Below, one piece after another: positions 1 to 64,000 of a DNA stretch of 64,000 nucleotides. The stretch covers positions 2,604,001 through 2,668,000 of the forward strand of contig JABVCE010000002.1 of NCBI GenBank assembly GCA_014905635.1, given 5' to 3'. Made by a program: the position numbers and the translations under genes. The notes below the pieces were generated by a model that ran no database searches, was not told the DNA's origin, and worked only from the letters and a program-made list of their open reading frames with translations. The stretch's first letter is position 1; each line of letters starts with the position of its first letter. The DNA is from Scenedesmus sp. PABB004. Its lineage: Eukaryota.

Positions 1-1575
1 CCCTCCGCCACGCTCTGCACCGCGCTGTCCAGGAACGCGGTCGGCGAGCCATAGGGGTCCAGGTCGACCGCGTGGTACAGCTGGATGGACCGACGCCGAG
101 CGCGGGCGAGGGGCACGGTGCGGGCGGCGCGTCGGCTGCCGCGCGTGCCGGCGCGCCGGCGACGCGCGCGGGCGGCGGCCGCTGCGGGGCGCCGCGTGCT
201 GTGGGCGCCACCGCGCGGCGCGGGGCACAGCCCTGCGCGGCTCACCGAGGGGCTCTGCAGCATGAGCAGCCGCGCGTCGGAGCAGGTGGGGTGCACCTTG
301 GCCGCGCGCGGGCCGTTGGCAGCGATGTTGGCGGCCATGCTCTCCACGACAGACGGGTCGACGTCGTTTGCGTCGATGCGCGTCACGCCCTCCAGCTCGA
401 GCGCGTACCGGATCGAGCGCAGCCCCGAGGCGGCCAGGCCCTCCAGCACGCGCAGGCCGGGCTGCGCGCGCGCCGGCGGCGGCGGCGGCGCGCGCAACGG
501 GCAGGCAAGGCGAGGCGGGTGGGGCGCGCGCGGCGACGGGCGGCGCAAGGGCTGCGTGCATTGGGTGGGTGCGTTGCGTGTGCGCGTGCGCTGTGCGCTG
601 TGCATGTGTGTGTGGACCTTGAGTAGGCGCTGGCGGGCAGCGCGGCGCGAGGCCGGCCCGCAGGCCAAAGCAGGTGCAGCTCTGCTGTGCTCAGCCGCGA
701 TATTGTGTCAGCAGGCGGGGGAGCGCCAGTGCACATGCCCAGGGCGGCTGAGGTGGCGCGCGTGCGCGTGGCCTGCGCCCGGCTCGCTGCTCCCAGCTCG
801 CGGCGCGCCGGCGCTGCTGCCGCCGCCCACCTGCGCGTCGTCCTGCTCCGCCTCTGCCGCCGGCTGCGCGCCCGCCGCGGCCTCGTCGCCCCCGCCGCCG
901 GCCTTGCCGCGCGCGCGCTTGCCCTTGGCCGCCCGCTCGCGCGCGTCCTTGGGCAGCTTGATCTTGCCGGCCGCAATCTCGGCAGCAAGCTGCGGCAGGA
1001 AGCGGCGCAGCACCGCGACCGAGAGGTCGCGGTTGTTCACCTGGCGCGGCGGGCGGCGGCCGGCGGGCGGCGGCGGGCGCGGCGCGAGGGTCGTGAGCGC
1101 GGGCGGGCGGGCCAGCCGGCGCGCGCGGCGGGGGTCCGGCGTCGGGCGGCGGCGCGCACCTGCGCCTCGTTGTAAAAGACCTCGTTGCCCTTCTTGTGGA
1201 TGCGCGCCGCGCCCTCGCGCAGCCACTCGCCGTCGTCGCCGCCGTTTGCGGCGGCCGCCGCTGCCGCCGGCGCGCTGCGGGCGTGCGGCGTGGCGCGTGG
1301 GCCGGCGGCGGCGAGCAGCTGCGGTGCGCGGTCTGGGCAGCGTGCCGGTCCGGACGCGGCGGCGGGAGCGGGGCGCGGCGCCCGCGTCGCGCGGGGCGGG
1401 CAGCAGCAGGCGCCGCGATGCCCGGCGGCTCCGCGCACCGTGCGCCGCCGGTCTTGGGCATCGTCGCACTGGTCAGTGCGGCCGCTGCGCCGGCTGTCGG
1501 ACGGGCGAGCAGGCCGCCCAGCAGCGCCTGCAGGGAGCTGGCGAGCGCGCCGACGCGGCCGAGGGCGCAGCGCAT
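1..1575 (-). CDS. TRM1: tRNA (guanine26-N2)-dimethyltransferase; spliced, 3' end runs off the window
   Basis: Spliced exons read NEVFYNEAQ|VNNRDLSVAVL, RVLEGLAASGLRSIRYALE, RIDANDVD and VDLDPYGSPTAFLDSAVQSV, all hallmark Trm1 motifs. In-frame ATGs at 1575 and 1461. GT-AG boundaries keep the frame. Confidence 0.93.
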
Positions 1576-1827
1576 CACCGGCGGCCGGCGCCGGGCGCGG
1601 GGAGAGGGGAGCTGGTCCCCGACGCGCGGCGCGGGCCGCAAGTCCTCCCGCGCTGGTTGTCATTTGCAGTGCCGCAGTGCCGCCGCTCGCGGCGCGCTCG
1701 CGGTCGTGTGCCGCGCGCCAAGATCGCCCGCCAGTGCGCCTGATCTCTTCCTGCACTCCCAGGCACTGACACGCACGCGCCTGGCCGCTGCTGCTGCTGC
1801 TTCCATCGTGCTCGCCTGCCCAGCGCC

Positions 1828-3703
1828 ATGGTGCTCGGCCTGCCCGGCGTGTGGGCGGTGATGGCGGGCCTGGCGAGTGGGAAGCGCGTGGAGAGCCTGG
1901 AGCTGCCGGAGATGCCCAACATGCCGTTCTTGTACTGGCTGGCGGTTGCGGGCGCGCTGTGCAAGCCAAAGTGGACCGACGCCAAGGCCTGGCCGGCCCT
2001 CAAGGTGGGCGGGGAGGCGCGGGACCGCCGCAGCACCTAGCCGCAGGCCGCCGCGGCGGCAGCGGCGCGCGGCGCGGCAGCGGCGCGGACGCAGCAGCGG
2101 CAGCGGCGGTTGGCGCTGCCGCGCGGCCGGCGGCGCCTGCCGACCGCGCCGCACGGCCCGGCTGCGGCAGGTCAGCATGACCACGCCCGTCGCGGCCGAG
2201 CCGAAGCGCCTCGCGGCGTACAAGCGCCTCGCGGGCTGGCCCATGCCGGAGGGGCGCGGCGTGCCGTGCTGCTTCATGATGGCCGAGGCCTTCAAGCTGG
2301 TCATGCAGGTGCGGGGCTCAAGGGTTCAGGGGTTGACAGGCCCAGGGCTTAGCCCCTGAGCGCCGGCGCGGCCCGCGGCGCGACGTGCCCGCCGCGCGGC
2401 GCAGGTGATGACGCTGCCGGCCTTCCCCGTGAGCGTGCTGGGCACGGTGGTCAACAAGCGCGCGCGCTACGCGCTGCTGCGCGCCGTGGCGCCGGGCGAG
2501 GCCCTGCTGTACAGGTGCGCGGCGCGGGGCGGGGCGGCAGCGCCCGGCAACGGGCGTGCGCGGCGCCCCGACCCGCGCTCGCGCCGCGGCGCCGCAGCTG
2601 CTCGCTCAACCCCGCGGTGCGCGAGACGTTCAGCGGGCACAAGGAGTTTGACCTGCTGCTGGAGGCGGTGTCCGAGGACAAGGGTGCGGCGCCGCGGCGG
2701 CAGCGGCGGCTGCAGCGGCAGCGGCAGCGGCAGCGGCAGCGGCAGCGGCAGCGGCAGCGGCGGCAGCCGGCGGGCTGCAGGCTCGGCCGCAGCGGCGGTG
2801 GGCCCCGGCCGGCGCGCAGGGGGCGGCGTGCCGAGCCGCCCACGTGCCGCCGTGCGCTGTGCGCGCAGGCGACGTCGTGTGGCAGGCGGTACTGAGCCTG
2901 GTGCTGATGAAGCCGCGCGGCAAGGGCGGCAAGAAGGCACGCGGCGCGGCGCAGCGCGGGGTGGCTGCGCGTCCCCGCGGCTGGCGGCCGACCGGGGCGC
3001 CGCCGCCGCCGCCGCCGCCGCCGCGCAGGAGGGCGGCGCCAAGCCCGGCGCGGGCGAGAAGCCCGCGGGCGACGCGCCCGCGGCCGACGCGCTGGCGCCG
3101 GTCGACAGCTGGGCGCTGCCCGAGAGCACGGGGCGGAGCTACGCGGCGCTGGACGGCGACATCAGCCCCATGCACCTCTGGAAGGCGACAGCCGCGCTCA
3201 TGGGCTTTCCCGCGCCCGTCGCCAACGTGCACCTGCTCGCCGGCCGCACCGAGGCGAGCCTCGCGACCAAGAAGGGTGCGGCGGCGGCGGCGGCGCGGCG
3301 CGGCGACGATGGTGGCGGCGGCGGCGGCGGCGGCGCGGGCCGCGACCGCGGGCCGCGCCCCCTCCCCTCACGCGCCGCACGCGCGCTGCGCTGCACGCGT
3401 GCAGCCGGCGCGGCCGAGCCGGCCGCGCCGTTCTCGCTCGAGCTGGAGTTCAAGAAGCCCACGCTGCTCCCCAACACGCTCAGCCTCTGCGGCGGCGCGA
3501 GCTGGGCCGCCGCCGCGGCCGCGGGTGCGGGGAGCCCGTGGGCGTCGCGCGGCGCGCGGCGCGCGGCGCGGGGGGCGCGCGTGCTGACGCCTGCCGCCCC
3601 CGCACCGCACGCAGGCGGCTACGCGCTGCGCATCGACGACAAGAAGGCCCGGCCCCTGGCCACCGGCAGCGCGAGCAGCAAGGCCAGCCTCACGCGCTTT
3701 TAG
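1828..3703 (+). CDS. MaoC-like / hydroxyacyl-thioester dehydratase type 2 (double hot-dog fold), 8 exons
   Basis: Spliced product contains VMTLPAFPVSVLGTVV, GDVVWQAV, the hydratase-2 motif YAALDGDISPMHL (D-x4-H) and LEFKKPTLLP. Includes a GC-AG intron at 2937. Confidence 0.75.
2695..2766. repeat. (GGCAGC)n intronic microsatellite
   Basis: About 10 tandem hexamer units visible inside an intron of the dehydratase gene. Confidence 0.9.
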
Positions 3704-4146
3704 GCGAGGGGAGGGGCGCGCCGCGCGGCGTGCCCCGCGCTCGCGGGCGCCGCCGCCCCGCGGCGCCGCGGCGTGGCGTGACTGGCGCGGGACGCCCTGC
3801 CCCGAACGGACGCGCGGGTCGTGAAGAGCGGCGGTGCGTTTACGTGATGACGCGCGGCGCCGCGCCGCCCAAACGCTCCCCCGGCGCCCCGGTCGCCCCA
3901 CAAGCCTCCGCGACGCCCGACGCGCCCGCACGCACGCTCAGCGCCCCGCCCGCCTCCCCGCCCGCACCCCGGCCCGCCCGGCCCGCCCGACCTCTCGCGC
4001 CCGCCCCGCGCCCGCGCCGTCTCGCCGCCACGGCTCGCGGCAAGGTGAGGCTGCCGCGAGCGCCCTGGCGCGCTGCCAGAGCGCCGCCGCCCGCGCGGCG
4101 CGTTGCGCACTTGACGACGTCGCAGCTCCGCGCGCCCGCCTCGCAG

Positions 4147-5001
4147 ATGAAGATGACCAAGGGCCTCACCTGGCCGATGCTGCTGCTCTCGCTGGGCAGC
4201 ATGGTACGCCCGCCGCCCGCGCCGCTCGCGCGCGCAGCGCCGCGGCCGCCGTCGAGCGCCGCGCCCGCCCGCCCGCGCCGCGGCTCGCAAGATTGTGTTC
4301 CTGGCCGGCCTGGCCGGCATGCAGCGCGAGTGCGGTGGCGCAAGCGCCGTGCCCAGCGCCGGCGGGGCGTTCGGTGCGCGCCGCGGGCCACGCGCTGCGC
4401 GCGCTGCAGCGCGCGCAGCGCCGCGCATCGCGCGCAGGGCGCGTCCAGCACCGCACGCCGCACGCCCAGCACCGCGCGCCGCGCGCGCCGAGCGCCGCAC
4501 TCCCGCCGCCCACCGCGCCGCGCCGCCGCCGCCGCCGCCGCAGGCATGTCGGCGCCGTTCACCCAGTGCAGCCACGCGCTGCGCTTCTGGTGGTTTGTCT
4601 TTGCCTTTGTGTTCGCCACGCTGCTCGGCCTCCTGCTCACGACCGCGCTGCGCACGGCGCTGCACTTCAGCCGCCCGTTTTGGATCGGCATGCTCGCGGT
4701 CTGCACGGTGCTCATGATGATGGCCAGCGAGGCCTTCCTCGCCCTGACCGGCGCCACGCTCGGCGGCGGCGCCGCCGCGCCGGGCGGCTGGCTGCACCGC
4801 GTGCGCGCCGCGACGGCGGGCGCGATCGCGGCGGTCGCGAGCCTGGTGCTGCTCATGATGGCGGTCGGCACCGACTGGGAGCACCGCGCGGGCCACGGCC
4901 GCGACGACGACAAGCCCGCGACCGGCTTCGCGGGGCACGGCCAGGGCGCCGCGCCGCTGGCGGTGCCCGCGCAGAACGTGCGCGTCGTCGAGACGGTGTG
5001 A
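4147..5001 (+). CDS. Small four-transmembrane protein resembling the LCI1/Sho1-type TM module; 3 coding exons and a probable 5'UTR intron at 4045-4146
   Basis: Spliced product: MKMTKGLTWPMLLLSLGSM|IVFLAGLAGMQRECG...CSHALRFWWFVFAF...SRPFWIGMLAVCTVLMM...RVRAATAGAIAAVASLVLLMMAVGTD. Four hydrophobic helices. The family assignment is from remembered similarity. Confidence 0.7.
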   Translation: MKMTKGLTWPMLLLSLGSMVRPPPAPLARAAPRPPSSAAPARPRRGSQDCVPGRPGRHAARVRWRKRRAQRRRGVRCAPRATRCARCSARSAAHRAQGASSTARRTPSTARRARRAPHSRRPPRRAAAAAAAGMSAPFTQCSHALRFWWFVFAFVFATLLGLLLTTALRTALHFSRPFWIGMLAVCTVLMMMASEAFLALTGATLGGGAAAPGGWLHRVRAATAGAIAAVASLVLLMMAVGTDWEHRAGHGRDDDKPATGFAGHGQGAAPLAVPAQNVRVVETV

Positions 5002-5417
5002 GACCGCTGCGCGCTGCTGCGTGTGTGCGAGGGTGCGAGCGCGCGCGGCGTGACGTGTGCACTGGCCGCCGGGCGGAGGCGGGGGCTAGGACCCGCGTTG
5101 AGCTGCCGCGGTTGCTGCGCGCGCGTTGACCGGCGGCGGCGGCGCGGCCTGGTGTCAGGCAGGGAGGGAGGTTACTCAGGACACCCGGGTTCACAGCCCT
5201 GCCGCGGGCAGCAGGCGCCACCCCAGCAGCAGGCAGGCAGGCAGGCAGGCAGGCACATAGACACACCGAGACCCACGCGCGCGCGCCGACGCGGCAGCCG
5301 CCGCCGCGCAGCTGGCGCCAAGAACACGCCCCGCCCCGCCCCGACCCGCCCCGGCCCGCGCCGGGCCACGAGGGCGGCGCATTCACACCACAAGCGCAGG
5401 GCCCGCCTTGGCGCCGC

Positions 5418-8265
5418 TCACGGCCGCAGGTCGGGCAGCACGTCCAGCACCGCGCCCAGCATCGCGCCGCCAAAGCGCTTCGCGCGCTCGGGGCCCCACC
5501 CCGGGCCGGCCGGGTCGCCCGCGTCGGCCGCAGTGAGCTTGAATGGCATCTCCAGCGTGACTGCCAGGCAGTCAAAGCGCTGCGCAATCTGCGGCGCGGC
5601 GGCGTCGGCGCGCCGGCGGCGGCCGCGGCGGCGTCGGCGGCGGCAGCTCGGCGGCGGCGGCGGTGTCGGCACGCGACGCGGCGGCGCGCGGCGCGCCTGG
5701 TTGCTGCAGATGCGCATGTCGGCCTGGCCCGGCGCGTCGACCTCGTAGCCCAGCTTGGTCTGGGCGGCGGCGCGCGGCGGCAGGCGGCGGCAGGGCGGAG
5801 GTGGGCCTCGCGGCCGCGCGCCCCCCCTGGCGGCGCAAACGCCGGTGCCAGCGCCGCACCTGAAAGTCTGGGCTCGCGCGGCTGAACGCGGCGCTGAACT
5901 TGGCTTGCAGCTGCGAGGCGCGGCGTGGGCGGTGCAACCTGGGCGCGGCGGCCGGCGGCGGCGCGCGCGGGGGCGCCCCGCGGCGGCGCGGCTCTCCGCA
6001 CCCCGGCGAGGCGGCCGGTCCAGCCGGGGATGCCCTCGGCGCCGGCGATGAAGCAGGCAGGAATCTCCTCGTCGCCTGGGCGAGCAGGCGCAGGCGGGCG
6101 GGCGGGCGGGCAGGACGTCAGGGCACGCCCGCCGCGCAGCCGCGCCTGCACGCGGGGCGCGGCGCGCCTGCGGCGCAGCGCCGCTGCCGCGCGGGCGTCC
6201 CCCCCCCCTCTCACCGTGGACATCCACCAGCATGTCCACGCCTGCGCGGCGGCGCGGCGGGCGGGGCGGCCGGGCGCAGGCGGGTGGCGCCAGCGCCAGC
6301 GGCGGCGGCGGCGCGGCCACGCCACCCCCGCCTGAGGCCGCCCGGCCCGAGGGCGCGCCGCGCCGCTGCTGCCGCCGCCGCTGCCTGCGTGCCAGCTGCT
6401 GTCGCCGCCGCCGCCGCCGCTGCCTGCCTGCCAGCTGCTGCCGCCGCGGCAGGTGCTGCCGCCGCCGCAGGTGCCGCCGCCGCGGCAGGTGCTGCCGCCG
6501 CCGCACCGGTGTCATCCATGAGGCGGCGTATGTGGAAGACCTCGGGCGCCTCGTCCTCGCGCGGCGCGTCCCACGCGCGGTTCAGGTTGACGCCCGCCGC
6601 GTTGGTCCGCAGGTGCCCGCGCCACGTGCCGTCGGGGCACGCGCTGCGCGACGGCGCCGGCGCCGGCGCCGGCGCGGGCAGCGGGGTGAGCGCGCGCGCA
6701 GTCCGGCGCGGCCGGAGGGTTCAAACCGCGCGGCCGCGCCTAAACCGCGCGCGCACTTCGGCACAACGTAGAACACCGCGCCGTCGAGCAGCGCGCGGCT
6801 GACCGCGTCGTGCGGGTCGGTGAGCCGCTCCAGCAGGCCCTCCGCAAACCACTCGCTCTGCGTCTCGCCTGCGGCGGGGCCGCGCGCGGCGCGCGTGGGC
6901 GGCGGCGCGGCGGGCGCGAGGGGGCCCGCGCGGCGGGCGCGCAGCGGGCAGCGTCGAGCGCACGGCTGGCGCCCCTGCTGCTCGCTGCGCGCCTGGATGC
7001 TGGCGCGCGACGATCCACACAACGCGCTTGCCCGGCCCCGGCTCGCCGAGCATGAGGACGTCGAGGTCGTGGCCATCGAGCGTCTCGGCCAGCATCACCA
7101 GCCGCACGCGTGGCCGCGTCTGCGCGGCGTGCAGGCACGCGGACGCGTCGGCGCGCGGGCGCGCGGGCGCGTGGGCCCTGCGCTCCGGCCCGCCGCCCAC
7201 TGCGCCGCGCCCGCGCCCTGCGCCGCCGCGCCCCCGCCCTGCGCCGCCCACGGCCATGCGCCGCGCCCGCGCCTGCATGCGCGACACGAGCAGCATGTGG
7301 CGGTGGAAGTTGTAGACGGGGAAATAGGAGTACCTGATGGAGTCAGCGCCGGGCGTGTGGCGAATCGTGAGCACACCCGTGGCGGCGTCGTAGGCCGTTG
7401 GCACGCGGAACCAGGCGTCGAGGTCGTGGCTCGCGCACGCGGCGTAGCCCTCCCACGCGGCCGGGTAGCTGCAGGCGCCCGCGTTGGTGATGTGGAGAGT
7501 GAGCGGCACGCCGCGCGCGCCGGTGACGCGAAAGTTGAACCACTGCGCGTGAGCAGTCGCGTCGGTCTCGCAGTAGGGGTCCTTGATGATCGCCAGGCGC
7601 ACGTCCCCCGGGTCGGACAGGTCCAGCACCTGTCGACGAGCGGCGCGGCGCAGCGCGCGGCAGCGGCGCGGCGGCGTGGCGGCGGCGCGGCACGCGGCGG
7701 CGGCGCAGGCGCGGCGGCGGCGGCCCAGAGGTGGCGGGGTTTAGGCGGCCCAGAGGTGGCGGGCATGCGGCGGCGGCCCAGAGGTGGCGGCGCGGCGTGC
7801 GGCGGCGGCCCAGGGGCGGCGGCGGCGGGCCAGAATCACCTCGATGTTGCCGCTGTCAAAGTGGGAGTTGACCCCGAGGCCGCCGCTGCCGCGCGCCGCC
7901 GCGCTCGGCGACGCGCTGCCGGCCGCCCACCTGCGGCCGCGGCGGCGGCGGCGGCGGCGGCGCGCGCGCGTGGTCGGCCGCCGTCGCGCGAGCGCGCCGG
8001 CTGGCGCGGCGATCGGCCGCCGCCGCCGCGACCGCCGCGGCGCCGCCGCGCACGCGCACCGCTCCGCGGAGCCCGTCGAGCGCACGGCCACGCCCCGCCG
8101 GCGCGACGAGCTCGCCATGCGCCTGAGCGCTGACGTGGCGGCTGGGCAGCGGTGGGGGCCGCTGTGGGGCTGCTGCAGCGGGGCGGCGACCGCGCGCCGC
8201 TGCTGCTGCTGCACCGCTGCCGCCGCGCCCGCCAGCCACGGACGGCCGCCGCGGAGCAGCGCCAT
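5418..8265 (-). CDS. M14 zinc carboxypeptidase, cytosolic-carboxypeptidase (CCP/M14D) type, with a putative transit peptide
   Basis: Motifs FDSGNIE, QWFNFRV, ARQHP|GE (Zn HxxE), [24 protein letters not shown] (third Zn His) and TLEMPFK (catalytic Glu). N-terminus is Arg/Ser/Ala-rich. Confidence 0.9.
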
Positions 8266-8631
8266 GGCGTGTGGGGTGTGGGGAGAGGAGGAGGCCGGGT
8301 TGTCGGCGGTGCGAACGCGCGGCGGTGGTGGTGGTGGCCACGCGGCAGCTGAGGCGTCGTGGCTCAAGGCATCCTGCACCGTTCAACGCGCGCCGGTGCT
8401 CGCACCGCGGCACTCCCAGTCGGCCCCGACCGCCCACGGCACGCACGCGCACCGCCACGCCGCGCACCGCCACCGCCAGGCTGCTGCAGCAGCGCGCCAG
8501 AGCCCGCCTGCGCGCCGCGCCACGCCCGCGCGTTGCGAGCCAGCCCGTCGCTGGCCAGGGTCGGTCCGGACGCGTAATTGTGCCTGAGCGCGCCAGCGCG
8601 CCAGCGCCCGCGACAGGGCCGGCCGAGCAGC

Positions 8632-10617
8632 ATGCGCTGCCTGCAGAGCCACACGCGCCGGCCGGCGGGGCCCAACGCCCTGTCCGCCGCGCCCTGCGGC
8701 GGCCGCGTACCTCGCAGCGCCTTCGCGCCGCCCGCGGGGCGGGCGCGCGAGGCGCTGCGGGCTCGGGTGCTCGTCAGCCCGGAGGCCGCGCCCGCCAGCC
8801 CGGCGCAGCCCGCCCGGCCGGCCCCCGCGGACCTGCTGGGGCGCATCGCGTCGCCGGTGGTGGAGGACATGGCGACGATGAACCGGAACCTCCGGTCCAT
8901 CGTGGGCGAGCGGCACCCGATGCTCATGGCAGCAGCAGACCAGATTTTCGGCGCGGGCGGCAAGAAGCTGCGGCCCATGATCGTCTTCCTGGTCGCCCGC
9001 GCCACCGCCGAGCTGGCGGGCATGGAGTGCGTGGCCGCCGCGCGGCGCGCGCCGCGGCGCGGCGCGCCGCTGCCGCCACCACACGTTGCCGCGCGGCCGC
9101 GGGCGCGGCGCGGCGCGGCGCGCGCCGCCGCGCCCGGCCGCCCGCGCCGGCCGCGCCCCGGGCACGCGGCGCGCGGCGGCCGCGCCGCCAGCGCAGGCAG
9201 CGCGCCGGCAGCGGCGCGGCGCGACTCGTGCCGCACGCCGCGCGCTGCTCTCGGCTCGCCGACGCCGCCCGTCCCCGCCCTCGCCCCCCCCCTCCCTCCC
9301 CGCGCCGCAGCGAGATCACGGAGCGCCACCGGCGGCTGGCCGAGATCATTGAGATGATCCACACCGCCAGCCTGGTGCACGACGACGTGCTCGACGACTG
9401 CGCTGTGCGCCGCGGTGCGTGTGCTCGCGCGCCCGCCCGCCCGCCCGCGCGCCGGCCTGCTGGCCTGCTCCGCTGCTGCCCCGCTCCCGTGCTGCGGCGG
9501 CCACGGTTGCGCGCCGGCGGTGTGGGGAGCTCACCTGCAGCCCCGCCGCCGCGCTGACTCAGGCAAGGACACGGTCAACACGCTGTATGGCAGCCGCGTC
9601 GCGGTGCTGGTCGGGGACTACCTCTTTGCCCAGGCCTCATGGCTCATCGCCAACCTGGAGAACCTGGAGGTGCGCGCTGGTGGCACGCGCGCCGCGCCTC
9701 GCCGGCCGCGCGGCCGCCCCCGCCCGGCAGCGCGCGCCTCCTGCCCACCCCTCGTCTCCCTGTCCTCCGCCCACCCGCCCCGTCCCTCCCGCCCGCCCAC
9801 CCTCCCTCGCCTCCCTCCCTCACTCTGCCATCAATCAACCACCCCACCACCCACCCAACCAACCACCCAACCACCCAACCAACCACCGCCAGGTCATCAA
9901 GCTCATCTCCAAGGTCATCGCCGACTTTGCCAACGGCGAGATCAGCCAGGCGAGCAGCCTCTTTGACACGGGCGTCAGCCTCGAGGCCTACCTCGACAAG
10001 TCCTTCTACAAGACCGCCAGCCTCATCGCCGCGAGCTGCCGCAGCAGCGCCGCGTTCAGCGGGATGCCGGAGGAGAGCAAGGCAGCGATGTACGACTACG
10101 GCAAGCACCTGGGGCTCGCCTTCCAGGCGCGGAGAGGCGCGGCACCGCCTGGTCGCGCCGCGCTGGCGCGGCGGCGCGGCGTGACGTTGCGCAGCGCACG
10201 CGCGCCCTGCCGCCGCGCCTCACGCGCGCGCCGCTCCCGCCTGCCCCCCGCCTGCCCCACGCCGCCCCGGGCGCCGCGCAGGTGGTGGACGACATCCTCG
10301 ATTTCACGCAGAGCAGCGAGCAGCTGGGCAAGCCGCAGGGGCAGGACCTCGCGAGCGGCAACCTCACCGCGCCGGTCATCTTCGCGCTGCGGTCCAGCCC
10401 CGAGCTGGAGGCGCTGATCCAGAGCGAGTTCACCGAGGACGGGTCGCTGCAGGCGGCGCTCGGGCTGGTGCACGGCGCGGGCGGCATCGAGGCGGCGCGC
10501 GCGCTCGCGGAGGAGCAGGGGCAGCTCGCGCGCGCGGCGCTGCGCGGCCTCGCCGACTGCCCCGCGAAGCGCAGCCTCGAGCTCATGGTCGACTATGTGC
10601 TCGAACGCATCCACTGA
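8632..10617 (+). CDS. SPS: Solanesyl diphosphate synthase (plastid trans-long-chain prenyl-PP synthase), 5 exons
   Basis: Motifs [22 protein letters not shown] (FARM), [38 protein letters not shown] (SARM) and GNLTAP. Transit-peptide-like N-terminus. Confidence 0.95.
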
Positions 10618-11266
10618 CCCCGCCGCCCCCCACGGCCCGCGGCGCGCCCCGCCCCGCCCGCCGGCGCTGCAGGCGCAGCGCCGGCGCGGGCGGGGCGCCG
10701 CGCGCGGCACGGGCGCGGGCGCGGGCTCGGGCGCGGGCGCGTGCGCGGGCGCGGCGCGGCCCAGCCGCGCCGCCCGCCGGGCGGCGGCGTGTGCTGCGTG
10801 CGTGTTGTGTGTTGTGTGTAGGCTGCCTGCTGTCCGGGCGGCTGCAGCCGCAGCCGTCGCTGCATCGCGCGCGCCCGCCGTCTGCCTGCACCGGCGCGCC
10901 GGCGGCGGGCGGGCTTGTCGTTGGTGCTCGGCCGCGCGGCGCCGGCATCCTCAGCGCCGCGCCGCGCGGCGCCCAGGGCGCCAGGAGCTGCAGCAGCAGC
11001 AGTTGGCGTGATGTGTGTGGCCGGCCAGAGGGCGCCGGTGGCGTCCGGCGCACAGAACACAGGCCGGCGTGACGTGCGCCGTTGACGCAGCGCGCCCCGC
11101 GTTTTGCATTTGATCCAACGCGGGCGCACACAGCAGCACCAACTCACACACACACACCGCCGCATGCGTGCGGGCATTCTTTGGCGCCGCGGCCGGCTGC
11201 CGGCTAGGCGGGCGCGTGTGTGCGCGGAGCGCGCTGCGCCGGTGCCGGCGTGCACGGGGAGGCGCG

Positions 11267-11277
11267 TGTAAATTACA
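11267..11277. promoter_or_regulatory. Palindromic TGTAA-A-TTACA: poly(A) signal on both strands
   Basis: TGTAA on + at 11267-11271 and on - at 11277-11273, lying between the convergent SPS and AP2 genes. UGUAA is the chlorophyte near-upstream element. Confidence 0.7.
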
Positions 11278-11303
11278 GAACTCTCGCTTCCTCGCGTGTC
11301 CGC

Positions 11304-14300
11304 TCACTCGCCCGCGGCCCGGCAAACCTGACACGCCTCCCGCGCCGCCTGGATCACGCGGCCCGCGCGCGCCCCCGCGCGGCACGCCTGCAGGACACGC
11401 TCGAGCGGCGGCTGGTTGCCCAGCGCGTCGCGCACGTAACGCTGCAGGCCGTGGCGCTGGCCAGCGTCCACCGCCACGCACTCGGCCAGCTCGGCCAGCG
11501 CGCTGCTGAGCTCCAGGGCCTGCCACTGCAGGCCGGGGGTGACCTGGCTGCGGCTGAACGCCGCCGCCGCGCCCCGCAGCACTGCCGGCCACGCGCAGAC
11601 CGCTGCCGCCACGCAGGCCAGCAGAGCCGCCAGCTGCTCGCGCTGCGCCGGCGTGCGCTGCGCCGGCGCGCCGGCGGCCCGGGCCGCTTCGGCCAGCGCC
11701 CCCACCAGCCGCCCCAGCAGGTGCACAAAGTCCGCCTCGCGCGGCGCGGCGCCGGAGGGCCCCTGCACCGCCTGCGCGCGCGCCTTGAGGCCCGCGGCGG
11801 CGCAGGCCTAGGCCACGAGCGCCACCGCCAGCGCCGGCGCCGCCACGCCTGGCGCGCCCGGGGCCGCAAAGCTCGCGCCGACAAAGTCGCCAGCCCACGA
11901 CGAGAGGGTGCGCGGCAGGTCGCGGTGCGCCGCCACCGCGCGGAGCGTCAGACCGCCCCCGTGCCGCCCGTCCAGCAGCAGCCGCACCAGGTCGGGCAGC
12001 CCCAGCTCAGGCAGCTGCGCCTGCAGCTGCGGCTGCAGCTGCGGCTGCAGCTGCCCGCCAGGCGGGCCGGCCGGCGCGCGCGCGCTGGCTAGGGCGCCCG
12101 CCGCCGCTCCCACCGCCGCGAGGCTCGCGCCTGAGTGGGGCGGCGCCGCACGCACGGTGGACAGCAGCACCTGCGCCGCGCGCGCCAGCCCCGCGTGCGT
12201 CACGGGCCCCGCGGGCGCCGCGGGCGGCGGCGTGTGCTTTGCCGACTTGGCGCTGGGCTGCGCGTCGCCGTCGCCCGCGTTGCCGCGCTTGGCGCCTGCC
12301 CGCGGCGGCTGCGGCAGCATCAGCCCCGGCGCGTCAGACTCCGGCGCCGCGAGCGCCGCCTCGAGCGCGCGCTGTGCCTCCACGAGGGGCTGCGCCTCCG
12401 GCTTGGACAGGCGCTCCTTGCGCTGCTCGAGCTGCCGCTGCCGCTCCGCCGCCGCCGCCTCGCCCGCCTCGCGCAGCCGCTCCCAGGTGGCGGCCGCGAT
12501 GCGCCGCTGCACGACGGCGTCGGCGTCTGCCGCCGCCGCCGCCGCGGCTGCGGCCGCTGCTGCCTCGGGCCCGCCGCCCAGCGCAGCTGCCGCGGCGGCC
12601 GCCGCGCCGGGGTCGCCCGCCGGCGGCGGCAGGCCCCCCGGGCCCAGGTGCGCCGCGCGCCACAGGCCCAGCGCGCGTGCGTAGCACAGCATGCCCAGCT
12701 GCGGGTAGTCGTACTTGCCAGGCTCCTGCTGCGCACGCGAGCGCAGGCACTCGATGGCCCGGTTGGCCTCCACGACCGCCGTGCCCAGCAGCGTGTCGGG
12801 CCGGCAGGTCGTGTGCGCCAGCAGCGCCTCGCCGCATGCCGCCAGCGGCGCGCCAAAGCGCAGCATGACCAGGCCGAGCCACTTGGCGTCGTCGAGGCCC
12901 AGATGCGCCTGGGGCGCGCGCGCGCGGCGGCAACGTGGGGCGCGGCGGCAACGTGAGCGCCCGGGCGCGGCGCGGCACGGGCGGCGCGGCTCGGGAGCGC
13001 GGCGCCCCACCCACCCCATCGGACCTGCTTGCCGGCGCGGCCCGTCGCGACGGCGTGCAGGTAGCCCAGGCTGCAGCTGAAGCGCTCGTTAAAGTCGAGG
13101 CGCACGCCCGCCTCGAGCTTGCCGTGCAGCGTCGCGGCGGCCTCGTGCGCCGCGCGCAGCGCCTTGACCGCGTCCACCACGCGCTGCGGCGCGTCTGCCA
13201 GCTGCTCGTGCGCGGCGGCGTCGTCCCGCAGCAGCCGCTTCACCAGCCCGGTCAGCGCGTCCATCAGGGCGCGCATGGCCGGGTAGGCGTTGAGCAGCGC
13301 GGGGCCGCGCGCCAGCAGCCGCGCCACGCGCTCGTCGTTCGCGCCCGCGCCGTAGATCAGCAGCTGGCGGCGTGGCAGGCGAGCGGGCGGGCGGGGGTCG
13401 GTCAGGCCCGCCGGCGCGAACGACGGACGCGGGCGGCGGCCGCCGGGGCCGCAGCTTCCGCCGCGGCGCCGCCCCACCTGCGCGAGCCAGCGCTCGTCCA
13501 CGTGCGCGGGCGCAAACGCGACGCCGAGCCGGTCGCGCAGCGCGGCCAGCAGCTCCTCGATGGCCTCGGGCGCGGTGTTGAACGTGCGCTCGCGGTCGCC
13601 CGCGGCGAGGCCACCGCGCCGCGCCACCTTGGCCGCGGTGCCCAGGTTCATGCGGCGGTGCGTCGGCACGCTGGCAAAGCGGGCCGCGCAGAGGCGGGCA
13701 AACGCGGCCTGGTCGCCCGTGAGGTGCGCGCCCCTGAGCGCGTCCACCACGAGCTGCAGCGCCGGCGCGCGCACGCCCAGCCGCACACCACGCGCGCCGG
13801 CGAGCGGGTGCCGCACTGGCGCGGCGCGACGCGGTGGGCCGCCGCCGCCGGCGGGCGGCGCACGCGCGGGCGCGGGGCTGCCCGCCAGCGGCTGCAGCTG
13901 CTGCTGCCCCTGCCGCCGCGGCGTGAGCGGCGCCAGCGGCGCGGGGCTGCCGCTGCCGCGCGCCGCCGGCGCCGCGGGGCCGCCGCGCGCAGGGCTGGGG
14001 CTGGGGCTGCGGCCGCTGTGCATGTTGCTGCCGCGCGCCGGCGCCACCGCCACCTGGGCCGCCGCTGCGCCCGCCGCTCGCTGCTGCTGCTGCTGCCCCT
14101 GCGCTCCGAGCTGCTGCCGCCGCGACTGCGGCGACGACGGCGGCGGCGTCGCCATGTCCGGCACGGGGCTGCCGCGCGGCGCCGCCGCCGCCGCCCTGGC
14201 CGCCGCCGCCGCCGCCGCCGCCGCCCTGGCCGCCGCCGCCGCCGCTCGCTGCTGCTGCTGCTGCTGCTGCTCCCACTCGCTCAGCGCCACCAGCGCGCTT

Positions 14301-15121
14301 GCCATGCCGACAAGGCCGATGTCGCTCACCGGGTGCAGCGGCTCGCAGCATGCCGCGCCCCTGCTGGTGCCCTGGGCGGCGGCAAACGCCTCCAGGTCCC
14401 AGGCGATGATGTCGCGGCACGCGCGCGGCATGGCCATGCCGCTGCCGAGGTGCAGCACCACGCGCAGCCCGGCGGCCATGTCCACGCTGCCGTCGGCGAT
14501 CAGCAGCGCGACTGCAGCGGAGCGGAGCAGCGGCGCGCGGCGGCGCGTGACGGCGTGTGGGGGAGGGCCCGCGCGCGCGCCGCCCGCGCAGCTGCCGCGC
14601 GCCAGCGCCGCGCGCCAGCGCCGGGCCCACGCACCGCACAGCACCTCGTTCGCAAAGTAGGTGAAGAGAGTCAGCAGTGCGGCGGCGCGGCGGCGAGCCA
14701 GCTGACCCGCGCCGCAGCCACCTGCCTCTTGAGCAGCGCGTCGCCGGTCAGGCCCTCCGACCCGCGCAGCGCGTCGAGCGCGGCGGCCAGCGCGTCCCCG
14801 TCGGCGGCGAGCGCCGCGGCCACGCCCTCCACCTCCTGCTGCGTGCTGTCTATCCTCCTCGCGCGACGGCGGGTGCTCCGGGAAGTTGAGCCCAACTTGG
14901 CGCATTACGTGATCTGCGCTCTGCCAGCCGCGCCGCACAAACGCGCAGTGGGCGGCGTCCGCCACGCGCGCGGCGGCCTCCGCGCTGCCGTAGGTTCCAA
15001 GGCAGATCGTCATGCCCTGGAGCCTGAGCCTCACGCTCCAGGACACCATTCCGTGCTGGGGGTAGACGTAAACGTTGTGGTACGTGCGCGGCGCAGGGCG
15101 CTCGCCGCCGGGGGCGGCCAT
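11304..15121 (-). pseudogene. Large AP2/ERF-like domain gene with apparent frame disruptions (pseudogene, assembly error or recoded CDS)
   Basis: N-terminal YHNVY..SWSVRL..CLGTYGSAEAAARVADAA..LNFP fits an AP2 domain. Coding-like frame switches near 14853 and 14702-14721. An in-frame TAG at 11808-11810 is followed by about 167 more codons to TGA at 11304. Confidence 0.5.
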
Positions 15122-15934
15122 GGAGCCGTGGGGCGGGCGCGCGGGCGCGCGGGCGCGCGGCGATGGCGGGAGCGCGCGGGGAATGCGGTGGGGGCGCGCC
15201 ATGCCGCGCGGGAGAGCTGGCGGGCGGCGGGCGGAGGCTGAGGTGCGTCGGTGATTTGAGGCTTACCCGCGCCTCCCACGCCATGCTTGCGCGCCTGGAT
15301 AGCTGCGCAGCGCCACGCCGCGACACTGCCGCGTAAAGCGCAGCCGCGCAAGCGCCGTGCGCGCCTGAAGGCATCCCGCTCGCCGGTCAACGTGACGGAG
15401 TTGACTGCCGGCTCGCGAGCGGCTGGGCGATCGCCCAGCCTTCCGCAGGCCCCCCTTCCAGCCGTCCCGTGCTGGGGCTGACGGGGCAGAGCTGCAGCAG
15501 CGGGGCGCTTGCGCGTCAGACAGTCTAGCTGACGGGGCGTTCTGGCTGCACGCTGAGCGGCGGCGGGCGCAGGGCGACAGACGGACAGCCAGGTTGCAGT
15601 TTCGTCGCACTCTGTGCACGCTCGCTCCCCACTCGGCAATCTCTGCCCCACCCCCCGCGCGCGAGCTGCAGCCCGGGCTGGCAGCACGGCACGCACTCTT
15701 GGTGTGTCGGTGTTGAGTGGCGTTCCCCGCCCTGTGGGGTTGTGCATCAGCAAGAAAACCGAACGGAACTGGGCGCGTACAGGTACAAAAAGATCACACG
15801 GGCCGCAGGCGCGACCAGGCCGCTCGTGAACGCTCCCCATTAGTAGTGTGCAGGGGTGGACCCCTCTGCTACACACACCGCCGCCATTCCCCTCGGCGGC
15901 GGCGCAAAAAAACGGGCAAGATCGACAGCCGCGC

Positions 15935-18900
15935 TCAGTGCCTGTAGCTCGCGCCGCCAGACTGGCGGTGCGCCAGGAACTCCGCCGCCATCTCGCGCAG
16001 CGCGGCGGCGGCCTGGGCGCCGGTCTTGTCGACGAGCTTGCTGAACATCGACTCGCGGTTGTCCAGCAGCACCGAGGGCGGCGCCATCTCCTTGAGCACG
16101 CCCGCCTCCATCACGAGCACCTGGTCGGACTCGATGACGGTGTCGAGGCGGTGCGCGATGGTGAGCGTGGTGCGCTCGGAGAAGACGCGCTTGATGACCG
16201 CCTGCACCTCCTGCTCGGTGTGGGGGTCCATCGCCGCGGTCGCCTCGTCGAGGCAGAGCACGGGCACGTTGCGCAGCGCCGCGCGCGCGAGGCACATGAG
16301 CTGCTGCTGCCCGAGCGACCAGGCCTGGCCGCCGGTGCCGTCGACCTTGCCGTCGAGGCCGCCGATGCTGCGGACCAGGGGCTCCAGGCTGGCCTTCTTC
16401 AGCACCTCCCACATCGCGGTGTCGGTGAACTCGCCAAAGGGATCCAGGTTGGTGCGCACGGTGCCGCTGAAGACGACGGGCTCCTGTGGGATGATGGACA
16501 GGCTGGGGCGCAGCTTGCGCAGGGCGAGGGACGCGACGTCGACGCCGTCGACGCGGATGGAGCCCTTGTCCAGCTCAAACATGCGGTACAGCGCCAGCAG
16601 CAGGGTGGACTTGCCCGAGCCGGTGCGGCCGACGACGCCCGCCTTCTCGGCGTGGTTCAGGCGGAACGTCACGCCTGCGCGTGGGTGGGAGGCGGGGCGG
16701 GCGCGTCAGCGGCGGGCGCGGGTGGGCTGCGCGCGAGCCAGGGCGCGCCGCCGGCGCGCGCGCGGCGGGCTGCAGGCGGCGGCGCGCACCCTTGAGCGCG
16801 TAGGGCGCGGACGGCAGGTACTTCATCCAGACGTTGTCAAACTCGATGGTGCCGCGGCGAGGCCAGCCGGCCGGCGCGCCGCCGTCGCCCGCAGCGTCGA
16901 TTGCGACGACCAGCTTGCCGGCGTCCTTGCCGCCCTTGCCACCGGCGGCGCCGTCGGGGTCGCTGTAGAGCGCGTCGCCCTCCTGCGGGGTCTTGGTGGC
17001 CATCCACCCGATCTTCTCGGACGAGGCGAACAGGCTGATGGTGTCGGCCAGGTTGCGCACGGTCCAGGTGTAGAACACAAGCATCTGCGGCGCGGCGGCG
17101 GGTGCAGCGGCGCGTCAGGCGCTGGGCAGGGTGCGGCGGGGCTGGGCGCGCGGCCAGGCGCTGGCTGCCAGCAGCTGAGCTGAGCAGGGCGCGCGCGGCC
17201 GGGCGGCGCACCTGGATGGTGTTGGAGAAGGCCAGGCCGACGGCGGCGGCACCGAGCTCCACGCGCATGACCACGGCAAAGATGCAGACCGCGAGCACCA
17301 GGATGGCGCCGTAGAGGTCGCAGTAGAAGGCGAGCCAGAGGTTGAGCGACTCGCCGTTGAACAGCGCGCGGTGGTGCTCGTCGATCTTGTTGGCCGCGGT
17401 CGCGACAAAGTACTTGTTCTGGCCAAACGCGGTGATGATGGGCAGGCCCTCCAGCGTCTCGGCGACCAGGCCGACCAGGTCACCTGCGGCGCGGCGGCGG
17501 CGGCGGCGGCAGCGGGCGCGTGAGCAGCAGCCCGGCGGGGCGGCAGGGGCAGCGCGCGGCGGCCAGCAGCGTGCAGCTGCAGCGGGGTGCTGCGCGGGCC
17601 CGCGCACGCACCGGCGGTCTCGACCTTCTGCTTCTTGAGCTGCGTCGCGGCGGGGAGGTAGAAGTAGAGCATGATCAGGGTGACCAGCAGCAGCACGCCG
17701 GCAAACACGCTGAACAGCGGGATGGTCACGCTGACGGTGATGACGGTGGAGAGCATGATGAGGCCGTAGATGCCCAGGTAGTGCAGTGTGTCGACCAGGT
17801 TCTCGTCCAGGATGTCCTGGTCCTTGGTGAACGCGACGAGCATCTCGCCGACCGGGTTCTGCAGGAAGTAGCCCAGCGGCGCAAACAGCGTCCTGCGCGC
17901 GCGACACGTGCGGCGGCGGTGAGCGGTGGGCGCCTGGCCGTCGTCGGCGGCGCAGCGCGCGGGCCAGGCGCGCAGCGCGCGGCAGCGCGCATGGCGCTCA
18001 CTTGTGGACCATCTTGGAGTGCATGCGCTGGCTGCTGCCGAGGGTGAACCAGTGGAAGGTGGAGCCGCGGAAGAGCATGAGGATGATGAACGCGGCGGTG
18101 AGGCAGCCGTAGATCATGACGTACGCGGCGCCCGCGCCGTTGGTCGGGTGGAACGCAGGGAAGGGCAGGCCGTTCTTGTACCAGCCGCGGTTGTCGGCGG
18201 TCCACTGGCGCACCCTGCAGCGTGGGCGCGCGCAGGGCGGCGGGGCGGCGGGGCGGTCAGCCGCCGTGCCGCTGTGCGCACGAGTCCGGGCAGGGCGGCG
18301 CACGCGGCGGCACGCAAGCAGGCCCCCGAGCGCAGCGCCCCGCTGCGCACCAGTAGTCCGAGATCTGGCGCGAGGTCTGGGCCGAGAGGAAGAAGCACAG
18401 GCAGAAGAGGCCGAGGAAGACACCACCGTGCTTGCCGTAGTTGCGGACGGCCGCGGACATGGTGAGGTTGGTGGTGGGGCCGTCCTTCTTCTTGCCCAGG
18501 TTGTCCTTGATGTTGGTGGCCGAGAGGGAGAGGCCCGAGCTGGAGGCGGCGCTGGGCTTCTTCTTCTTGGGCTCCTTGCGCTCCTCCGCGCCGCCGGCGG
18601 CGGCGAGCAGGTGGCTGGTGGGCAGCACCTTGCTGAGCAGCTGCTGGGCCTGCGCGTTCCAGGGGCCAAAGTAGATCATGTCGCCCTCGTCCATGATGGC
18701 CACCTTGTCGCACTCGGGCAGGAACTCGACCTGATGGGTGATGAGCACGACCGCCTTCTCGCACATGCTGTCCTTGAGCAGGTTCTTGAAGATGTGGTGC
18801 GCGGTGTGGTGGTCGACAGCGGAGAGGGCGTTGTCGAGCAGCACCAGGTCGCCGTTGAAGTAGGCCGCGCGCGCGAGGTTGAGGCGCTGGCGCTGGCCGC

Positions 18901-21100
18901 CAGACAGGTTGATGCCGCGCAGGCCGGCCTTGGACTGGTCGCCCTTGGGCAGGATCTGCAGGTCCAGCTCGAGCGCGCAGTCGTGGATGACCTGCGCGCA
19001 GGCGGGGCAGGGCCGCGGAGGCGCGTCAGCCGCCGAGCCAGGCTGTAGCGCCAGAAAGGGCGCGCGCACGCGGCCCGGCTGCAGCGCTGGCCCGCTGCGC
19101 GCGCTGCAGCGCCAGCCAGGCCACTCACCCGCTCGTACTTCTGCTCCTCAAAGGGAAGGCCGAAAAGGATGTTATCGCGCAGGGTGAGGTTCTGGCACCA
19201 GGGGTTCTGGGGCACGAACGACACGCGGCCGCCGGTCTCGACGTGGCCCTGCACCGGGTCCATGTTGCCGAGGATGGCCTGGAAGAGGGAGGACTTGCCC
19301 GCGCCGACGCGGCCGACCACGGCCACCAGCTCGCCGGGGGCGACGGTGAACTCGGGCACGTTGAGCGTGAAGTTGTCCTTGCCGTGGTGCTTGAACTGGG
19401 CGTTGCGCTGCGGGGCGGCGGCAGCGGGGCGGTCAGCAGTCAGCGGTGCGCCCGCGGCGGTCGGGTGCGCAGGCGTGCGCAGCGCCGGCAGGCTCAGCAG
19501 CGCGCGCGCCAGGCCGCCCCAGCAGCACTCACGATGGTGGCGCCCGCACGGGTGGACTTGCGCGCGCCATCAGAGTCGGTGGGCACGTGCTCGAGCAGGA
19601 AGGCCTCGACGCGCGCGATGGAGGCGAGGCACTCGGACAGCGCGCGCATGGCCTTGGGCAGCACGACGAGCGGGAAGCGCAGGATGTTGAACAGCGAGAG
19701 CGTCGTGAACGCGAGCGTGGCGGCGAGGCGGCCGACCATCATCTCATAGGCGGCGAAGATGACGCACGCGGTCATGGGCGGCGTGCCGAACACCATGGCG
19801 ATGTTGATCGTCTTGATGACGGCGTTCTTGAACTGAATCTTCAGCTCGCGCTTGCGGATGGCAGCGATCTCCTTCTCGAAGAACTGCTCCCACGCGTAGT
19901 ACTTGACCAGCTTCATGGCGGGGAGGATCTCCTGGATGATGCCGCCGCGCTCCTGGGTGTTCTTGGCGTTGGCGATCTTGTTCTTGATGATCATCCAGCC
20001 GAAGAGGTACTGCATGGGCATGACGATGGCGATGACGCCCCAGCCGGGGAGGGCGTAGACCTTGACCAGCACGGCGAGGATGGTGAGGATGGCGCCGGCC
20101 TCGATCGGCGCCGTCCAGAGGTAGTGGATCTCCTGGCAGCCGTCGAAGATCTTGGAGATGTCGGACGCCATGAACGACACGGCGTCGGACGCCATGTTCT
20201 TGTCGATGGTCGCCATGTTGAAGCACTTCTTGCAGACGGCGTTGCAGAGCGCGGCGCGCACGCGGATGCCGACCGTCATGCAGCCGTAGCCCATGCGCTG
20301 CAGCGCAACGCCTGCGCGTGGGCGGTGGGAGGGGCGGGCGAGGGGTCGGCACTCGGCGCACGCGCGGGCGGCCGCGGCCGGCAGGCGGGCGGGCTGGCCG
20401 CGCGCGCGCGCGCGGCCGCCGCCGGCGCGGCGCGCAGGGGTCGGCGGCTCACCGAGCAGCCAGGCGTCGATGAAGAAGCAGACGGTGAGGATCCAGCCCC
20501 GCGTGTTGCCGGTGAAGGGGTCCTGGTTGTTCACAAACATGAGCAGCGACCGCACAAAGAAGAAGGCGCCCGTGATGACGCTGCGGCGCGGCGGGGGCGG
20601 GGCGGCGGGGGCGGGGCGGGCAGGGGCGGCGCGTCAGCGGCAGTGGGGGCGGCGGCGGGGGGCGGGGCGCGGGGCGGGCGCGCCGGGCGGGGCGTGCGGC
20701 ACTAGGGGCCGGCGGCGTCACCCGCCGCCGCGCGCGCTGGGGTGGGCTGGCGCACCGCCGGCGCCCAGCGCGGGCTGCGCGGGCGGTCCCAGGCATGTGT
20801 CGGGCGGGAGACTCACCAGAGCGACCAGAGGAGCTTGAAGAGGCCCGCGAGCATGAGGTCCTTGCCGAAGGTGCGCCAGAGGACCTTGCGCAGGTTGGGC
20901 GAGCCCGCCTTGACCGCGGCGCTCCAGTTGGCGTTGAACTCATCGTACGCGACGTCGGCGGTCTGCTGCGTGGGCAGGGGGAGCTCGTGCACGTCCACGT
21001 CGCCCTTGCGCGCCTTCTTGACGACGCCGTTCATCCAGCCGAAGCTCAGCTTGTTGAAGAAGCCGCTCGTAGCGGCATCGGGGCAGCCGGCGCCCCCCAT
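15935..21100 (-). CDS. HLA3: ABCC/MRP-type ABC transporter, HLA3 (MRP1)-like putative plasma-membrane bicarbonate transporter
   Basis: NBD1 GRVGAGKS/LSGGQ/LVLLDN and NBD2 GRTGSGKS/WSLGQ/LCLDE, two TMDs, no TMD0. Segments GFFNKLSFGW, VITGAFFFVRSLL, DAWLLGVALQRMGY, HYLWTAP and KLVKYYAWEQFFE match Chlamydomonas HLA3 as I recall it. Confidence 0.88.
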
Positions 21101-22079
21101 GGCTGCGAGTTGGGGGTGGGGCGAGGGGCGCGCGCGCCGGGCGGCGCGAGGATTGGCGAGGGGAGCGTGCGGGGGAGGGCGCGCGCTCGTTGTGCGCGCG
21201 GGTGGGGGGAGACGCAGCAGTCTGACGGCACAGCGGAGGGCGAGGCGCTATAAACTCGCCGAGCGCCGGGCACCAACACCATTCACCAACTCCGTCTCCC
21301 ACACCCACACCCACAAGCCCCGCCCGGCGGCACGAAAATGCCCAAAGACACGCCTGAGAGCTGCCGTGACTGCTGCGCGACCGGCCGGGCAGGGTGCCGC
21401 TGGCGTGGCGGGGGCGAGACAGATGGAGATGGCGCGGCGTTCGCGCGCTGCGGCGAACGCCCGTTGGTCGGCCCGGGCGCGCCTCCCTTCAGACGTGAGA
21501 CTGCGGCTGACACCATTACCGCGCTACGGCAGCCCGCGCCGTGTCAGCAGCGGCGCCGCCCGCCGGTGACGCCCACCGGTGCCTGCTGCTGCAGCGGGCA
21601 TGCGGCGCTGCGCGGCGGCGGCGCCACGCTGCAGCAGCTAGAATGCCTCTGCGTCCGGTCACTTGGCCCGACTCCGCGAGCCTCAAACATTCAAGTCCAA
21701 CTGAGTCGGTTGCGCAGCCAATCAAGTGCAGCGCGCGGCACAGCCCATACAGTGCTGCAGTCTGGACGCGATACCGGCGCGGCTCGTGGCGCGGGGGCAA
21801 GTGCCGCCAAGGGCCAGGCCAGAGCAAGCCTTCATCCCGACATGAACCCGCGCCTCGCAGCGCGGGCGGCCCGCGCAGCACCGCACACCTCGCGGTGCAC
21901 GCGCCAGCGCGCGCGTGGGCTCTGGGTCGCGACCGATCCTAAAGCAAACAACCAAGGCAGCAGGTGGCAGCGCGGCGCCGCGCCGCCGCCAAGCATTCAG
22001 TGCGCTCGTCTGCCTCTCCCCTCTCCCCATCTCTCCCTTGGTACCCAGAAAAAACGGATCGGAGTCGGCGCGCGCAGGT

Positions 22080-24138
22080 TCAGGGCGCGCTGCAGACGAT
22101 TTGGATCGCAAAGCCCACGTGCAGGATGCCGGCGGCGGTCGCGATGAATCCGGGCACCGCGCTGAGCACGAAGAGCAGGGTTGCGCCGACCACGTATCGG
22201 CCGAGGTTCAGCGCCACCATGAGCGACGGCGCGCGCGTCGCCGCAATCAGGGCGTCCATGCACGCGATGCCAAGCGGGCCGGCGAGCAGGTTGATGCCGC
22301 CATGCAGCGCGGCGACGTAGAGCGGCAGACGCCCCTGCACCGCGTACAGCAGCGCCGAGGTGAGGCAGCTCATAAACAGAACGACGCGGCTCGTAACCGC
22401 TTGAACCTGCGGGGCCAGGGCGGCGCGCGGCGGCGTGGGCGGCGGCGGCGGGCCGCGGGCCGCAGGCCATGCCGCGCGCGCGCGGGCGCTCGGCAGCCCC
22501 CCGGCTGCGCCGCCCGCACCTGCGGATGGAGTCCCCAGCCGAGGAGGAGCGGTGTCACCAGAAAGCCGCCGCCGAGGCCGAGCGCGGCCGCGCACGCGCC
22601 AACGACGACCATCACGGGAGGCATGTAGGCCAGCTTGGCGCCGCCCCACACAATGGCCTCCCAGTTGGGGCCGTACTCGGCAACCGGCGGCGCGGTCGAC
22701 GCCTTGCCGGCGCCCGCGTCGCCGCGCGGTGTGCGGGGCGCCTGCACCTCGACGCCCTCCAGCGGCGCGGTCGCTGCGGCCGCCGCGGCCCAGAGCCCGC
22801 GGTAGCGCCGCACGATCACGACGCCGGCGGCCGTGAGCGGCGCGAGCGCCGCGGCCAGGCCGGCAAAGAGGCCCCAATAGACCGGCGAGCACACGGCGGT
22901 GACCTCGTGCTGGAGCACGCCCAACGTCACGTGCACGGCCAGGACGGCGAGCACCAGCCCCTGCAGCGCCACGGGCTGCAGCGCCCACCACACGCGCCAG
23001 CCCGCCGCCTCGCGCGCCGCCCAGCGCGCGAGCCAGTTGACGCCGGCGACGCTGGACCGCTCCGCGTCGGGCGTGTCAAGACGGGCGCCCGCCTCCAGGT
23101 CGGGGCCGGCGGCCTTGCGCGGCTGCGCCGCCGCCGGCGGTGCCTCGGCGGCGGCCGGCGGCTGTTGTTGCTCGCGCGCCGCGCTGCGCCGCGCTCGCGC
23201 GCGGCGTCGGCGCCGCTGCTTGTCCTTGGCCACTTCGGCGCAGCGGATGCGAATGTAGCTACGCGCGACCTTGATGAACGACCAGGCAAACACGGCGAGC
23301 GTGGCGGACTGGAGGAACCACACCGGGGCGACGGCATTGAGAAACACCCCGCCCGTCACGCCCAGCAGCAGCGGCGGCGCCATGACGACCACGGAGCACC
23401 AGTCGACTCGCGGGCGCGCGGGGTTGACCGGGTGCGGCTCGGCCAGGGCGTAGGCCGTCGACGTGACTGCGCAGCGTGGACCGGCGCGGCCGGGCGTGGG
23501 TGCGCGGCGGCACGCGGCGTGCGGCCGGCTGGCGCGCGCCGTGCGCGCCCGCGGCGCGCGGCGGCTGCGGCGCCGGCGGCTCACTCGCGCCGACGAACAC
23601 GACGCAGCACGTGAGCGCGGCGGTCTGGCGGACGTCAAAGCCGAGCAGCAGGTGGAAGAGGGGCAGGTAGAGCGTGGCGCCGCTGCCGCCGCCCGGGGCG
23701 GTCAGCATCGAGACCAGCACTGACAGCGCGACGCCGAGCTTGTCGCGCCAGCTCCAGCGCCAAAACGTTGGCGTGACGGTGTGCCACACGCGGCTGCCGT
23801 GGTCGTGCTGGAACATGGTGGCTGAGGGCACCACCGGCTGGTAGTTGGGCGCCAGCTTGGGGCCATCCGGGGCGGTGCCGCTGCGTCGGCACCGGCGCAC
23901 GGGCAGCGGCGGCGGCGGCCGTGAGCTCGCCGCCGCATGGCCGCCGCGGTCACCGCGAGTTGCAGTCGCGAGGGCACCAGAGGCGCGCCCCCGGGCCGGC
24001 TGGATGGCCGACGCGGGCGCAGCAGCCCTGGGCAGCTGTGTGACTGGGCACCCACCTCGCGTCCGTCGCATTTAGGGCGCCTGCCGATGCCGCTGCGCCC
24101 AGGGCCAGGGCCATGATCAGAGCGAGCTTGGGTGCCAT
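22080..24138 (-). CDS. Sulfite exporter TauE/SafE family membrane protein
   Basis: Signal peptide MAPKLALIMALALG, then PGGGSGATLYLPLF, HP...RPRVDW, PPLLLGVTGGVFLN and LGLGGGFLVTPLLLGWGLHPQ|VQAVTS, typical of the plant TauE two-repeat architecture. Confidence 0.88.
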
Positions 24139-24931
24139 CTCCGTGCGCATACAGTGCGCAGGCGGGCCGGGTGGCGTGCCGGGATGGCGGTGTGTGCCGC
24201 AATGCCGGGCGAGGGGGTCGCTGAGCTGCGCGGGATTGATCTATGCAGTGCGTCGGAGCGGCAGCACCGCCGGGCGGCGGGTGCGGCTGCCTGGGACGTC
24301 TGCTTTGTAAGACGCGCGGCGGCAGACGTGCACGGCGCTGCGAACGGGCTGTGAACTCTCTCTTTTTTTCGCAGCCCGGCATCTCAACACACACCGCTCG
24401 CAGCCCAGCAACATGGTGCCGCCCAGGGCCGCTGCGCGCGAGCTCGCGGCCGCCAGGTCGGCCATGCGCGCCGCCGCCGTCGCGGCAGGGTGGTGGCGAC
24501 GCTGTGCTCGGGAACGAGTGTGTGTTGCCTCCGCCACGGTCGGCGGCGCCGGCGCCAATGGCCGGCCACACCCCTGGGCAGCACAGCAGCGCGCATGCAG
24601 TCCTCGACGCAGGGGGGGTTCACCGCACCAAGCAGCAATCCAATGCCAGCCAGGCAGCCCTGCATCGCCAGATCCGAGGCGCCGCCCGCAGCCGCCCATC
24701 CTGCGCCGCCCGGCCCCAGCCCCCCGCCCCCGCAAGCACGTGCGCGGCGGACACGACCGCGCCACAATGCCCCCCGCCCCCTGCCTGCCTGCTCGCCGCC
24801 ACGCCCGTGCTGTCTGTTGTACACCGAGGCCGCCGCCAGCGAGGCCGATGCCGGCTGCGCTGCCCCCGCGCCCTGCCTGCGCTGCCCGCCTGCCCCCGCC
24901 CTCGCGCGCCGCGCCGGCGCGCGCGCCGCCG

Positions 24932-27900
24932 TCAGCGCTTGTGCTGGCTCCGGATGATGGCCGCCAGCTCGGGGTGGCTCTCCTCGCTCAGCCCCGGCGG
25001 CACGAGGCTCACGCCCCACACGCTGCCGCCCTTCTTGGTACTCGCCTGCAGCGTGTCGGCCACCCACTCGCCGTGGCGCCCCGCGCGCAGGTGCTGCTCC
25101 GGCTCCAGCCGCGCCTGCTCCGAGTCTGCGGCGCGGCGGCCGCCGGGGCAGCCGGGGCGGTGGGCCGGGGCGGTGGGCCGCGGCGCGCCGCAGAGTGCGC
25201 ACGCGTGGCGCCGGCGCGCCCGTGAGGCGGCGCACCCGCGTGGTGGGGCAGGCGCTGCGCGCCGATGCGGCTCGCGTCGAGTCGCTGCCCGGGGTCGGGC
25301 TGCAGGTGCTGCCACTGCCGCGAGATGCTCGCCGGGCTGCCCAGGTGCTTGGCCAGCAGCGGGCTGAGCGAGCCGCCCGGCGGCGAGTGATGCTCGCCCG
25401 GCGCGGCAGGCGGGGGCGCCGCGAGGGCCTGCGCGCGCGCCAGCCGGCGGCAGGCCGCGGGGCGGCCGCGTGAGCGCACGCGCGCGCGCGCCCGCCCGCC
25501 CGCCCGCCGCCGCACGCGCGCCGCACGCACCGCCGCGCGGCGGCGCTCCAGGTGCGCCTGGTGCTCCGCCACCTCGCGCTCGAGCAGCTCCCGCAGCAGC
25601 TGCGGCGCCTGCGGCGGCGGCCCGCCGGGCGCAACGTCCAGCGGCTGCGCGGCGGGGCGGGGCGGGGCGGGGGTCAGCGGGGCGGAGTCGCGCGCCGCAG
25701 CCGCGCCGCCGCTGCGCCGCCGCCGCGCGGCCCCGCGCCGCGCCGCGCCTGCTCGTCCGCGCTGCTCAGCAGCGCCGCCATGTCGGCCTCCAGCGCGGCG
25801 AGCGCGGCGGCGGGGTCGTCCAGCTCGTAGTAGTGCTGCCCGCTGGCGCTCGTGGCGATGAGGCGCCGCGCCGCCTGCAGCCCCGCGGCGACGTCGCACG
25901 CCGACGCGGCGTTGCCGGCGCGCCCCATGCCGCCGCGCGCCGCCGGCGGCAGCGGCGGCAGGCTCGCGGCCGCCGGCGGCGGCGACGCCGCCGCGCCGGG
26001 CGCCGCGGGCGCGCCGCCGCTGCGCGCGGCGCCGTCCTCGCAGTCCATCGCGTCGCCGCCACCGCCGCCGCCGCCGGGCGGCCCCTCGCCGGGCGCGGGC
26101 GCGTCGCCGAGCCCCGCGGGCGGGCTGTCCATGCTGACGCTGCGGCCGCGCTTGAGCACCGAGCCGCCGCCCGCGCGCGGCGCGTCGCCGTCGCCGTCGT
26201 CCATCGCCGCGTTGCCGCCCGGCGGCGGCGCCGCGAGCGCCGCGCCGCTGACCGCGCCGTTGACGCCCACGATCGCCCCCAGCTCCGCGGCGCCGGCGGG
26301 GCCCAGGCCTGCGCGCCGCGCGCGGGGGCGGGCAGCGCCGGTTCTGGGGCGCCCGCCCGCTGGCGCCGCCGCGCCCCTGCGCCGCGCCCCCAAACCCTAA
26401 ACCAGCAAGCCTAAACCCTCCCCACAACAGCAGCACCCCGCCCCACCCACCGCGCAGCACGTCCTCAAAGTACTCGTGCGCCATCGCCTCCTCGCTGCCG
26501 CAGCGCCGCACGGGGTCGAAGCTCAGCAGGCGGGCGAGCAGGTCCACGGCCACCTCCCCCGCAGCGCCAAAGCGGCGGAACAGGCTCGGCGCGCTGCGCG
26601 CCGGCAGCGGCGCGGCGGCGTCGGCGGCGCGGGCGCGGCGCGGCGGCGTTGGCGACGTGTGCGCGCGGCGCGGGCGCGGGCGCCGGCGGCGGCCACGGCG
26701 CGGGCGGGGGCGCGGCGCACCGGCCCGGCATGCGCCGCAGGTAGCGCCGCCACGCCGGCGCGTCGACCGCCTCGATGCAGCGCCAGCTGGGCGTGCCGAT
26801 CACGGCAAACAGCGCGTCCAGCTCTGCGCAGCGGTCGGTTAGGGCGGCGGTTCAGCGCCCGCGGCGGCTGAGCGCCGGCTCGGCCGCGGACGCGCGCCGC
26901 CCCGCGCCGCGCCCCGGCGCCGCACCCGTGCGCGTGATGGAGTTGCCGGGGCCGCCGCCCGCGTAGCGCTCGCCCTCCCCGGGGTGACAGGCATGCCGTG
27001 GATGGCAAACACGGGGCCAACCTGCGCCCCGTGCCGGCGGCGGGCGGGCGGCGCGGTCGGCGCCGGCGGCGGTGGTGCTGCGGCGCGCCGCGTGCGCGGC
27101 GGCGCGGCGGTGGCAGCGGCGCGCGCGGCGCGGCCGCGCCTGCAGCTGCGGCGTCGTGGCCTTGCCGATCCACGCGACGCGCTGGAGCAGCTCCCCGAGC
27201 ACGCAGCCGAGGCCCCACATGTCGATGGCCTCGGTGTAGTGCCCCCGCGACATGACCACCTCCGGCGCGCGGTAGCACGGCGTGCACACCATGCGCGTCA
27301 GCGGGCTCTTGAAGCCGCCGCCGCCGCCCGCGACCGGCCTGCGGCGGCGGGCGCGGCGCGCGGGTGGGCGGGCGAGCGGCGCGCCGGCGACGTGGCGCCG
27401 GGCGGTGGCGCGCGCGTGGGCGGGCGGGCCGCGCGGCCGGCCTGCTCACCGCGCATAGAGGTCGCTGGGGCTGCTGCCCGCGCCCAGTGCGTCGTAGCTG
27501 TCCGTGCGCGCCACGGGCGGCCCGCCCGGCGACGCGGTGCGGTGCGGCTTGCCCCTGGCGGCACCGGGCGACGCCTTGCGCCCGCCCGCCGCGTCGCAGG
27601 CGCCGAGCGAGTCGGTGGAGTCGTGCCGCGCGTGCCGCCTGGCGGGGCTGCCCTGCGCCGGCGCCGCCTGCGCCTGCGCCGCCTGCGGGGCCTGCTGCGC
27701 CGCCGCCGCGCCGTCGCCGCCGCCGTCCATGCTGTGCGGGGGCCGCTGCGCGCCCGCCGCGCCCGCCGCGGTGCTCGCGGCGAGCGTCTTCTCCAGCAGC
27801 GTGCTCCGCGCGCTGCCCAGGTCCGCCAGCTTGACGTGCCTGGGGCGCGCGGCCGAGGCGAGGCGTGCGCTCGGCAGCTGCGCGGCGGCCCTCCGTCCGC

Positions 27901-29200
27901 GGCGGCCGTCCGTTCGCGCGCGGCCACGGCCGCGGCCGCGCGGCGGCGGCTGCGCCGCGCGCCCTCACCGGGCGCCGTGGGCGTAGGTCATGAGGATGTT
28001 GGCGGACTTGATGTCCCGGTGCCACACGCCGTTGCGGTGAAGGTACTGCCGCGCGCGGGCGGGCGCGGCACGCGCGCGGGCGCGTGGGCGCGCGGCGGCG
28101 ACGCCTGGGGGCGCGCCGCGCGGCCGGCTCGCGCGCCGCCGCGGCGCCCCTGCGCGCGCACCTGCACCGCGGAGAGCAGCTGCAGCATGATGGCCTTTAC
28201 CTCCGCCTCGTTCAGCTGGCCCCGCATGTGGAACAGGTCGCCCTGCGCGGCACGGCGGGGGCAGGGACGGGCGCGGACGGCGGACGGTGGGGGCGTTTGC
28301 GATTCCTTCCGACGACGCGCGGACGCGCGTGGGCGCAGCGCGGGGCGCCGCCGCGCCGCGGCCGCGCCTGGCCGGCAAACTCGAGGGCGAGGTAGAGGTC
28401 GAGGCTGGTGGGCACGAGGCTGCCGCACCGGTACATGTACCGCCCTTGTGTGTGTGTGTGGGGGGGGGGGGGGGGGGGGGGCGGCGTGCGGGGTGGGCCG
28501 GCGCGAGGGCGCGCCGCCGCCCGCTGCGCGCTGCGCCGCCGCCGGCCGCGCCGCCCGCTGCGCCGCCGCGGGCCCGCCGTGGCGGCCACCTGTCGACGAG
28601 GGCTTGAGGAAGACGTCGAGCAGGCCGATGATGTGGGGGTGCTCCAGGCGGCGCAGGATGCACACCTCGCGCAGCACGCGCTTCGCGTTCTCGCAGTTGC
28701 TCAGCACGTCGGGGATGCGCTTCAGCGCGACCTGCGGCCGCGGCGCGCGGCGGCGCGCGGCCAGCTCAGCGGCGGCGGCGGCGTGCTGCTGCCGCGTGCC
28801 GCGGCGCGCGACGGCGGCGGGTGCGGCGGCGGCGGGCCCTGCCGCCGCCAGGGCGCCGCCGGGCGGGGCGCCGCCGGGCGGGGCGGCGCCGCCGGGGGCG
28901 CAGCGGCGCGCACCATGTCGCCGGTGGTGCTATCCAGGGCGGCCACGACGCTGGAGAAGCTGCCGCTCCCCAGCACGCGCAGCAGCGTGTACCGGGTGCC
29001 CACCTGGCGGCAGCGGAGGGCGGGGCGCGGCGGGGTGGGGGCGCGAGGCGCGCCCGGCACCTGCGAGCGCCCCTCCCGACCCGACGCGACGACGCCGCGT
29101 GGCGCGATCGCGGCGACGGATGACTCACGCTCCACTGCTGCCCGTCCACATAGTACACGCCCGGCTGGTGCTTGTCCGCGACGATTGGTGCCGCAGACAT
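24932..29200 (-). CDS. Atypical MAP kinase-like Ser/Thr kinase (CMGC)
   Basis: Motifs LGSGSFSSV, VALKRI, AKRVLREVCILRRLEHPHII, HRDIKSAN, KLADLGSAR, LTRMVCTPCYRAPE, AIDMWGLGC and LLSFDPVRR. About 13 introns. Confidence 0.9.
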
Positions 29201-29559
29201 CTTCGGTGCGCTGCTACCGCATCCTCGCGGCCCGAACGCGTGTCGGCGGCTTCTCGTGCTCACGACGACGATCTGGCGCGTCGCGACGAGCGGTCCGCGC
29301 GACTGTGCGCGGCGCAGTCAGTGCGCTGAGCCCGAAAGAACAGCAGCAGCACAAACGCTGGCTCCGTCCGCCGCTCAGCAGCGCCCACCCCGCCCCGCGC
29401 CCGTGTGGCCTGTCGCATCGCACGGCCAGCACCGCACCACCAGGCCGCGACACGCACCGCCGCGCGCCGCCAACCGCCGCTGTTCGCGCCCGGCGCGGCC
29501 GGCCCGGCCAAAGGCCGGCTGCTGAGCAGCATACTGCCAGGCTAGGTGGCCCGGCCAGC

Positions 29560-31333
29560 ATGGCGCTGCTGGCGCGGGCCGAGGACCTGCTCGCCCGGGG
29601 CTGCGCGGGCGACGCAGCGGCCGCCGCGCGCAAGGCGCTGGGCGCGGGCGAGGCGCGCGGCGCGGACGCGGCCGCGCGCGCGCTGACGTGCCTGATTCAG
29701 GCCGAGTTCCAGGGCGAGGAGCGCCTCACCGACCTGGAGGCCGCCCTGGGCGCTGCGGCGGCGCCGCTCGACCTGGAGGGCCTGCCGGTGACCGTGATGC
29801 TCCTGTGGTGCGGCGAGCAGCGCCGCTGCTGCGCCGCCGCCCGCGCGGCGGAGGGGCGCCGCTGCCGCCGCCCCGGCCGCCGGCGCTGACGCCGCGCGCC
29901 GCCGCGCCGGCGGCAGGGGCGTGGTCGCGGTGGAGCTGCAGGAGGCGCAGGCCGCGCGCGCGCTGCTGGGTCGCTACGTCGCGGCGCACAGCGACGGCCG
30001 GGGTGCGCCCCGCGCGGGCGCCGCGGCCCATGCGCGCCGCCACAGCTCGCCACCGCCGCAGGCCAAGACCGCCGCCGCCCCGCACGCGCGGGCACGCAGG
30101 CCTGAGCCGTGAGGACGCGCTCGCGCTGTCGCGGCTCTTTGCGGTGCAGCTGCTCGCGCGGCAGCTGCACGACTTTGCCGCCGCCGCGCACTGGCTCGAG
30201 GCGGGCGGCGCGGGGCTGTCGACGGAGCAGCGCGAGGTGCGCGCGGCCCGTGGAGCGGCGCGCGCGGGGCAGCCAGCGCCTGCGCGGCGGCACGCTCACC
30301 GCCCCGCCCCGCCGCGTGCGCGCGCGGCCAGCTGCTGCTGCTGGAGCTGGAGGAGGAGGAGGAGCTGCTGCAGGAGGAGCGCCTCGCGGAGTGGGCGGCG
30401 ACGCACGCGGCGGACGCCGCGGGCGACGTGCGGCACCCCGGCGGCGCGTGCGAGCCCGAGGCAAGCCTGGCGAGCGTGTCGAGCATGGCGCACGCGGGCT
30501 CGGCCTGCGCGGCGCTGCAGGAGCTGGGGCACGCCGTCGGCGACGCGCCCGACGCGCCCGACGCGCCGCCCGGCGACGCGCCCGGCGACGCGCCGCGCGC
30601 GTGCCGCTCGGGCTCCGGCAGCGCGTGCACGCCGCCGGCGCGGGGCGGCAGCGGCTCCGAGTCTGTGTACACGGACGCCCGCGCCGGCAGCTGCGGCTCG
30701 CGCGCCGACAGCTACGCGACCGCCGCGTCGTCGTGGCCTGCCGCGCAGGCCGCGGCGCCGTCGGCGGCGGCGGCGACGGCCGCAGAGGTGCCCGCGGCGC
30801 CGGCGGCGGCAGGGGCAGCAGAGGCGCCCGGCGGCAGCCCATTTGTCACGATGACGGGACTGCTGGCCGAGGCGGGGGACGAGCACGACGACGAGGCCGA
30901 CAGCGCCAGCAGCAGCGCCGCAGCCGCGCCGGGCGCGCCGCCAGCCGGCGCGCGCTGCGGCGCGCTCGCCGCCGCGGGCCGGGGCTCGCCCGGCGCCGGC
31001 CGCGACAGCCCCGCTAGCGCCGGCGCGGGCGCCCGGGACCAGGCGGCCGCGGGCGGCGCCGAGGCAAAGGCGCGCCCCGGCGGCTGCTGCGCCGTGGCCG
31101 GCAGCGTGGCCCCGCCGGCGGGCGCCGACGCCGCGCCGTCGTGGGCGGACTGGGCCGCCGGCGCCGCGAGCAGCGCGTGGGGGTCGTGCGCGGAGCAGCT
31201 GTCGCGCCTCGGCCTGGACGGCGTGCCGCCCGCGCACGTCGCGGCGGGCGCGGGCCTCGCGGCGGCGGCGATCGCCTGGGCGGCAGCGGCCGCGTACCGG
31301 CGGCGGCGCGCGCGCCGCTGGCCGCGCCGCTGA
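29560..31333 (+). CDS. Tail-anchored protein, PEX26/APEM9-like
   Basis: Helical N-domain ALTCLIQAEF...LEGLPVTVMLLW|GVVAVELQE...LSRLFAVQLL...LSTEQRE|LLL, a low-complexity linker, and a C-terminal TM followed by RRRRARR. Confidence 0.6.
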
Positions 31334-31573
31334 GCCGGGGCGCGGCACTGCGGGTCGCAGCGCCCTCAACCCTCGCCGTGGCTCCCGCCGGCCGCGTCGT
31401 CGCTCGCCCCATGCCGCCCCCCCCCCCCCCCCGCCACAGTCCGCACCCGGCCCGATCGCCCCGCGCCTCGAGCAGCCCGCCAGCGCCCGCCGCCGCCGCG
31501 TACGCGACCGGGAGCAGCGGCAGCCCCCCTCCCCGCTCGTCTGGGCCTGCCCGCGCGGGCGTCGGGCGCCACC

Positions 31574-33196
31574 ATGATCAAGCTCTTCAGCGTCAAGGTG
31601 GGGCGCGTGCATGCGGCCTCGCGCGGCCGCCGCGGGGGCGGGGGCCGGCCAATCAGCATCCGTGAGGCCCGCCCCCTGCTGCCCGCAGGACAAACAAAAG
31701 GCGGCCGCCGCAGCAGCGCCCGGGGCCAAGCCCAAGCAGTCTGCCGGCGAGCTGCGCTTGCAGAAAGGTGCGGCGGCGGCAGGCGCGCGGCGCTGCGCTG
31801 CCGCTGCTGCGCGGCGCCCAGCGCCGCCGCCGCGCCGCCGCCGCAGACCTGACGGAGCTGCAGCTGCCCAGCAACATCAACATCTCCTTCCCGGAGGGCA
31901 AGGAGAAGCCGATGCACTTTGAGATCACCATCCGGCCGGACGAGGGCTGCTACAGGTCCGCCGACCTGCGCCCCGCCGCGCGCGCTGCGCCGCCGGGCAG
32001 CAGCCGGCCCCCGCCGCCCCCTCCCCGCACCCCCCTCCCCCTCCCAACACACGCACACACACACTGCATGCCCGCCCTGGCAGGTCTGGCCGCTTCCTCT
32101 TTGACTTTGTCATCTCCCCCGGCTACCCCTACGACGCGCCAAAGGTCAAGTGCAAAACCAAGGCACGCACGCGCGCTGCGGCCGCCGCCGCGGGCGGCGC
32201 CGGCGCGCGCGCGGCCGCGTGCCCGGCGCCGCCGACGTCGCGCCCTGCTGCTCGCACACCCACACCCGCGCACCCACCTCGCGCGCGCACGCGCGCGAGC
32301 AGCCAAGCACCCGCTCCCGCCCTCAACCCTGCGCCCCTCTCGCCCCTCTCGCCCCTCTATCGCCCCTCTATCGCCCCTCTATCGCCCCTCTATCACCCCT
32401 CTATCACCCCTCTATCACCCCTCTATCGCCCCTCTATCACCCCTCTATCACCCCTCTATCGCCCCTCTATCACCCCTCTATCGCCCCTCTATCACCCCTC
32501 TATCGCCCCTCTATCACCCCTCTATCACCCCTCTATCGCCCCTCTATCGCCCCTCTATCGCCCCTCTATCACCCCTCTATCACCCCTCTATCACCCCTCT
32601 ATCGCCCCTCTATCACCCCTCTATCACCCCTCTATCGCCCCTCTATCACCCCTCTATCGCCCCTCTATCACCCCTCTATCGCCCCTCTATCGCCCCTCTA
32701 TCACCCCTCTATCACCCCTCTATCACCCCTGCCTCCACGCGGGCAGGTGTACCACCCCAACATCGACCTCGACGGCAACATCTGCCTGAACATCCTGCGC
32801 GAGGACTGGAAGCCCGTGCTCAGCGTGTCAAGCGTCGTGTACGGCCTGCAGTTCCTCTTCCTGGTGGGCACGGGCGGGGAGGCGGGGGAGGAGGGGGGGG
32901 GGGGGGAGGGGGACCCAGGGGCGCGGGGCGCGGCCGGGCCCGCGGGACGCCGCGCAGCCGGCTCGCCGCCGCGCCCGGGCGCGCGCGCGCGCGCGCGCTC
33001 CTGGCCCCCCTCCCCCCACACACGCGCGCGCGCGCTCGCGTGCGCCTCGCAGGACCCCAACCCCGAGGACCCGCTGAACAAGGAGGCGGCGGCCAAGTTC
33101 CAGGAGAACGCGCGGCAGTTTGAGAGCTACGTGCAGCGCAGCATCCACTACGGCGCGCAGATCGACGGCGAGTACTTCCCGCCCGCGGCCTGCTAG
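31574..33196 (+). CDS. UBC12: NEDD8/RUB-conjugating enzyme E2, 6 exons
   Basis: MIKLFSVK N-terminal peptide, AGELRLQK|DLTEL, YHPNIDLDGNICLNILREDWKPVL and PNPEDPLNKEAA. Confidence 0.97.
32332..32730. repeat. 11-bp minisatellite (ATCRCCCCTCT)n, about 34 units, in UBC12 intron 4
   Basis: Directly visible tandem array with two variants (A/G), preceded by 9-bp CGCCCCTCT units. Confidence 0.97.
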
Positions 33197-33323
33197 CGCG
33201 CCCCGCGCCGGCGGGCGGGCGCGCGGGCGGGCCGCGCGCGGCGCCGGCGGCGCGCGGCCTGCAGGCGCAGGGCGCGCGCGCGCGCGGGGCGCCGCCGCGG
33301 TTGTACATTTACGCCGCCGGCGC

Positions 33324-33328
33324 TGTAA
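33324..33328 (+). promoter_or_regulatory. TGTAA poly(A) signal of UBC12
   Basis: TGTAA about 130 nt after the TAG stop. Confidence 0.65.
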
Positions 33329-33587
33329 CACCAGTTGCGTCCTTCCGGCGCGCTTCCTGCCGTGCCTCTCCGCCACGCCACGCCCGCCCACGACGCCTGG
33401 GCGGGCCGCGAGCGCGTAACTGCCGCCCTGCAGTTTGCGCGCCGCCGCAGCAGCAGCGCGGGGCGCCCCAGCCGCTCCCACCAAGCGCATTCGTTGCGCG
33501 CACCCAGGGAGCTCAACGCGGCGCGAGCGGCAGCGCACGCCCCAGCGCCGCTCGCCGTGCCGCCGCAGCGGGCGGCGGCGCGGTCCG

Positions 33588-35942
33588 ATGCGGCCATCGG
33601 CGTGCCTGGCGGTGCTGCTGCTCCTGTTGTCAGGGCTCGCTGCTCCCGCGCGGGCCAGCAGGCCGGCGCCGGCGTGCGACTGCAGGGACGCGGAGCTGCT
33701 CGCGCCGCCGCGGACAGATGGCGCCGGCGGCGGGGAGCGCGCGGAGCTGGTGCTCAAGGTCAGGGCCCGCCCCGTGGCGGCCTCAACGCTGCTCGGCCGC
33801 CTCAGCGGCGGCGACGCCGCGGCGTGGGCCGCGGGCGTGCGCGAGGCGGCGGCCGAGGCAACTGCGGCGCGGCTCGGCGTCCCGCGCGCCGCGGTTCGCG
33901 CGGAGCTTGGAGCGAGCCTGGCGCTGGGCCTGCAGTTCACGGGTGACCTGGAGGGCGTCGACGATGCAGTGGCGAGTTGGCTGGAGGAGACTGGTGGTGG
34001 TGGGGAGGGGGAAATGCTGCTGGGCGTGGACGTGCTGCGCCCGACGGCCGAGGACGTGCTGGCGATGGCCAGCCTCACGGCCGGCGGCGCGGGCGACGCG
34101 GCGGCGGCGCTGCGCATCGCCGCCGCGCTCAACGCGGCGTGCCCCGAGCTGCTCGCCCGCGGCGTGCGCCTCAGCGCCGGCAGCAGCTGCGGCTGCGGCG
34201 CGGCGCTGCAGCAGCGCGTGGGCGGCGAGCTGGCGGCCAGTGTGGTGCAGCCGGTCCAGGTGGGCGGCCCCACGCGCCCAGCTGCCCCGCTGGCCACCCC
34301 GGCCGGGCACCGCCCCGCCCTGGCCGCCCACTGCGCCGCCGCGCCGCCGCCTCCCATCGCCGCCGCCCGGCCGTTGCCGCAGGTCAAAGCCAAGCTCTCG
34401 GTCAGCGTGCGCGTGGCGCCCGGCGAGGACGCGGACGCGCTCGCGGCCGCCGCGGCCGACTGGCTGAGCGCGCACGCGCTGGAGCAGCTCCTGCAGGGGC
34501 ACGGACTCGACCCGGCCGCGGGCACGCCGGCGCGGCTGGTGACGGTGGCCGCGCCGCAGCTCGGCGAGCTGGGCTTCGGCCTTGGAATGACCGCCGCGGC
34601 CGCCGCGGGGCGCGCGGCCGCCGCGGCCGCGGCCGCCGGCGGCGCTCCGGACGGGCCCGGCAGCCTCGCGGCGGCGGTGTTCAGCACGGTGCAGCAGGTC
34701 GCGTCGCGCGCGGCGGCGGCGTGGCAGCAGGAGCGCGGTGAGCCGGCCCGCGACGGCGACGCCGACGACGCCGGGGGCGCGCCGGGCGGGCTGGGGCTGC
34801 CCCCGCTGTTTGCCAAGGCGGCGCCGGCGACGGGGCCGGGCGGCAGCAGCAGCAGCGCGCGCGTGGAGGTGCCGGTCGAGTCCCACCAGGGCGTCGGCGC
34901 CGGGGGCGCGCCGAGCGACGAGGGCGGCCAGCGCCGCCTGGCGGGCGCGGTCGTCGGCGCCGTGCTGGGCTCGGCGGCCGTCGGCGCGGGCGCGGCCCTC
35001 GGCCTGGTTTCAGCGCTGCGCGCGCGCCGCGGGGACGGCGCCGGCGGTGGCGCCGGCGCCGGCGCCGCCACGCGCAAGCGGCAGGTGCGGCGCGCGCGCG
35101 GGGACCCACGTAGCAGCGAGCACGGCCGCCGCATTGGCCCGCCGCATCTCACCCGCGCATCTCGCCGCCGTGCGCCCCGCCTGCCCGCGCAGCGCGGCGC
35201 AGGTGGCGGGCGGGGCGGCAAGGCCAAGCGCTCGTCCAAGTACCTCCCCAGCCTCGTGGGGCACGTGTCGGACTTGCCTGGCACCTCGTCGGGGCGGCTG
35301 GCGCTGCTGGAGCAGCTGCCGTCGGGCGGCGGCGCGAGCCGGCAGTCGTCGGCGTGGGAGGCCGCGGTGCAGCGCGCCAGCGCGCTGTCGCCGCTCAGCG
35401 GGGCGATGGGCGCAGCGCAGCTGCCGCCGCCGGCCGCCGCGGCGCTGGCGGGGCCCGGCTGCATCGGGCGCCTCGCCGGCGGCGACGCGGCGGGGCGCTG
35501 GCCCTGGGCGTCGGCGGCCGGCGGCCCGCTGGCGTGGAGCGCGTCGGCGCCGGCGGCCGGCGGCTCGGGCAGCGACGCCGGCGGGGGCGACGCCGCCGCG
35601 TGGGTCGAGGCGGCCACGGCGTGGCCCGCCGCCGCCGCGGCGCTGCGGCACGACAGCGTGTCGAGCGCGGCGCGGCTGCACGACCTGCTGCAGCCGGGGG
35701 AGGAGGCGGGCGGCGACGACGGCCGCTCGCGCGCGTCCGGCAGCAGCAGCGGCGCGCCCAGCGTGGGCGGCAGCAGCCGCCCCAGCAGCCGCGCCTCGGG
35801 CCGGGGCGGCGGCGGCGCGCCCGCAGCTGCCGCCGCCGCCGCCGCGCCCGCGGCACCGGCGGCGGCGCCGCCGGGCGCGGCGGCCTCGCCCTTTGCGCGC
35901 TGCTACGACTGGCGCGAGCTGCGGGCAAGCCATTCGCAGTGA
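33588..35942 (+). CDS. Hypothetical type-I membrane protein (signal peptide, ectodomain, one TM, low-complexity tail)
   Basis: Signal peptide MRPSACLAVLLLLLSGLAA and TM LAGAVVGAVLGSAAVGAGAALGLVSAL followed by RARR. GC3-biased codons. Probable in-frame introns near 34260-34382 and 35085-35192. Confidence 0.65.
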   Translation: MRPSACLAVLLLLLSGLAAPARASRPAPACDCRDAELLAPPRTDGAGGGERAELVLKVRARPVAASTLLGRLSGGDAAAWAAGVREAAAEATAARLGVPRAAVRAELGASLALGLQFTGDLEGVDDAVASWLEETGGGGEGEMLLGVDVLRPTAEDVLAMASLTAGGAGDAAAALRIAAALNAACPELLARGVRLSAGSSCGCGAALQQRVGGELAASVVQPVQVGGPTRPAAPLATPAGHRPALAAHCAAAPPPPIAAARPLPQVKAKLSVSVRVAPGEDADALAAAAADWLSAHALEQLLQGHGLDPAAGTPARLVTVAAPQLGELGFGLGMTAAAAAGRAAAAAAAAGGAPDGPGSLAAAVFSTVQQVASRAAAAWQQERGEPARDGDADDAGGAPGGLGLPPLFAKAAPATGPGGSSSSARVEVPVESHQGVGAGGAPSDEGGQRRLAGAVVGAVLGSAAVGAGAALGLVSALRARRGDGAGGGAGAGAATRKRQVRRARGDPRSSEHGRRIGPPHLTRASRRRAPRLPAQRGAGGGRGGKAKRSSKYLPSLVGHVSDLPGTSSGRLALLEQLPSGGGASRQSSAWEAAVQRASALSPLSGAMGAAQLPPPAAAALAGPGCIGRLAGGDAAGRWPWASAAGGPLAWSASAPAAGGSGSDAGGGDAAAWVEAATAWPAAAAALRHDSVSSAARLHDLLQPGEEAGGDDGRSRASGSSSGAPSVGGSSRPSSRASGRGGGGAPAAAAAAAAPAAPAAAPPGAAASPFARCYDWRELRASHSQ

Positions 35943-36429
35943 CGCCATCACAATCTGCACGGACGCGCGCATGCGCGGGCGCACGTGGCTGCGACGGCTC
36001 TGCATCACTTGCACGTGCGCGCGCAGCCCCGCTGCACAGCAAGCGGGCGCGGCCTGTCGCGATGTGAGCTGAACTGAGCGAGTTGGGGCGGGCTTTTGCA
36101 CTGCATTTGGTTGGTTGGGAAGAGCTGGGGCGGCGACGCATGCTGCTGCGCACCGCGCGCGGCGCCCCGACAGTTGCGGCGCGCGCCGCAACGGGCGCTG
36201 GCGGCGGCTCGTGCGCGCGGCCGCCGGTCGCAGCGAGTCGATGTGTGTGACAACACTGCTCCGCCGCCGCGACTCCCTCCACTGCCGCCGCGACGACTCC
36301 CTCGGACCGCCCTCCGCGCCCGCCACACGTGCTTGTGCCGCCGCCGCCGCCCCTGGAGCCCTCTCGTGAGGCATAAGTGCTGGCGCTGATTACGTGAGGC
36401 TGACGACGTGCAGCATCAGCACCGATGCC

Positions 36430-37506
36430 TCACGGCGAGCCGTCCACGCGCTGCTCGACGTACGGGAGGAATTTGCCGTTGAGCAGAATCTTGACGCGCC
36501 GCTCGCCCTGCGCCCCCACGCCCTGCTCTACAGTCGCCGAGAAGTCGATCGCGCTGGCGGGGGGCGGGGCGGGGCGCGTGGGCGTGCGGGCGCGGGCGCG
36601 GCAGGGGCGGGCGTGAGGCGGCGCGCGGGGCAGGGGAGAGCCGGCAAGCGGGGGCAGGGGACAGGCGGCGCGCGGGCGCTTGCGCTCGCGCTGCGCCCGG
36701 CGCCCGGCGGCCGGCGGCCGGCGGCCGCCGCCGCGCGAGCGTGTCCGGCGCGCGGGGCGCAGCCACGGTGCACCTCATGATGCCGTCGCCAAACTCTGCG
36801 CGCGCGGGGCGGGCGGGCCAGGGGGGCCCGCCTCGGCACGGCGCGCCGCGCGCGCGCGCGTGCGCCCCCGCCCGGCTGTGGCCGCCGCCGGCCTGCCCCC
36901 TCTTGGACCCGCGTCCGCCCCGCCCCGCCCGCCGCCCGCGCCGCGCGCCTTCGCTGATGATGGCCTTGAGCGCCTCGCCGCCGTGGGTGATGGCCTCGTA
37001 GAGGCGGTACACGGCCGGCTCCTGCAGTATCGCCGGGTCGAAGCGCCGGAACGGCGCGCGCTGCATCTCCGCCACGTCGCCGTCGGTCAGGCCCGGCACC
37101 GCCTTGCGCAGCGCCGGCACGGTGCGCGGCTGCAGCTGCTGCTGGTGGTGGAAGAGCTGCGCCGTGTAGACGTTGGTCAGCCCCAGCTCAGACGCGAGCT
37201 GACTGAAGCTCTTCCCGGTCGCCTCCTTGGCGGCGAGCAGCCGGCCCACCAGCGCCTCCTTGCCGCCCGCGCTCGGCGGCGCGCCCGGCAGCGACGGGTG
37301 CCCGGGCACGACCGCCGCGCGCCGCCGCACCGAGCGCCGCGCCTGCGGCGGCAGCAGCGGGGGCAGCAGCGCTGCGCTCGGCGGGGGTCGCCGAGCGGCG
37401 AGCGCCGGCAGCCAGCGCCAGAGCAGACCCGTACCCGCACCTGCTGGCCCGGCCGGCAGGTAGGGAGCGCTGACTGCGCGTGGGCGCGGCGCGAGAGCAG
37501 CAGCAT
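36430..37506 (-). CDS. CYN: Cyanate hydratase (cyanase) with N-terminal extension, 4 exons
   Basis: Motifs KSFSQLASELGLTNVYTAQL, QEPAVYRLYEA, KAIISE|EFGDGIM|SAIDF and LNGKFLPY, the canonical cyanase motifs. Confidence 0.95.
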
Positions 37507-37774
37507 CTTGCCGCCGCTGGCTCCTGCTGCGGCCGGGCAGGCTGCTGCGATGCGTGCGGGGCGGGGCGAGCGAGAGGTAATGCACTTGCGCCTGTCGTGG
37601 ATGCGCAGGTAAAAGCGGCGGGCAGCGGGGCAGCCGCGGTGCTGCGGCGCCAGGGTCCAGCAGTGGGCGCCGCCGAGGCACCAGCTGACCCTGGCTGGCC
37701 ACGGCAATCCTGCCGTGTTCCGAGCGCCGAAAACTGGCACAGAGCGGCGCACACGGCGGTGGCGAGCACTGCCG

Positions 37775-40700
37775 TCACCGCGGCGGCGCGCCGCGCCAGT
37801 TGAAGCCGCCCGGCCGCGACGTCCCGCTGACCCCGCTCCAGCTGGAGATGTGGCTGTTGCCGCTGGCGCTGCCGGCAAGGTGCCGGCTGCGCGTGCGGCG
37901 CTTTTCGGCCGCCGCGTGCAGGATGTCGCCCGCGCAAACGTCCACGTCGCACAGCGCGTGCACGCGCAGCTGGCCGTACGGCTGCTCCGGCGTCGCCACC
38001 ATCGCCTCACGCGCCTTGGCCTTGCAGCCCTGCGGACAGGGGGGAGCGGGGCGCTGCTGGCGGCCGCCGGGGGCGGTCGCGCGGCGCCGCGACCGCCGCG
38101 ACCGCCGCACCTGCAGCACCAGGGCAGCCAGGCCGCCGCCCAGCTCCGCCGCGGCGCCGTCCGGCTGCTGGATGGGCGCACCGCCGCCAGGCGGCTCCGG
38201 CGAGCCGCTCCGGCTGCGCGCGCCGTGCGCGCCCTGCGCGCGCCAGCCGCCCGCGTCGCCGCTGTGCTGCGACGCCAGGGGCTGCTGGCGCTGCTGCGGC
38301 TGCGGCTGCTCGCGGTGCCGGGCGCTGCTGCTGCGCCGCTGCTGCCCCTGCTGCTGCTGCTCCTGCTGCGGCTGGAGGTACAGGCCGTCGCGCAGCGGCT
38401 TGGGCGGCCGCGCGGCGGCGCCGCCCGCGTCCTGCCAGGTGCCCGGGCGGTCCAGGTCCCAGCCGTGCTCGCCCAGGCGCCCCACCAGGCCGCCGTCGAG
38501 CGTCCACAGCGCCACGGCGGCGTCGCGCCCCGCGCTGACGACGAGCGGCTGGATGACGCCCGGCGCGGGCGACGCAGCGGTGCCGCCGGCCGTGGAGCTC
38601 GACGTTGGCCGCGCCGGCACCAGGTCCACGCTCGTCACCGCGCCGTCGTGCGCCAGCCAGTGCGCGCGCTGCCGGGCGCGGCAGCACGGCAGCATGGGCG
38701 GGCGCGCGTCGGGGCGGCGGCCGCCAGCGCGGTGCGCGCGGCGGCGCGCCGCGGCGACGGCGCAGCGCGCACCTGCTTGAAGCTGGCCGCCGCGGCCTCG
38801 GCGCTGCTGGTGTCGATGCCCGCGGCGACGTCAAACACGCGCAGGTGGCCGCCGCTGTCCCCCAGCACCACCACGGTCGCGCCGCCGTCCACGCCCGCCG
38901 CGGACACCACGTCCAGCAGGCTGTTCGCGCCTGGCGGGCAGAGCTCAGCGCGGCGCCGGACGGTGAGCCCGGCTCACACGTCCGGCGCGTCTGCGCTGCG
39001 GCGGCGGTGCCCCGGCGCAGGCGCGAGCTCGCGCCGGCTCACCCGGGAGCATGCAGAGCATGGCACCCTGCGCAAGGTGGTTGATGCTCCACACACGCAC
39101 AAGGCCATCGCCGCCGGCCGAGAGCAGGAGCAGCGCGTCAGGCTCCTCCTGTGCCTCCTCCTCGGCCTCCGCCGGCTCGCGGCCGCTGACGGGCTGCTGC
39201 CCCAGCCCGCCGCCAGGCTCGCCTGCCGCGCCGTCCAGCTGCTGCGCGCCGTGCAGCCCGCACTCCGCCGCCCCCCCCGACGTGCTGGGCACCTCGGACC
39301 CCAGCACCAAGCTCGGCTGCTCCTGCTGGTCGGCTGCAGGCTCGCCGTCGCCGGCAAAAAAGCCCTCCGCGCTGCTCGCCGCCGCCGCCCCGGCGCGCTC
39401 CGTGGCTGCCGCGGCCGCGTCCGCCGCCGCGGCGCGCTCTGCGGCCGCGTCTGCCGCCGCTGCGCGCTGCGCGGGGCTGAACGCCGGGACCCACAGCAGC
39501 CGCTCCACGCTCGTCTCGTAGCGCTCCGCACTGCGGCGCGCGGCGACCGGTCAACGGCCGGCCAGGCGAGCCGGGCGCCGCGCGTGCGCCCGTGCGCGTG
39601 GCCTCGCACCGGTGGCTGAGCCACGACTTGCGCTCCCCGGTGAAAAGGCCCCACACCACGATGTGGCCCTGGTAGTCGCCTGGTGCCAGCAGTAGGGGCG
39701 GGCCGTCGGCACCAGGCCCCCGGCTCCCCGGCGCCGCGCGGGGGGAGCCCGGCTGCGCCGCAGCGCAGCGCGTCGCGCGCGCACCCGTGGCGAGCAGGCC
39801 GCGGCGCGCGTGCGCGGCCATGGCGGTGACGTCCTCGCGGTGCCCCTCCAGCGCCTTGTACGTGCTCACGCGCTCGCCCTCCGTGTCCTCCCACACAAAC
39901 ACCTTGGTGTTCCAGCCCGCCGCGAAGAGCGTGTCGGCGCCGCGCTTGTCGTCGCGCGCAAACAGCACCTCGCACACCTCCAGCGGCGCCTGGTTGTGCA
40001 CAAAGCTGCCGCGGCGGGGGCGGCGCCGACCCGGCTGGGTGCACGGCGGCCGCGGGGGCCCTCTGCCTCCACAGCCACGCGCCCGCCGCACCTGCGCAGG
40101 CGCGCGCCGTTGTGAAAGTTGTACATGTGAATGCTGCCGTCGTTGGCCGCCGTCACGAGGCGGCGCTGGCGCTTGTCAAAGGTCAGCGCCGTCACGCGGC
40201 TCCCGCCGTGGTCGCCCGCAAAGCGGCCCACGCGCGCCCCGTCCTGCAGCGCCGGCGCCGGCGGCGGCAGCGGCGGCGGCGGCGGCCGTTGGACGCGGCG
40301 GCGCCGGCAGGCCGCGCGCCGGCAGGCCGCGCGGCTGGCGCTGCGCGGCAGGGCGCGGCGCGCGAGCGCGCGCGCGCGCCTGCAGGTTCCACACGCACGC
40401 CGTGCCGCCCTCGTCGACGCTGACCACCACCGCAAAGGTGGCGTTGAACAGCGCGCCGCGCACGGGCTCGCGGTGCCCGGTGCGGTCCGCGCTCGTGACC
40501 TTGTGCTGCCACGCGCAGGGCCGGAGCGCCGCGGTCACGAGCCGCCTCCGCGTGCTGTCGTACGCCATGCACGTCGGCGCGGAGTCCTCGGCGCGCGACC
40601 AGTCGTCCTGCGCGCCGCGGCGGCGTGGCGGGCGCGCTCGCCCCGCGGCGACTAGCCGGCCAAGCCTGCCGCGGGCCTGCCGCGCGCCGCGCACCGCGCC

Positions 40701-42507
40701 GCGCGCGCCGCACCGGCGTCATGGTCTGCAGGCAGCGGTGGTTGCGCAGGTCCCAGAGCTTGATGGTGTGGTCGGTGCTGAGCGTGAAGACGTGGTTGGT
40801 CCCCGCGTCGAGGCTGATGTGCGCCACGCTGCTCGTGTGCCCGCGCAGCTCCCCGATCTTGCGCCCCGTCGTGCCCTGCGCGCGCGCGGGGCGGGCGGGC
40901 CAAGGCGGGATCGGGGCGGCAGCAGGCCGAGGGGCCCGTTGGCCGCGCAGGCCCGCCGCCGGCCCGCCGCCCCCGCGGCTCACGTGCCACACGATCACGT
41001 CGCGCTCGAGGCCGGCCGAGGCGAAGCACGAGTACGCGGCGCACCACACCCACCCGCGCACGCCCTTGGCGTGGTGCCGGCACACGTGGCTCACGCGCTC
41101 GCGGTTGATGTCGTACGTCTGCACCGTGCCGTCGAGGCTGCTGCTCACGAGCCCGACCTCGGGGACCCACCCGATCTGGGTGACCCAGTCGCTGTGCGCG
41201 GTGTGGAGGTAGATGTAGTCCTGCGCGCGCGCGTGTGTGTGTGTGGGGGGGGGGGCGGTGAGTGTGTGTGTGTGTGTGTGTGGGGGGGGGGGGTGTTGGG
41301 TGTGTGTGAGGGAAGGGACCGCGAACGAGGGCGGCAGCGAGGGAGAAAGGGCGGCGCGCGCGGCCGCGCCTTGTGGTGCTGCGTGGCGATGAGGTCGCGC
41401 GCGGGCATCTCGCGGCTGCCGCAGAGCAGCAGCACAGCCGCGCCGCGCGAGTCGCCGTACACCACGCGCTCGCCCGCGTCGCCGGCGAGCACTGCGAGGC
41501 AGAGCGGCACGCCCATGCCGCCGCACGCGTAGACGCGGCCGGTGAGGTCGTACGCGCCGCGGTGGGTGTCATAGTAGGTGAGCGCGCGGTCCATGCTCGC
41601 CGCAACGAGCTTGCGGCTCCCGGGCAGGTACAGCGCGTCGGTCAGCCAGGCGGCGCCGTTGGCGAGCGTGCGCGCGTGCGAGAGGTCGCCGCCGTTCCAC
41701 AGGCGCAGGCTGCCGTCGCGGCCGAGGCTGACGACCTTGTCGATCGGGGCGCAGTAGAACACGCGGTCAACCTGCAGCGGCGGCGGCGTGTGAGTGTGTG
41801 TGTGTGAGTGTGAGTGTGTGAGTGTGAGTGGGTGGGTGTGAGTGTGTGTGTGTGGGGGGGGGGGTGGGGTGGGGGGCGGGCAGGGAGTGCGCGGTGGGCG
41901 GCGGGCGGCGGTGGCGGGCCGGCGCACGCGCCGCGCTGCCGGCGCGCCGCGCCACCGCGCCGCCGCCGCCGCGCCTGGTCGTGGTGCGCCGCCGCGGCCT
42001 CGCCCTTGGCGCGCGGCCGGGGCGCGTCCGGGAAGAGCCGCCACTCGGCGCCGCTCGGCTCGCCGCCGCCGGCCTGGGCGCGCTCCAAGTACATGTAGGA
42101 CGTGAATTCATCCCTGGAGCCCCCCGCCACGGCACACAGCGGTTGCAGCGGCGGCGGCGGCGGCGGCGGCGCCGCGGCGGCGGCGCGGCGGCGGCGCGGC
42201 GTGGCGCGGCGCGGCGCGCCGCGCACCAGTCGACGGTGCCGCCGGCGTCGGCGTCGATCTTCAGGAACAGCTGCGCGACCTGCGCCCGCTTGAGCCCGAC
42301 GCCGAGGTGGGGCCCCAGCTTGGCGCAGAACTCGTCGATGTCGAGCTCGCCGCTGCCGTCCTCGTCCGCCTCCTGCGGTCGGTCGGCGCGGCCGGTCGGC
42401 GGCGCGGCCCGTGCCGCGCCGCTGCTGCTGCCAGCGCGGCGCACCTCGAAGATGCGCTTCAGCGTCTTGAGGCTCTCCAAGTTGATCTCGTCGTCCCCGT
42501 CCGCCAT
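37775..42507 (-). CDS. EF-hand plus WD40-repeat protein (WDR49/WDY/EFCAB8-type, ciliary family)
   Basis: Paired EF-hands DEDGSGELDIDEF and DADAGGTVDW|DEF, followed by many WD repeats (HSDWV, GHTSSV..IKLWD, GHREDV, HDGAV..VALWT). Confidence 0.85.
41788..41853. repeat. (GT)n/(GTGTGA)n intronic microsatellite; a similar tract lies at 41233-41310
   Basis: Visible TG/GA dinucleotide runs flanked by poly-G. Confidence 0.85.
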
Positions 42508-42955
42508 GGCCGCCGCGCTGCTGCTCCCAGCAAAATTTGACTGGCGCCCCGCAGCGGCGACGGCGGCCGCTAGGAGGCGCAGCGCACCGGGACCTGTCGC
42601 AGGCTGGCGTCTGCGTGTGTCAGGGCCGGCGGCGCAGACCCTCGCGCTGCGGCGCGGCGGTTCCGCTGCTGGAGCGCAGCAGCGAGCAGCGGCGCCGCTG
42701 CTTGTCCAGCGCGCTGCGCCCGCCGTCCGCAGTTGTTCTGCTCGACTCTTCCCGCTGCCTCACCGCGGTGCGGCCGCCACCGCGCCTGTCGAACAGCCGG
42801 AGCGAGCGGCTCGCCCCAGCTCGCAAGTCCCGCGCGCTCGGCGCCCGCGGCATCGCGCATGCATGCACGTAAGCTGAAGTGACACCTCAACTCTCCACGC
42901 AGACAGCTCGAGGGCCCGGCCGAGCCCCGCCGCGAGCGCGGCGGGGCGGCGACGC

Positions 42956-44605
42956 ATGGCGGCGCCGCTGCCGGGCCGCCGCGCCCAGCTGGCCAGCCGT
43001 GAGCTTTCCCGACCGACACCACGATCCCCGGCGCTCTCTATTCGAGCACAACTGTTGCCAGGGGCGGCCCGCGGCGTGCTGAGCAGCGCGAGCGCGGCGG
43101 CGGCGCGGCTCAACCCGCTGCGCCTGCTCGCGCCGGTCGCGCCGGTCACGCCGGTCGCGCCGGTGGTCCCCACGGCCGGTAAGGAGGCGTTTGTCGTGGT
43201 CACGCAGCGCCCAGGGGCACCGGCGGGCGGCGCGTGCGACTGGGCCGGCGCCGACGGTGCGGGGGGCCTGCAGGCCCAGCAGCTGCGCTTCGCCAAGCAC
43301 CTGGCGGCGGCGAGCAACGGCGTCGCGCCGGCGGCGGCGCGCTCGGAGAGCATGGCATGGCTGCTCTTCGACGCCAAGCGGGCCCAGGCCGCGCTGTTTG
43401 GCGGCGAAGGACCGCCGCCATGCGACGCCGCGTCGTGGCTGGCGGCGCCCGGCGGCCGCGCCCTGCTCGAGCGCCTGCTGCTGCTGGGCGGCGCGCTCGC
43501 CGAGCTGGGCACGGCCGACGGGCTCGCGCCGCTGGCGTCGGGCGCGGGCGCGCGCGCCGTCGCGTCGCTGGACTACGCCCGCTTGCTGGAGAGGTTCCTG
43601 GCCCAGCACGGCGCGGTGCTGGCGGAGGCCTTTGCGGCGGCGCTGCCGAACGACGAGCTGCAGGCAAAGGCCGTCCACGTCGCCGCGTGCCTGGAGACGC
43701 GGTGCGTCGTGCACGCGCTGCTCTTTGAGAAAATCATAGAGCGCGCCGGCGGCGCACCGGAGCACGCGGGCGCCTGGGCGGCCGCGCCGGGCTGGCCCGC
43801 GCCGCCCGGCCCCGCCGCGCCCGTGGTGAGCGTCAGCGTGACCAACCACAGCAGCCTGACCAGCAGCCTGGCCAACCACAGCAGCGCGCGCGCCGCCGCC
43901 GGCGCGGCGAGCGAGGCGGCCGCGGCCGCGTCCGCGGCAGCGCACGCGCCGCGCGGCGACGGGCTCGCCGCGCGCGTGGGCGCCGCGTTTGCGCTGGTCA
44001 TTTTCGTCGGCGGCCGCCTCCTCGCCGTCGTGCTTGGCGTGGCCGGCTTCGCGCGGGACCTGATAATGCAGCTCCTGCTGCTGCGGAGCCTCGCGGCGGC
44101 GAGCCGGGGCCTGGCGGCCGCGGCGCCGCCAGGTGCCAGTGCACTGGCCGCGCAGCCGGCGTGGGCGGGCGCGCGCCGCGCGCCGGCGGCGGCCGCAGCG
44201 GCGGCGCCGCCGGCGGCAGCAGCGCAGTCCTCGTGGGCTCCCGTCGTGGCGGGCCCCCCGCTCAGCCCTGCTGCGGCGACGGTGGCGCCGCGGCGCGGCG
44301 CGCGGCGCTCGCAGGGCCAGCGCCCGCTGCCCCGGGCGCTGGGCTGCCTCGGCCTGCTCTCGGCGGAGCCGCTGGCCAGCGGCGCCGCCGTGCGCGCGGC
44401 CAGCACGCCGTCAGCGGCGGCGGCGCTGTTTGAGCAGCTGCTCGCGCAGCGGGAGCGGCGCAAGGAGGCTGGCCGGCAGCAGCAGCGCCCCGGGCACCGG
44501 CGCGGCGCGGCGGGGCTGGGCGCGGGCGGCGGGGAGCTGCTGTACCAGCTGTGGGCGCCCGAGGCTGCGCGCGAGGCGGAGCTGCTCGGCGGCGCGGCGG
44601 CGTGA
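42956..44605 (+). CDS. Hypothetical intronless 549-aa protein with a hydrophobic segment
   Basis: Continuous ORF with GC3-biased codons and globular-like composition (MAWLLFDAKRAQ, LDYARLLERF, CVVHALLFEKII). TM-like VGAAFALVIFVGGRLLAVVLGVAGF. TGTAA at 44617-44621. Confidence 0.7.
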   Translation: MAAPLPGRRAQLASRELSRPTPRSPALSIRAQLLPGAARGVLSSASAAAARLNPLRLLAPVAPVTPVAPVVPTAGKEAFVVVTQRPGAPAGGACDWAGADGAGGLQAQQLRFAKHLAAASNGVAPAAARSESMAWLLFDAKRAQAALFGGEGPPPCDAASWLAAPGGRALLERLLLLGGALAELGTADGLAPLASGAGARAVASLDYARLLERFLAQHGAVLAEAFAAALPNDELQAKAVHVAACLETRCVVHALLFEKIIERAGGAPEHAGAWAAAPGWPAPPGPAAPVVSVSVTNHSSLTSSLANHSSARAAAGAASEAAAAASAAAHAPRGDGLAARVGAAFALVIFVGGRLLAVVLGVAGFARDLIMQLLLLRSLAAASRGLAAAAPPGASALAAQPAWAGARRAPAAAAAAAPPAAAAQSSWAPVVAGPPLSPAAATVAPRRGARRSQGQRPLPRALGCLGLLSAEPLASGAAVRAASTPSAAAALFEQLLAQRERRKEAGRQQQRPGHRRGAAGLGAGGGELLYQLWAPEAAREAELLGGAAA

Positions 44606-44756
44606 CGCGCGGCCGCTGTAACCGCCGATGCAATCGCCGCAACGCTGCTCCGCTGCTGCTGCTGCGTGTCCGCCGCTGCTGGTCATTCTCATTCTTCGCC
44701 CTCGTTCGCCCCCTTGCCCCCCCCCTCTCCCCTCGACCCCCGTGATGCGGCCGGCC

Positions 44757-46027
44757 TCACACGTCCTTGGACGCAATCCATTTGACCTCCTTCGCCAGCA
44801 CCGCTCGCTGCTGCTTCAGCGCCGACAGCTTGACAGCGGCCTGTGCGTGCGCGGCCGCGGGCGGCGCGGCACTGTCGCTGCGCGGCGCCGGGCGCGGGCG
44901 CGGGGATCTGCGCGGCGGCAGGCGGCGCCGCCGCGCCCCGCGGCCGCACCTCGCTGCGCAGCTCGGTCACGCGCGCGCTCGCGCGCATGCTGCGCAGGTC
45001 GTCCAGCACGGCGTTGGTCAGCCGCTGCGACTTGGCGACGCTCGACTCGAGGCGCTGCAGCTCCTGCCGCGCCGCCCTGCGCGCCGCCGCGAACCGGGGG
45101 GCGCCCGCCCGCGTCAGCGGCCGGCCGGCCGGCGGGAGGGGCCGGCGCCCGCCGCGCGCCCGCCGCGCGCCGCGCACGCTCGCGCCCGCGCGCCGCCGCC
45201 GCCGCCGGGCCAGCCTCACTTAAGCTTCTGATAGCCCCGTGTCATCTCCTCGTACGCGTGCGCCGCGCGCTCCTGGAGCTTCTTGCTCTCCGCCGCAAAC
45301 TCGTCGGCCTTGGCGCCGATGGTCGACAGCTTGGCCTCCGCGCCCGCGAGCACCGCGTCGGGGTTGCGCAGCCGCCCCAGCGTCAGCCGGTACACCATGC
45401 GCCGCGCGCCTGCGGGCGGGCGCGGCGGGCGCAGCGGGCGTGGGCGCGCGCGCGCGCGTGGGGCGCGCCGTCGGGCGGCGCGGCGCGGCGCGGCGGCGGC
45501 GGCGCGCCCGGGCGCGCACCCGGCACCGCCGCGATCAGCAGCGTCGCGGCCGCGGGGTAGGAGATGTAGGGGTGGTGCACGGCGTACGAGATGCCCTCTG
45601 CGCGCACCGTGGCCGGCGGCGGCGGCGGCGGCGGCGGTGAGCGCGCGGCGCTCCGCAGCAGCGGCGCCGGCCTGTTTTGGCTTGCCTTTGAGCTTGGCAA
45701 ACGCCTCGTCCTGCAGAGCCTCGCCCTGCGCCAGCGTGGCCTCGCCGTGCGCCTGCGGGCGCGGGGGAAGGGGGGATGGCTCCGCTTCCATCTGCTGCTG
45801 CTCCCCGGCGCGCCCGCGCTCGCCAGGGCCCCCAGCGACGCCGACGGCCGCGAGCGCGGCCGCCGCCGCACCTTGGCCACGCCCCACACGCCGCAGGCCC
45901 ACTCCAGCGCCGCCGAGGCCTGCGCCGTCGCCGCGCCGACTGTCTTCTTCACGCCTCCCGCCGCCGCGCTGCCGAGCTCGTCGAGCTTGGCCTCCGCCTT
46001 CTCCGCCAGCTCCTTCGCGGATTCCAT
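44757..46027 (-). CDS. RHIP1: RGS1-HXK1-interacting protein 1-like, 6 exons
   Basis: Spliced product QDEAFAKLK|EGISYAVHHP...GARRMVYRLTLGRLRN...ESKKLQERAAHAYEEMTRG resembles plant RHIP1 (TM plus coiled coil). Confidence 0.7.
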
Positions 46028-46445
46028 GGCGGCCCGCGGCGCCGCCGCGTCGCGCGTCGGGCGGCGGCGCTGCTGCCTCGCTCGCGGGGCGCGCGCGCTC
46101 GCTCGCGGCGGCGAGCGCGGGATCGGGGTCGCTTTGTGGCACGGCAGGGGCGCCGCCACGGGTGTGTGACGGCGCGCCAGCGGCAGGGGTGTGCGGCGGA
46201 GCGAACAGAACCCCGCGGGCGCGGGCGCCGGCGATCTCAGGGGACGCGCTGCCGCAGCGTTGCTCGGCCGCTGCGGGCAGCCCGGCAACCGGCACCGCGC
46301 GCACGCGCCAACGCTGCCTGCTCGCCCGCGGCGCGCGGCCGCCGCCCCTGCGGCGACCGGCGCGCCAACGTCTCCGTCCTCCTCCGGCGCCCCGCGCGCC
46401 CCTCGCCTCCTGCTGCTGCTGCTGCTGCTCCGCCGGCGCGCCGGC

Positions 46446-48151
46446 TCAGCCGACGCGCAGGCGACGCGTCGTGCGCGCGACGAAGCCGCCCTTGATGGCC
46501 TGCACGGTGCGGCTCGCGCCGCACTGCTGGCAGCGCAGGTGCATCAGGCGCGTCGCGCTGTCCTTGTCCAGCAGCGTGTCGACGCTCTTGCAGCCCGGGC
46601 ACAGCACGTACCTGCCGCGGTGGCGGCGGCGGCGGCGGCGTGGGCGGCGCGAGGCGGCGGGGCGCGGGCGCGGCGGGCCGCGGGCGCCGCGCGGGCGCGG
46701 GCGCGGGCGCGGCGGGCCGTAAGCGCGGGCGCGAGGCGGTGCGGGTGGGCGCACTCGTTGACGTAGCGGCGCAGCACGGTCTCGAACGACTTGGGCAGGA
46801 AGCGGCCCTTGCACACGAGGCGGGCCTGGCCGTCGAGCGAGCCGCTCGTGCCGAGCTCGGCGAGCAGGAAGGCGCTCACGTGCTCGCTGTTGCGGTTCAT
46901 CGCCTTGCAGAGGTCGGTGAAGTTGGTGAACACGGTCTTCTTGGTGCCCTCGCGCGCGACCTGGCCGCGGCGGCGAGGTGCCAGGCGCGGGGCGGATGGG
47001 GTGACGCGTGACGAGCAAGAGGGAGGAGGGAGGGCGGGGCGCGCAGGCGGGGCCCGGGGGCGGGTGTGTGCATGCGCGCGCGCGGCCGCCGCCGCCGCAC
47101 CTGGGGCGGCTTGAGCACCGTGCGGCGGCGCTCGCCCGTGAGCTCGGGGTTGCGCTCGCGCAGGATGCCAAACACGCGGTCTGCGGCACCCGCGGCAGCG
47201 GCGAGGCGGTGGCGGCGCGGGGAGGGGCGGGTCAGCGACGCCCGCCGCCGCGGGCGCACCGGGCGCTGCGCCGCGCGCGCGCGCGCGCGCGGGAGGGAGG
47301 GCGGGACGCCGGGCGCGCGCGCGCGCGCGCGGGGCGCACCCAGCAGCTCGTCGTAGGTGTACTCGCGGTCGGTGTTGGACCACGCAAACTTGCCGCCCTG
47401 CTCCGCCTCGCCGCGCTCCGCCGCCTCCGCCTCGGCCTCGGGGTCGTCGTCCGCAAACTCGTCCGCGCGCGCCTGCGCACGCGAGGCGGCGCGCGCGCGT
47501 CGGGCGGCGTGCCCCGGCGGGCGGCCGCCGCCGCGCTCCGCCGCGCCCCTGCTCCCGCGCCGCGCCCCGCAGCTGCGCCGCCACCGCGCTGCTCCGCCGC
47601 GCCCCCCGCTGCTGCCGCCGCGCCTTTTTCTTCTTCTTCTTCTTCTTGAGCGAGAGGTCTAGCAGGTCCTCGCCCTCCTCCTCCGCGCCCGCGGTGCCCG
47701 CCGCGTCGTCGCCGTCGGCCTGCGCCCGCGGCGCGCGCCGAGGAGGAGCGGCGGCGGCCGCCGCGTCGGCGGGCGCCCTCCCCGGCGCCATGCCCGCGCG
47801 CCCCGGGGCGCGCCCAGGCGCGGCGCAGGCGCGGCGGGCGCCGCCGGGCGGGGGCGCGCCCCGGCGGCGCCGCGGCGGCCGTCCATCACTCGCGCGGCAG
47901 CGGCCGCGCCGCGCCGCGCCGCCCGGCGCGCCCCGGGCCGCACCGCGGGCTCCTTCTTCTTCTTTTTCTTCTTGAGCCCCAGGTCCAGCCCCAGCTCGCC
48001 GTCGCCCTCCACTGCGCCGGCCGGGGCGGGGCGGCAGCAGCAGCGCGCTCGCCTCGCCCGCCCCGCGCCGCCGCGCGCGCGCGCCGCGCCCCGCCGCGGG
48101 CGCCGCCGCGCCTGCGAGCCCGTCCAGCTTCTCCGCCAGCTCCTCAGCCAT
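46446..48151 (-). CDS. EIF2S2: Eukaryotic translation initiation factor 2 subunit beta
   Basis: Poly-Lys boxes, [40 protein letters not shown] and a C2-C2 zinc ribbon (CPGC..CQQC). Confidence 0.97.
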
Positions 48152-48621
48152 GTTTGCTGCGCGCGTGAGCGCGGGCGGGCGGCTGATGGGATGCGGCCGT
48201 CGTCGGCGGGGGCGCAGGCGTGCGTGGACCGCGGGCGCGATGCTCCTGGTCGGCGCGGGATCTGTGTGCCGTCCTCCGTTCGCGCCCTCGCTAAAGCTGA
48301 GCTCGCAGGGAGCCCAGCGGTCGGTGAAGCGCGAACCTGGTGGACAGCTGCACGGCTCTCGTCCACATCGCGCTCCACGCAGTCTCAGCAAGCTTTCCGC
48401 CGCCGCGCAGACCGCGCGGAGCAGCAGCAGGGGGCCGGCCGACCTCCCGCGCTCTCTCCCTGCCAGCGCGGGCCCCCCGCGATGCCCGCGGCGTGAGCAG
48501 CGTCCGGGTCCAGGCCGCAGCAGCAGCCCGGGCAGCGCAGGGCGGCGGCCGCGTGCGTGCCGGCGGGGGCGGCGGCGGCCGCGCGAGCAGCGGCGCCCCC
48601 GAAACCGACGCGGGCGCCGCC

Positions 48622-51010
48622 ATGCGGCGCGCGGTGCGGCCGGTGCCCATCGCGGTGCCGGTGGAGGAGGGACCGTCCGACTACCGGCTGTGAGCGGCGC
48701 CGCCGCGCCGCGCTGGCTGAGCCGGCACGCCGAGCGCCGCCGCGCGCGGACGCGCGCGACCGCCCCGCCGCCGCCGCCAACCGCCGCGCACAGCTCGGAC
48801 AGCGGCGTGTTCGAGCAGGGCGGCCTTGTGGTCAGCAAGGCGGGCTGCGTCATCGCCGGCAACGGCCGCGCCACGCCGGAGCGCCCCGGCTCGCGCGCAG
48901 CGAGCGCGGGCGGCGCCGCGCCCGCGGCGGCTGCGGCAGAGTGAGCGCCCGCGGAGGGGGCAGCAGCGGGTGCCGCGCCGGCCCCGCGGCGCCGCGGCAC
49001 GGCAGCCTGAGAGCTCGCCGCCGCTGCCGCCGCCGCAGGCCGCCCGGCAGCGCGGCGTCGTCGCGCCCGGGCTCGCGCGCGAGCAGCGGCAGCGGCCGCG
49101 GCAGCCGCAGCGCGACGCCCGCGTCGCCGCACGGCGCCGGCGCCGCGCCCCCCGCCGCGCCCGCGCCCGCGCCCGCGCCCGGCGGCGCCGACGGCGCGCC
49201 CGCGGACGCCGCGCCCGGCGGCGGCGAGTCGCCGCCGCACTTTGCGCTGGCGGACCTCGTCGACGAGGGCGTGGTCGGGCGCGGCGCGAGCGGCGTGGTG
49301 CGGCGCGTGCGCCACGCGGTCAGCGGGCGCGCGTACGTGCTCAAGTCAATCCGTGTCGACCTGTGCAGCGAGGCGGGGCGGCGCGGCGTGGTGGCCGAGG
49401 TGCGCGCGCTCGCGGGCGCGGCGCACCCGCACGTCGTGGCGTACCACCAGAGCTTCTACGCCGACGGCGCGCTGACCATCCTCATGGAGCACATGGACGG
49501 CGGCTCGCTCGCAGACGTGCTCGCACGGGTGCGCGGCGGCGGCGGGCGCAGCCGCGCGGCGCGGCGGCGCGGCGCGGCGCGGGCGGCGCGGCGGCAGCGC
49601 GGCGCTGACGGCCGCGCCGCGCCGCGCCGCGCCGCGCAGGTGCGCGTCGTGCCGCCGCGCTACCTCGGCGAGCTCGCGCGGCAGGTGCTGTCGGGGCTGG
49701 CGCACCTGCACGGCGTGTGCCGCATCTGCCACCGCGACATCAAGCCCTCCAACCTGCTGCTCAGCAGCGGCGGCGCGCTCAAGATCAGCGACTTTGGCAC
49801 CGCGCACCAGCTGAGCGCGAGCATGAGCAAGTGCCTCTCCTGGGTGGGCACGGTGACCTACATGTCGCCCGAGCGCATCCGCGGCGACACCTACGGCACC
49901 GGGACCGACGTGTGGAGCCTCGGCCTGCTCCTGCTCGAGGCCGCGACCGGGCGCTACCCGTACCCGCCCGAGGGCGCCGACGCGCCGGGCCGGATGGGCT
50001 TCTGGGAGCTGCTCGAGTGCATCGGTGACCGGCGCGGCGCGGCGCGGCGCGGCGCAGCGCGGCGCAGCACAGCGCGCGCGGCGCGGCGCCCACGCCGCCC
50101 GCGGGGGCCGCCGTCGCCCGCAGTCGTGGAGCCCGCGCCGCGGCTGCCGGCGGCGCGGTTCGGCGCCGAGCTGGCCGACTTTGTGGGCCTGTGCCTGCAG
50201 AAGGACCCGGCGTCGCGGCCGAGCGCGGCGGCGCTGCTGCGCCACCCCTTTATCACCTCGGCGCCGCCTGCCAACCTCGCCGACCTGCTGCGCCCGGGCG
50301 GCGGCGGCGGCGCCGCGCCGCCGGCGCCGCCGCGGGCGGCGGGCGCGCCGCCGGCGCCGGCGCGCGCCGCCCCGCGGTGCGGCGCGGTGCGGCACAGCCT
50401 GGAGGCCGGCCGCGCCGCCGGCGCGCGCGGCGGCGGCCCGTTTGGCGGCGGCGCGCCGCTCGCGGCCGGGGCGCTGGCGCTGCGGCGCAGCGCGATGACG
50501 CTGCTGCCCCTGTACGAGGGGACCGCCCAGCAGCCACCGGCGGGCGGCGCGGCGCGGCCCAAGCTGCCGCAGGCACCGCCGCAGCTGCTGGCACACCGGC
50601 AGCAGCAGGCGGAGCAGGCGCAGCAGGCGCAGCAGCAGCAGCGACAGCAGCAGCAACAGCAGGCGGCGTCGCAGCAGGCGGCGGCAGCGGTGGCGGCGCA
50701 GCAGGCGGCGGGGGGCAGGCAGCAGTCCGTGGCGCACCAGCAGCAACAGCAGCAGCTGCGGCCACAGACGCAGCCGCAGCAGGCGACGCCGCCGAGGGCG
50801 TCACCGCAGCCCGGACCGGGGCAGTTGCAGCCCCAGACGACCCCGCACCGACCAGTGCAGCCGGCGCGGCAGCAGCAACAGCAGCAGCGGACCTCGCCGG
50901 CGCAGCCGCGGCCCCTGCTGGCGCAGCCGCTGACGAGCGGACCGCTCACCGCGCTCAAGCCGGTGCCGCGGCCGGCAGCGCAGCGGCTGCATGACGCGCC
51001 GGCGGCGTGA
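48622..51010 (+). CDS. MAP kinase kinase (MKK/STE7) with a Gln-rich C-terminal tail
   Basis: Motifs [34 protein letters not shown]-x5-S activation loop (SMSKCLS) and [13 protein letters not shown]. Confidence 0.93.
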
Positions 51011-51464
51011 GCAGGCGGGGCGGCGGCCGGGCAGGCGCGTGGTGCAGCTAGGCGTGAGGCAGAGCTGGCAGGCCGGACCGAATCCGGGCACAGCGGGGGC
51101 GCGAGCGGTGACGCCGTGTGCAGCACCGCGCCCTCCCTGGCCCGGGGGCAGTGTGCTGGGATGCGTGGGGGGCGCTCGGGATCGCGCACAGTTTTGATCG
51201 GCAACCAGGTTACTGCTGCTGCGTGCGTGCTCGGGCCCCGCGCCGTCACGTGCCGCTCGCAGCCGCCCCGCCCTGGCCGCCGCGCTGCCGCCCTCTCCCG
51301 TCGCCATACTACGGCACGGCACGCCGCTTGTACAACCACAGCACGCGCCGGCGGCGGCGGCGCGCGTCACAAGTGAAGAAGAGCGCGAGTGGGGCGGTCC
51401 ATGACGGATGGTCTGGTCCAGCAGTGAGGCAGCGCTGACGCGCTGCAGAGCCTCCCCGGAGGGC

Positions 51465-52368
51465 TCAAAACGCGTCGTAGACGCCGCTCATGGTGTACCC
51501 CCTCAGGCGCGCGCGGTCGGCCCAGGCCTTGGCCTGCTCCGCGTCGGCCTTGCAGCCGTAGCCCTCCGCGTACATCTGGCTCAGCAGCGCCTGCTGCTTC
51601 ACGTCGCCGCGCCGCGCCTCGCTGAGGCACTCGTTGAACCAGCGCTGCACCGCGTCGGCGACGACGAGCTTCAGCGGCACGCGCACGGGGCCCGCCGAGT
51701 CGGTGTCGCTGTCCGACGGCGACGCCTCGCCCGGGGCGGCCGCGGCCGCCGCGTGCGCGGCCTTGGCCGCGTGGAAGCCCGCCGCCGCGGCCGCCGCTGC
51801 GGCCGCCTGCTGCCGTGCGTACGCGGCCGATGACGCAAACTGCTGCTGCTGCTCCGCGGCCTGCGGCGACGCGCCGCGCAGCTGCCAGCCTGCAGCGCGG
51901 TGGCGGTGGCAGCGGCGGCAGCGACGGGCGGCGGGCGGCGGCGGCGGCCGTGTGGGCGCCAGGGGGCGGCGCCGGCCGAGGCAGCGACGCGCCAGCAACC
52001 AGCGGGGCCCGCGCAACTCGCCCCGGCACCAACGCACACACCGGGGCTGCTGCTTGGGCACGCCATGCCGGGGGCCCCCTGCCCGGCGCGTGCGGCCGGC
52101 CCCCGGGCCTCGAGGATGCGCGGCGATGTGGCGTGCGACCGAGAGGAAGACAGCCGATTGAGGCTCGATGGCAGCAAGGCCCGCACGGCCATTCGCTCTT
52201 CACGCCCTCATCGCTCGGCGGGCTGCTGCCGCTTTGCCAGGGCGACGCGATGTCGGGCAGCGATGATGGACGCGGGACCGAGCACGCCGGGCTTTGGCTG
52301 CACCTGCGCCCCGGCGCCTCGCCTGCCCCGCGCAGCGGGCAGCCCGCAGGCAGCCCCGGGCCGTCCAT
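51465..52368 (-). CDS. Small Sel1-like repeat protein (plant-type)
   Basis: C-terminal VPLKLVVADAVQRWFNECLSEARRGDVKQQALLSQMYAEGYGC..DAEQAKAW. The start codon and exon 1 are less certain. Confidence 0.75.
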
Positions 52369-52563
52369 CACTTTCTGCGTCTGACGAGGAGCACGGACGC
52401 ACGCCGCCGCCAGCGCAACGAGGCGATCGGCAGAGTTGTTAGCGCCGAGCAGCGGCGCGCGCGGCGCGGCGGGCCGCCGCGCCGCGCCGGCGCGGAGGCG
52501 GGCCGCGGGCGCCCGGGTGCTGTCAGGCCGTGACGTCCCGGGCGCGGTGGCGCCAGCGGAGAG

Positions 52564-55500
52564 ATGTACATCGCCTACGGCTGGCCGCGCGTGCTCGCGG
52601 CGCCGCTGCCGGGTGCGGGCCGCCACATCGCGCTCGCGGCGGACGCGGAGCACTGCGTGGGCGTGTCGGAGTGGGGCGTGTGCGTGTGGACGGGTGGCCA
52701 GGTGCGGCTGCGGCTGGGCGAGCACGCGCTGGCGGGCGAGGAGGCGGACGCGTACGGGCAGCACGTCGCGGCGGAGTGGTGCGCCGAGCGAGGCTGCGTC
52801 GCGGCGCTGGTGGGTGGCGGCGCTGCGCGGGCGGCGGCGCTGCACGGCGGCGGCAGCGCGCGGGCGGCCGCGCGCGGGCGGCCGCGCGCGAGGGCGGGGC
52901 AGCAGTGGCGGCGCGCACACGCCACGGCGCGCCACGGCGCGCCGCCGCCGCCGCCGCCGGCGCCGCCGCAGACTGCGCGGGGCTGGCTGCTCATCTACGG
53001 CCTGCACCCCCTCAAGCAGCCGCTGCTGCCGCCGGCGCGCGCGGGCGGGCCGCACTGGAGCGGGCAGGAGCGGCTGGCGGCGCTGCGGGGCGTCGACGTC
53101 TACATCAAGCACGCGACGCGCTGCGCCCACGACGCGCCGCCCACGGCGCTCGCCTGCAGCGGCCTCAGCATCCTGGTGGCCTATGCTGACGGCTACGTGG
53201 GCTCCGCCAGCTGGGGCGGCAAGGTGCGGCGCCCGGCCGGCGGCGCCCGGCCGGCGGCGCCCAGCCGACGGCGGCGGCGGCGGCGGCGCGGCAGCGCAGC
53301 TCCAGCGCCCAGCGGGCGCGCGCCGCTGCGGCGCGGCGGGCGCTCCAGCTGGGGCCGTGGCCGCCGCCGCGCCACGCAGATGCGGCCGGAGCTGTTTGAC
53401 GTCCTGCCGGACGCCGCGGACGAGCAGCCGGGCCCGCACCGGCACCCGGCGGGCGGCAGCGGCGTGGGCGCGGCCGCGGCGGTCGCGGCGGCCAACGCGC
53501 AGCGGCGCGGGCTGCCGGGCAGCGCGGTCGTGTCGCTCGCGTACAGCGAGGCGGCACGGCTGGCGGCGCTCGTGTTTGCGGACGGCTCGGCCGCGCTGTA
53601 CGCGCCGGCGCCGCGCGAGTCGGGCGGCCTGCTGCACCCGCAGCTCGACTTCCAGCGCTGGCTCGCGGGGCCGGCGGCGAGGTGCGGCGGCGCGGCTGCA
53701 GCAGGGCGCCGCCGCCCGCGGCCGCGGCGACCAGCAGCGAGAGAGCCGACGCCCTCCTCTCACCGCGCCGCGCCGCGCCGCTTCGCAGGGTGACCGCCGC
53801 GCAGCTGGCCCCCGCGGCGCAGCTCATCGCGCTGGGCACGGCCAGCGGCGCGGTGCACCTGCTGCGCCTGCACCCGCCCGCGCCGGACGGCAGCGGCCGC
53901 AGCGGCGGCGGCGAGGAGGCCAGCCCCGACCTCGGGGCGGTGCTCTCGCTGCGCACGAGCAGCAGCAGCACGCCGCGGGCAGCCGACCTGGCGCGCGCCG
54001 GCAGCGGCACGCTGCCGGGGCCGGCCGCGGCCGAGGCAGCGGGGCTCGCGCCGGAGCAGCTGGTGCGCACGCTGGAGCTCGGCGACTGGGGCCACACGCC
54101 CGCGCAGACGGGCGGCGTGGCGGCGCTGTCGTGGGCGCCCGACTGCCGTGCACTCGCGGTGGGCTTTGGCCGGCAGGGCCTGGTCGTGTGGACGCCCTCC
54201 GGCTGCCGCCTGCTCTGCACGCTGCGGCAGCCGGCGCCCGAGACGCCGCGCGTGCGCGCGCCGAGCGAGGCGAGCGGCGCGGCGGCGCCGTGGCCGGCCA
54301 CCAACGGCGCGGGCGAGGAGCAGCAGCGGGCGGCGCAGCAGCCGTGGCCGCCGCCGGTGAGCGTGGACGGCGCCGTGGACTGCCTGGCGTGGGGCCCCGG
54401 CGGCTACCAGCTGCTGCTGGCGAGCAGGCCCAGCGGCGGCGGCGGCGGCGGCGGCGGCAGCACCGTCTGCGAGCTGGCGCTGGCCAAGAGCCTGGCGCAC
54501 CACCACCGCGTGTGCCACGTCGCTCCGCCGGACGCCGCCGGCGCGGGCGGCGGCCTGGGCGTGGCGCAGCTGGGGGAGGAACTTCACGTCATGCAGGTGG
54601 GCGGTGGGCGCCACCCGCGCCGCGGCCCGCCCCTCGGGCAGGGCTGCCTGCCAGCCCCGGGGCGCGGGCCCGCGCAGCGCAGCCCCCCCCCCCCCCGCGC
54701 CCACCGTGCCGCGCCGCGCCGCGCGGCCGCGCGGCCGCAGGGTGCCGACCGGCTGCTGCTGGTGACGGAGGCGCTCACGGGCGCGGGGCCGGGCGGCTTT
54801 GTCGGCGCGGGCATGGGCGGCGGCGAGCCCGGCGAGCCGGGCCCGGGCGGCAGCGACCTCGCGGTGCACCACGTCCCGCTGCCGGGCAGCTACAGCGCGG
54901 CCAACTGGCCGCTGCGCCACGCCGCGGTCAGCCCCTGCGGCGGCGACATCGCGGCCGCGGGGCGCCAGGGCCTGGCCGTGTTCAACCGCCGCGCCGAGCG
55001 CTGGCGCCTGTTTGGCGACGTGTCGCAGGTCGGCCGGCGGCCGCCCGGCCGCGCGCGGCACCGGCGCGCCCCGCGTGGTGCCGGCGCGCCCCGCGCCGCC
55101 GCCCCGCGTTCAAGCCGGGCCGAGCCCGCCGCCAACGCCGCCGCGCCCCGCCCGGCGGCCGCAGGAGCGGCGCGTGTCGTGCATCGCCCTGGGCTGGCTG
55201 GGCGACCTGGTCGTGGCCTGCTCCTGCGCGCCCGCGCCGGGCGCCGCCGACGGCGGCAGCGCGGCGGCCGCGGCGGCGGCGGCGGCGACCGCCGCAGCGG
55301 CCGCCGCGGCCGCCGCCGCGGCCTCTGGCGCGGAGCTGAGCATCGGTGCGGGCGCCGGCTTCAGGTGCCAGCTGCTGCTGTTCCCTCGGAACCACCTCGA
55401 CCTCTCGTCGGTCGTCGCGAGCCACACGCTCGCCAAGGTGCGCCCCGCGCGCCGCGGCCGCCGCGCAGCGCCGAGCCGCCGCCGACCCGGGGCCGCCGCC

Positions 55501-57936
55501 CCCGCCCCCGCTCCTGCCGGCGCCGGCGCGGTCGCAGGTGCCGCTGGCCATGGACTGCACCGAGCAGCACATCCTGCTCGCGAGCGCGCCGCTGCAGCTG
55601 CTGCTCCTGCAGCTGCAGGGCGGCGGCGCCGGCGGCGGCGGCAGGCCGCCCGCGAGCGGCGGCGCGGCGCGGCTGGTGGCGGTGCGGGAGCTGTCGCTGT
55701 TCAATGTCGGCCGCCCGGTCGCGGGCGTCGCTCTCGTGCCCGCGGCGGCGGCGGAGATGGCCAAGCGCGTGCTGCCGGGTGCGGGCGCGCGCCGCCGGCA
55801 CCTGCGGGGCCGGGGACTGCCGGGCGGCCGCCCGGCGCGCTGCCCGCCCGCGCACCCGCCGGCCCGGCCGACCGCCCGACCCCGCCGCCCCGCGCGCGCG
55901 CGCGCACGCGCACAGACGGCACGCTGCGGCCGCCGAGCGCGTGCGGGCTGCCGGCGCCCGGCCGGCACGCGCCGTCGCCCTGCCACGCGGTGCTGCTGCG
56001 CTGGGGCGGGCTGATGAGCGTGCTGGACCTCACCCGGGGCCGCGAGCTGGTGCTGGCGGATGAGGTGGACACCTTCTGGCTCTCAGACACCCTCCCGGTC
56101 GCGCCCGGCGGCGCGCAGAGCAGCCGCGCCGGCAGCACGAGCGCGAGCGCCGCACACAGCCGCGCGTCGAGCATGGCCAACCTGGCGGGCATGGGCGGCG
56201 AGCCGCACAGCGGCGCGGGCGGCGCCGAGGCCGGCGGCGGCGGCCTGCAGGCGGCGTGGGACGCAGCCATGGCAGGGCTCACGGACGGCGGCGCCGGCGG
56301 CGAGCCGCGCGCGCTGGGAGCGGGCATCGAGGGTGCGCGGGCGCAGGCGCATGCCGGCGGCGTCGCCACGCCCGCTCCGGAGCGCGCCCGCCGCAGGCGC
56401 GCGTGCCTCCAGCCGCCCCGCCGCCTCACGCCGCCGCCGCCGCCGCCGCGCGCAGGCGGCGCGCCGGAGGTCGTTGAGATGCCGTGGTGGGCGTACGGCC
56501 CGGTCGGCATGCAGCTCTGGTTTCCGTCGCTCGTGCTGGCGGCGATGGCGTGCCCGCCGCACAGCAGCAGCAGCGGCGGCCTGCTCGCGCCCCAGGCGTC
56601 GCTGCCAGCGCAGCTCTCGCCGCAGGGCAGCACGCCCGGCGCGCTTGCGGCGTCGCTCGGGCCGTCCACGCCGCGCGCGCCCGCCGCGGCGGGGGGCACA
56701 GCGCTGCCCCACGCGCGCTCCGCGCCCGCGCTCGCGGGCGCGGGCGCCGCCGGTGCGCCGGGCGGCGCGCCGGGCCCCGTCGGCGGCGGCCTCGCGTCTG
56801 GCCCGGGGGGCGTGATCGAGATGGAGCTCGAGTTTGACCGAGAGGTCTGGCCCATCGGCGTCAGCCTCGCCGACGCGTCGCTCGTGGGCGTCACGCAGCG
56901 CGTGCTGCGCCCCGCGCCCGCGCCGGGCGGCGGGCAGGTGCGGCGCGGCGGCGCGGCGCTGCGGCCGCGCCCGGCCCCGCGCCGTGCGCCCGCCCGCGAC
57001 GCCGCCCCGCCCGCCCCGCCCCGCCCCGTGCGCAGGCGGTGTCGCCGCGCCGGCGCAGCAGCAGCGGCGGCGGCCGCGGCGCGGCCGCGAAGCAGCCGGC
57101 GGCGGGCGCAGGCGCCGGCGCCGCGTCCGCCGCGGCGGGGGGCGGGGGCGGTCTGGGCCTGCCCTTTTTCCTGCCCGTCCCGGAGTCGCAGCCGGTGCTG
57201 CCGGCGCTGCTGCGCCGCCTGCTGCAGCAGGGCGCGCTGCCCGAGGCGCTCGCGCTCGCGGGGCGGCACGAGGGCGGGCCCCACTTCACGCGCTCGCTCG
57301 AGTGGCTGCTCTTCACCACGCTCGACATGGAGGCACCAAAGTGCCGCCCCGGGCGCCGCAGCGGCGGCGTGCCGGGCGGCGCGCGCCCCGGCGGCGGCGG
57401 CACGCCGCGCGCGGGCGCGTTTGCCGGCGTGCTCGGGCGGCAGGGCAAGGTGCGCGCGCCCGCCCGCCGCCGGCGCCGGGCGGCGCCGCTGCCGGCGCAG
57501 CGCTGACGCGCCGCGCCGCGCCGCGCCGCGCCGCGTGCGCAGGGCTGGCAGGGCCACGTCGAGCGCCACGTGGTCCCCGTGCCGGTCACGCCGCTGCTGG
57601 CCGCGGCGGTGGAGCTGGTGCTGTCGTTCCCGCAGTGCCTCGGTGTCGTGGTGAGCGTGAGCCGCAAGACCGACGCGAGCCTGTGGCCCGCGCTGTTCAG
57701 CGCGGTGGGCAGCCCCGCGGCGCTGCTGGAGCTGCTGCTCGACTCGGGCGCGCTCGCGAGCGCCGCGTGCTTCCTGATCGTCGTGGACCGGCTGGAGGGC
57801 GCGGCGCTGGCGCAGGGGTACGCGCTGTCGCTCGTGGCGGCCGCGCTGCGGCGGGGCCAGTTCTACCTGGTCGCTGAGATCCTGCGCTTCCTCATCCCGC
57901 CCCGCGAGAGCAGCAGCGGCGTGGTGCAGTGGGGCC

Positions 57937-57972
<36 letters not shown>

Positions 57973-59034
57973 AGCAGCAGGCGCCGCAGGCGGCGGCGCA
58001 GCAGGCGGAGGCGCAGGCGGCGGCGCCGGCGAGCGGCGGCGGCAGCTGGCTGGGCTGGCTCTGGGGCGGCGGCGGCGGCGGCGGCGCGCAGCAGGCGCAG
58101 CAGGCGGCGCACGCCGGCGACCAGGGCGTCCTGACGCCCCGCGTCGGCAGCATGTCGGCGGCGGGGCACTACCGGCAGAGCCTCGCCGGCGCCGGCAGCG
58201 GCGTGGAGTGGCAGGGCCTGTCGGGCGGCGGCACCGCGGCGGCCGCCGGCGCCGCGCCCGGCGGCGACGCCTGCAGGGTCGTCGCGGAGCGCGGCTGGGC
58301 GCTGCTGGAGCAGGTGAGCGCCGCGTGCGCGCGAGGCTCGCTGCCGCGTCTGGGCGCTGAGCGGGCGAGCCCCCTGCTGGCCGGGCTGAGCCCGCCGCTG
58401 ACCGGGCGGGCCGCCGTGGCGCCGCGCGCAGGGCAAGCTGGTGTCGCTGGCGCAGCTGTCGGGCGCGATGGCCTTCCTCACCGGCGGCCTGGCGGGCGTC
58501 ATGGCCGCATTCCGCCCCGCGGCCGGCGCGGGCGCGGCCGCCGCAGCCGCCGCGACCGCGGAGGCGCCGCCGAGCGCGGGCGAGCTGCTCGACGCGGTCG
58601 GCGTCGCTGTCGAGGAGCTGCCGGTGTGGGAGAGCGCCGAGGTGGAGGCGGACGCGGCGGGCCTGCTCGACCTGTGCCGCGCGCTGGGCGCGCGGTGCTG
58701 GGCGCTCGCGCTCGCCGTGCTGCTCGTCGACGTCAGCGTCCTCGCGCCCTACGCTGCCGAAGCGCCGCACGAGTGGGCCGCCTTCTGCGGCCGCCTCGCC
58801 GCCGCGCCGCAGCTGTACTTCCTGCATGACGTCGTCGCCGCGCTCACGGGCCCCGGACCAGGCGGCCCCGGCGGTGGCCCGGGCGGCGACCCCGGCGAGC
58901 CCGGCGGCGGCGGCGGGCTGGGGGCGGCGCAGGTGCTCATGCTCGACGGCGGGCTCTCGCTGCGCACGATGCGCGCGAGCGGCGGGGACGACGACGCCTC
59001 GTCGGGCGACGGCGCGCCGTGGCGGGCGCTGTGA
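52564..59034 (+). CDS. RIC1: RIC1, RAB6/Ypt6 GEF complex subunit
   Basis: Diagnostic N-terminus MYIAYGWP, then WRLFGDVSQ|ER, FPRNHLD, LEFDREVWPIG, HFTRSLEWLLF and RKTDASLWPALF. Confidence 0.95.
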
Positions 59035-59091
59035 CGGCCGGCCAGCCTGTGCGTTGTTGAAACGCGACGCCCCCGTGCGGCGCGCCGCCGG

Positions 59092-61497
59092 TCAGCCGCC
59101 GCGCGCCGCCGCCGCGGCCGCCGCGGCCGCCGCCTCTGCCGCGGCCGCCGCCTCTGCCGCGTCGGCCGCCGCGTCGGCGACGTCCGCCGCCGCCGCGTCG
59201 AGCTGCGCCTCGCTGCGCTCGAGGTAGGACAGAACCTCCGCCATGCGCGCCCTGCGCCGCAAAAGGGGGCGGCGCGGTGTGAGCCCACCCGCGCCGCGGC
59301 GCGCGGGCTGGGCCACCGCGCCAAACGCGCGCGCCTGTGCCGCGCCTCCTGCCACTCGCTGTGCTCGTCGGCGAGCGCGGCCGCGGCCGCGAGCTCGCGC
59401 GCGACCAGGCGGTCCTCCAGGCCGTCCAGAACCGCGACGTGCGCCTCGTGCGACGACGCCAGCGCGCTCAGCAGCGCGTCCTTGTCGCCCAGCAGCGCGC
59501 CGGCCTCCTCCGGCAGCGCCTCGAGCTCGGGGTTGTCCGCCGCCGCGCCGTAGCGCTCGAGGTGCGCCGGCGCCGCGGCCGTGAGCGCCGCCGTGAACGT
59601 GGTCTGCAGGTCGCGCACCTGCCGCGGCCGCGGGCCGGCGGGCGGCGGGCGGCGTGGGCGGCACGCACAAAGGCGGCTGGGCCTCCATCCCACACGCGCG
59701 CGCGCACTCGTGCGGCACGCGGCGCGCCGCACCTGTGTGAAGTAGGCGTTGTACTGCAGCTTGGCCGCCTCGGCCGCCTCGCTCGCGGCGCGATCGCGCT
59801 CGGCCACGAGGCCGGCCACCACCTCGGCAGCGTCGTCCTCCAGCGCCAGCAGCGCCTCGCGCAGCGCCGCCAGCCGCGCCTTGGCGCCCAGCACCGCCTC
59901 CTCCGTCTCCGCCGGCGCCTCGCTCACCGCGCGCAGCGCGCCCTTGGCGCCGCGGCCGTACGCTGCGATGAGCGCCCGCGCCTCGCCTTCGCGCTCGCCC
60001 AGCGCGGCCGCGAGCGCGGACTCAAACGCGGCACTCTCGGCCTTCTTGCGCGCCGCGCCGTCCAGGATGACCAGCTGCGCGGTGCGGACGGCGCGCGCTC
60101 GGCAGGGTGACGGCGGCGGCCGCCGCGCGCGCGCCCGGCCACCCCCCACGCGCCCCGCGCGCGGCGGCCCCTGCGCGCCGCGCCTTGAACTCGTCCGTCG
60201 CGACCTGCCACCTGTCGCGCAGCTCGTTCCACGGCTCCAGCAGCCCCGGCACCGCGGAGAGCTTGCCCCACTCTGGGTCGGCGGCGGCCATGTCCTCCAG
60301 CAGCGACTCCACGCCTGCAGCAGCGGCGGCGCGCGCGAGACGGCACCGACCGCACGTCAGCGCGGCGGCGGCAGGCTGCGTGGCTGCGTGCGGGCCCCCC
60401 TCCCTGCCGCAGCGCACCGTTGAGGTTGGCGTCGGCCATCGCGGCCGCGTGCGTGGCGCGCTCCGCCGCTGCCGCGGCCTCGGCGTCCGCCGCGTCGGCG
60501 CGCTCGCGCAGCTCCGCGACCTCGTCCTGGTGCGCCTCCGCCGCGGCGGCGCGGTCGGCCCGCGTCACGCGGCGGTAATCCAGGTAGGCCAGGCGGGGCA
60601 GGGTGGCGAGTGTGAGGCTGCGGTACGCCGCCGCGTCGGCCGCGAGCGGGTTGCCGGCGAGGCTCAGCAGCTGCAGGCGCGGCAGGCGCGTGAGGTACGA
60701 CACCGCGCCCAGGCGCGGCAGCGCGTTGCAGCCTGCGCGCCGCGCGCGGGGGGTGTGGGGCGGGCGTGGGTGCCGGCGCGGGGGCGCGTGCTGCGGGCGG
60801 CGGCGGGCGGGCGCGCGGCGCGGCGCGCGGCGCGGGGCGCGCGCACCGAGGGAGAGCACGTTGAGCCGTGTGAGGCCGTCGAGGCCCTCCAGCGTGGTGA
60901 TGGCGTTGGCGTGGAGCGAGAGGTCGGCGAGGCGCGTGAGGGGGGAGAGGCCCTGTATCGCGGGGATGGCGTTGAACGACAGGTCCAGCCACGTCAGACC
61001 GGTCTGCGGCGGCGGGAGCGCGGCACGAGGGGAACGGGCGAGCACGTGCGCGAGGGGGGTGGAGGCATGGCGCGCGCGCGGCTGCTGCGGCGTCGGCGAG
61101 CGGCCGTGCCGGGCTGTGGCTGCCGCGCGCGGCGCGCGCACGAGGTGGCTGAGGTTTTCGATGCGGCCGATGTGGTTGTTGTCGAGCTGCAGCTTGACGA
61201 GGCCGGCGAGGCCGTCCAGGTTGTGGATGCGAGCGAGGCGGCGGAAGCTCAGGCTCGCCGCCTCCACCGCGCCAAAGGCCATCGACCGCCGCTTCTCCTC
61301 CGCCAGCTCCGGGTCGCCGCCGACCTGCGCGGCGGCGCGGGCGCCGTCGCGCGTGGCGTGCGGCGCAGCGACCCCGCAGCCGCCAGCAGCGGCCGCGCCG
61401 CCGCCGGCCGCCGCACCACGATGCACTCGCGGATGAGCTCGTCTGTCACCACCGCGTCCTCGCGCTCCTCGACCAGCCGCTCCAGGGACGGCGCCAT
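59092..61497 (-). CDS. DRC3: Dynein regulatory complex subunit 3 (LRRC48)
   Basis: LIRECI, SDS22-like LRRs (LQLDNNHIGRIENLSHL|TGLTWLDLSFN), LAGNP..Y...LPRLAYLDYR cap and a C-terminal coiled coil (SHEAH..LDGLED). Confidence 0.88.
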
Positions 61498-62390
61498 GGC
61501 GGCGCCGCTCGCTCGCCGGCGTTGACCCCGGTCCCCGGGCCCGGCGGAGGCGCGTGGCCGGCAGGCTGCTCGAGAACGGGATCGGCGCGAGCAACACGCG
61601 TGACCGGGGCTCGGGGAGTGCGCCAGGCGCCGGGCGTGCGCGACGGCGGCAGCGCCGGAGCAGCGGCGGTTCCGTGCGCCGCCCCAACTTGGCCGGTTGC
61701 AACGCGTGCGGCAGCGGGGGCGCTCTCACAGCTTGCTGCGCTGCTCGCCCTGCGCCGGTGCGGCGGAGCCGTCGTCCGCGGCCGGCGCGGCGCCGCCGTC
61801 ATCGCCGCCGCGCTCGCCGCCGTTGCCGCCGCGCGCCGAGCCCGCCGCGTCTGGACCGTAGCTCCCGTCCACGCCGGCACCGCCGCTGGAGCGCGTGATC
61901 ATCGCGTCGCCGCCGGGGCGCTCCTCGCTGCCGCCGCGTCGGGCGTGGGGCCGTAGCCGCCGGGCGCGCGCGACTGCGGCTGCGCCATGCTGGCAGCCCT
62001 CGGTGTGCACGTGCGCCTGCCGCTGCGGCGGACTGTGGCGCGAGCGGCGGCACGGCACAGCCGTCACACACAGCGGCGGTGCCGCAAACCACAAAACCGC
62101 AACCTCAAAACAAAAACATGACGACGGCCCCCCGATCGCGAGCGTGACCGCCGCGAGCCCCGCCGCGCACAGCACATGAGGAGCCGCCCGCCCGGCGGCG
62201 CGCGCCCACGCGCTCCGCGCACTCTCCGGCCGCCGACGCGCGGCCCCCGGCGACCCAGAACTTGCATTCACACTGCAAAACACACGATTGTACAGGAGGT
62301 GTGCGTGGCGTTTCATTCGCCCGTTGAAGCAGCGCCGCGCCCCGCCGCGCGACGGCGCCCTACTCTACAGCTCCCCGCCCCCGCCGCGCG

Positions 62391-63479
62391 TCAGCTCTGC
62401 GCCGTCCTCGCCGCGCTCGCCTGGTCGGACAGCTCCGGCCGCGCGACCGCGGCCGGCGGCGGCGGCGGCTCGTCGGGCGCGGCGTCGGGCAGCTCGTCGA
62501 GGCGGAAGCGGGCCAGGTACATGTCGCCTGACCCAGGGGGGGGGTGTGGGCGGGTGAGGGCGCAGGGCGCGGGGCGCGGGGCAGCGCGGCGTGGCGCGGG
62601 GCGTGCGGCGCGGCCTGGCGCGCATCATCGCGCGGCAGCGTGTGCCGCGGGGGGGCTCGCGCACCAAAGATGACCTCGCTGCCGACCTCGACCTCGCAGT
62701 TGTCGAGCGGGCCGAGCTCCTGGCCGTTAACCATGGTGCCGTTGGTGGAGTTGAGGTCGGTGATGCACAGCTTGTTGTCCTCTGCAGGCGCGGCCAGGGG
62801 CGCGGGCAGAGGCGGGGGCGCGGGCGTCGGCAGCGGCAGCGGCGCAGCGCAGGGCGGCGCGCGCGCGGCGCGGCGCGGCGCAGGGGCGGCCCTGCGCGTG
62901 CGCGCGGCGCGGCGCACCGACGCGCAGCAGCGCGTGGCGGCTGGAGACGGTGGGGATGTTGATCTGGATGTCAGCCGGCGAGGCGCGGCCGACCTCAAAC
63001 ACGCCCTCCTTCAGCGGGATGGCGGCCGGCGCCGCGACCTCGTCGCCGATGTGCTCGCTGCTCCCGCTGCCTGCGGGGCGCGGGCGCGCGTGCGGCGGCG
63101 CGGGGCGTCCGGCGCCGCCGCGGCAGCGGGGCGGCGCCGGCGCGGCGCGCGCAGCAGCAGCGCTGACGCGGCGCACCCGTCGGGCGCAGCACCAGCCGCG
63201 CGGAGGTGACGACCGAGGGCAGGCGCGAGACCGCGACGGTGTGGACGCCGCGCTTGTGCTGCTGCGCGACGCCTGCGCGGGCGGCGCGCGGGCAGCAGCG
63301 GCGACGACGCGGCGCGTGTGGGCGGCGGCGTGCCGTGCGCGGCGCGGCGCTGCTTTCATGCAGGCCTCTGCCCACTCGCGCCGCGCCCAGGGCGCCGCAC
63401 CTGTGAGCCGCGCCTGGCGGGCCAGCGAGGCGCCGCTGACGCGCCCGCCGCCGCCGTGCGCGTGGAGCCGCGGCAGCAT
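62391..63479 (-). CDS. FHA-domain protein, probably plastid-targeted, 5 exons
   Basis: Spliced product LVLRPT|GSGSSEHIG..EVGR..VSSRHA..ITDLNSTNGT..VIF|GD carries the FHA motifs GR, SxxH and NGT. Transit-like N-terminus. Confidence 0.88.
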
Positions 63480-63705
63480 GCTGCCCGCTGCCCGCTGGAG
63501 GGCCGGCTGCCGCGCGGCCGCGCTTTGTAGATGTTGCAGTCACGCGACCCGCGCCCTGATCAGGCGCGCCGCGGGGGCGGAGGGCCCGGCGCGCGATGGG
63601 CCTGGGCCGCGAGCGCCCGGGCTGCTGCCGCGTCCCCGCGCAGGCGCACGGGGAGCGCGTCCGCAGCGCGACGGCGCCGGGGGGCCGGGCGTGAACGCGC
63701 GCACG

Positions 63706-63755
63706 CGAGAGGCGGAGGTGGTGCTGGAAGCGAGAGGCGGAGGTGGTGCTGGAAG
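63706..63755. repeat. Perfect 25-bp tandem duplication (CGAGAGGCGGAGGTGGTGCTGGAAG x2)
   Basis: Two adjacent identical copies upstream of the FHA gene. Confidence 0.85.
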
Positions 63756-64000
63756 CGCGCGGGCGGCTCTCGCTGGCGGCGGGCGGCGGCGCGCGCTGCT
63801 GGGGGCTGCTCCGGTCTGGCGGCGGCGGGAGCGGGCACCGGTGTGTGTGCTCGCCGCGGCCGGCGTCTGCGGTTCTCCGGCGCCCTCAACCGCCGCCACA
63901 AGCGCGGCGGGCCGGCGGCGCGAGCCCGGCCGCCCCGGCCCCAGCCGCCACCGCCTCGCCCAGCCCCGGCTGGCGGGTCAGCCGCCGCCGTAGCCGCCCT

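What the first reader, a model, noticed from the sequence alone, without database searches (positions are those of the whole stretch)
2937..60183. Exceptionally frequent GC-AG introns (at least 16, over 10% of introns)
Seen: frame-preserving splices in conserved proteins use GC donors at +2937, +10127, +32163 and at -5696, -6992, -7272, -27139, -28367, -36948, -40379, -41369, -41974, -45685, -47623, -59334, -60183. All have exonic AG at -2/-1 (AG|GCGCG or AG|GCA). My rough hand count is about 110-125 introns in total. Established: GC donors are usually around 1% of introns. Inference: extreme GC pressure has reshaped 5' splice-site recognition, perhaps through variant U1/U6 snRNAs or reliance on the exonic AG.
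Basis: partly seen in the sequence, partly recalled or inferred. Interest (0 to 1): 0.7.

Follow-up and report, generated by a model that had tools for sequence, protein, structure and literature searches.

The report
Frequent GC-AG introns in high-GC alga
In this extremely GC-rich green-algal DNA, roughly one intron in eight starts with GC instead of the usual GT; this is real, but the same effect is already known from other very GC-rich algae.

Summary
All 16 sites read AG|GC. For 13 of 16, splicing exactly at the GC donor restores an unbroken match to orthologues, Pfam profiles, a solved structure or a relative's uninterrupted gene. Three sites (+2937, -45685, -59334) could not be tested by homology. 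A gene model of my own gives 118 introns, 102 GT and 16 GC, or 13.6%.

One exon is 100% identical to an NCBI protein named Scenedesmus sp. PABB004. A paper lists that genome at 78.5% GC.

GC donors always carry exonic AG (16/16, against 38/102 GT donors). They match the U1-type consensus as well as GT donors do (6.06 against 6.08 of 9 positions). At two positions relatives have GT where the window has GC. This fits T-to-C drift at position +2, tolerated where the rest of the site is strong.

Variant U1/U6 snRNAs are untested and not needed. GC-AG abundance in GC-rich algae is in print for Emiliania (56% of curated junctions) and pelagophytes (14-17%). This is a new member of a known kind. No RNA evidence and no whole genome were available.

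The parts
2937..3028 (+). GC-AG intron candidate (92 nt), AAG|GCACGC...GCGCAG, in a MaoC-like gene; not verified by homology
   Evidence: Motif; intron limits; marginal model support 5.6 nats; in-phase GT alternatives at -36 and +24
5589..5696 (-). GC-AG intron (108 nt) in the cytosolic-carboxypeptidase-like gene; verified
   Evidence: Four homologues read TNQ|VAQ without the 36-residue insert that the public annotation keeps
6869..6992 (-). GC-AG intron (124 nt, phase 1) splitting the HPGE zinc motif; verified
   Evidence: ARQHPG|ETQ matches ARQHPGET in four homologues; the public annotation uses this GC donor; no in-phase GT alternative
7120..7272 (-). GC-AG intron (153 nt) in the carboxypeptidase-like gene; verified, in a weakly conserved stretch
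   Evidence: Length matches 3 of 4 homologues exactly; the fourth has a 1-residue gap; the public annotation uses this GC donor
10127..10281 (+). GC-AG intron (155 nt) in the polyprenyl diphosphate synthase gene; verified
   Evidence: Joins [14 protein letters not shown]; Pfam PF00348 positions 183|184 are contiguous
27022..27139 (-). GC-AG intron in a protein kinase gene; donor verified, acceptor revised to GCGCAG|GTTGGC (118 nt instead of 165)
   Evidence: Orthologues continue PQLQ|VAPLFA; the window encodes VGPVFAIHG directly after this acceptor
28243..28367 (-). GC-AG intron (125 nt) in the same kinase gene; verified
   Evidence: EFAGQ|GDLFHMRGQ aligns without indel to seven orthologues
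32163..32746 (+). GC-AG intron (584 nt) in a ubiquitin-conjugating (E2) gene; verified
   Evidence: Pfam PF00179 positions 69|70 are contiguous across KVKCKTK|VYHPNIDL
36796..36948 (-). GC-AG intron (153 nt, phase 1) in the cyanase gene, followed by a 22-nt exon; verified
   Evidence: Pfam PF02560 positions 29, then 8 residues, then 38; the spliced model reproduces the annotated C-terminus
40244..40379 (-). GC-AG intron (136 nt) in the EF-hand/WD40 gene; verified
   Evidence: Restores VWNLQ, present in two orthologues and missing from the public annotation
41221..41369 (-). GC-AG intron (149 nt) in the EF-hand/WD40 gene; verified
   Evidence: Restores 22 conserved residues; two relatives' read-through ORFs show V-R-A (GTN CGN GCN) at the same position
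41772..41974 (-). GC-AG intron (203 nt) in the EF-hand/WD40 gene; verified
   Evidence: Restores a 47-residue exon present in two orthologues and skipped by the public annotation
45598..45685 (-). GC-AG intron candidate (88 nt), AAG|GCAAGC, in a coiled-coil gene of unknown family; not verified by homology
   Evidence: 14.9 nats marginal support; no in-phase GT alternative with this acceptor
47473..47623 (-). GC-AG intron (151 nt) after the second lysine block of eIF2-beta; verified
   Evidence: Loci L001 and L006 encode KKKK-ARAD(D/E)F without interruption
59252..59334 (-). GC-AG intron candidate (83 nt) before the last exon of the DRC3-like gene; not verified
   Evidence: The upstream exon aligns to DRC3 up to one residue before the donor; the last exon has no PDB match; 7.2 nats
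60075..60183 (-). GC-AG intron (109 nt) in the DRC3-like gene; verified
   Evidence: Flanking exons align to 8glv_Em residues 247-288 and 291-402, with two query residues covering 289-290

Best explanation
These are ordinary major-spliceosome (U2-type) introns whose donor dinucleotide is GC instead of GT. They are unusually common, about 11-14% of introns in this window. The DNA belongs to a green alga of the Scenedesmus group with about 78% GC. Proposed mechanism (inferred): a strong GC-ward mutation or fixation bias repeatedly turns the T at intron position +2 into C. The change survives only where the rest of the splice site is strong enough for U1 pairing, meaning exonic A-2 and G-1 with G+1, G/A+3 and G+5, plus a GCAG acceptor. 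GC donors therefore pile up in that subset. No altered snRNA is required. Shown here: the exact junctions at 13 sites, the compensating consensus, and GT at the same position in relatives for two introns. Inferred: the direction of change, the genome-wide rate, and actual splicing at the RNA level.
For: 1. Junctions fixed by homology at 13 of 16 sites.
2. The public annotation of the same genome already uses GC donors at -7272 and -6992 and -36948.
3. GC and GT donors share one consensus apart from +2. GT donors read (A)G|GTGCG and GC donors read AG|GCGCG.
4. Compensation. AG at -2/-1 occurs in 16/16 GC donors against 38/102 GT donors. G at +5 occurs in 16/16 against 91/102. The flank-only donor score averages 4.11 against 2.73 (p = 4e-4). 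A GCAG acceptor occurs in 16/16 against 80/102 (p = 0.04). Matches to MAG|GTRAGT average 6.06 against 6.08 of 9.
5. Relatives have GT at the same intron position. After ...THK, read-through ORFs P0004 and P0005 continue V-R-A. After ...PQLQ, P0014 continues V-R-R and resumes with VGPVFAIHG 66 residues later.
6. Where a GT-only gene model fails, the failures sit at these very sites. Decoy-donor introns mostly overlap the claimed introns (14 of 20 for CG). My model at a 3-nat penalty recovers 15 of the 16 claimed sites on its own.
7. Published parallels tie GC-AG abundance to genomic GC content (passages read).
Against: There is no RNA evidence: no RNA run was listed, so splicing is inferred from protein conservation only.

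Three sites are unverified.

The denominator (118 introns) comes from my own ab initio model, which makes errors. All 5 of its extra GC calls that could be tested were false (-39597, -7830, -8844, +9400, +32921). It also missed one carboxypeptidase exon and merged two genes.

Ab initio modelling alone cannot tell GC from decoy dinucleotides (39 CG 'introns' against 39 GC at zero penalty).

One 64-kb window out of a 39.8-Mb genome may not be typical.

The direction of the GT/GC change was not polarised with an outgroup.
Confidence: 0.82

Rival explanations
1. The spliceosome itself has changed: variant U1 and/or U6 snRNAs in this alga recognise GC donors directly.
For: Nothing direct. GT donors here also depart from the textbook GTAAGT (consensus GTGCG, with C at +4 in 67/102), so some relaxation of donor recognition is conceivable.
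Against: No snRNA gene is in the window and no genome is held, so this is untested. GC donors show the classical compensation and the same number of matches to the standard consensus as GT donors. That is what an unchanged U1 predicts. AGGTGCG is used as a donor in 25/30 sense occurrences but AGGCGCG in only 13/43, so GT remains the better donor.
Confidence: 0.08
2. The window is atypical. GC-AG introns are real here, but the genome-wide share is much lower (below about 5%).
For: Only 64 kb was examined. The 16 sites cluster in 11 genes, while other genes have none (ABC transporter 9 GT introns, RIC1-like 11 GT introns).
Against: The sites are spread over the whole window (2.9-60.2 kb) on both strands and in unrelated genes. 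The window's GC content (78-79%) equals the published genome mean (78.5%). If the true rate were 2%, 13 or more in 118 would be very improbable (my estimate from the binomial interval).
Confidence: 0.1
3. The AG|GC motifs are chance matches or T-to-C assembly errors, and the true donors are nearby GT sites.
For: AGGC is frequent (370 sense occurrences). My model accepts decoy dinucleotides readily. In-phase GT alternatives exist near 11 of 16 sites. A probable assembly frameshift lies 118 nt from one site.
Against: At 13 sites any GT alternative would insert or delete conserved residues relative to homologues. Five sites have no in-phase GT with the same acceptor. Base errors falling exactly at +2 of 16 introns are implausible. 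This remains possible only for +2937, -45685 and -59334.
Confidence: 0.03

Closest known systems
Ordinary U2-type GC-AG introns of plants and animals
   Same: GC donor, AG acceptor, excision in frame, and a strengthened consensus at the other donor positions.
   Different: Frequency. A preprint passage cites 0.3-2% for plants and metazoans, and GT-AG makes up 97.9% of plant splice sites (PMC7072748, passages). Here the share is 11-14% in one window.
Emiliania huxleyi (haptophyte, 65% GC)
   Same: Abundant GC-AG junctions, attributed by the authors to high genomic GC. Gene predictors that prefer GT mis-model them (PMC4028052, passages). Here the public annotation likewise mis-models 4 of 7 GC sites examined.
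   Different: 56% of 241 curated junctions there against about 13% here, even though this genome is more GC-rich. The lineage is different (Chlorophyta). Nine of their GC junctions were verified by RT-PCR; none were verified at RNA level here.
Pelagophytes Aureococcus anophagefferens and Pelagomonas calceolata
   Same: About 14-17% and about 14% predicted GC-AG introns, short introns, and an effect attributed to high GC. A lower-GC relative has 0.32% (bioRxiv 10.1101/2024.10.30.620910, passage).
   Different: They are stramenopiles with few introns per gene (0.1-0.9). This green alga has roughly 4-5 introns per gene in the window (118 introns, about 25 gene models).

Membership tests
U2-type GC-AG intron | GC at intron positions +1/+2 and AG at the 3' end | tested here: met
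   16/16 donors. 16/16 acceptors end in GCAG once the -27139 acceptor is revised.
U2-type GC-AG intron | Removal at exactly these bases restores a conserved, continuous protein | tested here: met
   13 of 16 sites. The other 3 could not be tested by homology.
U2-type GC-AG intron | Near-consensus remaining donor positions (exonic AG, purine at +3, G at +5) | tested here: met
   -2A 16/16, -1G 16/16, +3 G/A 16/16, +5G 16/16.
U2-type GC-AG intron | Not U12-type (no ATCCTT-like donor box; this motif is recalled, not from a call) | tested here: met
   The donor sequences listed read GCGCG(G/C), GCACGC or GCAAGC. None contains TCCTT.
U2-type GC-AG intron | Spliced junction observed in RNA | not testable with these tools
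   No RNA run was listed, so read laying could not be used.
GC-AG enrichment of very GC-rich algal genomes (Emiliania / pelagophyte type) | Genome GC of at least about 65% | tested here: met
   The window is 78-79% GC. The genome is listed at 78.5% in PMC12571836 (table passage).
GC-AG enrichment of very GC-rich algal genomes (Emiliania / pelagophyte type) | GC-AG share an order of magnitude above 1%, genome-wide | tested here: inconclusive
   16/118 in the window, or 13/118 verified. No whole genome is held.
Altered U1/U6 snRNA recognition | Changed U1 5' end or U6 ACAGA box | not testable with these tools
   No snRNA in the window and no genome.

The most novel reading that the evidence does not exclude
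This may be the first green-lineage (Viridiplantae) genome in which GC-AG introns exceed 10% genome-wide. If so, the shift to GC donors has arisen independently in a third algal lineage, after haptophytes and pelagophytes. The window has 118 introns in about 25 gene models, and the published gene count is 7,092. That extrapolates to several thousand GC-AG introns. The public annotation mis-models 4 of the 7 I could examine, so a sizeable part of the reference proteome would carry wrong deletions, insertions or skipped exons. Co-evolved snRNA changes are not excluded.
Probability: 0.55. Interest if true: 0.5.

Novelty: new member of a known kind. Interest (0 to 1): 0.35.

Why it matters
It adds a chlorophyte, and the most GC-rich case so far, to the short list of eukaryotes in which GC donors are common. 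That strengthens the view that base-composition pressure can erode even the near-invariant GT of introns as long as the rest of the site compensates.

Close relatives at about 57% GC keep GT at the same intron positions. The Scenedesmus group therefore offers matched GT/GC intron pairs for studying 5' splice-site tolerance.

In practice, gene prediction for this genome and similar ones must allow GC donors. In the two public gene models I could map, four GC-AG introns were replaced by exon skipping, truncated exons or intron retention.

Tried and rejected
- **RNA evidence.** The look-up of sequencing runs listed no RNA holder (one search was a length slip), so read laying was never usable.
- **Whole genome.** None is held, so there is no genome-wide table and no U1/U6 search. 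Rfam on the window found nothing.
- **Ab initio modelling as proof.** I rejected this. Any decoy dinucleotide gave many 'introns' (CG 39, CC 30, GG 28 against GC 39 at zero penalty). It became useful only once I saw that the decoys mostly rescue the same introns.
- **Unconstrained first model.** It called mostly GC donors and merged genes, and self-training without strand territories drifted. I replaced it with strand territories.
- **-59334.** The PDB search with the last DRC3 exon found nothing, so this site stays open.
- **Short exons.** Pfam on single short exons gave no hits for the genes around +2937, -45685 and -47623.
- **Literature.** Searches for GC-AG together with green algae, Chlamydomonas or Scenedesmus found no report for this lineage. 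The two 'Scenedesmus' hits are unrelated cyanobacterial papers (listing only). The Sphaeropleales comparison paper holds no occurrence of 'GC-AG', 'splice' or 'intron'. Subscription journals and supplements were not searched.
- **Earlier scan notes.** The search of earlier findings returned only Ostreococcus notes, which have no bearing here.
Full report
**What the window is.** The window is 78-79% GC throughout, apart from a 70-74% stretch at 16-24 kb. Pfam scans of all stop-to-stop ORFs of at least 100 residues show an intron-rich eukaryotic gene set. It includes TRM1, a cytosolic-carboxypeptidase-like gene, a polyprenyl synthase, an ABC transporter, two kinases, an E2, cyanase, an EF-hand/WD40 protein, eIF2-beta, RIC1, an LRR protein and an FHA protein. 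Codons in Pfam-supported segments are 96.6% GC at the third position and 46% at the second. One exon is 100% identical to an NCBI protein named 'hypothetical protein HT031_001449 [Scenedesmus sp. PABB004]'. A comparative paper lists that genome at 39.8 Mb, 78.5% GC and 7,092 genes (PMC12571836, table and text passages). No whole genome is held for the window and no RNA run was listed.

**The observation.** All 16 coordinates show exonic AG followed by GC: 13 read AG|GCGCG and 3 read AG|GCA. This motif is frequent by chance (370 AGGC and 43 AGGCGCG on the sense strand of gene territories). Motif and frame alone are therefore not evidence.

I built a small gene finder with a 3-periodic Markov coding model, donor and acceptor weight matrices and strand territories.
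- With GT donors only it finds 116 introns. The donor consensus is (A)G|GTGCG and the acceptor consensus is GCAG|G.
- When GC donors are allowed at a 3-nat penalty it recovers 15 of the 16 claimed sites on its own. At zero penalty it recovers 16 of 16.
- A control weakens this: any decoy dinucleotide also yields many 'introns' (CG 39, CC 30, GG 28 against GC 39 at zero penalty; 20, 17, 15 against 22 at 3 nats).
- The decoy introns mostly overlap the claimed GC introns (CG 14/20, CA 12/18, CC 9/17, GG 9/15).

So the model is really saying that an intron is needed at about 16 places where no usable GT exists. It does not say which dinucleotide is used. That has to come from homology.

**Homology evidence, site by site.**
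- *EF-hand/WD40 gene.* With GC donors at -41974, -41369 and -40379 the protein gains 47, 22 and 5 residues. These align residue for residue with two orthologues, one named Tetradesmus obliquus and one from EukProt. The public annotation of this genome lacks all three stretches and uses GT sites instead.
- *Carboxypeptidase-like gene.* -6992 splits the zinc motif as ARQHPG|ETQ, against ARQHPGET in four homologues. -7272 gives the same length as three of four homologues. -5696 removes exactly the 36 residues that the annotation retains and the homologues lack. The annotation itself uses GC donors at -7272 and -6992.
- *Polyprenyl synthase.* +10127 joins LGLAFQ to VVDDILDF, with Pfam positions 183|184 contiguous.
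- *E2.* +32163 gives Pfam positions 69|70 contiguous.
- *Cyanase.* -36948 fits Pfam positions 29, then 8 residues (a split codon plus a 22-nt exon), then 38. The spliced model reproduces the annotated C-terminus.
- *DRC3-like gene.* The exons flanking -60183 align to chain 8glv_Em at residues 247-288 and 291-402. Two query residues cover 289-290.
- *Kinase.* -28367 gives EFAGQ|GDLFH, which aligns without indel to seven orthologues. At -27139 the donor is right, since orthologues continue PQLQ|VAPLFA. The acceptor in my model (at 26975; the finding names only the donor) is wrong. The window encodes VGPVFAIHGMPVTPG directly after a GCGCAG acceptor 118 nt downstream of the donor.
- *eIF2-beta.* The junction [14 protein letters not shown] at -47623 matches uninterrupted [14 protein letters not shown] and KKKKKARAEFDE in two related metagenome contigs, L001 and L006.

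That makes 13 of 16 verified. +2937, -45685 and -59334 sit in weakly conserved regions, and a PDB search with the last DRC3 exon found nothing. Their marginal model support is 5.6, 14.9 and 7.2 nats, within the range of the verified sites (2.7-29.7). I rate them as probable.

By contrast, all five of my model's additional GC calls that could be tested were false: -39597, -7830, -8844, +9400 and +32921.

**Frequency.** With the 16 sites allowed, the model has 118 introns, 102 GT and 16 GC, or 13.6% (95% CI 8-21%). Counting verified sites only gives 13/118 = 11% (CI 6-18%). The denominator is approximate, because the model missed one carboxypeptidase exon and merged two genes.

**How it works.**
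- GC and GT donors share one consensus apart from position +2.
- GC donors are uniformly strong elsewhere: -2A and -1G in 16/16 (AG in 38/102 GT donors; Fisher p = 9e-7, or 1e-5 for the 13 verified sites alone), and +5G in 16/16 against 91/102.
- The flank-only donor score averages 4.11 against 2.73 (p = 4e-4).
- A GCAG acceptor occurs in 16/16 against 80/102 (p = 0.04).
- Matches to the standard MAG|GTRAGT pattern are equal: 6.06 for GC donors against 6.08 for GT donors, out of 9. The lost +2 pair is offset mainly by the exonic A.
- GT is still the better donor. AGGTGCG is used in 25/30 sense occurrences and AGGCGCG in 13/43.
- Relatives keep GT at the same positions. Read-through ORFs P0004 and P0005 continue V-R-A after ...THK, where the window has A-R-P. 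P0014 continues V-R-R after PQLQ and resumes with VGPVFAIHG 66 residues later.

I infer T-to-C change at +2 under GC pressure, tolerated by an unchanged U2-type spliceosome at otherwise strong sites. Variant U1/U6 snRNAs are untested and nothing here requires them.

**Comparison with what is known.**
- A bioRxiv preprint (10.1101/2024.10.30.620910, passage read) reports about 14-17% GC-AG in Aureococcus and about 14% in Pelagomonas. It gives 0.32% for a lower-GC relative and cites 0.3-2% for plants and metazoans and 4% for Cyanidioschyzon. The authors attribute the high values to genomic GC content.
- Feldmesser et al. 2014 (PMC4028052, passages) found 56% GC-AG among 241 curated Emiliania junctions, again attributed to GC content. 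They noted that GT-biased predictors mis-model such junctions.
- Frey and Pucker 2020 (PMC7072748, passages) report GT-AG at 97.9% in plants and a positive correlation between genomic and splice-site GC content.
- My searches found no report for Scenedesmus or other green algae. Subscription literature and supplements were not covered.

**Verdict.** This is a new member of a known kind, of moderate interest. Its practical side is that the public annotation handled 3 of the 7 GC sites I could map correctly and mis-modelled 4.

Noticed in passing
window 36430-42507 (-): The public protein P0001 (1269 aa) fuses the EF-hand/WD40 gene with the downstream cyanase gene. The Tetradesmus orthologue ends before the cyanase part. 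P0001 also keeps a 24-residue intron read-through after ...KRIFE, besides the three mis-modelled GC introns.
   Followed up: partly
window 26975-27021 (-): A 47-nt segment encoding VGPVFAIHGMPVTPG, which is conserved in orthologues, is out of frame with the following GERYAGGGPG exon. This looks like a 1-nt indel in a G run (assembly error?) or a damaged gene.
   Followed up: partly
window 15935-21100 (-): The ABC-transporter gene lies in the only lower-GC stretch (about 70%). It has 9 introns, all GT, and by far the strongest coding signal in the window.
   Followed up: no
window 5418-8118 (-): The carboxypeptidase-like gene's closest database relatives, apart from its own annotation, are 372-375-residue proteins at 48-56% identity; two of the four are named 'murein tripeptide amidase MpaA' by JGI, the other two are unnamed. 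They look bacterial, yet the gene carries about 10 spliceosomal introns.
   Followed up: no
L001:2300-17500: A 76.7%-GC metagenome contig carries RIC1-like, eIF2-beta and FHA genes, and a homologue of the window gene at 51465-52628, in partial synteny with the window. Its eIF2-beta (residues 81-248) and FHA regions are uninterrupted where the window has introns.
   Followed up: partly
window 41370-41771 (-) compared with P0004: A relative's read-through ORF shows an extra intron inside this exon (between ...YYDITR and GSYDLIGRVYA) that the window lacks. This is an intron presence/absence difference between close relatives.
   Followed up: no
window 41221-41369 and 41772-41974 (-): The introns flanking this exon contain (CA)n and (CACG)-like simple repeats, which translate as HTHTHT, next to the GCGCAG acceptor.
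   Followed up: no
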